A stretch of DNA of 64,000 nucleotides, from the NCBI GenBank assembly GCA_963666485.2, contig CAXXUO010000009.1, positions 320,001 to 384,000 of the forward strand, in the 5' to 3' direction. The DNA comes from Syntrophorhabdaceae bacterium. GTDB lineage: Bacteria; Desulfobacterota; Syntrophorhabdia; Syntrophorhabdales; Syntrophorhabdaceae. A model generated the notes under the pieces. The model ran no database searches, was not told the DNA's origin, and saw nothing but the letters and a program-made list of their open reading frames with translations. The first letter of the stretch is position 1. Each line of letters opens with the position of its first letter. The translations under genes and the position numbers were made by a program. Below, in pieces: positions 1 to 64,000 of this stretch.

Positions 1-18
1 TGGGTTTTCCGTCGTTCC

Positions 19-219
19 TTATCGTATGATGGCCTGGATAATCTTGGACAGGCCGATGTCGACTATGCCAAGAAAGAGCGATGCGATGACCACTGTTATG
101 AGGACAATGTATGTGCCTTTCATGGCATCCTTGCGCGATGGCCAGGTTACCCTTTTACCTTCGTGATACACTTCCCGGAAGTAATCTTTTATAGGTTCAA
201 GTTTCTCTTTGAAATCCAT
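19..219 (-). CDS. secE: Preprotein translocase subunit SecE
   Basis: 66 aa with KRVTWPSR motif and one C-terminal TM helix; canonical tuf-rpmG-tRNA-Trp-secE order. Confidence 0.95.
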   Translation of the reverse strand: MDFKEKLEPIKDYFREVYHEGKRVTWPSRKDAMKGTYIVLITVVIASLFLGIVDIGLSKIIQAIIR

Positions 220-237
220 TTATCACCATAAATTTAA

Positions 238-311
238 CAGGCCAGGAGGGATTCGAACCCCCAACACCCGGATTTGGAGTCCGGTGCTCTATCCGTTAGA
301 GCTACTGGCCT
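238..311 (-). tRNA. trnW: tRNA-Trp (CCA)
   Basis: Reverse complement AGGCCAGTAGCTCTAACGGATAGAGCACCGGACTCCAAATCCGG...GGTTCGAATCCCTCCTGGCCTG folds as a cloverleaf with anticodon CCA; 3' CCA not encoded. Confidence 0.95.
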
Positions 312-320
312 TTTGTATGC

Positions 321-470
321 CTATTTTGTCTCCTTATGGCTTGTGTGTTTCCTGCACGCGTAGCAGTATTTCTTCAGTTCAAGCCTGTCGGGAGTCTTCT
401 GTTTGTTCTTCGTTGTCGTGTAATTTCGTCTCTTGCATTCCCCGCAAGCCAATATCACAAGTTGCCGCAT
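321..470 (-). CDS. rpmG: 50S ribosomal protein L33 (zinc-binding type); absent from the ORF track
   Basis: Hand translation [49 protein letters not shown] (49 aa); lies between tuf and tRNA-Trp. Confidence 0.95.
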
Positions 471-482
471 TGTAATTCCCCT

Positions 483-1682
483 TTATTCGATTATCTCGGT
501 GACGACGCCGGCACCGACCGTCTTGCCGCCCTCGCGGATGGCAAACCTCAGCTCCTTCTCGAGCGCGATGGGTGTGACGAGCTCAACGGAGAGCGTCACG
601 TTGTCGCCGGGCATGACCATCTCGACGCCGTCGGGGAGCTTCGCCACGCCGGTGACGTCCGTTGTCCGCAGGTAGAACTGGGGACGGTAGCCGGAGAAGA
701 ACGGCGTGTGGCGGCCGCCCTCTTCCTTCGTCAGGATGTAGACCTCGCCCTTGAACTTCGTGTGGGGCGTGATGGAGCCGGGCTTCGCGACGACCTGGCC
801 GCGCTCGACCTCGTCCTTCTTCGTGCCACGGAGCAGCAGGCCGACGTTGTCGCCCGCCATACCGGAGTCGAGGATCTTTCTGAACATCTCGACGGAGGTG
901 GTGACGGTCTTCTGGGTGGGACGGAAGCCGATGATCTCGACCTCGTCGCCGGGCTTCACGACGCCCCTCTCTATCCTTCCCGTTACGACCGTGCCGCGGC
1001 CGGAGATCGTGAAGACGTCCTCGACGGGCATGAGGAAGGGCTTGTCCGTGTCGCGGGCGGGCTCGGGTATATAGGAGTCGACCGCATCGAGGAGCTCGTA
1101 GATGCTCTTGCAGTCAGGGCAGTTCGGGTCCCCGCAGCCGTGCTCCAAGGCCTTTAAGGCCGATCCCTTGATGATGGGGATGTCGTCGCCGGGGAACTCG
1201 TACTGGGTTAAGAGCTCACGGAGCTCCATCTCGACGAGCTCGATGAGCTCGGGGTCGTCGACCATGTCCGTCTTGTTGAGGTAGACGACCATGGAGGGCA
1301 CGCCGACCTGGCGGGCAAGGAGTATGTGCTCACGGGTCTGGGGCATGGGGCCGTCGTTGGCTCCCACGACCAGGATAGCGCCGTCCATCTGGGCGGCACC
1401 CGTGATCATGTTCTTGATATAGTCGGCATGGCCCGGGCAGTCCACGTGCGCGTAGTGGCGGTTGGCCGTCTCGTACTCGACGTGGGCGGTGGCGATCGTG
1501 ATGCCCCTTTCCTTCTCCTCGGGCGCCTTGTCGATCTGGTCGAACGGGATCCACTCGGCCTGGCCCTTGTTCGCGAGGCAGCGGGTGATGGCGCTCGTCA
1601 GGGTGGTCTTCCCGTGATCTATATGGCCGATGGTTCCTATGTTGACATGTGGTTTCGTCCGTTCAAACTTTTTCTTACCCAT
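483..1682 (-). CDS. tuf: Elongation factor Tu
   Basis: [21 protein letters not shown] and [14 protein letters not shown] motifs. Confidence 0.99.
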
Positions 1683-1706
1683 ACTGGACCTCCGTGATAT
1701 TTTTTA

Positions 1707-1782
1707 TGGAGCCCATGAGCGGGATTGAACCGCTGACCTCATCCTTACCAAGGATGTGCTCTGCCGACTGAGCTACATGGGC
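1707..1782 (-). tRNA. trnT: tRNA-Thr (GGT)
   Basis: GCCCATGTAGCTCAG...CCTTGGTAAGG...GGTTCAATCCCGCTCATGGGCTCCA; anticodon GGT; CCA encoded. Confidence 0.96.
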
Positions 1783-1984
1783 ACCAACCAAAAGGATATA
1801 TCCCAAGTCGTGCACTTTCAGGCAGAAACAACTCCCCACCCGCTTTTTTTCTTACTTTTCAGCGGGCAACGATCGTTCCGCCCATAATTCAAGGGGCATA
1901 CGCCCCGGTATACTCAACCTTACGAAACGGGAATCAACCGTCTCGCGCTTTCTTCTGGAGCGGGCATCTTCACCCGCGACTTTT

Positions 1985-2061
1985 TGGAGCGGGAAACGGG
2001 ACTCGAACCCGCGACCCTCAGCTTGGAAGGCTGATGCTCTAACCAACTGAGCTACTCCCGC
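1985..2061 (-). tRNA. trnG: tRNA-Gly (TCC)
   Basis: GCGGGAGTAGCTCAG...GCCTTCCAAGC...GGTTCGAGTCCCGTTTCCCGCTCCA; anticodon TCC. Confidence 0.96.
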
Positions 2062-2100
2062 ATATATCTTTATGAGCCTTAAGCCAAGGCTCGTTTTTTA

Positions 2101-2185
2101 TGGTGGAGAGGGGTGGGATCGAACCACCGAAGGCTTCGCCAACAGATTTACAGTCTGCCCCCTTTGGCCGCTCGGGAACCTCTCC
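2101..2185 (-). tRNA. trnY: tRNA-Tyr (GTA)
   Basis: 85 nt with long variable arm, anticodon arm GACTGTAAATC, ends ACCA. Confidence 0.96.
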
Positions 2186-2191
2186 GTATAT

Positions 2192-2264
2192 AGCTGGTGA
2201 TGGGACTCGAACCCGCAACCTGCTGATTACAAATCAGCTGCTCTGCCGATTGAGCTACACCAGC
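2192..2264 (-). tRNA. trnT: tRNA-Thr (TGT)
   Basis: GCTGGTGTAGCTCAATCGGCAGAGCAGCTGATTTGTAATCAG...; anticodon TGT; CCA not encoded. Confidence 0.95.
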
Positions 2265-2273
2265 AAAATAGTT

Positions 2274-2303
2274 ATTATACTACAAGAATCGTGCCAAAAT
2301 CAA
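2274..2303 (-). promoter_or_regulatory. Probable sigma70 promoter of the tRNA-tuf operon
   Basis: Minus strand TTGATT-N18-TATAAT ending about 10 nt before the tRNA-Thr 5' end. Confidence 0.6.
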
Positions 2304-2475
2304 CATGAAGTTCCTTACGAATAAACATAATGTATTAAAATATTTTGGCGGGCGATGTCAACATATTCCTTGCACTATTGTACCATAATCTGCCGTACTC
2401 AATATAGCATATTGACAAAGGAACCTGAAATGTAGTTACATAATACGCTTTTATCATTTAGGAGGTGATGCTGTT

Positions 2476-2760
2476 ATGGTATGCGCAACATTGAAACCGG
2501 GTATCGAGTGCCTGTTCATGAAGAAAGCAGGATGTTCATACAGCGGAGGGAAGTGCTTTACGGTCGTCGAGAACTGCGATGGCTGCACCAGGGTCGTCGT
2601 ATTTGAAACGGGAAGTTATTGCTCAAGTTTTCCCTCTCCTGCCCAGAAATGGCAGAAGGGCAACTGCCCGATGTCAACCCACGTAAAGAAAGCGGTTGCA
2701 AAAGAAGAGCAGAAGATCAACCCGCTGAAGGCATCAAAAAGGGCCGCCGGCAAGAAATAA
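2476..2760 (+). CDS. PxxKW family cysteine-rich protein
   Basis: Multiple Cys, PAQKW motif, C-terminal KINPLKASKR; strong SD AGGAGG upstream. Confidence 0.85.
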   Translation: MVCATLKPGIECLFMKKAGCSYSGGKCFTVVENCDGCTRVVVFETGSYCSSFPSPAQKWQKGNCPMSTHVKKAVAKEEQKINPLKASKRAAGKK

Positions 2761-2874
2761 CGGCGCAAACAGGCCGCAGGGGCGGGATTTACAATACAAT
2801 CGTGCAGAACTATTTGACTTTCCCATCTTAAGGATGGTAAAACAGACGCACGTTTTTAACAGGAGGGCAATCTT

Positions 2875-3141
2875 TTGAGGAAGAATAAGTCGGCTATCAA
2901 GAGGGCGGTACAGTCTGAAAAACGCAGGCTGAGAAATTCTCATTTCAAAACAACGATGAAAACGAAGATCAAACGGGTCATAGGCGCTATCGAAGCCAAA
3001 AGTGCCGAGACCGAAGCGGTGTTCAGAGATGCCGTCGCCTCCATAGACAAGGCTTCTTCAAAGGGAGTCATCCATCCGAACAACGCAGCCCGGAAGATCT
3101 CCCGCCTCGCCAGGAAACTCCACAAAAGCCAGCAGGCCTGA
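2875..3141 (+). CDS. rpsT: 30S ribosomal protein S20
   Basis: KSAIKR...KGVIHPNNAARKISRL; SD GGAGG; TTG start. Confidence 0.97.
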   Translation: MRKNKSAIKRAVQSEKRRLRNSHFKTTMKTKIKRVIGAIEAKSAETEAVFRDAVASIDKASSKGVIHPNNAARKISRLARKLHKSQQA

Positions 3142-3163
3142 TCAATCCAATTTTAGATCGCAA

Positions 3164-3200
3164 AATAAGCCAGGGCATCTCCGCCCTGGCTTATTATTTT
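3164..3200 (+). terminator. Rho-independent terminator after rpsT
   Basis: 13-bp stem AATAAGCCAGGGC / GCCCTGGCTTATT followed by T-rich tail. Confidence 0.65.
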
Positions 3201-3283
3201 AACGTTCTGCTCCATTTTGCGTCTGAAGATCTTTGTGGCATTCTTTTCAGCCAAATGCGTGAAAAACCCAAAATTACCACAGG

Positions 3284-3407
3284 CCGTCATTCCGGCTTGC
3301 CGGAATCCGGTGTCTTTTTTCTTTTGTTTGGAAAGATATAATAAAAACAATTAGTTGAAAAAGGCTAAAGACACTGGATTCCGCCGCAAAAGCCGGCGGA
3401 ATGACGG
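3284..3407. repeat. Inverted REP doublet (CGTC-type, REPIN-like)
   Basis: CCGTCATTCCGGC...GGAATCCGGTGTCTTT and AAAGACACTGGATTCCG...GGAATGACGG arms flank an AT-rich spacer; same family at 13843 and 55186. Confidence 0.75.
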
Positions 3408-3456
3408 ACTGAATTAGCATGTAGTCTTGAAAGTACCCTGTGTTGCAGAACAGGTT

Positions 3457-3972
3457 TTAGTACTCAAGCAAGAGCTGGGCACTGAAGCGCCTTGCCATAC
3501 GTGCCGACATGCGCCTGATGGCCTCGCGCCGGTTGTATTCCTCGGCGCCGCTCTGGATCTTGTAGTACTCGTAGTCAGAAAGGGTAAAATTTTTCACTAG
3601 TTTCCCGTTTCTTTGATACAGCGAAACGACCATCACAACGGCTACCGTCTTCTCAATGACCGTGCCATCGGTAGCCAGTGCGTTCGGTGCCGTTGTTACA
3701 GTCTGGATGTTACCCTTGATATAGGCATCCGCATTCGCCTGGTTGATGGTAAAAAGTCCCGACCCCAGGAGTTCTTTCGCAAAAGAATCCGTCACAGGCT
3801 GGGCTATGCTGGATTCAAACGTTGAATTAGTGAATATAGATACGTAGATCGACGAGATCTCGCCCCCGTAGATACCTTTTCCCCCGATAACCTGGTACCC
3901 GCATGCCCCCGCCATGAGAACGAAGACCAAGATACAACACATCGCTACTTTTTTCGCACTGCTTTTTTTCAT
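3457..3972 (-). CDS. lptE: LptE family (LPS assembly) lipoprotein
   Basis: Start moved to ATG at 3972 (MKKSSAKK...); lipobox AGACGY; directly downstream of leuS as is canonical. Confidence 0.75.
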   Translation of the reverse strand: MKKSSAKKVAMCCILVFVLMAGACGYQVIGGKGIYGGEISSIYVSIFTNSTFESSIAQPVTDSFAKELLGSGLFTINQANADAYIKGNIQTVTTAPNALATDGTVIEKTVAVVMVVSLYQRNGKLVKNFTLSDYEYYKIQSGAEEYNRREAIRRMSARMARRFSAQLLLEY

Positions 3973-4006
3973 AAAGTTTCCCACCGGGCGTCTCTTCCCG
4001 TTCCCG

Positions 4007-6481
4007 TCATCCGCACACGATATTAACGAGCTTGTTCGGAATGACGATCGTCTTCCTGACCGTTTTTCCCTCGATATGCCTTTGCACCTTTTCGAGAGCA
4101 AAGACGATCTCCTTGATGGCGTCTTCCGAAAGGTCCCTGTCCGCTTCGAACGTATCACGGAGCTTGCCGTTTATTTGAACAGGGATCATGATCTTCTCTT
4201 CCTTGACGAGCTCGCTGTCCCAGGCCGGCCAGGACCTGCCGATCGATGCAGCATCACCGCCCAGAGTTTGCCACAATTCGCATGTTATATGGGGCACGAA
4301 CGGGTAAAGAAGCTTGAGAACGGTTTCCACAGAGCCTTTAAAAAGCGCCTGTGCCCTGGCGTTCAGGTTGCCTTTTTCGATGAACTTATACGTCAGGTTC
4401 ACGAGCTCCATCACGCCGGCGATCGCCGTGTTCAGGTGAAACCGTTCCAGATCTTCACTGACCTTCATTATCGTTTTGTGTATCTTGTGAATAAGGGCCT
4501 TTTCGTCGGCCGAAGCATCCGAAAATTTATCCGCCGATGTAACGCCTTTCAGCGCATCCTTGTGTTCATCTACCAGCCTCCAGACCCTCTGCAGGAATCG
4601 GTAGCTGCCCTCAACGCCCTGGTCACTCCAGTCAAGGTCCCTCTCAGGGGGCGATGCGAAGAGGCAGAACAGCCGGGCTGTATCTGCTCCATACCTTTCG
4701 ATGAGATAATTGGGATCGACGACATTGCCCTTGGACTTGGACATCTTTGCGCCGTCCTTGATGACCATTCCCTGGGTCAGCAGGTTCTTGAAAGGCTCCC
4801 GGACATCGACAAGGCCGAGTTCGCTCAAGACCCTGTTGAAGAACCGGGAATACAAAAGGTGGAGCACGGCATGCTCGATGCCACCTATGTACTGGTCCAC
4901 GGGCATCCAGTAATCGACCCGTTTTTTGTCGAGGGGCCCGTTAAAATCGGGGCATGTATATCTCAGGAAATACCACGACGATTCGACGAACGTGTCCATC
5001 GTGTCCGTCTCCCGCCGCGCCTTGCCTTTGCACGCGGGGCATTCCACCTCGTAAAATGCGGGGTAGTCGGCAAGAGGCGACCGGCCGACCATCTTTATCT
5101 CGAGGTCTGTCGGGAGCACCACGGGCAGGTCGGCCTCGGGCACGGGGACTGTGCCGCATTTTTCGCAGTAGATGATGGGGATAGGTGCCCCCCAGTACCT
5201 CTGGCGGGAGATGCCCCAGTCTTTCAGACGGAAATTGACCGTTCTCGTTCCCAGGCCTTTCTCTTCGAGGTAATCAATGATCGCGTTTATTGCCTGGCGG
5301 TTGTTCATCCCGTTGAATTGGGCCGAATTGACGAGCACGCCGTCATCCACGAAGGCGCAGTCCATGGTCGCCGGGTCGAGCATCCTGTCTTTCGGCATGA
5401 TGGTCACGATGACCGGGATGTTATATTCCCGGGCAAATTCGTAGTCCCTCTGATCGTGGGCCGGGACCGCCATGATGGCGCCCGTCCCGTATTCCATGAG
5501 CACGAAATTGCCGACGTAGATCGGGATCTTTGTGCCGTTAAGCGGGTTGATGGCGTATTTCCCGGTAAAGACACCCTCTTTCTCGAGGCTGATCTCTCCG
5601 CGAAAGCTTCTGTCCTGCGACTTTACCTTCTGGACAAAATCACCGACCGCCTTTTCCTGGTCCGTTCCGCGCGAAAGTTCGAGCGTAAGCGGATGCTCGG
5701 GCGCAAGCACCATGAAGGTTACGCCATAGAGGGTATCCGGCCGTGTTGTAAATATCGTGAACGGCGAGCCGTCCTCGAGCGTAAAATGAACTTCCACGCC
5801 GTAGCTCTTGCCGATCCAGTTCTTCTGCATGCTGGTGACCTTCTCCGGCCAGCCCGGCAGTTTGTCGCAGTATTCGTACAGTTCGTCCGCATACCTGGTG
5901 ATAGCGAAAAACCACTGCGTGAGCTCCTTCTGGACGACCTCTTCGCCGCACCGCCAGCAATTCCCGCCTTCTACCTGCTCATTCGCGAGGACGGTCTGGC
6001 ATTTCGGGCAGAAATTGACAGGGGAACTCTTGCGGTACACAAGCCCCTTCTCGTACATTTTCAGGAACATCCACTGTTCCCACCGGTAATAATCGACGCT
6101 GCACGTCGCGATCTCGCGCCGCCAGTCATACCCGAAACCGAGTCTCTTTAACTGATCACGCATGTAATCAATATTTTTGTAGGTCCATGCAGCGGGCTGT
6201 ATCCCTCTTTCAATGGCCGCGTTTTCCGCAGGCATACCGAATGCGTCCCATCCCATCGGGTGAAGGACATTCAGGCCCTGCATCCTTTTGTACCGGGATA
6301 TGACATCGCCAATCGAGTAGTTGCGCACGTGCCCCATATGGATATTCCCCGATGGATAGGGGAACATCTCGAGCAGGTAGAACTTCCGCTTTGCGGGGTC
6401 CTCGTCGACATCGAATGCCCTGTTGTCTTCCCAGAATTTTTGCCATTTCTCTTCTATCGCGTGCGGTTCGTAGGGATTCAT
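4007..6481 (-). CDS. leuS: Leucine--tRNA ligase
   Basis: [13 protein letters not shown] and KMSKSKGN motifs; CP1 editing region. Confidence 0.98.
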
Positions 6482-6517
6482 CGTAAACGCTCTCCGAATG
6501 TTGTTCGTGTGCCCGGT

Positions 6518-7717
6518 CTATTTCTCCTGCATGGCGCGTATGCGCAGCCGCAGTGCATTGCAGCGTATAAAGCCGCCGGCATCCTTCTGGTCATACACGG
6601 TGTCCGTATCGAATGTCGCAAATTCCTTCATATAGAGCGAATTGGCAGATTTCCGCCCGGCCACGCTGCAGGTGCCCTTGTACAGTTTCATCCGTGCCGT
6701 GCCGTTGACAACAGACTGTATCTCGTCGGTCAGTGCCATCATTGCCTTCATCTCGGGTGAATACCAGAAACCGTAGTAAATGAGTTCCGCGATCTTCGGG
6801 ATAAGGCCGTCGCGGATATGCATGACCTCGCGGTCAAGCGTCAGGGTCTCGACCGCGCGATGGGCCGCGTGAAGGATGGTGCAGCCCGGGGTCTCATAGA
6901 CGCCGCGCGATTTCATCCCGACGAAACGGTTCTCGACGATATCGACCCGTCCTATACCATTCTTCCCGCCGATCTTGTTGAGGTGATCGACAATGCCGAA
7001 CGCCGACATCTTTTCCCCGTCAACCGCTACGGGTACGCCTTTCTCGAACGTGATCTCGATGTACGTCGGTTTGTCCGGGGCCTTCTCCGGCGATACTGTC
7101 GTCAGGAACATGTCTTCGTTCGGCTCCGACCACGGGTCTTCCAGGACCCCGCCTTCGTAGCTGATATGCATGAGGTTGCGGTCCATGCTGTAGGGTTTCT
7201 TCTTCGTGACCGGCACCTCTATGTCGTGCTTCTTTGCATAATCTATGAGATCGTCGCGCGACGTGAACTCCCATTCCCGCCACGGCGCTATGATCTTCAC
7301 GTTCGGCTCCATCGCGTAGAACGTGAGCTCGAACCGGACCTGGTCGTTGCCTTTGCCCGTCGCGCCATGACACACCGCATCGGCATTCTCCTCGCGCAAT
7401 ATCTCGATCTGCCTCTTCGCTATGAGGGGCCGGGCGATGGATGTGCCCATGAGATAATTCCCTTCGTATATCGCGTTCGACTTGATCGCAAAAAATATAA
7501 AATCCCGCGCAAACTCCTCGCGCAGGTCTTCGATGTACACCTTCGATGCGCCTGTCTTTATCGCTTTCTCCTTCAGCCCGACCAGTTCTTCTTCCTGGCC
7601 GACGTCGGCAGCATACGCGATGACCTCGCAGTCATAGACATCCTTGAGCCACTTGACAATGATCGATGTGTCGAGCCCGCCTGAATAAGCAAGGACCACT
7701 TTCTTAACTTTTTTCAT
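6518..7717 (-). CDS. argG: Argininosuccinate synthase
   Basis: [10 protein letters not shown] and [13 protein letters not shown]; start ATG 7717 with SD GGAGG. Confidence 0.97.
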
Positions 7718-7731
7718 CCTGACCTCCATTT

Positions 7732-8661
7732 TTATTCGGCGAGAGTCGTCGCCTGGCCCTTGAGAAGCCACTCAAGAAGCGCCTTCTGCACGTGCAATCT
7801 GTTCTCCGCCTGCGTGAATATCACATCACTGAACCGCTCGAACACCTCGCCGGTTATCTCCTGCCCCCTGTATGCGGGGAGGCAGTGCATGACGATAGCG
7901 TCCCGGTGTGCATGCTTCAGCAATCTATCATCTATTTTGTACCCTTTAAATGCTTTTTTTCGTGCCGCCTTTTCTTTTTCCTGGCCCATGCTGACCCATA
8001 CGTCCGTGTATATCACGTCAGCACCGCGCACAGCCTCTTTCGGATCGTCGGTGAGCACAAAACCAGGGTTCTTCGATGCCGCGGCAACAAGCTCCCTGTC
8101 CGGCTCATACCCTTTCGGCGCGGCGATAGCGAAGGGCATTTTCAGCAGTATCGCCGCTTCGATCCACGAGTTCGCTACGTTGTTCCCGTCGCCGATGTAT
8201 GCGACCTTCACCTTCGAGGGGTCTCCTTTGTACTCCTTGATTGTAAAAAGATCGGACAGTATCTGGCACGGGTGCAGCTGGTCAGACAGGCCGTTTATGA
8301 CCGGTATCGTCGCCCATTTGGCGAGATCGTCGACTATGCCCTGGGAAAAGGTGCGGACCATGATCCCGTGAACATACCGGCTCATGACCCGTGCCGTATC
8401 CTGTATGGGCTCACCCCGGCCTATCTGGGTCTCCGTGGGGCTTAAGAAAACGGCGTGCCCGCCGAGCTCCTGCATCCCGGCCTCAAATGAAATGCGTGTC
8501 CGCGTCGATGCTTTCTCGAATATCATCGCGAGGTTCTTGCCCTTGAGCGTCTCATGCGCTTTGCCCTTGCGGCGCAGTTCTTTGAGCTGCTTCGCCCTTT
8601 TCAGGAGATGGTCGTACTCCTTTTTTGTAATGTCCAGTAGTTTGGTAAAGTCCCTTTTCAC
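7732..8661 (-). CDS. argF: Ornithine carbamoyltransferase
   Basis: STRTR, HPCQ, SMG and HCLP motifs. Confidence 0.97.
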
Positions 8662-9851
8662 ACTTTTTTCCTTTCGAATATCTGGTCCGCTATCTCGAGG
8701 AATATGTCGATCTCCTCTTTCTTCACGATGAGCGGCGGGACAAGGCGCAGGGTTGTCCCTTTCGTGCAGTTCAGGATGATCCCTTCAGCAAGAAATTCGC
8801 GTGCAACGGCGTCGCCATCGAGGGTAAGCTCGATGCCCCTGATCAGGCCGATCCCCCGTATTTCAGTGACAAAGGGGAATTTTTTCTGGATCGCGAGGAG
8901 TCCCTGGTAGAGATATTCACCGGATTCAACGGCATTCTTGAGTATCTTGTCGTCAATGATCGTGTTGAGGGTGGCAAGCACGGCGGCCGAGGCGAGCGGA
9001 TTTCCGCCGAATGTCGAGGCGTGCGTGCCCGGCACGAACGCAGACATTATCTCGTCGGTCGCAACGATGGCCCCCACCGGGAAACCATTTCCGAGCGCCT
9101 TCGCGAGGCTCATGATGTCGGGTTCGATCCCGAAATGCTCATATGCGAAAAACTTCCCCGTCCTTCCGATGCCCGTCTGGACCTCGTCGAGGATGAGGAG
9201 TATATCTTTCTCTTTTGTAAACGTGCGAAGCTGCCGGACATATTCCGTGTCTGCGACATAAACACCGCCCTCGGCCTGGATGAGTTCGAGCATGACGGCG
9301 CATGTCTTCTCGCTGACCGCATTTTTCAGTGCGTCGATATCATTGAACGGGACATGGGTGAAACCCTGTGTCAGGGGTTCGAAGCCCACCCCGAACTTCT
9401 TCTGGCCCGTTGCGGCAAGAGTGTTCACCGTCCTGCCGTGAAACGAGTTCTCCATGGTGATGATCTCGTGCCTGCCTTCGCCGTACTTGTTCCAGGAGTA
9501 CCTCCGGGCGAGCTTGATAGCCGCTTCGTTCGCCTCCGCGCCGCTGTTGCAGAAAAAGACCTTGTCACCGAACGAGTTTTCGACAAGCATCTGGGCCGCC
9601 TTGATCTGCGGCTCCATGTAGAACAGGTTCGACACATGGAACAATTTCTTCGCCTGGGCGGTCAGCCCCTCGACGACCTTTTCATGGGCGTGGCCCAGGT
9701 TGCATACGGCTATGCCCGCAAGGAAATCGAGGTACCGCCGGCCGTTGACATCCCAGAGCCAGCATCCTTCCCCCCGCGAGATCGCCATCGGGAACCGCGT
9801 GTATGTGTTCGCAATATACTGCGTTGCCTTCTTTATCAGGTCTTCCTGCAT
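8658..9851 (-). CDS. argD: Acetylornithine aminotransferase
   Basis: NSGAEANE, FHGRT, DEVQTG and AKALGNG class III aminotransferase motifs; arg operon context. Confidence 0.95.
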   Translation of the reverse strand: MQEDLIKKATQYIANTYTRFPMAISRGEGCWLWDVNGRRYLDFLAGIAVCNLGHAHEKVVEGLTAQAKKLFHVSNLFYMEPQIKAAQMLVENSFGDKVFFCNSGAEANEAAIKLARRYSWNKYGEGRHEIITMENSFHGRTVNTLAATGQKKFGVGFEPLTQGFTHVPFNDIDALKNAVSEKTCAVMLELIQAEGGVYVADTEYVRQLRTFTKEKDILLILDEVQTGIGRTGKFFAYEHFGIEPDIMSLAKALGNGFPVGAIVATDEIMSAFVPGTHASTFGGNPLASAAVLATLNTIIDDKILKNAVESGEYLYQGLLAIQKKFPFVTEIRGIGLIRGIELTLDGDAVAREFLAEGIILNCTKGTTLRLVPPLIVKKEEIDIFLEIADQIFERKKV

Positions 9852-9854
9852 TTC

Positions 9855-10694
9855 TTAATCTCCTATTATCTCTGTGCCGATCCCGGAATCCGTGAAAACT
9901 TCGAGCAAGATCGCGTGGGGCACCCTGCCATCGACGACGTGGGCTTCCCTCACGCCTGCCTTTAGTGCGTCGGTACAGCATGTCACCTTCGGGATCATCC
10001 CGCCCGTCACTGTAGAATTCTCGATGAGCTTCTCGATCTCGGAGCGCTTGAGCATCGAGATCAGTTTACCGTCCTTGTCCATGACGCCTTCGACGTCAGT
10101 CAACAGAATGAATTTTTCCGCCGAAAGCGCCGCGGCGATGCTCCCGGCCGCCGTATCGGCGTTTATGTTGTACGCCTTGCCGTCCACGCCGTCGGCGATT
10201 GGCGCAATGACGGGAATGTAACCGTGCCGCGAGATATCCTTGATAATGGCGACATCGACCGAGACGATCTCGCCGACAAGGCCAATATCCTTCCCGGCAA
10301 CCTGCTTCGCCATGAGGAGCCTGCCGTCCTTGCCGGACAGCCCGATCGCCTTTCCGCCCATGTCGTTTATATTCTTCACGATCTCCTTGTTCACGCTCCC
10401 GGAGAGAACCATTTCGGCCACCTCGAGGGTCTTCTCATCGGTGACGCGCAGGCCGTCGACGAACCGCGTCGGTATCTGAAGGTCCTTGAGCAGTTTGCCG
10501 ATCATCGGCCCGCCCCCGTGAACGATCACGGGGTTGATGCCCACGTACTTCAAAAGCGCGACGTCCTTGGCAAATTCCTTTTTCAGGGACGCCTCCTCCA
10601 TTGCAGCACCGCCGTACTTTATGACAAAGATAGAGCCGGCAAACTTGCTGATATAAGGAAGGGCTTCCAGCAGCGTCTTTATTTTCTCGCTCAT
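9855..10694 (-). CDS. argB: Acetylglutamate kinase
   Basis: IKYGG, VHGGGP, NINAD and GGMIPK motifs; ATG 10694 preferred (alternative GTG 10703). Confidence 0.96.
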   Translation of the reverse strand: MSEKIKTLLEALPYISKFAGSIFVIKYGGAAMEEASLKKEFAKDVALLKYVGINPVIVHGGGPMIGKLLKDLQIPTRFVDGLRVTDEKTLEVAEMVLSGSVNKEIVKNINDMGGKAIGLSGKDGRLLMAKQVAGKDIGLVGEIVSVDVAIIKDISRHGYIPVIAPIADGVDGKAYNINADTAAGSIAAALSAEKFILLTDVEGVMDKDGKLISMLKRSEIEKLIENSTVTGGMIPKVTCCTDALKAGVREAHVVDGRVPHAILLEVFTDSGIGTEIIGD

Positions 10695-10718
10695 TACAAA
10701 CACCCCGGTATACGTAAT

Positions 10719-12049
<1,331 letters not shown>

Positions 12050-12050
<1 letters not shown>

Positions 12051-12574
12051 CAAAGTTCCTCTATGTTGATCCTGTCGTTGGTATAGATGCATATCTCGGA
12101 CGCGATGGCCATTGCCTCCCGCACAATCTCACCGGCCGACAGTGACGTGTGTTTGACAAGGGCCTTTGCCGCGGCCTGTGCGTAGGGGCCGCCTGAGCCT
12201 ATCGCGGCGATGCCGTCGTCCGGCTCTATGACGTCCCCGTTGCCGGACAGGATCAGTGTGTGGTCCATGTCTGCCACGATAAGGAGCGCCTCGAGCTTTC
12301 TTAAGAGCCTGTCGGTCCTCCAGTCCTTCGCGAGCTCGACCGACGCGCGCATGATATTGCCATTGTACTGTTCAAGTTTTTTTTCGAAACGCTCAAAAAG
12401 CGTGAATGCGTCGGCCGTCGCCCCCGCGAAACCGGCAAGGCACTTGTCCTGGTAGAGCCTCCGGACCTTCTTCGCCGTGTGTTTCATGACGGTTGCATTC
12501 AGTGTGACCTGGCCATCCCCTCCAATAGCAATTCCCCCATTGTGCCTGACGCACAAAACAGTTGTGGCTTCCAT
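12050..12574 (-). CDS. hslV: ATP-dependent protease subunit HslV
   Basis: MEATTVLC (catalytic Thr), GDGQVT and GSGG; start ATG 12574. Confidence 0.96.
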
Positions 12575-12578
12575 TTTT

Positions 12579-13466
12579 TTACCTTCTTGGATGGGATTTG
12601 TCGTATATCTCCATGAGTTTGTCCATGGAGACGTGGGTATACCGTTGGGTTGTGGATAGCTTGGAATGGCCCAGCAATTCCTGAATGCCCCGAAGGTCTG
12701 CGCCGTTGTCCAGCATGTGGGTGGCAAAAGAATGTCTGATCCCGTGCAGGGCAAGGTTTTTGAAGAGCTGTGCCTTTATCTGATGTTTTTTCATAATGCC
12801 GAGGAGGCCCCGGTATGTAAGCCTCTCTCCACGAAAATTAATGAAAAGCGCCTTGTTCGCATTAAATTTTTCGTTCTTGCCGGCGAGCGCCAGGTACGCC
12901 TCGAGCGCCTCTTTCGCCTTCTCGCCGAAAGGAACGATCCTTTCTTTCCCGCCCTTGCCCATGACCCGGGCCCACATGCCATCGAGATGAACGTCTTCCC
13001 GGTCGAGCGAAAGGACCTCGGCCGCCCGCATCCCCGAGGAATACATCAGTTCAAAGATCGCGAGGTTCCTGACGTTGAGCCATCCATCCTTCGGCAGGAA
13101 ATCGAGGAAATGGAACATCTCGTCGATGGTATAGAATTTGGGCAGGTGCTTCTCTATCCTGGGGCTCCTGATAATAAGGGCCGTATTTTCATCGATGTAG
13201 CCCTTTTTCTTCATGAATCTGAAAAAAACCTTGATTGCGGACACCTTCCGTGCCAAGGACGATTTTTTCAGGTCCTTGTACACTTCGACAATATAGGCAC
13301 GTATCGTGTTATGGTCGACAACCTCCGTCTTGCTTTCCTCGATAAACCTGACGAAGTCCTCGATATCGCTGCGATACGCGCGCATCGTATTGTGGGCAGC
13401 GCCTTTCTCGTTGTCGAGATACTTGTAGAACTCCTTCGCGACAACCTTCACGGTCTGCTTATCCAT
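12579..13466 (-). CDS. xerC: Tyrosine recombinase XerC
   Basis: R-H-R-H-Y catalytic set ([23 protein letters not shown]); xerC-hslV-hslU synteny. Confidence 0.88.
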
Positions 13467-13559
13467 AGACCCTTATTGTATAATTTTCGGGGAAATAATC
13501 AAGGAAATTCCCCTGTTGTCATCATTCAGGCGCGCCGCGGCGGGAAGCATAGCGAATGC

Positions 13560-13608
13560 TCGACACTATTGTCGACGGGCTGCACGGGCCCTTCGACAAT
13601 TCTTGCCC
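13560..13608. promoter_or_regulatory. Candidate enhancer (UAS) for a sigma54 activator
   Basis: Perfect palindrome TCGACA-CTAT-TGTCGA at 13560-13575 and a second TCGACA half-site 33 bp later; about 100-150 bp upstream of a -24/-12 promoter. Confidence 0.5.
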
Positions 13609-13684
13609 AGCACCCCTATTTAATGCTGGCCATTTATTTCTCTAAGCCCAAGATATTACAAAATTTTGGAAAAATGATCGATTT

Positions 13685-13700
13685 TGGCACGTTTGTTGCT
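13685..13700 (+). promoter_or_regulatory. Sigma54 (-24/-12) promoter
   Basis: TGGCAC-GTTTG-TTGCT, exact match to the TGGCAC-N5-TTGCW consensus. Confidence 0.75.
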
Positions 13701-13710
13701 TGATATACAG

Positions 13711-13809
13711 AGGTGTCCGATATATAAACATATGCATATCCGAGGCTATTCATGCCTCACGAGGGTTCTGGGGTTACCCCTTCCTCCCCTGAACCCTCCC
13801 CCTTTTTTT
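13711..13809 (+). ncRNA. Putative sigma54-dependent small RNA (about 100 nt)
   Basis: Lies between the sigma54 promoter and a hairpin GAGGGTTC...GAACCCTC followed by T7; no credible ORF. Confidence 0.55.
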
Positions 13810-13842
13810 CAACCATAATAGTGGCTAAACGTACCCCATCTT

Positions 13843-13967
13843 CGTCATCCCGCCGAAGGCCGGGATCCAGGGTTTCAATTTTTTGTTTTTATTCTGCCTA
13901 CCTGTTGCGCAAATTCGGAATCATTCAAAAACAAAGACACTGGATCCCGGCCTTCGCCGGGATGACG
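13843..13967. repeat. Inverted REP doublet (CGTC-type)
   Basis: CGTCATCCCGCCGAAGGCCGGGATCCAG and CTGGATCCCGGCCTTCGCCGGGATGACG arms. Confidence 0.75.
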
Positions 13968-14050
13968 GTGGGGCGTTAAAGATGACGGCGGGGGGAAGTC
14001 GTTTAGTTTTTTAAAGTGTTCGGGAAGATCTTAACCTTTGCACCTTTACA

Positions 14051-14214
14051 GTTCGCCTTTCGCCTTTCACTGTTCGCCTTTCGCCTTTCACTGTTCGCCG
14101 TTAGCCGTTAGCCGTTCGCCGTTAGCCGTTCGCCGTTAGCCGTTAGCCGTTAGCCGTTAGCCTTTCGCCTTTCGCCTTTAGCCTTTAGCCTTTAGCCGTT
14201 AGCCGTTAGCCGTT
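14051..14214. repeat. Heptanucleotide tandem repeat (TTAGCCG / TTCGCCT variants), more than 20 units
   Basis: Directly visible 7-bp periodicity. Confidence 0.9.
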
Positions 14215-14227
14215 CTTTTTTTACGTT

Positions 14228-15553
14228 TTACTTCTTTTTCAATACCAACCGTATCGGTGCGCCCATGAAGCCGAAGTGCTCACGGAGGCTGTTTTCCAGG
14301 TATTTGCGGTAATGGTCGGGGACGAGGCGGGGATGGTTCGAGAAAAGGACAAAGGTCGGCGGCTGCGCCTTCGCCTGGCTTGCATAGAATATCTTAACCT
14401 GCTTGCCCTTCTGGTACGAGATGCCGTGGCGGGCAATGAATTCGGTGAAGGCATTGTTGAGCTGGGCCGTCGGGATGCGCGTTGCGAGCTGTTCGTAGAC
14501 GGCAAGGTTCAGTTTCAGGATATCGTCTATGCCCATCCCGTATTTTGCCGATGCAAAGACCACGGGGGCAAACGATGCATGAGGTATCCGCTCATAGACC
14601 ATGTCCCTGTATTTTTCACGGGTGAACTGCGTCTCCACGAGGTCCCATTTATTGATAACGATGCAGAGCCCTTTCCCGCGGGAGATTATGAGATGTGCGA
14701 TACTGCCTTCCTGGTGGCCGGGCCCCTCGGCCGCATCGATGATGAGGTTGACGACATCGGCGCGCTCGATGCTCCGTACGGCGCTCGACACCGAGTATTC
14801 CTCGACCTTCTCATATATTTTCCCCTTCTTCCGAAGGCCGGCCGTATCGATGAGGACCAGTTCTTTCCCGTTGAAAATGATGCCGGAATCCACCGAATCA
14901 CGTGTCGTACCCGGGATATCGCTCACGATCATCCTTTCCGAACCGAGCACGCGGTTGGCGACGGATGATTTTCCCGTGTTCGGCTTTCCGACGAGGGCGA
15001 TCCGTGTTGCCCGGACCTCGTCAGCTTCGCTGCTGCCGTCTTCCTCCTCGTGCTTTATCACGGACGAGATATCTTCGAGCACGTCGCCGATGCCGAGACC
15101 GTGGGCCGCGCTTACAGAGTAGAGTTTGTCCGCCCCGAGTTCGAAGAACTCGGTCAGCGCGTCTTCCCGCTTTTTCGAGTCGACCTTGTTGATGACATAA
15201 AAGACCGGCTTGTGCACTTTCCTCAACATCCGGGCGATGTCCCGGTCAGCCGGCATCAGCCCTTCCTTGCCGTCGAGAAGGAATATCACGGCATCCGATT
15301 CTTCGAGCGAGGCCTCTATCTGCTTCATGATCAATTTTGAAAAGCCGTCCTCCTCGGATGAGGAGAAACCGCCCGTATCGACGAGGAGGTAATTGCGCCC
15401 GTACAGTTCAAACGTGCCATAGTTCCGGTCGCGCGTGACGCCGGGGGTATCTTCCGTTATTGCCTTGCGATACCCTATCACCCGGTTGAAAAATGTGGAC
15501 TTGCCGACGTTCGGCCTGCCGACTATGCTGATCAGGCGTTCCTTTTTACTCAT
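14228..15553 (-). CDS. der: Ribosome biogenesis GTPase Der (EngA)
   Basis: Two G domains (GRPNVGKS, GKPNTGKS) and C-terminal KH-like domain. Confidence 0.96.
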   Translation of the reverse strand: MSKKERLISIVGRPNVGKSTFFNRVIGYRKAITEDTPGVTRDRNYGTFELYGRNYLLVDTGGFSSSEEDGFSKLIMKQIEASLEESDAVIFLLDGKEGLMPADRDIARMLRKVHKPVFYVINKVDSKKREDALTEFFELGADKLYSVSAAHGLGIGDVLEDISSVIKHEEEDGSSEADEVRATRIALVGKPNTGKSSVANRVLGSERMIVSDIPGTTRDSVDSGIIFNGKELVLIDTAGLRKKGKIYEKVEEYSVSSAVRSIERADVVNLIIDAAEGPGHQEGSIAHLIISRGKGLCIVINKWDLVETQFTREKYRDMVYERIPHASFAPVVFASAKYGMGIDDILKLNLAVYEQLATRIPTAQLNNAFTEFIARHGISYQKGKQVKIFYASQAKAQPPTFVLFSNHPRLVPDHYRKYLENSLREHFGFMGAPIRLVLKKK

Positions 15554-16709
15554 GGTACCTCAACAGGAGACTTAACAAAAACCCTGCGCAGGGCAGGACC
15601 GATATCGAATACAGCGCCGCCGGCACACCGAAATGGTCTGCGACGAAACCAAGGATGGTGACCCCTATGCCGCCGGTGCCGATGGCAAATCCTACCATGA
15701 GACCGGACGCGATGCCAAGTTTACTTGGAAGAAGCCGCTGCGCCATCACGATCGTCACCGAAAATGTCGATACGAGGATCATCCCCTGCAGGCCAAGTGC
15801 GACAAAGAGAAGCGCGCCCGTCTGCACCGCCGGGATGAATATCACGGGAAGGGTAATTGTCGACAGGAGCATCGAAACCCTGACAAACAACCGGTGGCCG
15901 AACCGGTCCGCAATGGGGGCGCCGACCAGAGTGCCTATGGCGCCGCAGAAGAGGAACGTAAAGACGAGTTTGCCGGCATACAGGGGGCTTCCCTTGAGGT
16001 AATCGATGTAATAAAAGGGTATGTAGGTAACGAGGCCGATCTGGGCCCACGAACGCATGACGACGATGAGTATCACCATGCCGAGCGAAACCCAGGCCGT
16101 GACGGGGACCTTCGCGGCTTCGCTTTTCAGCTTCTTCTCGTGGTCCTCGACCGGCATCATGATCGCCCTTCTGTTCGCCACGATAACCGCCGTACACAGA
16201 AGGGCCGGGGCGACAATGACGGGAAGGGCGGAAAAACCGTAATAATTCACGATGTACATGGCAAGGATGGGGCCTAATGAAAAGCCGACATTCCCGCCCA
16301 CCGAGAAGAACGACATCCCCGTTGCAGCCTTCTCGCCTGTAAAGAAATGGGCAGTCTTATAGCCCTCGGGGTGGTACGAGGCCACACCGAGACCGCTCAA
16401 GACAACAAGGCCGAGTATGAGCAGGAACCAGGGCGAATATGCAAGCAGCGCAAAACCTGTCCCTGCGGCCAGAAGCCCGAGCGGAAGAAGATAGGGCATC
16501 GTCTTCCTGTCGGAAACATACCCGAAGACGGGCTGAAGGATGGACGACGTAAAATTGGACGCCATCAATATGAGTCCCGTCATGGCGTAACTCAGTCCGA
16601 AGCGGTCCTTGAGGAACGGCAATATCGCGGGGAGCGCGCCCTGGTATATGTCCACGACAAGGTGCCCCAGTGACAAAATGAGAAGGACCCTGAGGTTAAA
16701 ACGTTTCAT
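15546..16709 (-). CDS. MFS transporter (Fsr fosmidomycin-resistance-like)
   Basis: About 12 TM helices; GHLVVDIYQG, QPVFGYVSDR and YHPEG motifs; start ATG 16709. Confidence 0.85.
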   Translation of the reverse strand: MKRFNLRVLLILSLGHLVVDIYQGALPAILPFLKDRFGLSYAMTGLILMASNFTSSILQPVFGYVSDRKTMPYLLPLGLLAAGTGFALLAYSPWFLLILGLVVLSGLGVASYHPEGYKTAHFFTGEKAATGMSFFSVGGNVGFSLGPILAMYIVNYYGFSALPVIVAPALLCTAVIVANRRAIMMPVEDHEKKLKSEAAKVPVTAWVSLGMVILIVVMRSWAQIGLVTYIPFYYIDYLKGSPLYAGKLVFTFLFCGAIGTLVGAPIADRFGHRLFVRVSMLLSTITLPVIFIPAVQTGALLFVALGLQGMILVSTFSVTIVMAQRLLPSKLGIASGLMVGFAIGTGGIGVTILGFVADHFGVPAALYSISVLPCAGFLLSLLLRYHE

Positions 16710-17241
16710 TTTCAATGATGTCCCTGAAATGCATGAGGACCCGGCACGTGGCGCCCCAGATCCTGTCACCATTGAAATGAAATGATGTCCATCCTTCGCC
16801 CCTCATTGCCGGGGAGAACTGGCTGTCTTTCAGGTGGCTCAACGGAAGAAAAATGAGGTATGCGACCTCGTGGGGGTTTGTGACGAACTTGTACGGGGCA
16901 TGGATGATCCCGACGTAGGGTGTTATGACGAAACCGGTGTAGGTCCAGGAATCATCGAGGCTGCCGATGATCTCGACACGGCCCGGGTCGACCCCTATCT
17001 CTTCGTGGGACTCGCGAAGCGCGGTATATTCTAAATCCCGGTCTTCCGGCTCGAACATGCCGCCCGGAAAAGACACCTCGTTCTTGTGATGCCGGACCAT
17101 CTCGGTCCGCTTCGTGAGCACGGTGTACACTTCGCCGTCCCTTTCGATCAGGAGAAGGGCCACGGCCGCCCGGATGTCTTCGCTGGAAGGTATCCGGCGC
17201 GGCTTATGATCTATGATGCACTGTCTGATAGCGTGAAGCAT
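16696..17241 (-). CDS. Nudix hydrolase, CoA pyrophosphatase type
   Basis: LTKR...H..EVSFPGG, Nudix box ALRESHEEIG and IWGAT motif. Confidence 0.88.
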   Translation of the reverse strand: MLHAIRQCIIDHKPRRIPSSEDIRAAVALLLIERDGEVYTVLTKRTEMVRHHKNEVSFPGGMFEPEDRDLEYTALRESHEEIGVDPGRVEIIGSLDDSWTYTGFVITPYVGIIHAPYKFVTNPHEVAYLIFLPLSHLKDSQFSPAMRGEGWTSFHFNGDRIWGATCRVLMHFRDIIENETF

Positions 17242-17397
17242 TGGGTATTGTACCGTGAAGAAGATACCAAATCAAGATTGTCAGGCTTTGATATACATTC
17301 ATCAAAAAATATTTTACTCGCTGAATATTTCGTGTAAAATGATAGGGATAAGAGGCATCGATCACGGTAAAAGCGCTCTCTTCGGAGGAATCAGGCA

Positions 17398-17739
17398 ATG
17401 AAGAAAAAGGAAGGAACCCAGGACCTTCGACCGAAGCTGGTTACAAATATCATCAAGAATGTCTCATTGCTTCTCAAACAAAACGGGCATGAACCCGATA
17501 AGGACGTGATCGAGGGCGTGGCCAACCAGGCCATCGACGAGTTTGTCGAACAGTGGTACGAGGTCTCGCTCGAAGCGATGGAATTAAAGGACGGCGAGGC
17601 CGATTTTGTAACCGATGAAGAAATAGATGATCCCGAACTGGTGGAAGAGGCCAAGCTCAGGATCATCAAGGAATTATACGAGGAACCGCCCGAAGATTTT
17701 TACCAGGACATCGCCGGGAGCATCATGGACTCTCAGTGA
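17398..17739 (+). CDS. Hypothetical acidic protein
   Basis: 113 aa, SD GGAGG upstream, very Asp/Glu-rich; no recognised motif. Confidence 0.6.
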   Translation: MKKKEGTQDLRPKLVTNIIKNVSLLLKQNGHEPDKDVIEGVANQAIDEFVEQWYEVSLEAMELKDGEADFVTDEEIDDPELVEEAKLRIIKELYEEPPEDFYQDIAGSIMDSQ

Positions 17740-20177
17740 TCCTCATCCTCATCCTTTTTCCTTGAAAGCATAGTGCGATCTTCGCGATCCTCGTCTTTCT
17801 TCCTTTCCATCGCCTCGGATATCTCCGTCAGGCGTTTCTCAACGAGATAATTGATCGTGCCTTCCGGGTATGTCCCGTCCGCCTCCGGCTCCCCGGCCTT
17901 CATACCGGTCAGGATCTCGAGGCCCTCCTCCATTTTATCGATCGTGTATATGGTGAACATCCCCTTTTCCACCGCTTCGCGCACATCTTCGCTCAGGACA
18001 AGGTTCCGCGCATTGCGCTTCGGGACGATCACACCGTTCGAACCGTCGAGCCCGCGCATCCGGCACAGGTGGAAGAACCCCTCTATTTTCTGGTTGACCC
18101 CGCCGATCGGCTGCACATCACCGTTCTGGTCCATCGAACCCGTAACGGCAAAACTCTGCTTAAGCGGCACCCCGCTTATACTGCTCAACAGCGCGTATAA
18201 TTCGGCGCATGTCGCGCTGTCGCCCTCCACCATTTCATATAGCTGTTCGAACGTGATCGACGCGGAAAGGCTGATCGGCTTTCGCACAGCATATTTTCCC
18301 CCGAGATAGCTCGTTATGATCAGGATCGCCTTTTCATGGATCTTCCCGCTCATCTTCGTTTCGCGCTCCAGGTTGACGACACCGGCCCGGCCCATAAAGG
18401 TCTTCGCGGTTATCCTCGAAGGTTTCCCGAAGGAGTAATCCCCGATATCGAGGACGGCAAGACCATTTATCTGCCCAACTCTTTCGCCCCGGGTCGCAAC
18501 GATGATCGTGTCATCGAGTGTCATCTCGCGAAGCCTCTCTTCGATGCGGTTGACCCGCTCGATCTTTTCCCTGACCGCCTGCGTGACATGTTCCCCTTTA
18601 ACGGTGTCATTCCCGCCCTTTTTTGCCCAGTAATGGGCCTCGCGGATAAGGTCGGCGATATCGCTGAACCTCGTCGAGAGCTTGTCCTGGTCATCGGCCA
18701 GGCGCGAACCCATCTCGACGATCCGCGCAACGGCCGCATTGTCGAACGGCAGGAGGTTCTCGTCCCTCTGGCACTGGGCGACATACATCGCATATTTATC
18801 CACATTCTCCTGGTTCCGGTCCATCCGGCTGTCAAAATCGGCCTTTACCTTGAACAATTCGCGGGAGTCTTCATCATAGGCGTGAAGGACATAGTAAAGA
18901 TACGGGTTCCCGACGAGGATCACCTTCGCGTTAAGGGGTATCGCCTCCGGTTTTAACCCGGCTGTGCTGATAAGCCGGTATTGTTCGAGGACGTCTTCGA
19001 CGCGGATCTCCCGGTTCTTCAGGGCCCGCTTCAAGGCCTCGTACGAGAACGGGTTCTTGAGCAGCTCCAGCGCGTCGACGACAAGATAGCCGCCATTCGC
19101 CTTGTGGAGCGACCCGGCCTTTATCATCGTGAAGTCCGTAGACGCCATGCCGTACTGCACCTTGTATTCCATGCGCCCGAAGAGATTGAGGTACGTCGGG
19201 TTGCTTTCGTAAACGACCGGGGCCCCTTTCGAGTCCCCGTTGTCGACGATGACGTTGACCGCGTACCGCGCAAGGTTATTCTCCGGTTTCGGCATTTTCA
19301 TGAAGGGTATCGGGGGCGGCGCCTCTTCGATCGTCTTGAAATCGTCGAGATGGCTCAGCATGTCCTCTTTGACATCATCGAGATACTTCACGACCTTTTC
19401 CTGGTCGCTGTATTTCTTCTTGATGGCATCGATCATCGGGCCGACGAGGTCCATTGCGACCATCCTGTCGAGCCGTGTGACCATTTCCCGTACGATCTTT
19501 TCCGCTTCCCTCAGGATGCGGACAACATCGTTCAGTTTTTCCTGGAAAAGCCTGCCGGTGTCCTCGACCTTCTTCTTCGCCTTGGGGTCGAGCGCCTCGA
19601 ATTCCTCTTTCGACATCATTTCGCCATCTTCTTTGATAGGTACGATAAGCACACCCGTGGCCGTCCGCCTGACAGTAAAACCCCTCTCCTTTGCCTCGGT
19701 ATCGAGGCGCGTTAAGTATTCCGTCTGCTTTTGCTGGAACTCGTCGACTATCTTGCTCTTTTGCGTCTCGTATTCTTTCGATTCGAAGGCCTTCGGTATC
19801 TCGATCTTGAGTATCTTGATCATCTCATCGATCTCTTTCTGGAATTCGATCCCCTGGCCCGGCCCGAATGAAAGGGCCATCGAACTGTCAGCGTCCTTAA
19901 AATTATACACATAGCACCAGTCGGCAGGCGCCTGTTCGTCAGCCGCTTTTTTCTTCAACATGTACATGACGGTTGACATCTTCCCAGTGCCGCTTTCACC
20001 GATGGCAAATATATTGAAGCCCTGGCTATCCATCCCGAGGCCGAAATCGAGCGATCTTAATGCCTTGTCCTGCCCGATCGTCAAGGGCAGCTCGGCGATC
20101 GTGCCGGTCCCCTCAAAGGTAAATGACGCAGGATCACACCTTCGGTACAATTGATCAGGATCTAACTTGGTTATCAC
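17733..20177 (-). CDS. Lon-like AAA protease (LonC type)
   Basis: Walker A-like GESGTGK; C-terminal S16 domain EGDSAT...IGGVNQK with Ser-Lys dyad. Confidence 0.88.
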   Translation of the reverse strand: MITKLDPDQLYRRCDPASFTFEGTGTIAELPLTIGQDKALRSLDFGLGMDSQGFNIFAIGESGTGKMSTVMYMLKKKAADEQAPADWCYVYNFKDADSSMALSFGPGQGIEFQKEIDEMIKILKIEIPKAFESKEYETQKSKIVDEFQQKQTEYLTRLDTEAKERGFTVRRTATGVLIVPIKEDGEMMSKEEFEALDPKAKKKVEDTGRLFQEKLNDVVRILREAEKIVREMVTRLDRMVAMDLVGPMIDAIKKKYSDQEKVVKYLDDVKEDMLSHLDDFKTIEEAPPPIPFMKMPKPENNLARYAVNVIVDNGDSKGAPVVYESNPTYLNLFGRMEYKVQYGMASTDFTMIKAGSLHKANGGYLVVDALELLKNPFSYEALKRALKNREIRVEDVLEQYRLISTAGLKPEAIPLNAKVILVGNPYLYYVLHAYDEDSRELFKVKADFDSRMDRNQENVDKYAMYVAQCQRDENLLPFDNAAVARIVEMGSRLADDQDKLSTRFSDIADLIREAHYWAKKGGNDTVKGEHVTQAVREKIERVNRIEERLREMTLDDTIIVATRGERVGQINGLAVLDIGDYSFGKPSRITAKTFMGRAGVVNLERETKMSGKIHEKAILIITSYLGGKYAVRKPISLSASITFEQLYEMVEGDSATCAELYALLSSISGVPLKQSFAVTGSMDQNGDVQPIGGVNQKIEGFFHLCRMRGLDGSNGVIVPKRNARNLVLSEDVREAVEKGMFTIYTIDKMEEGLEILTGMKAGEPEADGTYPEGTINYLVEKRLTEISEAMERKKDEDREDRTMLSRKKDEDEDH

Positions 20178-20293
20178 GGCCTGCCCCCCTTGTTTTCATA
20201 GGTACAATCCACTACTTAAAAAATAACACGTCACGGGCAAAAAACAAGTTTCAGGTTTGGTGTTTGAGGTCCCCGGCGGGAAAAACCCTTGTT

Positions 20294-21049
20294 TTACCGC
20301 ATCCAGCTGCCGCCGGTCACACACAGGGTCTGCCCGGTCATATACTCGCCTTCATCCGAGGCAAGGAAGAGGGCGGCATTCGCCACATCCTCAGGCGTGC
20401 CTTTGCGCGGGTAAGGGATCTCTTCGAACATGCGCTCTATCTCGTCCTCGGGATAAATGTGCGGGATAAACTCGTTGAAGATAAAGCTGGGAGCTATCGT
20501 ATTGGCGGTAACGCGATAGGGGGCGACCTCCATTGCGAGGCACCGGGTAAATGCCATAACACCGGCCTTTGCCGCGGCGTAATGGGCATGGCCGGCGGAC
20601 AGCCCGCGGAAGCCCGCGACCGATGTCACGCTTATTATCCTGCCGAAGTTCTGCCGCATCATGGCGGGGATCACCGCGCGGCAGCAGTAGAAGGCCCCGG
20701 TGAGCGTCGTGGCGATGACAAGGTCCCAGACGTCATCCGTTATGTCGACAACGCGCGAAGGTCTGTTGGTGCCCGCGTTGTTGAACAGGATATCGACCCG
20801 GCCGAAAGCATCGAGCGTCGCGGCAACCACGCGGTCCACATCTGACCTGTCCGTCACGTCGCATTTGAGGCCGAGCGTCCTCGCATTATATTCACGGGCG
20901 ATATCTTCTGCCACGGTCTTCGCCCGTTCCTCGTGCATGTCGGTCACAACGACGGACGCACCCTCCCGCGCCATTGTCCGTGCCGTTGCCTGCCCTATCC
21001 CCGCCCCGGCGGCGGCCGTCACAAGGGCGATCTTATCTTTCAGTCTCAT
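20294..21049 (-). CDS. SDR family oxidoreductase
   Basis: TAAAGAGIG, NNAG and YAAAK motifs. Confidence 0.92.
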   Translation of the reverse strand: MRLKDKIALVTAAAGAGIGQATARTMAREGASVVVTDMHEERAKTVAEDIAREYNARTLGLKCDVTDRSDVDRVVAATLDAFGRVDILFNNAGTNRPSRVVDITDDVWDLVIATTLTGAFYCCRAVIPAMMRQNFGRIISVTSVAGFRGLSAGHAHYAAAKAGVMAFTRCLAMEVAPYRVTANTIAPSFIFNEFIPHIYPEDEIERMFEEIPYPRKGTPEDVANAALFLASDEGEYMTGQTLCVTGGSWMR

Positions 21050-21191
21050 GGTGTGCTCTCCTTCGACTAATGATACAAAATCGCGGCGCGGATGCTCAAG
21101 GAGAAAAATGCCCGCAAATGCCCGCTTCTCATGTATATCGCTTATGTGGTATAAAGGGATTTACAGCGTGAAATGAGAGCCGGAGACACCC

Positions 21192-23288
21192 GTGGCGGAA
21201 AAAAAACATCGTCTGCGCAATATTGCATTCCTGTCTGCAGTATCCATCGCGTTAGCCGCCGCTATTTTCCTTTTTGACCTCCTCGCGGCCTATGAGAACA
21301 AATCCTTCGATCTCTTCTCCAGGGTCCTCAACCCGGAGAAAGCGTCTGATCGCATCGTCATTGTCGAGATCGACCAGCAATCCATCGACGCGCTGAGCGC
21401 CGAGAACATAACCTGGCCCTGGCCCCGGCAGGTCTATGCGCCGATCATAGAGTTCGTTTCGCGCGCGGATGCGCTTTTCATCGACATACTGTACACCGAA
21501 CCGTCATCGTACGGCGAAGACGATGACAGGATACTCGGCGAGGCGATATCGCGGACGGCAAATGTCTATCTGCCCTTTTTCCTGTCGAAGAACGACAAGC
21601 CTTTATCGCCCGAAGACGCAGCGTATCTCAAGCGTTTCGCTATGCCGCCGGATGGCCCTGCGAGTGCGGTCTACCGGTCCGCTGTGACCCCCATAAGCCG
21701 GATACGGGCGGGTGTTAAGGGGTCGGGGAATGTCGCGATCTCACCGGATGGCGACGGGGTGTACCGGAGGGTCCCGGTGGCCTTCAAACTCGGGGACATG
21801 ACCCTCCCCAGCCTCGTTTTCTCTTCGTTTTTTAATACGGGTGCCTGCAAAGTGAAAGCCGGGAGTTGGGTGCTCGGTCAGAGCCCCCTGCCGCTTGTCG
21901 AGGGAAAACTGCTGTTGCGGTTCCCCCGCGGCAAGAACGCATACCGGGCCATACCGGCGATCGATATACTCGAGGCCTACCGCACGGGAAAGAAAACGGG
22001 CATCACGCCCGATCTTTTCAAGGGAAAGGCCGTGTTTCTCGGGATGACCGCCCCGGGGCTTCTCGATCTCAAGGCGACACCGACCATGTCCGTATCGACA
22101 GGCGTACACGTCAACGCCACAATGTTCGAGAACCTCGAGTCCGGGACATTCATGCGCCCGGTGCCGGCCCCGGTTGTCCTTGGCCTGATGCTCCTCATAT
22201 GCGTTTTCATTATATCCATAGTCATCAATTACCATTCAATAGGCAAGAACCTCTCGGCGTTTATCGGGACGTCCGTCGTCGTCGCCGGTATCGCGGCTGC
22301 TTTATTTTCGCGCCAGCACTACCTGCCGACAACATACCTCATGGTGACCGTCATCGTGAGCTTTCTGCTCTCTGTCGCCTTCAGTTACGCGGTTGAGGGA
22401 CGGGAGCGGCAATTCATAAAACGGACATTTTCTCAATACATGGACAAGACGATCGTGGACTACGTTCTTCAGAACCCCGAGATCGTCAAGCCCGGAGGCA
22501 AGAAAGCCTACGTTACCGTCCTTTTCGCCGACATAGCGGGGTTCACGACCATTTCTGAGCAGAACACTCCCGAAGATACGGCGCTTATGCTGCACAGGGT
22601 CCTCAACGAGCTCACCGAGGTCGTCATCGAAGAGAAAGGGGTCGTCGACAAGTACATCGGGGATTGCATCATGGCTTTCTGGGGGTCGCCCCTTGCCGTT
22701 CCGGACGATGAGACCAACGCCTGCCGGAGCGCCCTTAAGTTTATCGAGGCAATATACGGGATAAATGCCGTGTTTGCCCTGGAGGGAATTCCCCCGATCG
22801 CGATCCGGGTCGGGCTTCACACGGGCGATGCTATCGCCGGCAACATGGGGAGCGTGCGGCTCTTTGATTTCACCGTCGTCGGGGACACGGTCAACCTCGC
22901 GTCGCGGCTGGAATCGGTCAATAAGGTGTTCGGTACGCACATTATAACAAGCGAGCAGACCCTGGCGGCGACGCGTGACCTTTTCCTCACGCGCAGCCTC
23001 GGACCTATCGAGGTGAAAGGAAAATCCGAACCGGTCATCATCCACGAACTCATGTCTGTCCGCGCAGATGCAGGTCCGACAGACATCAGGAAGGCTTCTC
23101 TCTTCACAGAGGCGTTCGATCTCTACAGGCAGGGAAAATTCACGGAGGCCATCCGCCATTTCGAAGCAGTGTTGTCACAGTTCCCGGATGACGGCCCATC
23201 GCTCTTTTACAAAAAACGGGCAGAAAATCTCCAGGATGTTTTTCCTTTGACAAAAAACTGGGATATTATTAAAATGACCGAAAAATGA
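21192..23288 (+). CDS. CHASE2-domain adenylate/guanylate cyclase with C-terminal TPR
   Basis: WPWPR CHASE2 motif, three TM helices, FADIAGFT, DKYIGD and GDTVNLASRLE. Confidence 0.92.
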   Translation: MAEKKHRLRNIAFLSAVSIALAAAIFLFDLLAAYENKSFDLFSRVLNPEKASDRIVIVEIDQQSIDALSAENITWPWPRQVYAPIIEFVSRADALFIDILYTEPSSYGEDDDRILGEAISRTANVYLPFFLSKNDKPLSPEDAAYLKRFAMPPDGPASAVYRSAVTPISRIRAGVKGSGNVAISPDGDGVYRRVPVAFKLGDMTLPSLVFSSFFNTGACKVKAGSWVLGQSPLPLVEGKLLLRFPRGKNAYRAIPAIDILEAYRTGKKTGITPDLFKGKAVFLGMTAPGLLDLKATPTMSVSTGVHVNATMFENLESGTFMRPVPAPVVLGLMLLICVFIISIVINYHSIGKNLSAFIGTSVVVAGIAAALFSRQHYLPTTYLMVTVIVSFLLSVAFSYAVEGRERQFIKRTFSQYMDKTIVDYVLQNPEIVKPGGKKAYVTVLFADIAGFTTISEQNTPEDTALMLHRVLNELTEVVIEEKGVVDKYIGDCIMAFWGSPLAVPDDETNACRSALKFIEAIYGINAVFALEGIPPIAIRVGLHTGDAIAGNMGSVRLFDFTVVGDTVNLASRLESVNKVFGTHIITSEQTLAATRDLFLTRSLGPIEVKGKSEPVIIHELMSVRADAGPTDIRKASLFTEAFDLYRQGKFTEAIRHFEAVLSQFPDDGPSLFYKKRAENLQDVFPLTKNWDIIKMTEK

Positions 23289-23746
23289 AGAGAACTCTAA
23301 TATTTTCGATAATTTTGATGTTTGTTGCCGTGAGCGTCCTCGCCGATACCGTCACTGTCATCACGAAAGACAATTCCATCCGTGAATATGCGAAATTCTT
23401 TGCACCCGTGAAGGCCAACGTGAAGTACAACGACAGGCTCGATGTGCTCTCGACCGAGGGCGACTGGTACAAGGTGCGGTACGGCGCGTCCGTCGGGTAC
23501 ATCCACAAGAGCGCGGTGGAAAAAAGGGTGGCCGGTTTGTCCGGTTCCTCCCCGGGTAAAAGGTCCTCCGTCAGTCAGAGCGAGGCCGCCCTTGCCGGAA
23601 AGGGATTCAGTCCCCAGGTCGAAGCATCGTACAAACAGCAGCACCCTGAAATGAAGTTCTATCTCGTGGATAGCATTGAACGATACAATCTCCCCGACCG
23701 CGAAGTCGCCCAGTTCATTACCAGCGGAGGGTTGAGGCAGCCGTGA
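23285..23746 (+). CDS. Secreted SH3-domain protein
   Basis: Signal peptide; GDWYKV...GYIH SH3-like pattern; ALAGKGF; overlaps cyclase stop. Confidence 0.75.
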   Translation: MKRTLIFSIILMFVAVSVLADTVTVITKDNSIREYAKFFAPVKANVKYNDRLDVLSTEGDWYKVRYGASVGYIHKSAVEKRVAGLSGSSPGKRSSVSQSEAALAGKGFSPQVEASYKQQHPEMKFYLVDSIERYNLPDREVAQFITSGGLRQP

Positions 23747-24618
23747 TGAGAAAAATAAGCCTGCTCTTCGCCTTGCTTGCTCTGCTTGCCCTCTTCGCTT
23801 CTTGCGACACGACAAGCTTCGGGAACATCTCGCAGCATATCGGCACGGCCATGACGGTCGTGGATGCCACATCCAACGCGTCCCGCCCTATCTCGGAAGA
23901 AGAAGAGTATTATGTCGGGCGTGCCGTTGGGGCTAAAATACTCGGCACATACCAGTTGTCGAGCGACGCGTACCTGACCCGGTACGTCAACCTGATCGGC
24001 AAGGCCGTCGCACTCAGTTCGGACAAACCGTTCACGTATGGCGGTTATCATTTTGCCGTACTGGAGACCCCGGAGATCAATGCATTCGCCGCTCCCGGCG
24101 GCACCATCTTCGTCACGACGGGAATGATACGGACGACGGCAAACGAGGACGAGCTCGCCGCGGTACTTGCCCACGAGGTCGCACATATCAGTAAACGCGA
24201 CGGGATAGCCGCGATCAAGAGCGCGCGTTGGACCCAGGCACTCACCCTCATCGGGACGACCGCTGCCAAGAACTATACATCTTCGGAGATCTCCCAGCTT
24301 GTCGGCATTTTCGAAGGCAGCATCGACGACATCTTCAAGACCCTCGTTGTAAACGGGTACAGCAGGTCCCAGGAGTACGCCGCCGACGAAACCGCGCTGA
24401 TGACGCTCGCGAAATGCGGCTACGATCCGAAGGCGCTGGTCTCTTTTCTCAAGCGCCTCGAGCAGAGAGGGAAATCGTCCGGCGGAGGGATCACCCAGAC
24501 CCATCCCGGTACGGCCGAGCGGATAGACAATATCTCGGGGAAAATACCGGCGGCCGGCACCATTCATCCCAGGGCGATCGAGGCCCGCACCGCGCGCTAC
24601 AACCAGAACGTGCGATAA
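23743..24618 (+). CDS. M48 family metallopeptidase lipoprotein
   Basis: Lipobox FASC; NAFAAPGG, HEVAH, EYAAD and THP motifs. Confidence 0.9.
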   Translation: MMRKISLLFALLALLALFASCDTTSFGNISQHIGTAMTVVDATSNASRPISEEEEYYVGRAVGAKILGTYQLSSDAYLTRYVNLIGKAVALSSDKPFTYGGYHFAVLETPEINAFAAPGGTIFVTTGMIRTTANEDELAAVLAHEVAHISKRDGIAAIKSARWTQALTLIGTTAAKNYTSSEISQLVGIFEGSIDDIFKTLVVNGYSRSQEYAADETALMTLAKCGYDPKALVSFLKRLEQRGKSSGGGITQTHPGTAERIDNISGKIPAAGTIHPRAIEARTARYNQNVR

Positions 24619-24658
24619 TCCTGCAGCTTCCCCCTTAAATTCCCTCGAGGAGTTCCGC

Positions 24659-26071
24659 GTGAAAAAGCTCATTCTTTTCGTTCTTTTTCTTACGATCCCG
24701 GCCGTTGTTCTCGGCGCCGCAGCGCAGTGCCCCCGCTACAGCGTTGCAATGGAGGGCACCACGGTATCCATGGGGGTATCCTACACGGAACGGGTCCTTG
24801 CCCACAAGGTCGGGGCGGGGGCGGGCTACAACGGCCGCTGGAAGGTGGATCTTTTCGAACAGGTGATCACGTATCCACGGCCCCTCGGGATCCCCCTGGC
24901 CACCGACGATATCCACGACCTCGGCAACGGGGTCGCAATGCGCAGCGTGTGCACCGCCGCCGCGAATATCATTACCTGCCGCAGCACATCCGACACGATG
25001 TTCCTCGAAGTCATCAATAACCAGGTGCGCATGGAGCGCACGGTACCGTGGCACGGGAAGGTAACGGGAAATACAATGTCCTGGAAGTTTCACCTGGAAA
25101 GCCCGACCGAGCCTCTTGTAACGGGAACCATAGCCGAAGCGCCGAAAGAACCTCTCGAACTTACCATAATCGAGCCGAAGGATAAGGCCCGCTACGTCTA
25201 TGGGACACTAAACCCGACACTTGAACTGAAACTGGAGGCAAAGACCAAACCCGAACATTACGCCGATTCGGTGGAATGGACCATCCCTCACATGGACGGG
25301 GTCACGCAGACCATTCTCCAGGGCGCCCCAACGGGCCGGAAACTGGACGTGACCTACAAGAATCTGCCAAAGGATAATGACCAGTTTGGAATGAAAAAGG
25401 TGACGGCCACCCTCAAGGTGGGGTCCTGCACCGCCACCGAAACCCGGGAGGTACGGTTTTTCTTCCCGAGAGATGCGAAGAACAACCCCGGCGGCGAACA
25501 TTACAACTGGTTCTATTACTGGAAACAAACGCCGGCGGCAAAACCTTTCGGGCAGACGATAAACATCGAATTCGGCGGCACCCAGTTTGATGTCTGCAAG
25601 GATTTCCATGTCCCGGCCATGTTCAAGCCGGCATACATGTATAAGACGATCCACATCTGCGATCTCACGGCGAAGCTCGACAACACCCTTGCAATGACCT
25701 TTCCATCGGTAAAACGCAGCGTTCCTAAGACGGTAACCGCAAAAGAGTACAGAACTACACGCCATATCGATACGTTCGCGGTCATAGTCCGCCACGAATA
25801 TATCCATTTCACCGCCTATCATAACTGGCGCGAGGGAAAGACCCTGCCGCAACTGGAAGCTCAGGACAAAGACCTCGACGGGATCCCGGACCATCTTGAA
25901 CCCGGCATGGAATTCGACCCGAACAAATTCCAGACATACTGGGGCTACGACCCCGAATGGAAGAAGATCGGGGGAGACGAAGAATTCCTCGCATATGAGG
26001 CGATGTACGATTACAAAGATGGCATCTATGATGCACATGATTGGGCAAGGCCGGGAAAAAACTGGCCTTGA
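24659..26071 (+). CDS. Secreted hypothetical protein with HExxH and DxDxDG motifs
   Basis: Signal peptide, RHEYIH, DKDLDGIPD; GTG start with SD GAGGAG. Confidence 0.65.
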   Translation: MKKLILFVLFLTIPAVVLGAAAQCPRYSVAMEGTTVSMGVSYTERVLAHKVGAGAGYNGRWKVDLFEQVITYPRPLGIPLATDDIHDLGNGVAMRSVCTAAANIITCRSTSDTMFLEVINNQVRMERTVPWHGKVTGNTMSWKFHLESPTEPLVTGTIAEAPKEPLELTIIEPKDKARYVYGTLNPTLELKLEAKTKPEHYADSVEWTIPHMDGVTQTILQGAPTGRKLDVTYKNLPKDNDQFGMKKVTATLKVGSCTATETREVRFFFPRDAKNNPGGEHYNWFYYWKQTPAAKPFGQTINIEFGGTQFDVCKDFHVPAMFKPAYMYKTIHICDLTAKLDNTLAMTFPSVKRSVPKTVTAKEYRTTRHIDTFAVIVRHEYIHFTAYHNWREGKTLPQLEAQDKDLDGIPDHLEPGMEFDPNKFQTYWGYDPEWKKIGGDEEFLAYEAMYDYKDGIYDAHDWARPGKNWP

Positions 26072-26186
26072 TCCTCGTGCGGGGCCTCGCGTACACACTC
26101 CTTTTCGGCCTTAAATAATCCTATCTATTTGACAGGAAATTCCGTACACTAATTGCCGAAAAACGCTTTAACAGAGGAAACGGCGG

Positions 26187-26966
26187 GTGGACAAGTTTTC
26201 AGGCAAGAAATACCCTTCAGTGCGTGAGGTCACTGATACGGAACGGGTCAGTATGGTCAAGGAAATGTTCTCGACCATCACGCGAAAATACGATTTTCTT
26301 AATCACCTGCTCAGCCTGCGGCGCGATGTCGCGTGGCGGCGATTCACCGTCAAAAAGATGAATTTCCCCGGCACCGGCCGACTGCTCGACGTTGCGTGCG
26401 GTACCGGCGATCTTTCCATCGATGCGGCCCGCAGGCATAGCGGCATAAAGATAACCGGCATCGACTTCGTTTATGAAATGCTCGACGTCGGAAAGAAGAA
26501 GATCGAGCAAAAAGGCCTCGACCGCCGCATCACTCTCGCGCAGTCGGACGCCATGGACCTTCCCTTCCGCGATAACTCATTCGATATAGTCGCGGTTGCT
26601 TTCGGTGTGAGGAACATGCCGAACAGGGAAAAAGCCCTTGAGGAGATGCTCAGAGTCGTCGTGCCGGGAGGCACCGTCATGGTGCTCGAAATGACATTTA
26701 TCCAGAACCGCATGTTCAAGATAATCTATCACATCTATTTGAATTATCTTTTGCCGCGCCTTGCGAAACGCTTCTCGCCCAATCCGGCCGCATATCATTA
26801 CCTGGCAGATTCCATCATGAATTTCCCGAACCCTGATGCCTTCGCCGCCATGATGGAAGCCGCAGGAATGGTCAACGTCCAAAAATACCCTCTGACCCTC
26901 GGCGTAACGTACCTGCATACAGGCAAAAAACCCGGTTCCGGGTTCAAGGTTCAAAGTTCAACGTAA
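26187..26966 (+). CDS. ubiE: UbiE/MenG family quinone methyltransferase
   Basis: YDFLNHLLS, LDVACGTGD and AYHYLADSI motifs. Confidence 0.88.
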   Translation: MDKFSGKKYPSVREVTDTERVSMVKEMFSTITRKYDFLNHLLSLRRDVAWRRFTVKKMNFPGTGRLLDVACGTGDLSIDAARRHSGIKITGIDFVYEMLDVGKKKIEQKGLDRRITLAQSDAMDLPFRDNSFDIVAVAFGVRNMPNREKALEEMLRVVVPGGTVMVLEMTFIQNRMFKIIYHIYLNYLLPRLAKRFSPNPAAYHYLADSIMNFPNPDAFAAMMEAAGMVNVQKYPLTLGVTYLHTGKKPGSGFKVQSST

Positions 26967-27021
26967 AAACCAACTACCGGAAAGGCTTCTTCCTATTGCC
27001 CATCGCCCATCGCCTGCCTCA

Positions 27022-27303
27022 TCATCTCCAATGCGGCGGGAGCATGCCTTTGCATTCACTGCCGGATGACTTGCAGGTCTCGATCCCCTGTTCCGTCTGG
27101 CATTTCCATTTGCACATCTTGCCTGTCGAGTTGTCGTTATATGTACCGGACTGTCCGGACCGGGCAACAGAGGTTATGCGCTGGCAGACAAGCCCGCCCG
27201 AAACATCCCGACCACATTTATATGCCTGCTGCGCCGCGACGACCGGCAGCGCTGTCGCGAGACTTGCGAGAACAAGGGCCCATAAAGAAAAATGTTTCAC
27301 CAT
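27022..27303 (-). CDS. Small secreted cysteine-rich protein (93 aa)
   Basis: Start ATG 27303 with SD AAGGAGG; signal peptide; 6 Cys in the mature part. Confidence 0.65.
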   Translation of the reverse strand: MVKHFSLWALVLASLATALPVVAAQQAYKCGRDVSGGLVCQRITSVARSGQSGTYNDNSTGKMCKWKCQTEQGIETCKSSGSECKGMLPPHWR

Positions 27304-27367
27304 CTCCTCCTTTTCAGAAGATCCATGGTATCGATTTGCAATAAACATTCCACTTGAAAAACCGCAA

Positions 27368-27396
27368 TTGACAGGTCCGGGGCGAAATGGTATAAG
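27368..27396 (+). promoter_or_regulatory. Sigma70 promoter for the TMEM175 gene
   Basis: TTGACA-N17-TATAAG. Confidence 0.6.
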
Positions 27397-27406
27397 CGTT
27401 TGAAAT

Positions 27407-28048
27407 ATGGAACATTCCGAACCTTCCGGCGACAGATTCGTTATGACGACCCACCGGATCGAGAACCTGTCTGACTCCATTTTTGCGTTTTCCATGACAC
27501 TCCTTGTCATGAATTTTACGTTTCCGTCAGGGGGGCTGCAGGCAGACAATAGCCAGGTGACCCAGTTTTTTCTGAGGGAGATCAACAAGTTCGACCGGTA
27601 TGTCCTGACGTTTGTCCTGCTCGCTATCTTCTGGATCAACCACCATCAGCAATTCCATCACATCAAGCGGGCAGATCGGCCTTTTCTCTGGATACAGTTC
27701 GCAATCCTTCTCTTCATAGTTATCGTACCTTTTACCGCCGCATGGATGAGCGCGTACAACCATCTCCATGTGACCAATCTCATATTTGACCTGAACCTTT
27801 TTATCCTTGGTTTCCTGCTCCTGGTGAGCTGGGTATATGCCACGCGCAAAAAGAGGCTGGTAGAAGAGACCATTGACGAACGCTACGTACGCGCAGGGGT
27901 AATAAAGCCTGTCATCAGCTGTTTCGCTGCCCTGGTTGCAATAGTTACTGCGTTCTTTCATCCCGGGTGGAGCAACTACGCCTTTATACTCACACCCGTC
28001 CTGATGCTGGTCATGCCCTTGGATAAGAAATGGCCGGCATCATTTTAA
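27407..28048 (+). CDS. TMEM175 family potassium channel
   Basis: RIENLSDSIFAFSMTLL matches the RxxxFSD...TLL pattern; WINHH; 6 TM helices. Confidence 0.85.
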   Translation: MEHSEPSGDRFVMTTHRIENLSDSIFAFSMTLLVMNFTFPSGGLQADNSQVTQFFLREINKFDRYVLTFVLLAIFWINHHQQFHHIKRADRPFLWIQFAILLFIVIVPFTAAWMSAYNHLHVTNLIFDLNLFILGFLLLVSWVYATRKKRLVEETIDERYVRAGVIKPVISCFAALVAIVTAFFHPGWSNYAFILTPVLMLVMPLDKKWPASF

Positions 28049-28094
28049 GATATTCGGTGCTTTAGGACTCCTTTTCAGCCGGGCGGGCCTCCAT

Positions 28095-29264
28095 TCAGCG
28101 CTGTTCTACCGCTTTTCCTTTGCCTCCCACAAGACCGTATCCTGTGCCGATAGTGTCACAGGCTATGCGATAGCTGCGCATAAGGAAGATCATCGCCGGC
28201 ATGGCTATTATGACGGGCGCAATGACAATAGCGACGAATAGGCGGTAGATGAACCCGTACATTTCGCTCGCAACAGTAAATGCATCCGGGCTTCCGAGAG
28301 CCGGCCCGTCGCTCGTCAGGTATGCCTCCACCATGTTTGCCACAATACCCCCATCCATGCAAAGGCTGAACGCCGATGCCAGCACATCGAGGATGTTGAC
28401 CGCAATGACCGGTGTCAAAGCGATGGCGAAGGCTTTGACGATGTTGCGGAAAAACACGTCCCTGCGGGCGTCGAAGGCCATATTCACCACTGAAAAAGGG
28501 AACGTGACGCAAAATATGGATGCCCGTACGGCAGCGCTTACAACAACACCGGTAAATGTGAACAAAAGGAGGGTGTAAAAGATAAACCCGGAAATGACCC
28601 CGATATTCTCGGCTACAATGCCCCTGATGATCTGCAGGATGCTTATCATGTTCCCCGTATCTATATTCACACCGATCCCGCATGTGATCACGGCCATGTA
28701 CTCCGATATCGTATAGCTGACCGCCATCAGGAACCCGCCCAGGGCAGTATTGAAAAAAGCGAGGCAGGCCAGGGGAGGGATCACCGGCAGAAGAAAGATC
28801 AGCTGTGCCAGCCGCACCTTGATCGCATCCGTCCACTTTATGCTCTGTTCAGCCAGGGGCGACGCCTCTTTGACGGCTATCAGCTGACCGGACAATTCAG
28901 GCGAATCGGAGCTCTTCTTAAGTGCCTCTTTTATCCTGTCCAGGTTTTCAAATACGGCGCCATTGCCCGCCTGTTCGAAGCCGGCGGTTATCACGATCCT
29001 GGGAAATGCCCCGATGAACGTTCCCGGCTTGCCGTCTATGCCTGCAAGGTAAGGAACCGGTGTGCATAAAGACGCAATAATTATGAATTTACTTCCCTGA
29101 TCTTTCAGGTAGGGAACAATATTTTCCCACCCTTTTCTGTACGCTGTAAAAATGACACGGGAGGACCCCATCACAAACGCAATGGCCGTGATGATGGCGG
29201 CAACCTGCTGTTCCACCTGGGAAACAAGGCCTGCAGTCTGTACGAGAAGGTCCGTCGGGTCCAT
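28095..29264 (-). CDS. Polytopic membrane protein, VirB6/TrbL-like (possible T4SS channel subunit)
   Basis: 389 aa with many TM segments; VTFPFSVVNMAFDARRDVFFRNIVKAFAIALTPVIA resembles the VirB6 core pattern. Confidence 0.5.
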   Translation of the reverse strand: MDPTDLLVQTAGLVSQVEQQVAAIITAIAFVMGSSRVIFTAYRKGWENIVPYLKDQGSKFIIIASLCTPVPYLAGIDGKPGTFIGAFPRIVITAGFEQAGNGAVFENLDRIKEALKKSSDSPELSGQLIAVKEASPLAEQSIKWTDAIKVRLAQLIFLLPVIPPLACLAFFNTALGGFLMAVSYTISEYMAVITCGIGVNIDTGNMISILQIIRGIVAENIGVISGFIFYTLLLFTFTGVVVSAAVRASIFCVTFPFSVVNMAFDARRDVFFRNIVKAFAIALTPVIAVNILDVLASAFSLCMDGGIVANMVEAYLTSDGPALGSPDAFTVASEMYGFIYRLFVAIVIAPVIIAMPAMIFLMRSYRIACDTIGTGYGLVGGKGKAVEQR

Positions 29265-29320
29265 AGCACCTCTTTACGATACGGCGGCAGCCGTTCTGAA
29301 AATGTATATAGCCTTGAAAC

Positions 29321-29350
29321 AAAAAAAGGCCGGGGAATTATCCCCGGCCT
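29321..29350 (-). terminator. Rho-independent terminator
   Basis: Stem AGGCCGGGGA-ATTA-TCCCCGGCCT with a T run on the minus strand. Confidence 0.8.
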
Positions 29351-29376
29351 CGCGTTTTTTTCAAATTAGTAGAAGA

Positions 29377-32046
29377 TTATTTCCTCAGGTTAAACCCGCG
29401 CGGCGGGTTGCCGGGATGAGTGTCGCCTCCCTGCCATTTTCTTTTGATCACGATCGTCTTGCCGTCATCATTCCACTGGACGTGAAACGGGTAGAGCGTC
29501 CCCTGGATCTCGTTATTGTTCGTCCCGATCGTGAACGTGGCTTTCGCGGTGATCGTTCCGATCGCCTGTGACAGGCGCATGTCCTGCATATACTGGTTTA
29601 TGACCGCGGCATTCCCGAACGTCAGAATAACCGAGGCCGTGTTTCCCGATAGTGACCCGGAAACGGGAATGTTGCCGCCGGGCGTCTGCATCGAGCCGCT
29701 GACGCTGGACCCGGATTGGCTTAAGGTCATCTTCCCGTTGAACCGCCCCTTGGAATCGACGGCATTCCACGTCCCGTTCAGGGTGACAGGGGTAACGGGA
29801 ACGTTCCGGGACGTGTATACCCTGCCACTTGGCGTCGGGGCCGCAGGCTGCGTTCTCGTCGTTTGGTTTGTCGTCGTGGCCGGCGTCTGTGTGTTGCTTC
29901 CGCCTGACAGGGCATCCATCAATTCACGGAAAGGATCGGGCTGTTCGCCTTTCTTATAGACAGTGACATTATGCGACACCTGCGCAAGTTTGACGGGTTT
30001 CGGCTGGTATTTCATCCAGAGTTCCGCTGTCACGTAGTAGGTCCCGGGAGCACTGGCCGGGAGATTTACCGTATCTCGCGATGTGTATCTTCTTCCATTC
30101 ACCACCCAGCTGTAATAAAGGGCAGATGCCGGGACGTTTGTATCGCTCACGCTCGCGGTAAGGTGAACATTTTCCCCAACCTCGGCTGAAGACGGCCCGC
30201 TTACCGAGATGGACCCCTTTGCCGGGTCAGGCCCCGCTGCGGCAAAGGCACGCTGCGCCTCCCCCGCCCTGTGCCATTTGCCGGCTATCGCCTGCCATAC
30301 GACGACCTGTACAACGTTCCGGCCGGCACGGGAGACTTTCAGCGACTGGCTCTCACTGTTTCCGCCGAACCTGGCGCCATTGACGGACCACACATAACTG
30401 TACGAAGGTTCCTTGTCGCTTCTGCTGAGCTGTTTTATCCGTGTCCTGAAGGATATTTCATCGCCTACCTTCGATTCTCCCGGACCGCTCAGCTCCACCG
30501 CGATCCTGCGTTCCTCTGCGACAATCCTGTGCGTGTCCTCGCCGACAAGAATCGACTGGCGCGTGTCAGGACGGACGACATAAACGACCAGGCTCACCGT
30601 GTAGGTCCCCGCCGTAACGAGAGTTCTTTTGAACGTTGCGGCGGAACCGAGGACCGTGTTATTACCCGCAAGCCGCCATGCGTATTTGAGAGAGGGCTTT
30701 ATGGATTCCGCCGCCTCTATCTCGGACCCGAGTTCGATGGCATCACCCGTGAAGGCCTGCTCGGGCCCCGTTATTGTCACCTTCACCCGCGGCTTGAGGT
30801 TGAAGTCTACCGTTAGGGGGACCGAAGCCGATTTTTCGTCCTTCGGCTTGACCGTGATCTTCTTTGATTCAGCACCGAACCCCGACGCCTCGGCGGTCAG
30901 CGTGTACGTCCCGGGAGGGACCTCAGCGAACCGCGCCTCTCCGGAATCGCCGGTCGTCTCCGGCGACCGCGGCGACATGCGCACAGTAGCGTCGGCGACA
31001 GGTATAGACCCTGACTTGACACGTGCCGCCACGATGCTCAGTATCGGCTCCAGAGTGGCGGAGTACCTGTCGTCTCTCGATGGCGCCAGCTCGACATTGT
31101 CCGTGTATGCCAGGTAGCCTTCGGCCGTGATGCGCACCGCATATTTCGCCGGTTTGACGCCTTTTGCGGTCACGAAGCCGTCCGCCCCCGTGGTACCGCT
31201 TAACCGGACTTCTCCCGTAAGCGTCACATGCGCGCCGCCGACCGGTTTTCCGGAGCTGTCCCTGACCTCTATCTTTATGGCCTTCAGGTTCGTCTTTGTT
31301 TTTTCTACCAGCTCCCGGTTCGCTTCATCCAGATCTTTTTTCGTGACCCCTTCATCAGACGAGAAACTGTTGTAGCCCTGATGTTTGTTCATCAGTTTGC
31401 CCCAGTCCTCTGTCTTTATGCCATTCCATGAACTGTTATCGAAATTCTTGAAATTCCCTTCCGAACCCCCGTGCGACCACAGGTCAAAAGAATACGGGAT
31501 GCCATCGATAACAACGACCGGTGCGACATGGTTAATATTGACGTCAAAGATATATCCCCTGTTGAGCGCCTGCCAGCCATCCTTGTACCCGACGACGGAG
31601 TGTATCTGCCCCGGGTCGAATCCCGAACCTTTGAGCGCTTCCGTCACGGCATCATTGAGGTACCCGCAGGTCGCCGCCTCACTGTTGCCATACCTGAGCG
31701 AGGCGTCAATACGGCCGATCAGCGATGTATTGGGGGTTATCCCTCTCCGGTCGAGTTCTTTAGCGACCTGTGTCGTGATGTAGCGCGCCTTTTCGAGTTC
31801 ATTGGCCGGGGCTGTCGCTTTGAGTTGTTCCCCGAATTTTTTCCAGTCCGCAGCTGTGGGGACCTGATTTTTCAGGCTCTGCGAATCTATCGGCTGATAC
31901 CCGTGATCTTTTCTGATATCGCTGGGCAGGGGCCTTTCTCCGCGAGAGGGCTCCGGTGCCGTCATGAAGAGCACGGCCACTCCAAGGGCCAGAATGATGC
32001 AGCGGATCAACGTTCCGCTTCTTCTATTCCTGTGCTGATATTTCAT
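29377..32046 (-). CDS. Large secreted multidomain protein: papain/transglutaminase-like domain, two carboxypeptidase-regulatory-like beta domains, three Ig/PKD-like repeats
   Basis: Start ATG 32046; signal peptide; TCG...NHVAP...FDLW; repeated V.I.GP...G units; Thr/Pro-rich linker. Confidence 0.7.
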   Translation of the reverse strand: MKYQHRNRRSGTLIRCIILALGVAVLFMTAPEPSRGERPLPSDIRKDHGYQPIDSQSLKNQVPTAADWKKFGEQLKATAPANELEKARYITTQVAKELDRRGITPNTSLIGRIDASLRYGNSEAATCGYLNDAVTEALKGSGFDPGQIHSVVGYKDGWQALNRGYIFDVNINHVAPVVVIDGIPYSFDLWSHGGSEGNFKNFDNSSWNGIKTEDWGKLMNKHQGYNSFSSDEGVTKKDLDEANRELVEKTKTNLKAIKIEVRDSSGKPVGGAHVTLTGEVRLSGTTGADGFVTAKGVKPAKYAVRITAEGYLAYTDNVELAPSRDDRYSATLEPILSIVAARVKSGSIPVADATVRMSPRSPETTGDSGEARFAEVPPGTYTLTAEASGFGAESKKITVKPKDEKSASVPLTVDFNLKPRVKVTITGPEQAFTGDAIELGSEIEAAESIKPSLKYAWRLAGNNTVLGSAATFKRTLVTAGTYTVSLVVYVVRPDTRQSILVGEDTHRIVAEERRIAVELSGPGESKVGDEISFRTRIKQLSRSDKEPSYSYVWSVNGARFGGNSESQSLKVSRAGRNVVQVVVWQAIAGKWHRAGEAQRAFAAAGPDPAKGSISVSGPSSAEVGENVHLTASVSDTNVPASALYYSWVVNGRRYTSRDTVNLPASAPGTYYVTAELWMKYQPKPVKLAQVSHNVTVYKKGEQPDPFRELMDALSGGSNTQTPATTTNQTTRTQPAAPTPSGRVYTSRNVPVTPVTLNGTWNAVDSKGRFNGKMTLSQSGSSVSGSMQTPGGNIPVSGSLSGNTASVILTFGNAAVINQYMQDMRLSQAIGTITAKATFTIGTNNNEIQGTLYPFHVQWNDDGKTIVIKRKWQGGDTHPGNPPRGFNLRK

Positions 32047-32077
32047 AAACCCGTCTCCTGCAATAAGTTTCTTAATG

Positions 32078-32512
32078 CTATCCGTCCAGATCGGGATCAA
32101 TGGGCCGGCCGGTCCGGTATGATACACTTTTCATGGTTGCGATCAATACCCTGTCGCCATCTTTTTCCGTGTAAACGGTAAATATATAGGAACCCGTCCG
32201 CTTGTTCATCGAGAGATTTTCGCCTTCGACGACAAGGCGCGACCCCGGTTCGGGGCTCGCATGATAGGTAATGGAACAGTCAAGGGCCACCGAGATATTG
32301 TTCGTGTTGTTCCCGAGCACTGAGAATGCCGCGTCGGCAAGGGAATAGATCGCTGCGCCATGCGGCCTTCCGTAAAAATTGAGCGTGCCCGGGCCAAGCT
32401 CCATATGCATCCTGATCGTCGTGTCCGTCAGTTCGTCGAGGACGATGCCGAGTTGCCGGGCATACTGATCGGCCGCAAATAACTTGCGAATCAAGTCACG
32501 GTGCTTTTCCAT
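32078..32512 (-). CDS. PaaI family hotdog-fold thioesterase
   Basis: NFYGRPHGAAIYSLADAAF motif. Confidence 0.85.
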   Translation of the reverse strand: MEKHRDLIRKLFAADQYARQLGIVLDELTDTTIRMHMELGPGTLNFYGRPHGAAIYSLADAAFSVLGNNTNNISVALDCSITYHASPEPGSRLVVEGENLSMNKRTGSYIFTVYTEKDGDRVLIATMKSVSYRTGRPIDPDLDG

Positions 32513-32524
32513 GTGAACCTCACA

Positions 32525-33415
32525 TTACAGGTATATACGCATTTCACTTTCAAAATACCGTGGCCGGCCCGTCAGGGGATCGGTGAATTCGACCGAACGC
32601 GCGACAAGTTTGAGCGGGAGCGAGAAATCATCCTCTGCGGGGGGCAGCGTGACGGGATAGAACCGGTCATTGATTATCGGTATCCCGCAAGCCGCCATGT
32701 GGACCCGTAGCTGATGCTTTCTTCCCGTCAGCGGCTCAAGCCGGTACAAGGCGATGCCATCCTTTTTTTCAATGATGCTTATCCTCGTATGCGCGTTCGG
32801 CGGTCCTTCCGCCTCGTCCATCCTGAAAAAAGGCTTTCCCGCAACGATGCGGCTCGCCCGTTCGACGGGGAACTGCATACCCGGATCATACGCCGCCAGG
32901 GCCTCATATACCTTGTGAACGCTTCGCCTGTGAAATAACGAAGCGTATCTTCCCCTGGTCCCGGCATTGAGCGAAAAGATCACGATCCCGGCCGTCTCCC
33001 TGTCAATACGGTGAATGGGGACGAGATCGTCGAGCATCAACTTCTGCTTGAGCCTGACGAGGAGCGTCTCCTTCAGGTATCGTCCTGACGGTATCACGGG
33101 AAGAAAGTGCGGCTTATCGGCAACCACGATATGTTCATCCCGGTAGAGGACCGACTCCTCGAAGGGTATGGCAGTCTCTTCGTCAAGTTCGCGGTAGTAA
33201 AATATGTAGCTTCCGGTCCGGCAGGGGGAATCCTGGGCCAGTCTCGTCCCGTTCCCGTCAACGACATTCCCCTTTTCCATCCGGGAGACCCAGGTTTCGG
33301 CCGGGATCCCGCGGAACCTGCGGGTGAGTACTTCAAGCGCGTTGAGACCGTCGCCGCGCATGACCCTTAAGCAGCTCGGGCCCACGCCATGGAGTGTCGG
33401 AAGTGGTTTTTTCAT
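32525..33415 (-). CDS. RluA family pseudouridine synthase
   Basis: DKPHFLPV, HRIDRETAG and TGRKHQLR motifs; start ATG 33415. Confidence 0.9.
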   Translation of the reverse strand: MKKPLPTLHGVGPSCLRVMRGDGLNALEVLTRRFRGIPAETWVSRMEKGNVVDGNGTRLAQDSPCRTGSYIFYYRELDEETAIPFEESVLYRDEHIVVADKPHFLPVIPSGRYLKETLLVRLKQKLMLDDLVPIHRIDRETAGIVIFSLNAGTRGRYASLFHRRSVHKVYEALAAYDPGMQFPVERASRIVAGKPFFRMDEAEGPPNAHTRISIIEKKDGIALYRLEPLTGRKHQLRVHMAACGIPIINDRFYPVTLPPAEDDFSLPLKLVARSVEFTDPLTGRPRYFESEMRIYL

Positions 33416-33643
33416 AACATTTTGGCCCCTAAATCGACGGCCGGGTTTTTCTGCAGTGATTTTATCATAATTAAAACGGGCAGTCTTGTGATATGATACG
33501 TACAAAAAAATCTTGTATAAGTTCCTTTTTGAATGGATAATCACATAGGGGATCCCGGCAAATCTGTTATAATGGGTCACGAGGCAGAACAAGGGCCAAC
33601 CGGTGGAACACCTGACAGAACAATTCGGAGGCAAAATATCGAT

Positions 33644-34126
33644 ATGTACAAGATCCTGAGGTCAGTCGTTATCGGCCTGGTATTTACGGTATTATTCTCG
33701 GGAATGGCAGATGCTCAATGGGTATATGTCGGGCGTAAAGCGCTTGGCAAAGTGAAGCAGCTGACGAGCGGAGCGGACAGTTACCAGAAATCGCTCGAAG
33801 ACGGGCAAAAGAATGTCCCGCAGCCGGGATATGATGCCGGGACGGTGCTTCTCGAAGTGCCGGCAGAAAAAGTATATTCAGCGGCGATCAATTTAATGCA
33901 GGCAAACAAAGACGTTCGGATCACGAAAAAGGATGACAGGGCCCTCACTATCGAATTCACACACGGTTCCATTGCAGCCGGCTTGCAGATAACCTCACTC
34001 TCCGATACTATCAGTCAACTTCTCGTAGTCGCAACAAAAGAAGGAAAGGGCGATTCGTCCATGGTCTTGAAAGCAATACTGAGGATATGCAACGAAATGG
34101 GGGTACACTGCCAATCCTCAGATTAA
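33644..34126 (+). CDS. Secreted hypothetical protein
   Basis: Start ATG 33644 with SD GGAGG; signal peptide ending ADA. Confidence 0.6.
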   Translation: MYKILRSVVIGLVFTVLFSGMADAQWVYVGRKALGKVKQLTSGADSYQKSLEDGQKNVPQPGYDAGTVLLEVPAEKVYSAAINLMQANKDVRITKKDDRALTIEFTHGSIAAGLQITSLSDTISQLLVVATKEGKGDSSMVLKAILRICNEMGVHCQSSD

Positions 34127-34209
34127 GAGCTGTCAAACGGTATAGAAACAAAACATGTTGCTCTTCGTATCTTTTTCTTACTATATTATTCTTTCGAAAG
34201 GAGAAGTGA

Positions 34210-34584
34210 GTGAAGCTACAGGAAGTTAAAGACATACTCGATGCCGAGGTTATCGTTGGGAATGACCTCCTGAACACTGAAGTACGGACAGCATTCGGAG
34301 CGGACCTGATGAGTGACGTTCTCGCTTTTGCCAAACCGGGGAGCCTTCTTCTCACCGGTTTGACAAATCCCCAGGTTATCCGCACGTCCGATGTCCTCGA
34401 TATAGCCGCGATCATCCTGGTGCGCGGCAAAAGGCCCTTATCGGAAACGATCCAACTTGCGGAAGAATTACGAATACCGCTATTGACCACGAAGTTTATA
34501 CTCTTTGAAGCCGTCGGTCGGCTCTATGCCCAGGGAATCCGTGGCTGCATAGAAAAGGTCGGCGATGCACGTGACCTTTCCTGA
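34210..34584 (+). CDS. DRTGG domain protein
   Basis: GADLMSDVLA...LLTGLTNPQVIRT motif. Confidence 0.85.
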   Translation: MKLQEVKDILDAEVIVGNDLLNTEVRTAFGADLMSDVLAFAKPGSLLLTGLTNPQVIRTSDVLDIAAIILVRGKRPLSETIQLAEELRIPLLTTKFILFEAVGRLYAQGIRGCIEKVGDARDLS

Positions 34585-35026
34585 GATAATCGAAAAGACG
34601 TTTACGGTTGAAGGAGGCTTTGAAAATGCCGGCCTGGTATCAAGCCAGGTAAAAGCCCTCCTTTCCCAACGCGACCTTCCCAAGGACATCATCAGGCGTG
34701 TCTCTATCGTGACCCTGGAAGCCGAAATGAACATCTGTTCGTACGCACACCGGGGACACATAACGGTCCGTGTCCTGCCCCATTTCATCACGATCGAGGC
34801 AATTGACGAGGGACAGGGGATCCATGACATAGAACAGGCAATGATGGAAGGCTATTCGACTGCCACCGACAAGATCCGGAGCATGGGTTTCGGCGCGGGT
34901 CTCGGGCTTTCGAACATGAAAAAATTCTCCGATACCTTCCGTCTCATTTCTGAGGTCGGCAAGGGTACCCATTTGAAAATGCTCATCCATATACCCAAGG
35001 AATTTCATCCGCAGAAAGCACAATAG
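34565..35026 (+). CDS. HATPase anti-sigma / Ser-Thr kinase-like protein
   Basis: EAEMN, DEGQGI, GYSTA and GFGAGLGL boxes. Confidence 0.85.
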   Translation: MHVTFPEIIEKTFTVEGGFENAGLVSSQVKALLSQRDLPKDIIRRVSIVTLEAEMNICSYAHRGHITVRVLPHFITIEAIDEGQGIHDIEQAMMEGYSTATDKIRSMGFGAGLGLSNMKKFSDTFRLISEVGKGTHLKMLIHIPKEFHPQKAQ

Positions 35027-35089
35027 CATTTTCCTCATTGAATACTACCGATCTTTTTTGGTAAGGTTATTGTAATCGATTCAATAACA

Positions 35090-36556
35090 ATGATAGACGC
35101 AGACAAAAGCAAAGAGCAGCTTATCGTCGAACTCGCACAGGCGCGTCAGCGCGTTTCCGAACTGGAAAGGTCGGAGGGACAGCACGCGCTGGTGGAGAAG
35201 GGATTACGGGAAAGCTACGAGTACGCGAAGGGCCTTTTTACCGCCTCGCACATCCCCCTCATTATCATGGACGCGGAAACGGGCGTATATATGGACTGCA
35301 ACGAGGCTGCGGTAAAAATATACGGATACGCTAACCGCGAGGAGGTCCTGGGCAAAACACCTCTCGACGTCTCCGCACCGACCCAGTATGACGGTTCAGA
35401 TTCGACGGCTGAAGTCAAAAAACACAACGAGGCAGCCCGGAGAGAGGGTTCCCACGTATTCGAATGGCGGCACCAGCGGGCTAACGGGGAGATATGGGAC
35501 GCAGATGTCCATCTCATGTTCCTGGAGAACCGGGGACATCCACTCCTCCAGTTCCAGCTTCAGGATATCACCGAACGGAAGAAGGTTGAAAAGGCGGTCG
35601 CCGAGAGCGAAGAGACGTTGCGGTCCTTTTTCGATGCCATAAGCGAGCCCCTGCTGCTGACTGATCCGCGCGGTACGATCCTCATGGCGAACGAAACAAT
35701 GGCCCGGAGGCTTGGAAAGAACGTGAACGAGCTTATCGGCCTTTGCCAGTACGATTTCTTTCCGCCGGATGTCGCACAAAACAGGAAAAAATATTATGAC
35801 AGGGTCTTTCTGACAGGCGAACCGGTGCATTTTGAAGATCAAAGAGACAACCGGACCTTCGAAATATCCGCATACCCCGTCTTTGACGAGCAGCGGGCCG
35901 TATCCAAGATATCCATTTATGTCAGGGACATCACGGAACGCAAGCGCATGGAAGAGGACCTCAGGCAGACAGAGAAAAAATTCAGGGACCTCGCGGAGAA
36001 ATCGGTTGTCGGCGTATACGTGCTTCAAGATGGTCTGTTCAAATACGTCAATGAAAAACATGCCGAGATCCTCGGCTATACGACGGAAGAATTGACCGGC
36101 GGGATGGGGCCCCTTGATGTGGTCTATCCGGAAGATTGGCCTTTACTGGAGGAAAACGTCAGGCGAAGGCTGTCAGGAGAGGTCAAAGCTCTCACCTACG
36201 AGTTCAGGATCATCAGGAAAGATAAAGAGCTGAGAAACGTCGAAGCTCACACGTCCCTCTCCACGTACGAGGGAAAGGACGCGATCCTGGGGACCATCCT
36301 CGACATCACCGAACGCAAGCAGGCGCAGGAGGACCGCGAGAGGCTGATCCTCGAGCTCAAGAATGCCCTCGCCCAGGTCAAGACCTTAAGCGGTTTGCTC
36401 CCCATCTGCGCCTCCTGCAAAAAAATACGCAACGACCAGGGATACTGGGAGCAGATGGAGATGTACATACGCAACCACTCAGAGGCCGAATTCTCCCACG
36501 GCTACTGCCCCGAGTGCGCCGCAAAACTGCTTTCCGAATTAAAGCAAAAGAAATAG
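35090..36556 (+). CDS. Triple-PAS sensor protein with C-terminal Cys-rich domain
   Basis: Three DITERK-terminated PAS domains; LLPICASCKKIR...SHGYCPEC. Confidence 0.85.
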   Translation: MIDADKSKEQLIVELAQARQRVSELERSEGQHALVEKGLRESYEYAKGLFTASHIPLIIMDAETGVYMDCNEAAVKIYGYANREEVLGKTPLDVSAPTQYDGSDSTAEVKKHNEAARREGSHVFEWRHQRANGEIWDADVHLMFLENRGHPLLQFQLQDITERKKVEKAVAESEETLRSFFDAISEPLLLTDPRGTILMANETMARRLGKNVNELIGLCQYDFFPPDVAQNRKKYYDRVFLTGEPVHFEDQRDNRTFEISAYPVFDEQRAVSKISIYVRDITERKRMEEDLRQTEKKFRDLAEKSVVGVYVLQDGLFKYVNEKHAEILGYTTEELTGGMGPLDVVYPEDWPLLEENVRRRLSGEVKALTYEFRIIRKDKELRNVEAHTSLSTYEGKDAILGTILDITERKQAQEDRERLILELKNALAQVKTLSGLLPICASCKKIRNDQGYWEQMEMYIRNHSEAEFSHGYCPECAAKLLSELKQKK

Positions 36557-36611
36557 ATCTTATTGACCGATACCAGCCCTGTCCGGTCGTGGGAAAGGCG
36601 GGTATGTGACT

Positions 36612-37322
36612 TCATCTTCCGTCTTTCCGCACTATCCTGACAAGAGCGAATGTGTCAGTCCAATTCAGGCGCAACACGTAATTCTGTCCCGGACCATATT
36701 TTCCGGGCTCCGGTGCATTTCTCACAAGGCGCTGCAACTCGGGAATGTCGTGGAAGGTGCCTAACAATTCACAGCGTACCCGGTCCAGCATACTCCTGGC
36801 ATCAATGAAGGCAACCAATTTTTGAATATAAGACATGCGGACATTCTTTGATTCGATGAGGAAATTGCATTTACTGTCAACGCCAAGAGATACATCGCGG
36901 GGAAACCAGGCGGGTTTCACTTCTATGGCCCGGGGAAATCCCGGCACGATCTCAAGCCGTCCCCTCGCAAGAATACCTCCGGCGAACGGTAAAAAATCCG
37001 AATCACCAAAACTGATATTCCAGTTGTCCATGAATGTTTTGTTTGCATGTACTCTAAGTTTCGAACCTTGTTCAATGAGGTACAGATCTTGCTGGGCCAT
37101 GGGAAACATATCTATGTAGCCTTTGCCCTTTTTAATCCCGTCTTTTTCGGTTATTTTGTAAATATACCGGGAGTAAGGCCTCGTCGGTTCGGTTTCGTTC
37201 GCGAGGCTCTGCATTTCCGATCTCGTCGGAGCGGGGGGTTCCCGGGTTAGCGCCCCGGTACCGGCACAACCGGCGAGTAATATCCCTGACACAGCAATGG
37301 CGAAAAAGAATCGTAGTTTCAT
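36612..37322 (-). CDS. T4SS-cluster lipoprotein of unknown function
   Basis: Start ATG 37322; lipobox LAGC; last gene of the minus-strand cluster. Confidence 0.65.
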   Translation of the reverse strand: MKLRFFFAIAVSGILLAGCAGTGALTREPPAPTRSEMQSLANETEPTRPYSRYIYKITEKDGIKKGKGYIDMFPMAQQDLYLIEQGSKLRVHANKTFMDNWNISFGDSDFLPFAGGILARGRLEIVPGFPRAIEVKPAWFPRDVSLGVDSKCNFLIESKNVRMSYIQKLVAFIDARSMLDRVRCELLGTFHDIPELQRLVRNAPEPGKYGPGQNYVLRLNWTDTFALVRIVRKDGR

Positions 37323-37335
37323 GTGATATCTCCGG

Positions 37336-38496
37336 TTATGGCATAAAGTAGATGAGCACGGGCACACCTTTTTCCATGATCAGAGTTGGTGTCTTTCTTG
37401 CTGAATTCTCCACTTTTTTCGACATTCCCTGGAACATGGCATCCCCGGACGCAAGACCGGCTTCCCTCAAACGATTGTCGTCTTTCGTCTGACCCGTGAC
37501 CGTTGTGCCTGATGTCACTTCTATCGTTGTCGTATCTTTTCTCAGAGCATTCAAGAAAGATGACATTCCCGACAATACACTGCTCGCCACAGTGCCGGCT
37601 ATATCATCATGCCGTATGGTGGAAATAATGCCATCTGATTGATCTATGGACGCAACGTATCCCTTCATAGGGTAATGAGCGTTTTCGGGATTAAGGACCC
37701 CGGAAATTTCGACGTGGAACCTGTTGTCCGTAAAATTAGGGCTTGCCTTCCCTACAATTTTCCAGCCTTTAAGCGGTATCTCGGTGCCCGTTGCAACGAA
37801 TATTGCTTTTGCATCCGACGAGGTGAATGTCCGGTCGATTACGGCTCGGTACGGTCGGTAAAATTGCACCTTCAGCCCCTGTCCGGTATAAGCGGGGCTT
37901 CTTTCCGTTCCGGGCACCTCTTTTTCATTTGGAGCGGATTGTGCCGCGGTATTCACAACCGCGGATGAGCCATGGCTCCCAACGAATCCTCCCGATATCT
38001 TTTGAAAATACATATGTTCCCATGCTTTTTTCCGTGTCTGTTCGTTATCGGTGCTGCTGAGCGAGCCGATCTGTGAATCCATCCCCTCATTGTAGATATT
38101 GGACGTGGTCTTGCCCTTTTTTGCGAAAGACAGTGGGTCACGCTCAGGGACGATCATGCCCGCAAGATCGACGTCCTCTTTTCTCTTTTTCGAGGGCCCC
38201 ACCCTTCCGATATATCCGCCCCTTTCGCTTGCCTTGAGCATCTGCTGTTCCTTCTTGATGGCATCGCCGATCGTACTTTCATCCGACTTCTTCTCGTCAA
38301 CTGCGTACGGGTCCGTCTCTTTGGACCCCGCAACGCCTGCGTTCTTTCTGGCAGCGGTCTTTTTATTTATATCGAGCTGCGACATTTTCATTTTCTTAGA
38401 TCTGTCCATAAGAACCCCTATAGCAAGGGATATGAAGAATGCGGCCGCAATCACGGCAATGGTTATCAATATGGCGGGTTTTGGGAATCTTCTCAT
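37336..38496 (-). CDS. VirB10/DotG/TrbI-like core protein
   Basis: N-terminal TM anchor, charged low-complexity linker, C-terminal beta domain with helical insert and PTLIMEKGVPVLIYF end. Confidence 0.65.
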   Translation of the reverse strand: MRRFPKPAILITIAVIAAAFFISLAIGVLMDRSKKMKMSQLDINKKTAARKNAGVAGSKETDPYAVDEKKSDESTIGDAIKKEQQMLKASERGGYIGRVGPSKKRKEDVDLAGMIVPERDPLSFAKKGKTTSNIYNEGMDSQIGSLSSTDNEQTRKKAWEHMYFQKISGGFVGSHGSSAVVNTAAQSAPNEKEVPGTERSPAYTGQGLKVQFYRPYRAVIDRTFTSSDAKAIFVATGTEIPLKGWKIVGKASPNFTDNRFHVEISGVLNPENAHYPMKGYVASIDQSDGIISTIRHDDIAGTVASSVLSGMSSFLNALRKDTTTIEVTSGTTVTGQTKDDNRLREAGLASGDAMFQGMSKKVENSARKTPTLIMEKGVPVLIYFMP

Positions 38497-39077
38497 ATGC
38501 CGGACTCCCTCCAGATCGGTTTGATTATGTATCGGGAACCCGAGAAAAGGATCGCATTACCGGCTTCGATTTTGGCGACATCAATTGCGTCCTGTTTGTT
38601 ATTGAAGAAAACCGATATGTGCGTGTCTTCCCCTGGCTCTACGGCAAATACAATGTCCCCGAGATCAACAGGTTCTTTTTCATGAAGGCAATAAACGGCC
38701 CTGAGGTTATGGTACGTCTGAAGATACTTATATTCATTCGGCATTATCTCGTTCCATACGCCCCTCGCCTGGGCAAGCCTCTCATTGTCAAAAACAAATG
38801 CGATCACCGAGTCTCCGCCATGCGGTGAAATTACCGGGATCCTTTCCGGCACTTCAAATCGCGCCCTGATATTTTCAGTAAGCGGGTCTTCCGAGGGTAA
38901 TGCCCTTATACCAACTGACAAGGTGTTGATCGCGCGTAGGAATTCGCCGACAGCGTCCATCGTCATCCCCGAGGACCTCTGGCCTTGCTGAGCATTGCTA
39001 AATGACGCCGGCATAAAAAAGGCGAGCACGACGATTGCCAGGAACGATCTGAAGATTGTTTTCATATTCTCTTTCAT
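38493..39077 (-). CDS. Secreted hypothetical protein in T4SS cluster
   Basis: Signal peptide ending SNA; tightly coupled to both neighbours. Confidence 0.6.
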   Translation of the reverse strand: MKENMKTIFRSFLAIVVLAFFMPASFSNAQQGQRSSGMTMDAVGEFLRAINTLSVGIRALPSEDPLTENIRARFEVPERIPVISPHGGDSVIAFVFDNERLAQARGVWNEIMPNEYKYLQTYHNLRAVYCLHEKEPVDLGDIVFAVEPGEDTHISVFFNNKQDAIDVAKIEAGNAILFSGSRYIIKPIWRESGI

Positions 39078-39079
39078 CC

Positions 39080-41815
39080 TTATGATAAATAGCCGTCTGA
39101 ATCTATTTTCCTCATCACGGTATTGATATCTATGGTCCTCCCGATGCTCCCTTCCGGGAACATATCGGCAAGGGCCTCGATGGCCACAGCCTGCGCGCGC
39201 CTTGAAGATATGCCGCGATCCTTCAGGGTCAGTGCAATGTTTTCCCTTAAGTACCGCTCATCCTTGTGCGTGGTGTAGCGCCATCGGCTGCCTGGCGTCT
39301 GAACATTGATAAGAACGCCTTTCCCGAGGTCTTCATTGAGCGCAAGGATCTCTGCATATTTACCCGGATGGAACTTGAGGGATAGGAGGAGCTCACGGTC
39401 CTCATTTTTAAGGCCTAATATTTTGACTATATTATCTATTCCTTCAACCGTCGGGTTGTCCGGCGATATATGCCGCGTGAAAAATTTGTTGGCTGCGGCC
39501 GATATAAAATGCTTTCCCCTTTCAGCGATGTCGAGAATATCCTGCGTGACCAGGTATGTCGCCAACCCGAGGGTCCTTTGCTGCCGAGCATCTTTATCAA
39601 GCACATCGAGGATGGTTTCGTTATTTTTCAGATTATGGAACTCATCATAAACGAACAATTTTGGCCTGTTTTGCACTGCGAGCATCCAGTCGACAGATGC
39701 GGCGCCAAGAAAGGGGGGCATTTCACCCGGCAAATAGATTGCCTTGCGATAGGCAAAATCACGATAGAGGAGCAGCAATAACGCCAGTATTTCCCTTCTT
39801 TCACTGACAAGGCCCATGTGAATGCAAAAAATGTCTCTGTCCACCGAGAAATTGGTCACCCCGTTTAGCAACGAGGCCTGTTCGCCCTGCGCATACAGGT
39901 TAAGGACCCTCCTCATGTCTTCAGCTATCTGCCGGTCCCTTGAATTTGTGTTAATGGCAGGGTCCGACGAAAGCACCCGTATAAAGTCATTGAGCGTCGG
40001 AGTGGCAAGGCATTGCGCCGTTTCAGCGAGCTGAAAATCTTTTCTGTCCAGCGTTGAAAGGAATTTCTTTATATAGTAGTCCCGGTATTCCAGGTAGGTA
40101 TCGAATGAGGGGGCGCCCGCAAAGACCTTTTCCTGGGCCTCATTCGACATTTTGATCGTGCGCACATGGCGTGGTTCTTCCTTGAATAGCATGTCATAGG
40201 CTCTCTTGAGAGTACGTCCCAAAATGGAGAGTGTCTCTTTGGGGACCCTGCCGTCCTCGCTCAGCATAGCCGTGAACACCGCGTTTAAAGATAGTATTTT
40301 GGAACCGGTCGGTTGTTCGAACCCGACCCGCAGATCAAACATATTCACCCGTTTGTCACTGTCGCCGAATTTGACCTGTATGAAACTGCCCCCAAAATTC
40401 GAAACGACAGGTTCATACGAGGACGCTTTTGCCATATCGACAATAACAATGACTGGATCGTCGGCCATGGCACCCGTAATGATGCCGTTCATCAAAACAG
40501 ATTTGCCGCTTCCTGTCGGCCCGATCACCAATCCTGCCCACCTGTTCTGCCGGACACTGAATGGATGCAGCGCGGTTACTCCGCCATGACGATTCCTGAG
40601 CAGCATGGCAGGCCGGGACCGGTCACCCCGGTACATGCCGCGAAGCGGTACAAATTTCATAATGTCATGGCCGAAAATAATATGCGGGTCATAATTCCTC
40701 GTGGCACATCCGGGCAATGATGCCACAAACGCGTTCTCTTTCCGCATCCACTCCGCAAATATTCCCGCCCCGTCCACGGACATGGATACGGCCAGGCGGA
40801 AAGCCTGTATCTTTTCCTGCAGGGACTGAATGCTCGTGTCCCAAATGAGGCAGCTCACGAAACATTTTACGATCTTCCATCCTTCCCGGGCCCGGTCCTC
40901 AAGGAGATCGTCTATCGAAACGATCCTCTCCTTATTATCGATTGCGGCTGATGTTTTTTTCCCGCTGAAGATATTTGCCATCACACGCATCCTGGACAGG
41001 TCCTTCGCTATCGACGCGGCATCTTCACATAGTATTATCGTGTTCAGCACGAGGGGGAAATTGATGTTCTGAAGCATCCTCGACCCACATCCTGCCGGGA
41101 TCGTATTGGGAAGGGAATCCATCACCAGCGTGGCGAAAAAGTGCCGACCGTTCGTCAGATAATAGTCTTTCGCGTAGAAATCCGTGTTAAATATTCTTTT
41201 TCTCAAAGGTAACAGGCCGCCACACTCTGAAAGCGTCATAGAAGGCGCAGGATCACCGGGATTAATTATTCTCGCCAGGTTCTGCATCATCTCGGGCCCG
41301 CTTAAGCCCCGAATATCGTAGCCGAGAGGTATCAGGGTGTTCTTAAACATCGAAGCCGCCTCGTCCAGTTTTCGGTTGCGCTCCAGGAAATCACCCGAAC
41401 CCAGACACCTTTTCTTTTTACCCTCGATGGAGGCCTCGGCGCTGAGCGGCACAATGACAGTGCAATAGAGCGATGTATCGATGATCCCTCCCCGGGATTG
41501 CAGTTCGGCTACATTCTCTTTCGCCATCGAACGGGACAGGGGATCCACGTTTAATCTCGTGTATTCGTCAAGCAAACGGCCCGTGTCCTGATTCACATAC
41601 GTTGTGAACTGGACGAAAACGTTCTGCGCTGTAATATTCTTAAGCATTTCAGAGCATTTATTGACCTCGATATCCATGACCGACCTGTCTATCCCATCAG
41701 CCCCGGCCTGCATTATTTCGAAGCCATACGCCTTTTCAAAGCGTTCCAGGATCAGGTAATTATCTCCGACCATCGTGATCGGTATGCGCCGGTAAAAAGG
41801 AGATGATCTCTGCAT
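39080..41815 (-). CDS. VirB4-family ATPase, DotO/IcmB/TraU-like
   Basis: 911 aa; GPTGSGKS; PKLFVYDEFH Walker B; AETAQCLATPTLND; DARQQR...TQ. Confidence 0.85.
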   Translation of the reverse strand: MQRSSPFYRRIPITMVGDNYLILERFEKAYGFEIMQAGADGIDRSVMDIEVNKCSEMLKNITAQNVFVQFTTYVNQDTGRLLDEYTRLNVDPLSRSMAKENVAELQSRGGIIDTSLYCTVIVPLSAEASIEGKKKRCLGSGDFLERNRKLDEAASMFKNTLIPLGYDIRGLSGPEMMQNLARIINPGDPAPSMTLSECGGLLPLRKRIFNTDFYAKDYYLTNGRHFFATLVMDSLPNTIPAGCGSRMLQNINFPLVLNTIILCEDAASIAKDLSRMRVMANIFSGKKTSAAIDNKERIVSIDDLLEDRAREGWKIVKCFVSCLIWDTSIQSLQEKIQAFRLAVSMSVDGAGIFAEWMRKENAFVASLPGCATRNYDPHIIFGHDIMKFVPLRGMYRGDRSRPAMLLRNRHGGVTALHPFSVRQNRWAGLVIGPTGSGKSVLMNGIITGAMADDPVIVIVDMAKASSYEPVVSNFGGSFIQVKFGDSDKRVNMFDLRVGFEQPTGSKILSLNAVFTAMLSEDGRVPKETLSILGRTLKRAYDMLFKEEPRHVRTIKMSNEAQEKVFAGAPSFDTYLEYRDYYIKKFLSTLDRKDFQLAETAQCLATPTLNDFIRVLSSDPAINTNSRDRQIAEDMRRVLNLYAQGEQASLLNGVTNFSVDRDIFCIHMGLVSERREILALLLLLYRDFAYRKAIYLPGEMPPFLGAASVDWMLAVQNRPKLFVYDEFHNLKNNETILDVLDKDARQQRTLGLATYLVTQDILDIAERGKHFISAAANKFFTRHISPDNPTVEGIDNIVKILGLKNEDRELLLSLKFHPGKYAEILALNEDLGKGVLINVQTPGSRWRYTTHKDERYLRENIALTLKDRGISSRRAQAVAIEALADMFPEGSIGRTIDINTVMRKIDSDGYLS

Positions 41816-41834
41816 TATAATCCCGTTTTTCGGT

Positions 41835-43322
41835 CTAATCGGCAGGCATTCCGCTGTCCTCGATGAATCTCAGGACATCAGGGTCATCCGTATCGGCAGC
41901 CTGCGCCATCGCCCGTAATGCAATTAGTTTCAGTTTTTGATTTTCCAGATAAAGAAGGTAGTAATGCAATCGTGAAAGATCTTTCCATGCCTGGTCCTCG
42001 TAACCGCTATCAATAGCTGCCGGGGCAAGATTTTTCAGCCGGGTCCTGATGCCGGATGCCACCTCCAGTGATGTCCGGGCAAGGACGTAATGCTTGATTG
42101 CCAATTTCTTTCTCACCGCTGATGATTGTCTCGATGCGAGCAGAACCATGGCCCTTTTCATGCTGCCGTCATCGAAGAGGGACACCGGAGCCTTTGCCCG
42201 GGCGAAAGTCTCGTAATTGCGATAATCGCGGAGCAATCTCTGAACTTCGTTTTCTATCGAGGAATACATAGTCGTAATGGCGATCTCTTTCTGCTTTTCT
42301 GCGATCACCAGCCTGTTGACGGCATCGAGCGCGGATTGCACCTTCGACCCTATGATCCTATCGACAGATGCTGCTGTCGCCAGGGAGATCTTTTGAAGGG
42401 AGTCGGTCGATCTTGATATGTATTGCGGGACACTTTGCCCGGCCACGCCATTTACCGTCGATATGATCAATTCTATATCTTTATCTGTCAAAACCACTTT
42501 CGTATTGCCCGACACGGTCTTGCCGAGCACTGCCTTGAGGTATTCACTATTTGATGCTGTGAACTGATTTCCTATCGCATCTCCAACAGACATGTTTCCG
42601 ATGGTTCCCAGTATGCCGAATCCGTCGCGGGCATGCACTGTACACGCGCTAAGTGCTGCCCGGGTATTGCCGGTAACATCCTTCTGCCTTGCCGTAAGCG
42701 AGGACGCCACATCGATCCTGCCGGATAGCCCGGCCATGTGCATCACCAGGTTCGATGCGACCGGCAGGAAACCGGACACCATTGACCGATATTCATTCAC
42801 CTGGCCGGAATAGGTGCCAACAAGGCCCGGGGACTTGAGGAAAACCTGGTAATTTTTGAGGACCGTGGACGTATCATTCCTGTCGAATCCTTTCCGCCTT
42901 AATTCGTTCTGGAGGGTAGTCATAACCGAATTGTTGAGGCTGCCTGTAAAACTGGCAAGGCTCATATCGCCGTTTACGATGCCGGTCTGGGACTTTAGTC
43001 CTTCGTTAACAGCACCGCCAATCATGGATGAAAAATCATTTATGCCCGAAAGATCGCCGGTACCGGCAAAATTGCCGGGCTTATACGAGATGCTCAGCTT
43101 TTGTGACAGGTTGGCTTTTAACTCGCCTGACATAAAGTTTTTTACAAGATTATTGAGGAGAGCCGAAAACTGTGCATAGTTCGTCACCATAATGATAGGT
43201 GAGCATTTAATTGCACATTCCGCCCGGCGGCTGAACAACCCGTAGGAAATAAAAAAAATCACCAGGCCGAAGAATGTCAGAATGCCGATTACCAGAGATT
43301 TTTTTACCCGGAGCCTGTTCAT
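41835..43322 (-). CDS. Secreted or anchored helical protein, paralogue 1 (possible VirB5-like)
   Basis: N-terminal hydrophobic segment; VTNY; C-terminal APAAIDSGYEDQAWKDL shared with the neighbours. Confidence 0.6.
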   Translation of the reverse strand: MNRLRVKKSLVIGILTFFGLVIFFISYGLFSRRAECAIKCSPIIMVTNYAQFSALLNNLVKNFMSGELKANLSQKLSISYKPGNFAGTGDLSGINDFSSMIGGAVNEGLKSQTGIVNGDMSLASFTGSLNNSVMTTLQNELRRKGFDRNDTSTVLKNYQVFLKSPGLVGTYSGQVNEYRSMVSGFLPVASNLVMHMAGLSGRIDVASSLTARQKDVTGNTRAALSACTVHARDGFGILGTIGNMSVGDAIGNQFTASNSEYLKAVLGKTVSGNTKVVLTDKDIELIISTVNGVAGQSVPQYISRSTDSLQKISLATAASVDRIIGSKVQSALDAVNRLVIAEKQKEIAITTMYSSIENEVQRLLRDYRNYETFARAKAPVSLFDDGSMKRAMVLLASRQSSAVRKKLAIKHYVLARTSLEVASGIRTRLKNLAPAAIDSGYEDQAWKDLSRLHYYLLYLENQKLKLIALRAMAQAADTDDPDVLRFIEDSGMPAD

Positions 43323-43325
43323 CGT

Positions 43326-43931
43326 TTACCTGTCTTTTCCAAGGGCGTCCAACATCTTAGCCAGCGACAGGATCCTGAGTTCCTGGGACTCAACCAATCC
43401 TCTTAGATGGGCAATTTTGGTCGCGTCTTTCTGGTTTTGCTCCCGCGATGCAAAATCAAAGGAGGTCGGAGCAAAAGAGGAAAGGGCCAAACTTACTCTG
43501 CTTGCCATGACAAATGTTTTTTTGCCGGCGGTATATAATGTTATGGCGCTTCCCGCCCGGAATGCGCGCCGCTTCGCCAAAACCATTTCCGCCACTGTTG
43601 GGTCTTTGGGCTTTATGCGGAGCGATATTCCCGTGAGGGCATTGGCTCCTTCGGATTCGCCGGTGGAACCCGGCCCCTTGAATGGGTCGGCAGTACCCGG
43701 GGCTTGCAAGATGCTGGCCGCCGATCTTTGCCGGATTATCAATGCGCTGTAATCCTGGAGAAAATCGCAGTATGGCTGCTGAAATGCTGTCACCCACCGG
43801 GCTGCCTTCTGGGCGAGCGTCGCCTCAGAAACGACGGGACAGGGTAGGTCTATCCCTGATAGATCCGGCGCAAAGCCGCACAATACAACCATTGATGTAC
43901 ACAAAACAAAGATTCCGGGACGCATGGTCAT
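43326..43931 (-). CDS. Secreted helical protein, paralogue 2
   Basis: Signal-like N-terminus; FAPTSFDFASREQNQKDA. Confidence 0.55.
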   Translation of the reverse strand: MTMRPGIFVLCTSMVVLCGFAPDLSGIDLPCPVVSEATLAQKAARWVTAFQQPYCDFLQDYSALIIRQRSAASILQAPGTADPFKGPGSTGESEGANALTGISLRIKPKDPTVAEMVLAKRRAFRAGSAITLYTAGKKTFVMASRVSLALSSFAPTSFDFASREQNQKDATKIAHLRGLVESQELRILSLAKMLDALGKDR

Positions 43932-44683
43932 CTTCCTTCCAGGGCATGGCGCATTTCCCCCTGCGACATCACCGCGAGTATTTCCGCCTGAAGCATGGTA
44001 TTGTAATATGTCAGCTTTGCTAGGTCTTTTACGGCCTGGTCGGATTTCCCGGAATCGAACGCCGAAGGACTGAATCCGGATAATTCACCGCGAAACCTCT
44101 CGGCGACATATATGCCCTGGGCGGCGCGCTCGTAGGTCGCAACAGATGCCTGGCTGAATATGTCCCGAAGCTTGAGTGCGGCGAAATCCGCCGTCGAAAA
44201 ATGCTTCATTTTCGCGGTTCCGCCGCCCGGCGCCCCTGCGATAAGGATGGAAACTTCACGGGTTTTTTTCTGGAACTGGGAAAAATCAGAGCCCGTAAGC
44301 GGTAAGCCGAGCGGCGCCTTTGATCGTGCCAGCTCGTTATAATACTTGCCGCTGGCCGTTGAAAAAGCCCCGGTGCTGTTTACCATGTAGTCCGAGATCA
44401 TGCTCTTTATGGATGATGTCATGTCATAGTTCGTGAATGTGATGCCCTTTGTATTGAGTTTTCCGGCCTCCAGCTTCATTTTGACTTCTTCATTCCAGAC
44501 TGACTGTATCTTTTCGGTAATAACCTGGGTAACCATTGTCTGGATCAGAGGCATTAACGTCTGGTAATTTGTCACTGTGACGGCAGTCCCGTAAGCACTT
44601 GTAGCGAGAATACAGAGAAATAAAATTGCGCACAGAATTTTACCAGTCCTGGTCGAAATACATCTGAGCATTGTTCTCCTCAT
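43928..44683 (-). CDS. Secreted helical protein, paralogue 3
   Basis: Signal peptide; VTNY; FSPSAFDSGKSDQAVKDL; SD GGAGG. Confidence 0.6.
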   Translation of the reverse strand: MRRTMLRCISTRTGKILCAILFLCILATSAYGTAVTVTNYQTLMPLIQTMVTQVITEKIQSVWNEEVKMKLEAGKLNTKGITFTNYDMTSSIKSMISDYMVNSTGAFSTASGKYYNELARSKAPLGLPLTGSDFSQFQKKTREVSILIAGAPGGGTAKMKHFSTADFAALKLRDIFSQASVATYERAAQGIYVAERFRGELSGFSPSAFDSGKSDQAVKDLAKLTYYNTMLQAEILAVMSQGEMRHALEGR

Positions 44684-44719
44684 GATTTTCCCCTCCGCAC
44701 TAAATAAATAGCATCAGCC

Positions 44720-45811
44720 TTATTCATTCATGAAACGGGTAAGATCGTTCGAAACCCTTCGCGCATCCAGTTCGTCCACGGCTCCCGAAATAACGAGACT
44801 CTTCAGGCTCTGGTTAAGCGTCCATCCCACCGCTCTACTTCTCTGTTCGTCGCGGAGCCGATCATATTGGCCTGCAAGAATAAGCTCGCGTGTATTTAAT
44901 TGCTGTACGTCCAGGTATTCCGTCGCGAGGAGCAGTTCACCGGGTTTTGAGCTCGATCTTGCGGCGGGTACGAGAACCTGCACCATGATGGCGAGGAGCA
45001 CGTCAGTGAGTTCCTGGATGACCCATGACTGTTTTTCGATGGGGAACATGGATGCTATGCGCGAAGGCACCTGGGTGGCCATCAGCGTGTGGATGGTCGT
45101 GAATACAATATGACCTGTCTTGGCGGCCTGGATTGCGGCGAGGGACGTCTCGGGGTCCCTTACCTCTCCCACAAGGATAAGGTCCGGCCGCTGGCGCATC
45201 GCGGCCCGAAGCGCCTTTTCGAAGGACAACGTCGTCGTACCGACCTCGCGCTCTATTATGTTGCCCAACCCGTCCGGTATATCATACTCGATCGGATCCT
45301 CGATCGTGACGCAATTGAGGGCCCTTGATCGAAGAAGAAATGCAATTATCGACGCAAGGGTTGTTGATTTTCCGCTCCCGGTCGGCCCGGCTATGAATAT
45401 GATGCCTCCTGCCGAACTATCGAGGATGAGCTTCACAAGCTTGTCCGGGATGCCAAGTTTCGCGGGTTCCGGTTCTACGGACCTCAGGCGCCGCATAACG
45501 ATCGCGACCCCTTTCTTTGACAGGCAAATGTTCACGCGAAAACGGAACGCTCTCTTTTCTCGTGCGCTCCCTGTATGCTTTGTATACGAGAGATCTTTTT
45601 CTTCCCTGTCATACAGCTGCGACCGGGCACCCGGGATCTTCAATATACGTTCTATCGCGTTGTCCAGTTCATAGCCCTCAGGAGGCCGCATACAGGCCTT
45701 GGTCATCCGCCCGTGTATTCTCAGGAAAGCGGGGCTTTCGGACTGTATATATATGTCGGAAGCGTTTTCCCTGATGGCCTCGTCAATTATCTCATCGAAG
45801 AAATTTTCCAT
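44720..45811 (-). CDS. PilT-family traffic ATPase, DotB/TraJ-like
   Basis: GPTGSGKST, TIEDPIEY, LVGEVRD and TGHIVFTTIHT; lacks the PilT AIRNLIRE motif. Confidence 0.85.
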   Translation of the reverse strand: MENFFDEIIDEAIRENASDIYIQSESPAFLRIHGRMTKACMRPPEGYELDNAIERILKIPGARSQLYDREEKDLSYTKHTGSAREKRAFRFRVNICLSKKGVAIVMRRLRSVEPEPAKLGIPDKLVKLILDSSAGGIIFIAGPTGSGKSTTLASIIAFLLRSRALNCVTIEDPIEYDIPDGLGNIIEREVGTTTLSFEKALRAAMRQRPDLILVGEVRDPETSLAAIQAAKTGHIVFTTIHTLMATQVPSRIASMFPIEKQSWVIQELTDVLLAIMVQVLVPAARSSSKPGELLLATEYLDVQQLNTRELILAGQYDRLRDEQRSRAVGWTLNQSLKSLVISGAVDELDARRVSNDLTRFMNE

Positions 45812-45829
45812 AATTACAGTGCGCTTTAC

Positions 45830-46153
45830 CTACCTGCAGCGCAGCGAATCCGTACCGACAAGATATGTCAGGTATCTTCTCAAAATACTTGCACGGCAAT
45901 AGCCTCGCTGTTTTATCTCCTCCTTTCTTTTTACCTGCGCAAAAATAACGAGGACGACCGAGATTGACACACCGGAAATGCCGACAAAGATTCCCAACAT
46001 GTGCGATATATAGGAACAAAGCCCTGAAAGGCCATTCCCGAGCATTGCCGGGCAGATCGAGATGATGAGGTCCTCCATGGTCAAGTTCAGCCTCGGGACC
46101 AGGATGGAACCGTTGATACCCTGGTAGTTATGCCTCTTCCCGGAACCTATCAT
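45830..46153 (-). CDS. Small two-TM protein, VirB3/IcmT-like by size and position
   Basis: Start ATG 46153 overlaps the upstream stop (ATGA); 107 aa; hydrophobic pair then basic tail. Confidence 0.5.
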   Translation of the reverse strand: MIGSGKRHNYQGINGSILVPRLNLTMEDLIISICPAMLGNGLSGLCSYISHMLGIFVGISGVSISVVLVIFAQVKRKEEIKQRGYCRASILRRYLTYLVGTDSLRCR

Positions 46154-46536
46154 CCTGCCGCACTCTTCATCGTTGCCTTGACAATCCCCAGAATAAAGGA
46201 AAGAGACACGAGGCATCCCCCGAATGCCACTTTCTTCCAGGCGCCCTGGGCGCCCTGCGGGTTGTTGTCCCTGTTTGCCATGGAAATGAAACCCCAGACA
46301 ATAAGGCCTGTACCAGCGCAAAAAGATATTGCCAGCAGTCCGTTCATCAGCATTGTGGACAAGCTTGTCAGAAATGACTCGGCGGTATTCGATCCTTCAC
46401 CCCATGTGACGCTGAACGAATCAGCTCCTCCTGTCCGTGAGGTCAGACAGAAAAACAGCAGCGATACGGGCAAAATACGGCTGAACAGGGGACATGCCCG
46501 CATCACTTTCTTAACCATGCCGAACTTCTCAATCAT
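46150..46536 (-). CDS. Pilin-like membrane protein (VirB2 / IcmD-DotP-like)
   Basis: Start ATG 46536 with SD AAGGAG; leader, then two hydrophobic helices around NRDNNPQG. Confidence 0.6.
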   Translation of the reverse strand: MIEKFGMVKKVMRACPLFSRILPVSLLFFCLTSRTGGADSFSVTWGEGSNTAESFLTSLSTMLMNGLLAISFCAGTGLIVWGFISMANRDNNPQGAQGAWKKVAFGGCLVSLSFILGIVKATMKSAAG

Positions 46537-47014
46537 CCGTGTTTCTCCTTTCATATTGTGTGATATCTTCAAACAATGCTCTTTCCTTTTCCGATTGAAA
46601 ATAGATCTCCCCGATCTTAAGTTTCAGGCCGCCGTATATGTATCGTTCAACACTTATCTTGAGATACGATATGAGATAGCCCACAAGTGTGAGGCTCATA
46701 ACAAGTTGAATAATAATAAGAATTCCCACACCGTGGCCCCCTGAGCAGACCCGCGATATTATGTTGTTGGTTCCGGCACCAAAAGCTATGAGAAGCCCGA
46801 ACAGGCCTGCCAGTTTCAGCCACGACTTTACCTTGTTCTGACGGGACATCAATCCTGCGCATTCATCGATACTAAACTCATGCGCCCTGCCGCCCGCAAT
46901 TTCGAGGATGAGCATTTCAGCGTGTTCACCTGTACGCGCGCAGGCAATGACTTTCTTTTGTACGGGGAAAGGTATTTTATCGTCATATTTGCCCGGCGAA
47001 TATCTGATCAACAT
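46529..47014 (-). CDS. Two-TM hypothetical protein in T4SS cluster
   Basis: 161 aa, two hydrophobic segments, coupled to neighbours. Confidence 0.55.
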   Translation of the reverse strand: MLIRYSPGKYDDKIPFPVQKKVIACARTGEHAEMLILEIAGGRAHEFSIDECAGLMSRQNKVKSWLKLAGLFGLLIAFGAGTNNIISRVCSGGHGVGILIIIQLVMSLTLVGYLISYLKISVERYIYGGLKLKIGEIYFQSEKERALFEDITQYERRNTDD

Positions 47015-47017
47015 CTC

Positions 47018-47656
47018 TTAGTCTATCCGGATCGGCTGCCGTCCAAACTTCTTGTAAAATGACAGGGCGTCGTCGCATGTTCCCTTGAACGCTTTGCCAA
47101 TAACGGCCCATCTCCCGCCTTCACCGTAGGGCGCGATCGTGAGAAATACATCGTCCGGTTTTTTTGTATTGCTGAGAAAGAGAAAGGCCTCGCTCTCCGT
47201 AAAAAAGGACTCGATCAGAAAGTAACAGAAGTTTGCCCTGTCTTTCTTCAGCCAGTCGCCCCCGGCGTCGTCGCTGACAAACTGCGGAGGGGCCACGATC
47301 TTCCAGGTAAGCCCCGGGGCCGAATACATGCTTCCGTCACCGCTTATCTTTGCGGGATTGTATACAAGTCGAACCTGGGCGGGCATGATCGCACCGCCTT
47401 TTATCAATTCAAGATACAGAAGCTGATCGCGGTATTTTCGGACAAAATCCCGCAGCATCTCATCCATTTCCGCCCTGCACAGGGCCATGCCCTCCCGCCT
47501 GCCCTCCTGCCTGCCCTCGTCGCGGGCCGCAAGGACCGATTCCTTTTCGATGGCGTCCGACGATATCTGGCGGATCGCAGGAGAACATCCCCACGATGTC
47601 ATAAGGATCACGATCACTAAGATAACTGTGGCTAGAAGATGACCGATATTTTTCAT
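47018..47656 (-). CDS. Lipoprotein, DotC/TraI-like core with possible C-terminal SPOR-like domain
   Basis: Lipobox SWGC; LYLELIKGGAIMPAQV...ISGDG...KIVAPPQF...W resembles the DotC C-terminal pattern. Confidence 0.55.
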   Translation of the reverse strand: MKNIGHLLATVILVIVILMTSWGCSPAIRQISSDAIEKESVLAARDEGRQEGRREGMALCRAEMDEMLRDFVRKYRDQLLYLELIKGGAIMPAQVRLVYNPAKISGDGSMYSAPGLTWKIVAPPQFVSDDAGGDWLKKDRANFCYFLIESFFTESEAFLFLSNTKKPDDVFLTIAPYGEGGRWAVIGKAFKGTCDDALSFYKKFGRQPIRID

Positions 47657-47663
47657 GAATACC

Positions 47664-47930
47664 TCATTTGGTCACATTGTCTCTCGCGTGCCTGCTTTCA
47701 TTTCTGCCCGATCTCTGCTCATACTGATATGAAAAATCGGAGGAAAACGTTTTTACGAAGGCGATCTGCCGCGCCAGAACATTTATGACTTCCGACGATG
47801 ATACCGAAAGAGGCGGTACAACCTGCCCTTCTTTTTGCCCGGCCCACAAAGCATCCGGGGTGACCAGGATCAATGCGGTCAGAAAAACATGAGCGAAACA
47901 AACTCTATTTGTATGAAAAAATTTTCCCAT
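47664..47930 (-). CDS. Small secreted protein in T4SS cluster
   Basis: 88 aa with signal-like segment; fills the gap in the operon. Confidence 0.45.
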   Translation of the reverse strand: MGKFFHTNRVCFAHVFLTALILVTPDALWAGQKEGQVVPPLSVSSSEVINVLARQIAFVKTFSSDFSYQYEQRSGRNESRHARDNVTK

Positions 47931-48765
47931 CCGCTATCCTCCGTACCGTAATTTCATGCCGGCGTGAGCCGATCACGCTTGTCCCGCTCCCCAGATCTAT
48001 CCAGAACTCGGCATTGCCGACAGGACTTACCTTGCCGGCGATCATAAAGACGTACATATCGGGCTTCGTCAGCTTCATCATGCGCAGGAACGGGCGTGAA
48101 TCAAGCGTGATCAGCGAAGGTGACCGGCCTTCGAGAAGAATATCTTCCGCCGAGCCCTTTTCGGGTAGACGCCCGGTGGTGATCACGCGGACCATTGCGT
48201 CCGTCGCTGACGCAAGATCATCAGCGCCATGCCGTTTTACATTGACGGTAAGGTCGGCTTCCCCCGACGCTGCGTCTTCTACCAGGAGATAATGATGCGG
48301 AAGGGAACCGCCGTCTTTCTTTTCAAACACGATCAGATTTGTTGTTTTGAACTCCTTTATGGGAAAAATGACAAGGGAGTTATCTTTTATATCGATACTG
48401 AATTTTTCCCGGGCCCCGATTGCGACATCATCGCCGGAAAAGGGGAAAGGCAGGTTTAAAACGGTTCCGTACCCGTATGCAAGACGCAATCTTGGTACCA
48501 GTCCAGCGACCTCTTGCACGTCAATTATTTTCGTCCGCGCTAATTCCCTGTCTTTTTCCATGATCGGTTTCAGGCGTCTCACCTTATCCTTCATTTCCAT
48601 TACGTCCTTTTCCGACAGATCGAACGGCGGGACGATAATAGGGTCTTCCGGAAGGTGTCGTTGCTGCTGCTGTTTCTCCGGCTCGGGTGGCTTATCCGGC
48701 GCGGCATCAGCCGGCAGCTGGCTCAGAAAAACGGACAATGTAAAGGCCAAAAGGGTTTTCCACAC
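47905..48765 (-). CDS. VirB9/DotH (IcmK)-like periplasmic core protein
   Basis: GTG start with SD AAGGAG; signal peptide; PRLRLAYGYGTVLNLPFP...TNLIV. Confidence 0.6.
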   Translation of the reverse strand: MWKTLLAFTLSVFLSQLPADAAPDKPPEPEKQQQQRHLPEDPIIVPPFDLSEKDVMEMKDKVRRLKPIMEKDRELARTKIIDVQEVAGLVPRLRLAYGYGTVLNLPFPFSGDDVAIGAREKFSIDIKDNSLVIFPIKEFKTTNLIVFEKKDGGSLPHHYLLVEDAASGEADLTVNVKRHGADDLASATDAMVRVITTGRLPEKGSAEDILLEGRSPSLITLDSRPFLRMMKLTKPDMYVFMIAGKVSPVGNAEFWIDLGSGTSVIGSRRHEITVRRIADGKIFSYK

Positions 48766-49390
48766 TGCGCACTCCTTTATACAGCTTTATTTCATACATC
48801 TTGGTCTTGATATCGGCGTTGGCCGCTTCCTCGCCAACGACACGTACCGCGTTTAACCGTACCGCTACGAGAATGACGGCCTGTTTGCCGTTCATCTTGG
48901 CATCCTTAAGATTGTGCCATTCGGCTGTCACGACCAGTTTCTGGTCTGCCAGTGACTTGAGGTAATTGTCACGGTAAGGTTCATAAAATGCCTTGAAAGA
49001 TGCCGGATCGAAATGGCGCGACATACGGGTCATCCTGCCGGCAAGATCATCTTTCGATTTCACTTCAACATAGGTCCATGCGAGAATATCTTTGATAGCA
49101 TCTTTGCAGAAGATCTCAAGCTCCGGCCAGTATATTTTGTCCGGGTCGTCAACACGGATCAGCGACGGGCGGCCCGTTGCATCCATGAATACGATCTTAT
49201 CCTTCCCCTTGCCCACCGCAACGATCACGATCGATGCAGCCACGATCATCATGGATAATGCCAGCATCGCGCAAGGCAGTATGATCAGGGCGGTCGACGA
49301 AAATTTGAGACCTTTGAAGATCCCTATTTCAATGGCGAGCGCTTCGCTGTTGCTTTTGGCTTGTGTGACGCTTTTTTCTTCTTTCACCAC
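48707..49390 (-). CDS. VirB8/TrbF/DotI-like bitopic protein
   Basis: One TM helix, periplasmic domain, C-terminal ENPFGLYI motif; probable GTG start near 49390. Confidence 0.7.
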   Translation of the reverse strand: MVKEEKSVTQAKSNSEALAIEIGIFKGLKFSSTALIILPCAMLALSMMIVAASIVIVAVGKGKDKIVFMDATGRPSLIRVDDPDKIYWPELEIFCKDAIKDILAWTYVEVKSKDDLAGRMTRMSRHFDPASFKAFYEPYRDNYLKSLADQKLVVTAEWHNLKDAKMNGKQAVILVAVRLNAVRVVGEEAANADIKTKMYEIKLYKGVRSVENPFGLYIVRFSEPAAG

Positions 49391-49447
49391 ATGGTCACCT
49401 TTTTCGCTATATGTTAAATAGCAGCGTTCAAAAGAAAGGGGTTCCAC

Positions 49448-49711
49448 ATGACCGAAACGATCTTAAAATTCTTGAATAACGCCCAATCGACCGTTTCACC
49501 CGTTATACCCGTAATAGGAGTCTTTCTCATAATACGGGGTCTCATCCGGCTGGCGCATGGCAACGAGGCGGCAAAGGGCGGCAGCGGGGGCGGCAAGCTC
49601 ATTATCATCGGGTCCTGCCTGACGTGTTATGAAACGATCTCATCGGTCGTTATCAGTACCCTGCAGAGCTGCGGCCTTGATGTAGGCAATGTGATCAGGG
49701 TCAGCTGGTAA
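49448..49711 (+). CDS. Small membrane protein, IcmC/DotE/TraQ-like
   Basis: IGVFLIIRGLIRLA...GGGKLIIIGSCL helical hairpin; SD-like AAGGG. Confidence 0.55.
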   Translation: MTETILKFLNNAQSTVSPVIPVIGVFLIIRGLIRLAHGNEAAKGGSGGGKLIIIGSCLTCYETISSVVISTLQSCGLDVGNVIRVSW

Positions 49712-49768
49712 TGTAAGCTTCACCCGCGGTTTTGGATGACGGCCCTGTCAATCATGAGACGGCCGGCC

Positions 49769-51445
49769 TTACCTTTTGACATATTTGATAAGCCTCATTT
49801 CGCTGACGTTCCCTTTTGGTTGGACAAACCTGGTCTTGAAGCGCCTTATAACGTCCCCGGCGAATATATAACCTTCGCCTGTTGCAAGTTCTGCCAGGTC
49901 TCGCATTTCGATCCGGCTGCCCTTCTGAAAGGCATATGTCCCGTCCCAGTTGCCGAGATTTTCCGTTAACCTGCCATCGCTGCGGATGTTCGGCATCATA
50001 AAGAAGGATTCGCCCGCCCTTTCCCCCAGGAACCTGGCTGTATCCGTATCTTCAATCTTCATGACAATCTTATAGTTCGTATTGCCTATCAATCGCTTCG
50101 CATCCGTTTCAGAAGCTTTGAACAGGGACGCCAGTTCCTGGACCGAGATGATGACCCCGAAACCAAGAGACCTTCCCTGCGCAAGAACCGTGTCAAAACC
50201 TTCAACCGCATACGACCCATATTCATCGGCGATGAGCGTGAAAGGGACGTCCGGCCGGCGCCTTTTCACGTCACGGCGGATCCTTTCATAATCGCCTTCC
50301 ACTTCTGTCCCCAGCGCGGTTGTGAGGGCGATCTTAAAAGCATTGAGGGTGAGCCTCCCCAACGCCTGAAGGGTTGACAGTGAATATGACAATGACGGCA
50401 GCAGGACAATGAGTATCCGGCTGTTCGAGACCGCGTCGACCATGTCTATCTCGGGAGCATCGGTATCGAATATCCGATTGAATGTACCGGCAAGAAGGTC
50501 AAGGGGCGCTCCCCATTGCTGCACGAAAAACCCGTACTGACGCAACGCTTCGGCCGCAGCCGGTGATATTCTCCCCCCTCCAGCCGCGTTGCGGTACTCT
50601 TGCCAACCCGGAAGTTCGCCGAGCAATGCCCTGAGCCGGGCTTTCACCGGGGTCCCGTTATCGTATAATGGATACCTGTCGTCGGCTTCCAGGGCGATCA
50701 CGGAGTCGAACGAAAGGGAACGGCGGACTTCTGACGGAGTAAGTACGTAATCGCCGAACACGTCCGGATTGTCCCGCCTGTATACCAACTGAGCAAGCAC
50801 CGCCTTCATGAGTATCTTTCCGCGTTCCTGCCAGTAGATCTGGTCACCTTGAGCCTGTTTCAAAAATCCCGCCATGATCTCAGCGAGAAAATCAGCATCG
50901 CCATGGGTCATGAAGTTGAATGTATGTGACTGTGTCGGATTGAGGAAATTGAGGACGAGCAGATCCTCAAGCCGGTCGCAGTCTTCCACTATTTCGTACA
51001 GTACTGCATACGTATCGGTCACATCTGATTTTCCATCGATGAAACAAAATCCCCCTCCCAGCATCATGATGGACTCCGCCACGCTTCGAATTGCCGTCGT
51101 TTTGCCCGATCCGGTCGTACCTATGAGCATTCCGTGGCGGGTTATCTCGGAAACCGGCAGTAAGACGGGTATTCCGCACTCGTCATCTCCAAGAGAAATT
51201 GCGGGATCTTCGCGTATGCGCATAAAAACCGGTCCGGGAGAATTGTCCGAGGCCATGAGCTGAATGATCGCACCCGCTAAAAATACGCACAGGGCGAAAA
51301 AGCAACTGAAATAAGCTGCTGCCACGGTGAACACCGTCATAACGAACGGGTTGACCCAGCGGATCATGAGCCAGGTGCGGGGGCGCAGCTTTGAGGCGGG
51401 TGTGATCCGTGCGCGTTCGGCCCTGTCGTTGATGGATCGTGACAT
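49769..51445 (-). CDS. Type IV coupling protein, DotL/IcmO/TrbC-like
   Basis: N-terminal TM helices; HGMLIGTTGSGKT; GFCFIDGK; DEYGSYAVEGF...AQGRSLGF; NTNYKIVMKIED; probable ATG 51445. Confidence 0.85.
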   Translation of the reverse strand: MSRSINDRAERARITPASKLRPRTWLMIRWVNPFVMTVFTVAAAYFSCFFALCVFLAGAIIQLMASDNSPGPVFMRIREDPAISLGDDECGIPVLLPVSEITRHGMLIGTTGSGKTTAIRSVAESIMMLGGGFCFIDGKSDVTDTYAVLYEIVEDCDRLEDLLVLNFLNPTQSHTFNFMTHGDADFLAEIMAGFLKQAQGDQIYWQERGKILMKAVLAQLVYRRDNPDVFGDYVLTPSEVRRSLSFDSVIALEADDRYPLYDNGTPVKARLRALLGELPGWQEYRNAAGGGRISPAAAEALRQYGFFVQQWGAPLDLLAGTFNRIFDTDAPEIDMVDAVSNSRILIVLLPSLSYSLSTLQALGRLTLNAFKIALTTALGTEVEGDYERIRRDVKRRRPDVPFTLIADEYGSYAVEGFDTVLAQGRSLGFGVIISVQELASLFKASETDAKRLIGNTNYKIVMKIEDTDTARFLGERAGESFFMMPNIRSDGRLTENLGNWDGTYAFQKGSRIEMRDLAELATGEGYIFAGDVIRRFKTRFVQPKGNVSEMRLIKYVKR

Positions 51446-51591
51446 TGTAAGAGAAGAATAGCGCCCGGTATGGCTTTGAGGCAAAATATGAGAATGGCAT
51501 ATTGTGGCTTTTTACTCTTGTTTGTGGTTAAAAGGTATCAAATATGGTATATTACGCCATATTTAGTCGCGTCCAACGTAAGGAGGGTACC

Positions 51592-52455
51592 GTGAAAAAT
51601 ACCAGGGCCAGGCTTCTTTTTCTTTTCGTCGCATTTTTTGCGATCCCGGCGTGCATCTGCGGGGCCGCGGATGACTTCGTCTTCATGGCGAGTACGATAG
51701 GCCCCATCGACTCCGGCATCATCGGGGTGCTCGAAGACCGGTTCGAGAAAGATACGGGGATCAGGGTCCGGCATGTCGGGGCTGGCACCGGGGCGACGCT
51801 GGACATAGCGAAGAAGGGCAATATCGACCTTGTCCTCGTCCACGCGAAATCCCTCGAAGAGAAGTTCGTCAAGGAAGGATATGGAACGGAGCGGATCGAC
51901 CTTATGTATAATGACTTTGTCATTGTCGGTCCCCAGTCAGACCCGGCCGGGATCAAGGGTATGAAAAATGCCGGGGAGGCACTGAAGAAGATCGCAGATA
52001 AGAAGGCGCCGTTCCTCACGCGCGGCGATAAATCGGGCACCCACGTTGCGGAGCTCATCATCTGGGAAAAAGCGGGGATCAAGCCTGCCGGCGACTGGTA
52101 CATCGTGTATGACAAAGGGACGGAAGGGAACATGCCGACGCTGCGCGAAGCGGACAAACGCGGCATTTACACACTTATGGACCGGGCAACATATTTGAGC
52201 CTGCAGAAAGAGATCAAACTTGTGATACTTGTCGAAAAGGACGAGGCGCTTCTGAATTACATCACCCTCATCCCCGTCAACCCGAAAAAGTTTCCGCGGG
52301 TCAACGCACAGGCCGCGATGACATTCGTGAAATGGCTTACGGACCCCGATAAGGGACAGCTCATCATCCGTGATTTCGGCAAGGACAGGTTCGGAAGCCC
52401 GCTTTTCTTCCCCAATTCGAAGGAATGGCGCGCCCGCTACGCTGTACAAAAATAA
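51592..52455 (+). CDS. tupA: Tungstate ABC transporter substrate-binding protein, TupA-like variant
   Basis: GTG 51592 with SD AGGAGG; MYNDFVIVGP and RGDKSGTH; ASTIGPIDSG replaces TTTS. Confidence 0.8.
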   Translation: MKNTRARLLFLFVAFFAIPACICGAADDFVFMASTIGPIDSGIIGVLEDRFEKDTGIRVRHVGAGTGATLDIAKKGNIDLVLVHAKSLEEKFVKEGYGTERIDLMYNDFVIVGPQSDPAGIKGMKNAGEALKKIADKKAPFLTRGDKSGTHVAELIIWEKAGIKPAGDWYIVYDKGTEGNMPTLREADKRGIYTLMDRATYLSLQKEIKLVILVEKDEALLNYITLIPVNPKKFPRVNAQAAMTFVKWLTDPDKGQLIIRDFGKDRFGSPLFFPNSKEWRARYAVQK

Positions 52456-52487
52456 GGGAAATGTAGCATGATAAAGAGGAGGCATTT

Positions 52488-53342
52488 ATGAAACGATCCG
52501 GCATACTATTCACCATCCTGCTTTTGGGCCTGATGCTGTTCACGGCTCCTGCCGGTATGGCCGCATCCGCGGAAAAGAACATCATTCTTGCGACAACGAC
52601 GAGCACCCAGGATTCGGGCCTGCTCGACAAGCTTATCCCCATCTTTGAGAACAGGACGGGATATTTTGTGAAGACGATCGCGGTTGGGTCGGGACAGGCG
52701 ATGGCCATGGGCCAGAAGGGCGAGGCGGATGTTCTGCTCGTCCATTCGCCTGCCGCCGAGAAGAAGTTCATGGAAGGGGGGTACGGGGTACACAGAAGGC
52801 TCGTGATGCACAACGATTTCATCATTGTCGGCCCGGCAAACGACCCGGCAAAGGTGAAGGGTTCGAAAACGACGGTCGAGGCTTTCAAGAAGATCGCGGC
52901 TACGCAGTCGATGTTCATTTCCCGCGGGGACAACTCCGGGACACATTCGAAGGAGAAAGACATCTGGAAGGCGGCCGGCGTCCCGTATGATGGCCAGAAA
53001 TGGTACCAGCAGACAGGGCTCGGCATGGGGCAGACCCTGAACGTCGCCAGCGAAAAACGGGCATACACGCTTGCAGACCGCGGGACGTACCTGGCGCTCA
53101 AGAAGAGGGTCGATCTCCCGATACTCGCCGAAGGCGACGCTATCCTGCTCAACATCTATCACGTGATCGAAGTCAACCCCGCGAAATTCCCGAAGGTGAA
53201 CGCGAAGGGTGCAAAGGCATTCGCCGATTTCATGGTCGCCCCGGAGACACAGAACATCATCAAGACATTCGGCGTCGACAAGTACGGCTCGCCTCTCTTC
53301 TTCCCCGATGCAGGCAAGAAAGTGGAGGACCTGGGAAAATAG
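52488..53342 (+). CDS. tupA: Tungstate ABC transporter substrate-binding protein
   Basis: ATTTSTQDSGLL, NDFIIVGP and SRGDNSGTH motifs. Confidence 0.9.
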   Translation: MKRSGILFTILLLGLMLFTAPAGMAASAEKNIILATTTSTQDSGLLDKLIPIFENRTGYFVKTIAVGSGQAMAMGQKGEADVLLVHSPAAEKKFMEGGYGVHRRLVMHNDFIIVGPANDPAKVKGSKTTVEAFKKIAATQSMFISRGDNSGTHSKEKDIWKAAGVPYDGQKWYQQTGLGMGQTLNVASEKRAYTLADRGTYLALKKRVDLPILAEGDAILLNIYHVIEVNPAKFPKVNAKGAKAFADFMVAPETQNIIKTFGVDKYGSPLFFPDAGKKVEDLGK

Positions 53343-54041
53343 ATGGACCTCATTTATGAAGGGATAAAGCAGGCCATAATACTCCTCATCACCCTCGATC
53401 CCGAGGTGATGAGGATAACCCTGCTTTCCCTCAAAGTGTCCGGTTCAGCCACCCTGATCAGCCTTTTGTTCGGCATCTCCATCGGGACGCTTGTCGCACT
53501 CACCCAGTTTCCCGGAAAAAAATTCGTCGTCAGCCTCATCAATACCGGGATGGGGCTGCCTCCCGTTGTCGTAGGCCTTTTTGTCACCATCTTTCTCTGG
53601 AGGAGCGGACCGCTCGGGTTCCTTGGTTTACTTTATACGCCCACTGCCATTATCGTGGCACAGTCGGTCATCGCAACGCCGATCGTTATGGGCATTACCC
53701 TGGCGGCAATGCAGCAGCTCCCGAAGAAAATGCGCCTGCAGGTCCTGGCCCTCGGGGCAACGCCCCTGCAGACGGTCTGGGTCCTTATCCGCGAGGCGCG
53801 GCTTCCACTCCTTGCCGCCGTTATGGCCGGGTTCGGCGGCGTCATCTCGGAGATCGGGGCGTCGATCATGGTCGGCGGCAATATCAAGGGATACACGCGC
53901 GTTCTCACGACGGCGACGGTCATGGAGGCCGGGAAAGGCAACTTCGAGATCGCGATAGCGCTCAGCATCATTCTTCTTGCCCTCGCATACTGCATCAATT
54001 ATATTCTTACGTACATCCAGCAAAAGGAAAGACACTTTTAA
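53343..54041 (+). CDS. tupB: Tungstate ABC transporter permease
   Basis: GLPPVVVGL and ISEIGASIMVGGNI...TRVLTTA. Confidence 0.9.
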   Translation: MDLIYEGIKQAIILLITLDPEVMRITLLSLKVSGSATLISLLFGISIGTLVALTQFPGKKFVVSLINTGMGLPPVVVGLFVTIFLWRSGPLGFLGLLYTPTAIIVAQSVIATPIVMGITLAAMQQLPKKMRLQVLALGATPLQTVWVLIREARLPLLAAVMAGFGGVISEIGASIMVGGNIKGYTRVLTTATVMEAGKGNFEIAIALSIILLALAYCINYILTYIQQKERHF

Positions 54042-54046
54042 CCACA

Positions 54047-55141
54047 ATGGCCGATCAGAAAAAGACGATCCTTGAAGCGCGTCATGTCCGCATGGAGAAC
54101 CGCGGGGTTGCGACGCTCGATGTCGAAAACCTGGCCGTCTGCGAGGATGAGGTCATCTCCATCATCGGCCCGAACGGCGCCGGCAAGACCACCCTGCTCC
54201 AGAGGCTTGCCATGCTCCAGAAGAAACCGCGCGGGGAATTGTTCTTTCGCGGACAGAAGGTCGGCGGCGACCTTTCGGTCACCGAATATCGCAGGCACGT
54301 GACGATGGTCTTCCAGGAGACCCTCCTTTTCGACACGACCGTCTTTGAAAATGTCGCGGCGGGGCTCAAGTTCAGGCACGCCGGAAAGAGCGAGATAGAA
54401 AAGGGGGTCCTTGAAAACCTGGACCTCTTCGGCGTCGCCCACCTGAAGGAGCGTTCGGTCCGCACGCTGTCGGGCGGGGAAGCTCGCCGCGTAAGCCTTG
54501 CGCGTTCCTTCACGGTCAAGCCCGACATCATCTTCCTCGACGAACCGTTCTCGGCGCTCGACCCGCCGACGCACGAAGCGATCGTGGCCGACCTGAGCCA
54601 TATTCTCCGGCGGCCCGGCATGACGACGGTATTCGCGACACACGACCGTTCGGAAGCGCTTCGGCTTTCCGACAGGATCTGCGTCATGAACAAGGGCAAA
54701 ATATTGCAGATCGGCAGCCCCGACGAGATAATGAACCATCCCGCGGATGAGTTCATCGCATCTTTCGTGGGAGCGGAAACGATACTTCCCGGCGTTGTCA
54801 CGGATGGGAACGCGGGCACGATCTCGGTTAACGTGAACGGTCGCAAGGTCATGGCCGTGGGCGAGGCAACGGCGGGGCAGAATGTCGTCCTGTGCATACG
54901 CCCCGAACGTATCGCACTATCCACGGAATCGAGACTTGATGCGACGAGCGAGCGCAACGTCCTCGCCGGAACCGTCATAGACGTAACGTCGCTCGGCCTC
55001 TTTTACCGCGTATCGGTTGACTGCGGATTCATCCTCAACGCATACATCACCCCCGGTTCCATCAAAAAGCTCGGCCTGGAACGAGGCAAAAAAGTATACT
55101 CCTCCTTCAAAGCAACCGCCGTCCACGTCCTCAAACGCTAA
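54047..55141 (+). CDS. tupC: Tungstate ABC transporter ATPase with TOBE domains
   Basis: GPNGAGKT, LSGGE, LDEP; C-terminal FKATAVHV. Confidence 0.88.
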   Translation: MADQKKTILEARHVRMENRGVATLDVENLAVCEDEVISIIGPNGAGKTTLLQRLAMLQKKPRGELFFRGQKVGGDLSVTEYRRHVTMVFQETLLFDTTVFENVAAGLKFRHAGKSEIEKGVLENLDLFGVAHLKERSVRTLSGGEARRVSLARSFTVKPDIIFLDEPFSALDPPTHEAIVADLSHILRRPGMTTVFATHDRSEALRLSDRICVMNKGKILQIGSPDEIMNHPADEFIASFVGAETILPGVVTDGNAGTISVNVNGRKVMAVGEATAGQNVVLCIRPERIALSTESRLDATSERNVLAGTVIDVTSLGLFYRVSVDCGFILNAYITPGSIKKLGLERGKKVYSSFKATAVHVLKR

Positions 55142-55185
55142 CACCAAGGCTTTATTGCCTCCCCCAATCCAGAAACAAAGGCAAA

Positions 55186-55451
55186 GACACTGGATTCCGG
55201 CTTTCGCCGGAATGACGGCGGGGGGCTGTCGACGCTGGATTCCTGGTTTCGGCGGAATGACGGTGGGGGGATGTCGACGCTGGATTCCGGTTTCGGCGGA
55301 ATGACGGCGGGGGGCTGTCGACGCTGGATTCCGGTTTCGGCGGAATGACGGCGGGGGGCTGTCGACGCTGGATTCCGGTTTCGGCGGAATGACGGCGGGG
55401 GGCTGTCGACGCTGGATTCCGGTTTCGGCGGAATGACGGCGGGGGGCTGTC
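55186..55451. repeat. Six tandem 44-45 bp REP-containing units
   Basis: Unit GACGCTGGATTCCGGTTTCGGCGGAATGACGGCGGGGGGCTGTC; followed by heptamer repeats to about 55483. Confidence 0.9.
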
Positions 55452-55610
55452 GCCTTTAGCCTTTCGCCTTTCGCCTTTCGCCTCACCCTTTTTCCTGTCT
55501 TGCCCGGCGCCTCAAATCATGGTAGATTTTCACAGCTTTTCGAGATCTGCACATCGACCGTGGAATCCCTGATGAAGCAGGCATCGTTCACATCATCGTA
55601 AGGAGCAATC

Positions 55611-57326
55611 ATGCTGTTTTCCAAAATGTTCATTCCGACTGTCAAGGAAGACCCGAAAGAGGCCGAGGTCGCAAGCCACCGGCTTATGCTCCGGGCGGGT
55701 TTCATCCGCCGTCTCGCTTCGGGCGTGTACACGTGGCTTCCGTTGGGACTTAAATCCTTAAGGAAGGTCGAGCAGATCATCCGTGAAGAGATGAACAGGA
55801 AAGGTGCCCAGGAGATACTGATGCCGGCCGTGCAGCCGAAGGAGTTGTGGGTCGAGAGCACGCGATGGGAAAAATACGGCAAGGAGCTTCTTCGCTTTGT
55901 CGACCGGAACAACCGGGAACTGTGCCTTGGCCCCACGCACGAAGAGGTCGTCACGGACCTCGTCCGGCGCGAGGTGAAATCATACAAGGACCTTCCCGTG
56001 AACCTGTATCAGATCCAGAACAAGTTCCGTGACGAGATACGGCCCCGCTTCGGCATCATGCGTTCCCGGGAATTTTCGATGAAGGACGCATACAGCTTCG
56101 ACGCGGACGAGCCGTCAGCCGAAAAGAGCTACAAGGACATGTACGAGGCGTATGTCAGTATCTTCGAGCGGTGCGGGTTCAAGTTCCGGGTCGTCGAGGC
56201 AGATACCGGCCAGATCGGCGGGAGCTTCTCGCACGAGTTCATGGTGCTCGCCGATACCGGTGAAGATGTTATTATATCCTGCGATGCGTGCGGGTACGCG
56301 GCAAACCTCGAACGAGCCGAGGTCGGCATTGAGGGAGAAGCACCGTCAGGCCCGAAGATCGGCCTCCATAAACGCGTGCCCACACCGGAGCAGCGCAAGA
56401 TAGACGAGGTCTCCAAATTTCTCGGCATAACCCCGGACAAGCTCTTGAAGACGATCATCTATAAGACGGACCAGGGCGTGATCGGCGTCCTCGTTCGCGG
56501 CGACCGCGAGATAAACGACACCAAGCTGAAGAACCTCTTGAAACTCGACGAACTCGAGCTCGCGGATGAGCGGACGATCGAAGAGGTCACGGGAGGACCG
56601 CTCGGGTTCTCCGGACCGATAGGCCTTAAAATACCTGTTTATGCGGACATGGACCTCAAGTTCATGGAAAATTTCGTCATCGGGGGAAACGAACGCGATG
56701 TCCACGTCGTGGACGCCAACCTGGGCGATTTCGCCGTGAAAGGTTTCTACGATATAAAGGTCGCGGTAGCCGGGGACAAATGCCCCCGGTGCGATGCGGG
56801 CAAGCTCGTCGCCACACGCGGCATCGAGGTCGGGCATATCTTCAAGCTGGGCTTGAAATACTCTAAAGCGATGAACGCGACCTTTCTTGACAGCGACGGC
56901 AAGGAACAGTTCATGATCATGGGGTGTTACGGTATCGGCGTCGGCAGGACCGTTGCGGCCGCCATCGAACAGGGGAATGACGAGAACGGCATGATATTGC
57001 CCATCCCGATCGCCCCGTTCGAGGTCAATGTCCTTCCCGTGAATACGACCCATGCCGAGAGCATGGATGTCGCCCGGGCCATATACGACGAGCTCCTGGG
57101 CAAAGGCATCGACGTTGTCATGGATGACCGCGACGAACGTCCAGGGGTCAAGTTCAAGGATTGCGACCTGATCGGGATACCGCTCAGGGTCACCATCGGC
57201 GAGCGCGGTCTGAAGGACGGCATCGTCGAGATAAAAAGGCGGGAAAGCAAAGAATTCGAAAAAGTGCCTGTTGCAGAAGCGGCCGGGAGGATCATACGCT
57301 ATGTTGAAGACGCTAAACACCGGTGA
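55611..57326 (+). CDS. proS: Proline--tRNA ligase
   Basis: LGPTHEE, FRDEIRPRFG, EVGHIF and MGCYGIG; INS editing domain. Confidence 0.97.
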   Translation: MLFSKMFIPTVKEDPKEAEVASHRLMLRAGFIRRLASGVYTWLPLGLKSLRKVEQIIREEMNRKGAQEILMPAVQPKELWVESTRWEKYGKELLRFVDRNNRELCLGPTHEEVVTDLVRREVKSYKDLPVNLYQIQNKFRDEIRPRFGIMRSREFSMKDAYSFDADEPSAEKSYKDMYEAYVSIFERCGFKFRVVEADTGQIGGSFSHEFMVLADTGEDVIISCDACGYAANLERAEVGIEGEAPSGPKIGLHKRVPTPEQRKIDEVSKFLGITPDKLLKTIIYKTDQGVIGVLVRGDREINDTKLKNLLKLDELELADERTIEEVTGGPLGFSGPIGLKIPVYADMDLKFMENFVIGGNERDVHVVDANLGDFAVKGFYDIKVAVAGDKCPRCDAGKLVATRGIEVGHIFKLGLKYSKAMNATFLDSDGKEQFMIMGCYGIGVGRTVAAAIEQGNDENGMILPIPIAPFEVNVLPVNTTHAESMDVARAIYDELLGKGIDVVMDDRDERPGVKFKDCDLIGIPLRVTIGERGLKDGIVEIKRRESKEFEKVPVAEAAGRIIRYVEDAKHR

Positions 57327-58503
57327 TCTCACACCGAGATACGAGGTAGACGCACGCATCGACAAGCTTCGCGCGGGAATGGTGAAGCAGGGCATCGAGC
57401 TTGCGATCATTCTCCAGAATGTCGACATCCTGTATTTTACGGGGACGCTCCAGCGGGGGACCCTGGCGGTGTCCGCGGAGCACGGCCCGGCGTTCTTTGT
57501 CGAGAAAAGCCTCTACCGTGCGCAGATCGAGACGCCCCTCGAGATCATACCCGTCAAGCGGGACAAGGAAGTAAAAGACATCCTCGTCGAGAAGAAGATG
57601 TATCCTGCGCGGTGCGCGATGGAGCTCGACGTTGTACCCGTCGCGATATGTGAACGGTGGAAATCGCTCCTGGGGCTTGCCGACGTTGGCGACCTCTCCG
57701 CGATCATCCGCGACTGCAAGATCACCAAGAGCGCGTTCGAGATCGAACAGCTCAGAAAGTCGGCCGCCATTTGCGAGCGGGTATTCGAAAAGGCGAAAAC
57801 CATTGTAAAGGAAGGGGTCCGTGAGGTCGATATCGACGCCGAACTCCTCGCGGAAGGCAGGAAATGGGGGCACCAGGGGTTCCTGAGGATGCGCGGCCTC
57901 AACCAGGAAATGATGAGCTGCTACGTCACCCACGGGTATACGACAACGGTAACCTCGGGTGCGGACGTCCCGATATCCGGCATCGGCCTCACCCACGCCA
58001 TCGGGCAGGGTGCGTCGATCAACGTCGTCAGGCATGGCATCCCCCTGATCGTCGACTACGGCGGAGGGTACAACGGCTACATCACGGACGAGACGCGCGC
58101 CTACGCAACGGCGCCGCTGAAGGAAATATTCCATAAGCCGTTCGAGGTATCCCGGGAGATCATTGAAGAGACGATGGGCTTCGCAAAGGAAGGCATCGAC
58201 GGAACTGAAATTTTCAACAGGGCGCTTGAGCGCGTCAAGGCGGCAGGCCTCGAAGCCCATTTCATGGGGCACGGCGAGGGCCAGGTCGGGTTCATCGGCC
58301 ACGGGCTCGGGCTCGAGATAAACGAACTGCCGGTCATAACGCCGCGTCATAAGATCATTCTGAAAGAAGGTATGGTATTCGCTTTCGAGCCAAAGTTCGT
58401 ATTTCCCGGTGAAGGGGCGATAGGGATCGAAGTTGATTTTGTTGTGCGTAAAGACGGACTTGAACGATTGACGAAAACACCGATGGATGTTGTATATGTG
58501 TAA
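57301..58503 (+). CDS. Xaa-Pro aminopeptidase family protein (M24)
   Basis: VD...GYITDETR, GHGLGLEINE, FEPK and GIE motifs; start ATG 57301. Confidence 0.88.
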   Translation: MLKTLNTGDLTPRYEVDARIDKLRAGMVKQGIELAIILQNVDILYFTGTLQRGTLAVSAEHGPAFFVEKSLYRAQIETPLEIIPVKRDKEVKDILVEKKMYPARCAMELDVVPVAICERWKSLLGLADVGDLSAIIRDCKITKSAFEIEQLRKSAAICERVFEKAKTIVKEGVREVDIDAELLAEGRKWGHQGFLRMRGLNQEMMSCYVTHGYTTTVTSGADVPISGIGLTHAIGQGASINVVRHGIPLIVDYGGGYNGYITDETRAYATAPLKEIFHKPFEVSREIIEETMGFAKEGIDGTEIFNRALERVKAAGLEAHFMGHGEGQVGFIGHGLGLEINELPVITPRHKIILKEGMVFAFEPKFVFPGEGAIGIEVDFVVRKDGLERLTKTPMDVVYV

Positions 58504-58506
58504 AAG

Positions 58507-58634
58507 CGGCTAACGGCTAACGGCTAACGGCTAACGGAAAAAGAAAACCTTTCATCTGTAAAGGTCTCGATCATCCAGAACTCTTTAGCCTTTTATCTTT
58601 TGCCGTTAGCCGTTAGCCGTTAGCCGTTAGCCGT
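58507..58634. repeat. Inverted pair of heptamer arrays, (CGGCTAA)4 ... (TTAGCCG)4
   Basis: About 31-bp complementary arms around a spacer of about 65 bp. Confidence 0.85.
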
Positions 58635-58648
58635 ACGCCGTTATTTAT

Positions 58649-59905
58649 ATGCTTAAACCCTTCGAAATCTGCTCCATCAGACCCCCGACGGAAAATTTCA
58701 GCCTGACGTTCAGGCTTACGCGGAATTGCGGGTGGAACCGGTGCCTTTTTTGTCCCGTTTACAAGCAGGGGGTTAAGTTTTCACGGCGCAGCCTCGATGA
58801 AATAAAGGAGGACGTCGATAGGGCGAAGGCAATCGACGATGTCCTGATGCAGGTCCTGGCACATTCACCGGGACAGGATATTTTTCAGGTCGCCGGCGAT
58901 CTCATTCGGCAGATACGGAGGGATGAAGCTACCGCCGGGCGGGCGTCAGCGGCGGGTGAAGGAGAAGAAGACAGCGGCGGATCCGACAACTGGTTCGCAT
59001 CGTGGTTCAAGGATAAGCCCACGATCGAGGACAGTGTCCAGCACGTCGCATCCTGGCGGTATGGTGCCGGGAACACGTGTTTTCTCGGCGACTCGAATTC
59101 CCTTGTGCTCAAACCGGAATTTTTTCATGAAGCAGTTTCCTATATAAGATCTGTTTTCCCCGAGCTCAAACGCTTCACCATCTACGGCAGGACAAAGTCA
59201 GCGTCTGAAATGACCCTCGAAGATCTCCGCATCTTCAGGGATGCCGGCCTTGACCGCATCCATTTCGGCATGGAAAGCGGGTGCGATGAGGTGCTGGCTT
59301 TCATGAAAAAGGGGGTGACCGGGGAAGAACATATATCGGGGTGCCGAAAGACCATTGAAGCGGGCATATCCTGCGGCGTCTATGTCATGCCCGGGCTCGG
59401 CGGAGCGAAATGGTCAGAGAAACATGCGCACGATACCGCACGTGTCATCAGTGCAAGTTCGCCCGATTACGTGCGCTTAAGGACCCTTGAGATATTTCCC
59501 GGTACGCGCCTCGCGGATGCCGCTCTCGACGGGACGTTCATCGAGGCGACCGAGGAACAGGTCGTGCGCGAGATACGAACGCTCGTCGATAGCATTGACA
59601 CGGACACGCAGATCGTCAGCGACAGTGCGTCGAATCTGCTCGACGTATCAGGGCGCCTGCCGGGCGACCGTCCCGGAATGCTTGCCGTTATCGACGAATA
59701 CCTCAACTTGTCTCCCCGGGAAAAGCTGGAATTCAGCCTGGCATCACGCCTGCAATCATTTGTCGGCCAGTACGGCGGGGTAACGCAGGAGATCATGCGG
59801 GCGATCATGCCCTTTATCGATGGCAACAGCATAAACCTCGGCCGCGCGCCGGACGATGAGGTTGTGAGCGCCATCCGCCTCATCCGTTCCCGGCTTATGC
59901 CTTAA
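58649..59905 (+). CDS. Radical SAM protein
   Basis: IRPP...NCGWNRCLFC; GMESG; YVMPGLGG. Confidence 0.88.
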   Translation: MLKPFEICSIRPPTENFSLTFRLTRNCGWNRCLFCPVYKQGVKFSRRSLDEIKEDVDRAKAIDDVLMQVLAHSPGQDIFQVAGDLIRQIRRDEATAGRASAAGEGEEDSGGSDNWFASWFKDKPTIEDSVQHVASWRYGAGNTCFLGDSNSLVLKPEFFHEAVSYIRSVFPELKRFTIYGRTKSASEMTLEDLRIFRDAGLDRIHFGMESGCDEVLAFMKKGVTGEEHISGCRKTIEAGISCGVYVMPGLGGAKWSEKHAHDTARVISASSPDYVRLRTLEIFPGTRLADAALDGTFIEATEEQVVREIRTLVDSIDTDTQIVSDSASNLLDVSGRLPGDRPGMLAVIDEYLNLSPREKLEFSLASRLQSFVGQYGGVTQEIMRAIMPFIDGNSINLGRAPDDEVVSAIRLIRSRLMP

Positions 59906-59966
59906 AAGCCCCTACCGAACTAAATAAGTTGCTCCTTTGCTACGGTGCGGATATAATTGTCGCAGC

Positions 59967-61367
59967 ATGGCGTTCGAAGATTTCTTGCGCGATATCAGGG
60001 AACTGCTCAACACTGACCAGATCATTATCGATCACGATAACCTGTCACATTTTTCCTATGACGCGACGGAGAGGCATTCCCTGCCCGAGGCCGCCGTCCT
60101 CCCCGAGAACACGGAACAGGTTTCGCACGTTCTGCGATGCTGTTACCGGCACAACGTCGCGGTCACTCCCCAGGGCGGGAGAACGGGCCTGTCCGGAGGC
60201 GCGGTACCGGTAACCGGCGGCATTGTCCTCGCCTTCCCGCGGATGAACAGGATCCTCGAGATCGACGAGGCAAACATGTTTGCCGTTGTTGAGCCGGGGG
60301 TCATATCAAACAATCTTCAAAAGGCCCTCAACGAGCGGGGGCTTTTCTTCCCGCCGGACCCGTCGAGCACTGTCGACAGCACGCTCGGAGGTAATGTCGC
60401 GGAAAATGCCGGATATACGCGGGCTGTCAAATACGGCGTTACCCGGGATTATGTCCGCGGGATCGAAGCCGTGCTCCCATCCGGCGATGTTATCACTCTC
60501 GGCGGGAAAACCCTCAAGAATGTGGCAGGATACGACCTCATCTCACTGATCACCGGTTCGGAGGGTACGCTGGCGGTGATAACGAAGATCACCCTGCGCA
60601 TCCTGACGCGGCCGCGCGTTCGCCGGACGGTTGTCGCGTATCTCGATGACCTGGTCTCGGCTGCCGACCTCATCGTCGCCATCTTCAGGTCCGGTATGAT
60701 GCCCTGTGCGGTAGAACTCATGGACACGATCGCTATAAACAATGTCGCCGATTACCTCGGCGTCCCTCTTAACCGGACGGCCGCGGCCATGGTGCTTATT
60801 GAAATGGACGGACATGACGAAAGTGCTGTCAATAACGAGGCCCGGGAAATGCACACCCTGTGCGCGAACTCTCCCGGTACTTTCGATGTGCACTTCGCGC
60901 CGGATGACGCCGCGGCAGACAAGTTCTGGCTGGCGCGCCGGGAGGTGCTGCCATCGCTCAAGGCGCTGGGGAAGGACCACCTCGAGGCGGATGTTGCGGT
61001 CCCCCGTTACCAGCTTCCTTACCTTGTCCGGTTCATACGGTCGCTCGGACACAGCGATGCCCTGCGCATAGCGACCTACGGCCACGCGGGAGACGGCAAC
61101 CTCCATGTCACGATACTCTACCGGCGCCGGAATTTCGCCGAGCTTGACGAGGCATACCGGCTGCTTGAAGAGATCTATCGCGAAACGATAGACATGGGAG
61201 GAACTCTCACCGGCGAGCACGGGGTGGGCCTTACGGTCATGGATTATCTTCCCCTGCAGCTCGGCGGCGATGCATTGCTTCTCATGAAGAGGATCAAGGA
61301 CGCCTTCGATCCGAAGGGCCTTTTGAATCCGGGCAAGATATTCAAAGAACCGGACGCCCAAAAATAA
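59967..61367 (+). CDS. FAD-linked oxidase, GlcD / D-lactate dehydrogenase-like
   Basis: GGRTGLSGG, PPDPSS, GSEGTL, GHAGDGNLH, GEHGVG and LNPGK; start ATG 59967. Confidence 0.9.
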   Translation: MAFEDFLRDIRELLNTDQIIIDHDNLSHFSYDATERHSLPEAAVLPENTEQVSHVLRCCYRHNVAVTPQGGRTGLSGGAVPVTGGIVLAFPRMNRILEIDEANMFAVVEPGVISNNLQKALNERGLFFPPDPSSTVDSTLGGNVAENAGYTRAVKYGVTRDYVRGIEAVLPSGDVITLGGKTLKNVAGYDLISLITGSEGTLAVITKITLRILTRPRVRRTVVAYLDDLVSAADLIVAIFRSGMMPCAVELMDTIAINNVADYLGVPLNRTAAAMVLIEMDGHDESAVNNEAREMHTLCANSPGTFDVHFAPDDAAADKFWLARREVLPSLKALGKDHLEADVAVPRYQLPYLVRFIRSLGHSDALRIATYGHAGDGNLHVTILYRRRNFAELDEAYRLLEEIYRETIDMGGTLTGEHGVGLTVMDYLPLQLGGDALLLMKRIKDAFDPKGLLNPGKIFKEPDAQK

Positions 61368-61430
61368 ATATGCGGGTATACCGTAGAAATACTTGTAATC
61401 ACATGATATAATCGGTAGAGTCTTTAAGGC

Positions 61431-63206
61431 ATGGTCCAAAAGAACCCGGACAAGAACGACATATATCAGGCTTTTTTTCAATCGTCAGAGATAGCCGCGA
61501 TAATCGCCGACTCCGACGGGGCGATACTACACGCAAACCGGCAATTCCTCAAGCTTTCTAAATACAGAAAAACAGAGATACATAAGAAGGCATGGCCGGA
61601 ACTGATCGTCAGCGCCGACCTGACCAAAACGAAGGAGCACCGCGAATTTATCGACAACAACGGCCCCGACACGGCGCAAAGCACGAATTTCAAGCTCGCC
61701 TTGAGGGACGGTTCCGTCCGGGATGTGCTGATAATCCGCAATCGGCTGAAGGACAAAGGGTATCTGGCGGTATCATTTATCGATATTACCGAGTACGTCA
61801 AAGCCGGAAAACGGATAAGCATCAGTGAGGAAAAATACCGGTCGCTTATCGAATCTACCGATGATTCCGTCTATATGGTCGACCGGGAATGCAGGTATCT
61901 TTTTGTCAACAGGCAGGTACTCGGCCGTCTCGGCATCGATGAAGCCGATATGATAGGCAGGCGATACGCCGACTTTCACAATGCCGATGACAGCTTTGAT
62001 TTTACCGGGTACGTGGAAAAGGTTTTTGAATGGAACACGTCGCTGAGTTACGAACATAAGAGCGACAACGGGAAACGATGTACGTTGAGGACGCTGAGCC
62101 CAATACTGGACCCAAAGACCGGTGAGATAAAATGCGTTGCCGTCATATCGAAAGATATCACCGAGCTTAAGAAGACGGAGGAGAAACTAAAATATCTCAG
62201 TCTGCACGATCCCCTGACCAATCTTTACAACCGTGCGTACTTCGAAGAGGAAATGCACCGGCTCGACAATAGCCGCTTTGAATTGGTCGGCCTGATCATG
62301 TGCGACATAGACGGGTTGAAGCTTATCAACGATACGCTGGGGCACGAGAAAGGTGACGAACTTCTCATGAGGGCCTCCCATATCATCAGGAAGTCTTTCC
62401 GGGAAAACGACGTCGTTGCGCGCGTCGGGGGCGATGAATTCGCAGTCCTCCTTCCCAACACCCCCCGTTCCAAGGTTGAAGAGATATGCGCCAGGATAAA
62501 AAGCAGCATTGCGGATTATAACAAGAAGAACCGCAGCCTGCCGCTCGGCATCTCCATCGGCTTTTCCATCCGCAGCGGGCCCGGTCAGAGCATGGCCGAA
62601 TTATACCGGGAAGCCGACAACGGCATGTACAAGGAAAAGCTGTTCGGAAGCCAGCAGTTCCGGGGTGTGATAGTGACCAACCTCCTCAGCACGATCGAGG
62701 ACATCGGCATCACAACCCGACACTCGGCGCGCAGGTTGAAAAAACTGGTCACAGCCCTGGGAGAAGCGGTCGGACTTCCCGAAAAAAGGATGAAGGACCT
62801 GGTCCTCCTTGCCCAGTTTCACGATATTGGAAATATCGGAGTTCACCACCGGACGCTTCTCAAGGAGGGGGTCCTGACCCCGGACGAGCTCGTTGAAATT
62901 CGCAAGCATTGCGACATTGGCCATCGTATCGCCCAGTCGTCAGCCAGTCTGACCCATATCGCGGAACATATCCTCAAACATCATGAATGGTGGAACGGGG
63001 GCGGATACCCGTTAGGTATTTCGGGCGATGACATCCCCCTCGAAAGCCGCATCATAGCCATCGCCGATGCGTACGAAGCGATGACCGGCGGGCGGCCGCA
63101 CCGTAAAGCGATCTCCAGGAAGAAGGCCCTCCAGGAATTGAAAGATTGCGCGGGCAAACAGTTCGATCCTGAACTGGTCACGGCATTCGTCCAGGCCATA
63201 TCCTAG
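61431..63206 (+). CDS. PAS-PAS-GGDEF-HD-GYP protein
   Basis: Intact GGDEF; HDIG; HHEWWNGGGYP; QFDP. Confidence 0.92.
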   Translation: MVQKNPDKNDIYQAFFQSSEIAAIIADSDGAILHANRQFLKLSKYRKTEIHKKAWPELIVSADLTKTKEHREFIDNNGPDTAQSTNFKLALRDGSVRDVLIIRNRLKDKGYLAVSFIDITEYVKAGKRISISEEKYRSLIESTDDSVYMVDRECRYLFVNRQVLGRLGIDEADMIGRRYADFHNADDSFDFTGYVEKVFEWNTSLSYEHKSDNGKRCTLRTLSPILDPKTGEIKCVAVISKDITELKKTEEKLKYLSLHDPLTNLYNRAYFEEEMHRLDNSRFELVGLIMCDIDGLKLINDTLGHEKGDELLMRASHIIRKSFRENDVVARVGGDEFAVLLPNTPRSKVEEICARIKSSIADYNKKNRSLPLGISIGFSIRSGPGQSMAELYREADNGMYKEKLFGSQQFRGVIVTNLLSTIEDIGITTRHSARRLKKLVTALGEAVGLPEKRMKDLVLLAQFHDIGNIGVHHRTLLKEGVLTPDELVEIRKHCDIGHRIAQSSASLTHIAEHILKHHEWWNGGGYPLGISGDDIPLESRIIAIADAYEAMTGGRPHRKAISRKKALQELKDCAGKQFDPELVTAFVQAIS

Positions 63207-63214
63207 AATATTAT

Positions 63215-64000
63215 TTAAAGAAAAAGATCTGTGAATGCGAAGCGTTCGCCGTCAAAAAGACCCCTGTCGCTTAGTTTGAGCTTCGGTATGACAACGAGCG
63301 CCATGAAAGAGAGCGTCATGAAGGGTGCACTGAGGGAACATCCCAGTTCGTGGGCGAGCATATTCATGCGGCTGTATTTCTGCGCGACGCTGTAGCCGTC
63401 ATCATCGGACATTATCCCGGCTACCTGCAGGGGCAGCACCATCTTCATATCGTCAGAAACAAGTGAGATCCCCCCTCTTTTTTCGATAACGCAATTGACC
63501 GCCTGACAGAGCATGTCATCGGACGTGCCCACGACAATAATGTTATGCGAATCGTGGGCTATCGACGAGGCCATAGCGCCTTTCTTGAGGTTGAATCCCC
63601 GTATGAATGCAACGGCGGGCGGCCCGTCGGAATAACGGTTGACGACGGATATCTTGAGAAGATCGTTGCTGGTATCGCACATCAGCTTGCCGTCCTTCAC
63701 AGGGACATCAGCGGTCGATGAACCGGTGATCAGCTGCCCGTCGATGGCCTCGATGACGCGAACCGACCCCGATGTCCCTCGGACGGCGAAGTCATCCGGT
63801 TGTTTTACCGATGCGTTGAAAACGTTGATGGGCTTCGGTGCCGTATGCGCGATCCTGCTCATGCCGTCCTCGGCAACAATCTGTCCCCGCACTATCGTCT
63901 TCAAGACGTTAAACGACTCAAGGTTATCGACGACGATCATGTCCGCCGGGTCCGATACGCGCAGCAGGCCGACATTGAGCCCGTAATGCCCGACGGGATT
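63215..64000 (-). CDS. ade: Adenine deaminase, C-terminal part (runs off the window)
   Basis: ASSIAHDSHN, LPLQVAGIMS and PFMTLSFMAL..IP.LKL..GLFD. Confidence 0.9.
   Translation of the reverse strand, partial: NPVGHYGLNVGLLRVSDPADMIVVDNLESFNVLKTIVRGQIVAEDGMSRIAHTAPKPINVFNASVKQPDDFAVRGTSGSVRVIEAIDGQLITGSSTADVPVKDGKLMCDTSNDLLKISVVNRYSDGPPAVAFIRGFNLKKGAMASSIAHDSHNIIVVGTSDDMLCQAVNCVIEKRGGISLVSDDMKMVLPLQVAGIMSDDDGYSVAQKYSRMNMLAHELGCSLSAPFMTLSFMALVVIPKLKLSDRGLFDGERFAFTDLFL

Follow-up and report, generated by a model that had tools for sequence, protein, structure and literature searches.

Gene content and organization of the locus

The 64,000-nucleotide stretch of Syntrophorhabdaceae DNA analysed here (the window) carries 17 packed genes at 36612-51445, 16 of them on the minus strand and a single one, encoding an 87-aa protein (49448-49711), on the plus strand. 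This count, first made in an initial annotation of the sequence, was borne out by the open reading frame listing and by comparison with orthologs, as were, by Pfam, the flanking genes it had named, namely a PAS sensor and tupA-like binding proteins. The reading frames of all 17 genes are open, intergenic gaps are short, and several genes overlap, e.g., at 46153, where the ATG of the 107-aa gene runs into the stop of the 140-aa gene upstream. Two further reading frames were rejected as genes: a plus-strand one at 46130-46744, whose ortholog lengths scatter between 160 and 360 aa, and a 64-aa one at 49414-49608, whose conservation is only partial. The features are as follows:

49769..51445, minus strand: type IV coupling protein (T4CP) of DotL/TrbC (IcmO) type, 558 aa from the conserved start (Pfam, NCBIfam, PDB)
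49448..49711, plus strand: 87-aa two-helix hairpin membrane protein, pilin-like (VirB2/TraQ-R class; two hydrophobic segments)
48707..49447, minus strand: DotI/IcmL-VirB8-like bitopic inner-membrane protein (weak Pfam match)
47905..48765, minus strand: DotH/IcmK (VirB9 superfamily)-like secreted protein, presumed outer-membrane core (weak profile matches)
47664..47930, minus strand: 88-aa secreted protein (signal-like N-terminus)
47018..47656, minus strand: lipoprotein A3, long helix and C-terminal SPOR-like (peptidoglycan-binding type) domain (lipobox, AlphaFold2 model)
46529..47014, minus strand: 161-aa membrane protein (hydrophobic core)
46150..46572, minus strand: pilin-like protein, signal sequence and two hydrophobic helices (topology)
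45830..46153, minus strand: 107-aa small membrane protein (start overlaps the upstream gene's stop)
44720..45811, minus strand: PilT-family hexameric ATPase, DotB/TraJ role (Pfam, NCBIfam)
44684..44719, no strand: insertion hot-spot, 36 bp here and 0.4 to >8 kb in relatives
43928..44683, minus strand: 251-aa secreted helical protein, paralog 1 of three (dN/dS 0.06-0.09)
43326..43931, minus strand: 201-aa secreted helical protein, paralog 2 of three (dN/dS 0.18-0.24)
41835..43322, minus strand: 495-aa secreted/anchored all-alpha protein, paralog 3 of three (AlphaFold2)
39080..41815, minus strand: very divergent VirB4-class ATPase, nearest known relatives TraU/DotO (Pfam, NCBIfam, blastp)
38493..39077, minus strand: 194-aa periplasmic protein (signal sequence; kept in 10 orthologs)
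37336..38496, minus strand: VirB10/DotG-like protein with N-terminal anchor, low-complexity linker and C-terminal TrbI-like domain (weak matches)
36612..37322, minus strand: 236-aa lipoprotein (from the conserved Met), the operon's last gene (conserved lipobox LAGC)

As the initial annotation had noted, the cluster has no relaxase, primase, integrase, replication gene, DotM, IcmS or IcmW recognisable by Pfam, NCBIfam and further searches, and a cluster search likewise found no lytic transglycosylase, DotM or IcmS/W. A crude hydropathy scan, in which no product exceeded three hydrophobic segments, found no polytopic VirB6/DotA/TraY-like protein, and no candidate substrate or effector was found in the window. 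At the position of the hot-spot, relatives carry PIN-Phd pairs, Gp49/HTH_37 pairs, TPR-CHAT proteins, an autotransporter, a Fic/DUF4172 protein (five species), a topoisomerase IA in the G003 variant, and a reading frame that is RelE-like by eye and without a Pfam family.

ATPases and envelope proteins

The coupling protein comprises an N-terminal membrane anchor and ATPase domains, matching TrwB_AAD_bind and TraG-D_C in Pfam and TrbC_conju in NCBIfam (2e-60). Its sole PDB match is DotL (6sz9, 2e-61), coupling proteins from 4072 plasmid records share ~30% identity with it, and its DEYGxYAVEGF..AQxRSLGF motif aligns with a plasmid DotL. Beyond the ATPase domain, the window protein has 0 residues, whereas each of the ten outgroup T4CPs extends a further 102-175 residues at the C-terminus; judged by this comparison, the chromosomal T4CP has lost a tail that every outgroup retains. 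The VirB4-like protein scored far under the cut-offs on P-loop_TraG (4e-8), TraC-F-type (1.5e-23) and VirB4_CagE (1.3e-16), and belongs to a rare family (32 clusters among 5.8 billion proteins). In blastp it matched a TraU-position protein (2.8e-19) and a DotO-position protein (5.5e-15), one of each sharing its YDEFH(N) motif, and its top plasmid matches fall in T4BSS clusters. The third ATPase matched T2SSE (3.7e-48), the PilT family (5.5e-75), DotB (4.9e-39), TraJ (1.8e-38) and VirB11 (5e-14). Pfam, NCBIfam and motif alignments confirmed the three ATPases, all motifs quoted initially are present in the sequence, and the proposed IVB lineage is supported by all three ATPases and, weakly, by DotI and DotH.

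Assignments of the VirB8-, VirB9- and VirB10-like proteins are weak. The DotI/VirB8-like gene, which probably starts about 20-30 codons further downstream than the listed GTG, matched Pfam DotI at 4e-4 in the window, and its ortholog in G003 matched both DotI (1.4e-6) and VirB8 (1.3e-5) above cut-off. Its NPFGLY tail, invariant in 8 orthologs, had been read as an IVA-style feature of a mosaic system; since the protein scores about equally on the DotI and VirB8 models, it appears to be a deep and divergent member rather than an IVA insert, and the mosaic is unneeded. Orthologs of the DotH-like protein matched DotH_IcmK (6e-5 and 8e-4) and CagX (2.6e-4), all under cut-off, while a language-model look-up (Atlas) returned DotH_IcmK on 22 of 30 matches at 0.90-0.92 and CagX at 0.87, and hhalign to a plasmid DotH gave an E of 0.01 over 147 columns. 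For the VirB10-like protein, three of four orthologs matched TrbI at 3e-4 to 0.03, under cut-off, and a collinear alignment to a plasmid DotG C-terminus was obtained (hhalign E 0.08, 157 columns; hmmsearch 0.0056). The description of these proteins as VirB8/9/10-shaped therefore stands on sub-threshold or weak profile and look-up matches and found no counterpart among solved structures, as the VirB4-, VirB8-, VirB9- and VirB10-like family profiles matched no solved T4SS subunit in the PDB.

Both lipoproteins reported initially have lipoboxes conserved in orthologs, the GC of that in A3 being invariant. The AlphaFold2 model of A3 (pLDDT 74) superimposes on the RlpA SPOR domain with a Z of 9.1 and an rmsd of 1.8 A over 69 residues (runner-up Z 6.6), and A3 is possibly DotC-related, given weak similarity to a plasmid DotC-position protein (hmmsearch 1e-3, tblastn 0.005, hhalign E 0.001). 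The 236-aa lipoprotein had no family match, with ortholog identities of 25-54% and a dN/dS of 0.21.

Most remaining products are small membrane or secreted proteins. The 87-aa hairpin protein (84-87 aa in 13 orthologs; dN/dS about 0.08-0.16) has a weak T4SS_pilin match in one ortholog (0.0047), and the pilin-like protein at 46150..46572 (about 130 aa in orthologs; dN/dS 0.14-0.17) has weak ones, also in one ortholog, to Maff2 (2.4e-4) and DUF6750 (0.027). The 161-aa protein is kept in 14 orthologs (dN/dS 0.15-0.18) and aligned to TraQ at merely E 0.0036 in hhalign. Orthologs of the 107-aa protein, 106-117 aa in length, match the longer reading frame originally listed from its residue 57 onwards (dN/dS 0.10 vs G007). 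Cross-matches and profile matches revealed N- and C-terminal stretches in common to the three helical paralogs (41835-44683), the largest of which is entirely helical in its AlphaFold2 model (pLDDT 77), without a specific fold match, and belongs to a family with 29 representatives among 1.84 billion proteins and a weak Atlas match to TraW-like (0.81). Pfam and NCBIfam searches of the window and orthologs assigned no family to the 194-aa periplasmic protein or to the 88-aa secreted protein; the latter is ~90 aa long in 10 orthologs and the fastest-evolving gene of the cluster (dN/dS 0.54-0.56).

Conservation, selection and loss in Syntrophorhabdus

The T4CP is present in all 20 Syntrophorhabdus genomes vs none of 21 other genomes of the family and order, and VirB4 was found in 14 of the 20 and in 0 of 399 other genomes of the phylum; all compared genomes except that of the window are draft MAGs, and related genomes are not independent observations. 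Each genome has one cluster copy and one T4CP, the latter being the single coupling protein gene in the window's genome. All 14 crown-group loci examined share the same gene order and have tupA or proS on the right flank, a conserved location of the kind the initial annotation had proposed to look for. Within the cluster GC is 0.49-0.52 vs 0.55-0.58 around it, which we count for a foreign origin. Together with the several cluster genes lacking a family, and with the occurrence of the cluster family in MAGs labelled as other phyla, this would fit a still-mobile integrative element whose relaxase and integrase went unrecognised. We regard that reading as highly improbable, because the chromosomal neighbour is the same in the 14 loci, the cluster is single-copy, the cluster edges lack border direct repeats, no recombinase lies between 32 and 56 kb in the window, and divergence tracks proS: dN of the T4SS genes correlates with that of proS at a Pearson coefficient of 0.91-0.99 (6-21 pairs, which are not independent).

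Purifying selection, the second expectation of the initial annotation, is evident in most of the cluster. Median NG86 dN/dS was 0.06-0.24 for 15 genes vs 0.04-0.12 for the flanks, with dS at 0.8-1.6, i.e., near saturation, for many pairs. Values between G000 and G011 were 0.06-0.26, and 16 of the 17 genes fall within that range overall, including the T4CP (0.07-0.08), the VirB4-like gene (0.06-0.07) and the PilT-like ATPase gene (0.06-0.10). At least 11 further species also have open frames, with protein identities as low as 35-40%.

The system is nonetheless dispensable, being pseudogenised in G002 (frameshifts or stops in seven cluster genes, and none in 4.4 kb of flank), deleted in G003, where tupA1 directly precedes other genes and the T4SS is absent from that site, and half missing in G012, where nothing of the cluster follows residue 65 of the first helical paralog, inside a contig. 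Probably it is half missing in further genomes too. Of the six genomes in which VirB4 was not found, three have a contig end that interrupts the cluster, another is just 66% complete, and G014 (94% complete) retains just a T4CP fragment at a contig end. These three cases and five more genomes in which VirB4 was not found, along with the truncated T4CP, the missing VirB6/DotA-like protein and transglycosylase, and the loss of a pilus module in the window's subclade, could be taken to mean that the cluster is a non-functional, slowly eroding conjugation relic whose conservation reflects a time lag. Neutral decay over a dS of about 1 would, however, wreck 15 kb of frames, as seen in G002, whereas all 17 frames are open here and constraint on 16 of them, including along the G000-G011 path, resembles that on housekeeping neighbours, which makes a relic rather improbable.

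The type IV pilus module, IncI-like and of about 10 genes, adjoins the cluster in seven relatives, so that the label "miniaturised" given by the initial annotation fits the compact window cluster and is in part specific to its subclade. MPF-I is described as the class in which two pilin-like proteins occur together with a type IV pilus (PMC4027160); most relatives have such a module beside the cluster, unlike the window, and we take this as a further sign of mobile ancestry. The linked module, the two pilin-like hairpins and the three secreted helical paralogs could together build a surface organelle only, i.e., a pilus or adhesin for aggregation with partner cells that translocates no substrate, and the anaerobic Syntrophorhabdus group has a syntrophic lifestyle. 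To our knowledge, however, pilus production needs no coupling protein in studied systems, yet few of the genes are as constrained as the T4CP, which is retained even where VirB4 was not found, and we consider a pure organelle very unlikely.

Relaxases and the probable role of the cluster

The cluster had been called relaxase-less, and this now extends to the window's genome (99.14% complete), in which the six relaxase families PF03432, PF08751, PF03389, PF07514, PF01076 and PF02486 had 0 matches each. MOBP relaxase domains (PF03432) do occur on other contigs in 8 of the 20 genus genomes, four of which share a 303-aa frame; in G018 this gene adjoins a NikA-like gene and a resolvase, NikA and NikB forming the IncI relaxosome. 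In addition, G003 carries a collinear sister system (25-57% identical) on a 92-kb plasmid-like contig that also encodes a DnaA-like ATPase, ParA, three ParB_N proteins, DnaB, two topoisomerases, an SLT and a secretin, which shows that this family is mobile or once was. In conjugation systems, T4CPs act as receptors for the DNA substrate, and this one is the best-conserved gene (dN/dS 0.07). The cluster might hence act as a chromosomal helper, providing a mating channel and coupling protein for unlinked mobilisable elements, which would themselves contribute the NikA-type accessory protein, MOBP relaxase and oriT. Such a role seems unlikely, if worth keeping in mind: PF03432 was not matched in the other 12 genomes, including that of the window and several others with intact clusters, the six families are absent from the window's genome, the chromosomal T4CP lacks the tail of all ten outgroups, and a helper role alone leaves host-level purifying selection in relaxase-free species unexplained.

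We instead favour, as reasonably probable, the view that the cluster is an exapted (domesticated), strongly reduced T4SS of the IncI/Dot-Icm (MPF-I, type IVB) lineage. Domestication had been suggested initially, and conserved location, selection and the lack of a linked relaxase are mostly in its favour, to which we add the lost tail of the T4CP. As its DNA-processing genes are lost while the cluster is chromosomally fixed and kept by selection, its present role is probably a contact-dependent task for the host cell. An IncI-like transfer module (T4BSS and type IV "thin" pilus) would have entered the chromosome beside tupA/proS in the ancestor of Syntrophorhabdus and then shed the genes for replication, partition, the relaxosome and integration. 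Vertical descent under purifying selection would have followed, with the pilus module disappearing as well from the subclade of the window.

From the roles of the protein families, on which each mechanistic step rests, we infer the assembly, activity, substrate and target of the machine. The tail-less DotL-type ATPase would pick a cytoplasmic substrate, with assembly and transport powered by the VirB4-like and PilT/DotB-like ATPases. The DotI/VirB8-like protein and small hairpin proteins may form the inner-membrane platform, and the DotH/VirB9-like and VirB10-like proteins with the two lipoproteins the envelope core, one lipoprotein presumably being held to peptidoglycan by its SPOR-like domain. 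Pilin-like hairpins and the three secreted helical paralogs would make up the surface part, and the substrate would be exported to a neighbouring cell upon contact. Our best guess for this substrate is a protein, followed by DNA of mobilisable elements that carry a relaxase and are provided in trans.

Gene content and chromosomal setting of the cluster

The packed set of reading frames between positions 36612 and 51445 was reproduced by an ORF listing and by comparison with orthologs, and comprises 17 genes, 16 of them on the minus strand and one (49448-49711) on the plus strand. Gene starts, and the reality of individual genes, were settled by the ortholog comparison, with the following assignments.

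Gene positions assigned by ortholog comparison
Met start at 51445, minus strand: coupling protein
Start at 37322, minus strand: last lipoprotein
45830-46153, minus strand: 107-aa gene, superseding a longer listed ORF

Two other frames, 46130-46744 on the plus strand and 49414-49608 (64 aa) on the minus strand, were rejected as genes: they overlap or adjoin real genes, and their frames are not conserved in orthologs.

The flanks named in the initial annotation, a PAS sensor and tupA, are part of a longer series, with a pseudouridine synthase, a small HATPase protein, and a triple-PAS sensor on one side, and two TupA-like binding proteins, a permease, an ABC ATPase, and ProS on the other. Beyond these lie arg genes, LeuS, EF-Tu, and tRNAs, so that the surroundings of the cluster are ordinary chromosome in a genome of 3.77 Mb (10 contigs, 99.14% complete). 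GC content is 0.49-0.52 in the cluster versus 0.55-0.58 outside, and promoter and terminator scans of the cluster yielded chance-level signals only. A search of sequencing runs listed four, from one study, as carrying the sequence, none of them RNA. The PAS sensor (35090-36556) comprises three PAS domains and terminates in a stretch rich in Cys (LPICASCKKIRNDQGYW...HGYCPEC), and no kinase or output domain was matched in Pfam. On the opposite side, between the tupC-like ABC ATPase gene and proS, about seven 44-nt units stand in tandem (55156-55464), with 88-nt double units up to 98-100% identical and a palindromic GGATTCC...GGAATGACGG in each unit.

The description of the cluster as relaxase-less and without an integrase also held. 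PF03432, PF08751, PF03389, PF07514, PF01076, and PF02486 had no match in the whole genome while control genomes were positive for each, in a search defined by these six Pfam families. The genome encodes a single coupling protein. No recombinase was found between 32 and 56 kb of the window, nor within 20 kb of the cluster, and the cluster borders displayed no direct or att-like repeats. The sole Phage_integrase gene of the window (12579-13466) stands close to an AAA gene of the ClpX/HslU type (AAA_2; gene name inferred). With such surroundings, it is extremely improbable that the cluster is a still-mobile element.

A divergent and reduced system of the type IVB lineage

The three ATPases tie the cluster to the type IVB lineage with different degrees of clarity. 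By sequence, the coupling protein is clearly of the DotL/TrbC type: it matches the NCBIfam model TrbC_conju (2e-60), its sole PDB match is DotL (6sz9, 2e-61, residues 104-569 covered), and 4072 plasmid records, IcmO-annotated genes included, match it at ~30% identity. The motif DEYGxYAVEGF..AQxRSLGF, from which this assignment had initially been made, was also found in plasmid DotL. The third ATPase is PilT-like, as previously proposed, scoring 252.7 bits against the PilT family, 134.5 against DotB, and 132.5 against TraJ, versus 51.9 against VirB11. The VirB4-like ATPase is extremely divergent, and its family amounts to 32 clusters among 5.8 billion proteins. In Pfam it matched P-loop_TraG only (4e-8), its NCBIfam matches were far under cut-offs (F-type TraC, 82.6 bits; no TraU/DotO model among the matches seen), and a 13-sequence VirB4 profile retrieved neither a solved VirB4 nor DotO from PDB. 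On plasmids, it is matched best by genes that take the TraU/DotO position in T4BSS clusters of Pseudomonas, Acinetobacter, and Piscirickettsia, and the YDEFH motif highlighted earlier aligns in proteins from the TraU position (blastp 2.8e-19) and the DotO position (5.5e-15), at 22% identity. These pairwise matches and the shared motif may point to a kinship with TraU/DotO.

Assignments of the envelope components are weaker. The VirB8-like protein had been taken as a sign of a mosaic IVA/IVB system, a reading we reject, as its scores with the DotI and VirB8 Pfam models are about equal; both models exceed their cut-offs in one ortholog only, that of the genome G003. For the DotH/VirB9-like protein, the Pfam DotH and CagX models remained under cut-off, and DotH_IcmK appeared in 22 of 30 hits of the Atlas language-model look-up; the TrbI match to the VirB10/TrbI-like C-terminus was under cut-off in three of four orthologs. 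Profile searches of PDB with the putative DotI-, DotH-, and VirB10-like families matched no solved T4SS subunit, and complex prediction for the DotH-like protein with the VirB10-like C-terminus gave a score of 0.00 and returned no verdict.

Of the two lipoproteins (212 and 236 aa), the 212-aa one was modelled (pLDDT 74) as a long helix followed by a C-terminal domain that superposes on the RlpA SPOR domain (VIA-align Z 9.1, rmsd 1.8 A, 69 residues; runner-up Z 6.6), while Foldseek returned no match at E 0.001 or better. It also has marginal similarity to a DotC-position plasmid protein, and we know of no description of a SPOR-like domain in DotC. Neither lipoprotein gave a DotD signal. Three consecutive secreted proteins of 251, 201, and 495 aa are mutually paralogous. 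The largest has an all-helical model, for which Foldseek and VIA-align found generic helical bundles only (best Z 9.9, under the meaningful level for helical models), and its family has 29 representatives among 1.84 billion proteins; a weak Atlas lead pointed to a TraW-like protein (0.81), with an hhalign E-value of 0.64 against plasmid TraW. Two small proteins have the build of VirB2-type pilins, with a signal and a hairpin. No family was found for two other small membrane proteins, a small secreted protein, a periplasmic 194-aa protein, or the second lipoprotein, and when the small proteins were compared with two annotated T4BSS plasmid clusters by local HMMs and hhalign, the links were marginal at best.

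Several expected parts were not detected. Two DotA/TraY proteins used as tblastn queries had no match in the genome at E 0.01, no polytopic VirB6-like protein was seen in the cluster, whose products have three or fewer hydrophobic segments each in a crude hydropathy scan, and no transglycosylase was found. The noted lack of DotM and adaptors was likewise upheld, with DotM, DotN, and IcmW of a plasmid Dot/Icm system unmatched in a search of low sensitivity for such fast-evolving proteins. The family is rare, and no profile of a solved T4SS part picks up its subunits, so that it may go unnoticed by standard detectors.

Descent, constraint, and loss within Syntrophorhabdus

The coupling protein was found in all 20 Syntrophorhabdus genomes (the window's genome, a fragment in G014, and a divergent copy in G003 counted in), and in none of 21 genomes from other genera of the family and order. 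A profile search of genome contigs with its alignment returned 17 loci, every one from Syntrophorhabdus. The VirB4-like gene was detected in 14 of the 20 genomes of the genus and in only two of 401 sampled genomes of the phylum, both of Syntrophorhabdus; an alignment search with this family found no relatives in genome contigs and one weak match (20% identity) in metagenome contigs. The most distant homologs, 37-44% identical for VirB4 and 43-53% for the coupling protein (P0031, P0032, P0038, P0039, P0100, P0101, P0113), stem from an isolate labelled Thermosulfurimonas and from MAG contigs that bear an archaeal (Thermofilum/Thermofilaceae) or a Bacillota (Syntrophomonadaceae) label, with both genes on one contig in two cases. 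These labels may reflect either mis-binning or true cross-phylum spread.

Conserved location and purifying selection, to which the initial annotation had looked for signs of domestication, were both observed. Gene order is identical in 14 crown-group loci, where the coupling-protein gene abuts tupA, or proS where the tup operon is absent. The left flank varies by subclade: the last lipoprotein is followed by the PAS sensor in the window's genome and its near relative G011, the only two genomes in which this sensor adjoins the cluster, and by a type IV pilus module of about ten genes in G018, G017, G016, G009, G004, G013, and G008. Type IV pilus genes are thus absent beside the window's cluster. 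The module encodes a secretin, one PilB-like and one PilT-like ATPase, a T2SSF platform, and prepilins of 157 and 357 aa, and also has a lipoprotein-like gene and two unknown genes, in a layout that recalls the IncI thin-pilus operon.

Pilus modules beside the last T4SS gene
Locus L037, 3565-13966
Locus L034, 1179-11594
Locus L042, 2547-12972

For 15 genes, median dN/dS (NG86, pairs with dS <1.5) ranged from 0.06 to 0.24, with 0.56 for the 88-aa gene and 0.04-0.12 for the flanking tup and proS genes, these ratios being rough because dS is high (0.8-1.6). The comparison with G011 gave 0.06-0.26 (0.54 for the 88-aa gene), and the 107-aa gene had a dN/dS of 0.10 against its ortholog in G007. At such dS values, 15 kb of open frames are evidence of constraint in themselves. 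Across 6-21 non-independent pairs, dN of the T4SS genes rises with that of the adjacent proS (Pearson 0.91-0.99), which fits vertical descent. We therefore regard the cluster as probably a functional exapted machine. The coupling protein is under the strongest constraint, which argues that a cytoplasmic substrate is still handed to the channel, and a role as a surface organelle only, despite the pilus modules of relatives, seems very unlikely.

The cluster is not indispensable. In the closest relative, G002, seven of its genes carry frameshifts or stops, including VirB4, which lies in five pieces, while 4.4 kb of flanking sequence is clean, and in G012 everything past residue 65 of the first helical paralog is missing within a contig. 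Five further genomes yielded no VirB4: G005, G015, and G019, in which a contig end truncates the cluster, and G001 (66% complete) and G014. These losses are what a decaying relic would display, a reading that we consider quite unlikely for the window's own cluster given its intact and constrained frames.

In G003, whose ProS is 93% identical to that of the window, the ancestral site (L067, G003:C10:42000-61999, 13800-17386) has neither the T4SS nor the window's PAS sensor. There, the gene of an unrelated sensor kinase (a 599-aa PAS-histidine kinase-receiver protein) lies between tupA1 and the HATPase gene. A collinear sister T4SS is encoded instead on a 92-kb contig, C9 (loci L068, L032, L014, L033). 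It was rejected as an ortholog of the window's system, because its proteins are only 25-57% identical, versus 93% for ProS, and it stands at a different place. The same contig carries genes absent from the window's genome, namely those for a DnaA-like ATPase, ParA, three ParB_N proteins, DnaB, two type IA topoisomerases, an SLT transglycosylase, helicases (including a DEAD helicase), and a secretin, as well as an SMC-like ATPase and, alongside, a type IV pilus module. Thirteen kb of metabolic genes separate the coupling-protein gene from the rest of the T4SS, and no relaxase family was recognised in the parts of the contig examined. From this gene content, the contig is probably a plasmid or an integrative element.

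Coupling proteins of the G003 sister type and of more distant homologs (ten sequences) are 657-733 aa long and extend 102-175 residues past the end point of the chromosomal protein, which is tail-less. Where coupling proteins have been studied, tails of this kind bind proteins of the relaxosome or adaptors, and loss of the tail would therefore fit an uncoupling from the original substrate. MOBP relaxase domains occur on other contigs in eight of the 20 genus genomes. In G018, a NikA-like gene, a 300-aa MOBP relaxase, and a resolvase stand in a row (L069, G018:C7, 9556-13016), and the same relaxase frame (303 aa) recurs in G012, G006, and G008. This row could represent a small element that the chromosomal T4SS can mobilise. 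That the cluster serves as a trans-helper for DNA transfer is an unlikely but credible alternative, and for a functional exapted machine, the substrate passed to the channel may be either protein or DNA of mobilisable elements.

Relation to known systems and possible roles

Exapted conjugation machines are well known, including Dot/Icm, the classic exapted MPF-I system, VirB of pathogens, and two relaxase-less systems of the VirB/D4 (MPF-T) lineage, ComB for DNA uptake in Helicobacter, which has no coupling protein, and the killing X-T4SS of Xanthomonas, whose effectors have a recognisable domain and immunity genes beside them. The window's cluster resembles the latter two in gene number and in the turning of conjugation machinery to other uses, but unlike ComB it keeps a coupling protein under strong constraint, and unlike X-T4SS no domain-bearing effectors with immunity genes were seen in the window. 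Type IVB systems are typically large, with about 25 or more parts, and belong to IncI-type plasmids or intracellular pathogens, apart from a single recent example that kills bacteria.

The MPF-I class is described as having a distant VirB4, TraU, along with a PilT-like ATPase, a pair of pilin-like proteins, a type IV pilus, and numerous orphan components (PMC4027160). The cluster shares with Tra/Trb of the IncI1 plasmid R64 a DotL/TrbC-type coupling protein, a TraJ-type PilT-like ATPase, and two small pilin-like proteins, and it has a putatively TraU-like VirB4 and putative TraM/TraN/TraO-like (DotI/DotH/VirB10) proteins; the adjacent pilus modules of seven sister species and of the G003 variant parallel the thin type IV pilus of R64. 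In contrast to R64, it lacks a NikA/NikB relaxosome, primase, exclusion, and replication genes, and any recognisable TraY (DotA), TrbA (DotM), TraW, TraX, TraP, or TraV; its 17 genes take up 15 kb, where R64 has the 16 conserved MPF-I profiles and many more genes. It is also chromosomal and vertically inherited, with subunits so divergent that VirB4, DotI-, DotH-, and VirB10-like profiles miss all solved homologs.

With Dot/Icm of Legionellales, the cluster has in common its ATPase lineage, the lack of a relaxase, a chromosomal location, and, probably, service to the host. Compared with the 17 genes found here, Dot/Icm has about 27 components (PMC9519443). The DotM/DotN/IcmS/IcmW/LvgA coupling complex and the DotL tail are missing from the window's cluster, DotA, DotF, DotK, DotU, and IcmF were not found, and the host is a free-living anaerobe, with no eukaryotic target implied. 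Another parallel is kib of Pseudomonas putida IsoF, described as a chromosomal T4BSS for contact-dependent killing of bacteria rather than plasmid transfer, on a rare, recently acquired 66.9-kb, 61-gene island with an integrase and an effector-immunity pair (PMC9519443). Like kib, which acts between prokaryotes, the cluster is a T4BSS on a chromosome, probably without a plasmid-transfer role; unlike kib, the Syntrophorhabdus cluster is old and genus-wide, with neither an integrase nor an effector-immunity pair in the window.

The simplest history is that an IncI-like module, made up of a T4BSS and a thin pilus and belonging to a rare divergent lineage, became fixed in the ancestor of Syntrophorhabdus, was stripped of DNA-processing and maintenance genes, and was then kept by selection. 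Its source lineage would still circulate on mobile DNA in anaerobic communities, and the window's subclade would have undergone further reduction through loss of the pilus module and erosion in G002 and G003. Literature searches on T4BSS in Desulfobacterota, Syntrophales, Smithella, and Deltaproteobacteria, and on type IV secretion in Syntrophorhabdus, found no description of the system. What is new is its degree of reduction (17 genes, a tail-less coupling protein, and no recognisable DotA/TraY, DotM, or adaptors), its depth of divergence, its syntrophic anaerobic host, and a natural series of mobile, fixed, and eroding forms inside one genus. The side-by-side occurrence of a mobile sister, fixed chromosomal copies, and losing lineages provides a dated example of exaptation, and a IVB-lineage system that functions, or at any rate withstands selection, on a set of 17 genes offers a natural minimal version for studies of structure and mechanism. 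Free-living syntrophic anaerobes in tight consortia are unexpected hosts, and to our knowledge contact-dependent transfer of protein or DNA in such consortia is essentially unstudied; the interest of the cluster lies chiefly in this minimal type IVB machine and in the lead it gives to contact-dependent exchange there.

As a long shot, the machine might be an organelle of syntrophy, which together with the ancestral pilus would dock the cell to its obligate partners (methanogenic archaea or other bacteria) while the tail-less coupling protein feeds them host-encoded proteins or occasionally DNA. If so, it would be a secretion system for metabolic partnership rather than for infection, killing, or plasmid spread, and the Thermofilum- and Bacillota-labelled homologs would reflect exchange of the system inside consortia.

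No candidate substrate or effector was found in the window. An insertion hot-spot separates the PilT-like gene from the first helical paralog: the gap is 36 bp in the window, and other species have inserts of 0.4 to >8 kb there.

Hot-spot inserts in other species
Locus L020, 8386-10394
Locus L021, 8357-10225
Locus L015, 3912-10242
Locus L016, 2607-10258

Toxin-antitoxin and Fic genes in these inserts are a candidate lead to effectors, and only a lead. The inserts include PIN-Phd and Gp49/HTH_37 pairs, an ORF that is RelE-like by eye (no Pfam family), a 374-aa Fic/DUF4172 protein common to five species, TPR-CHAT proteins, a PfkB kinase, and an autotransporter.
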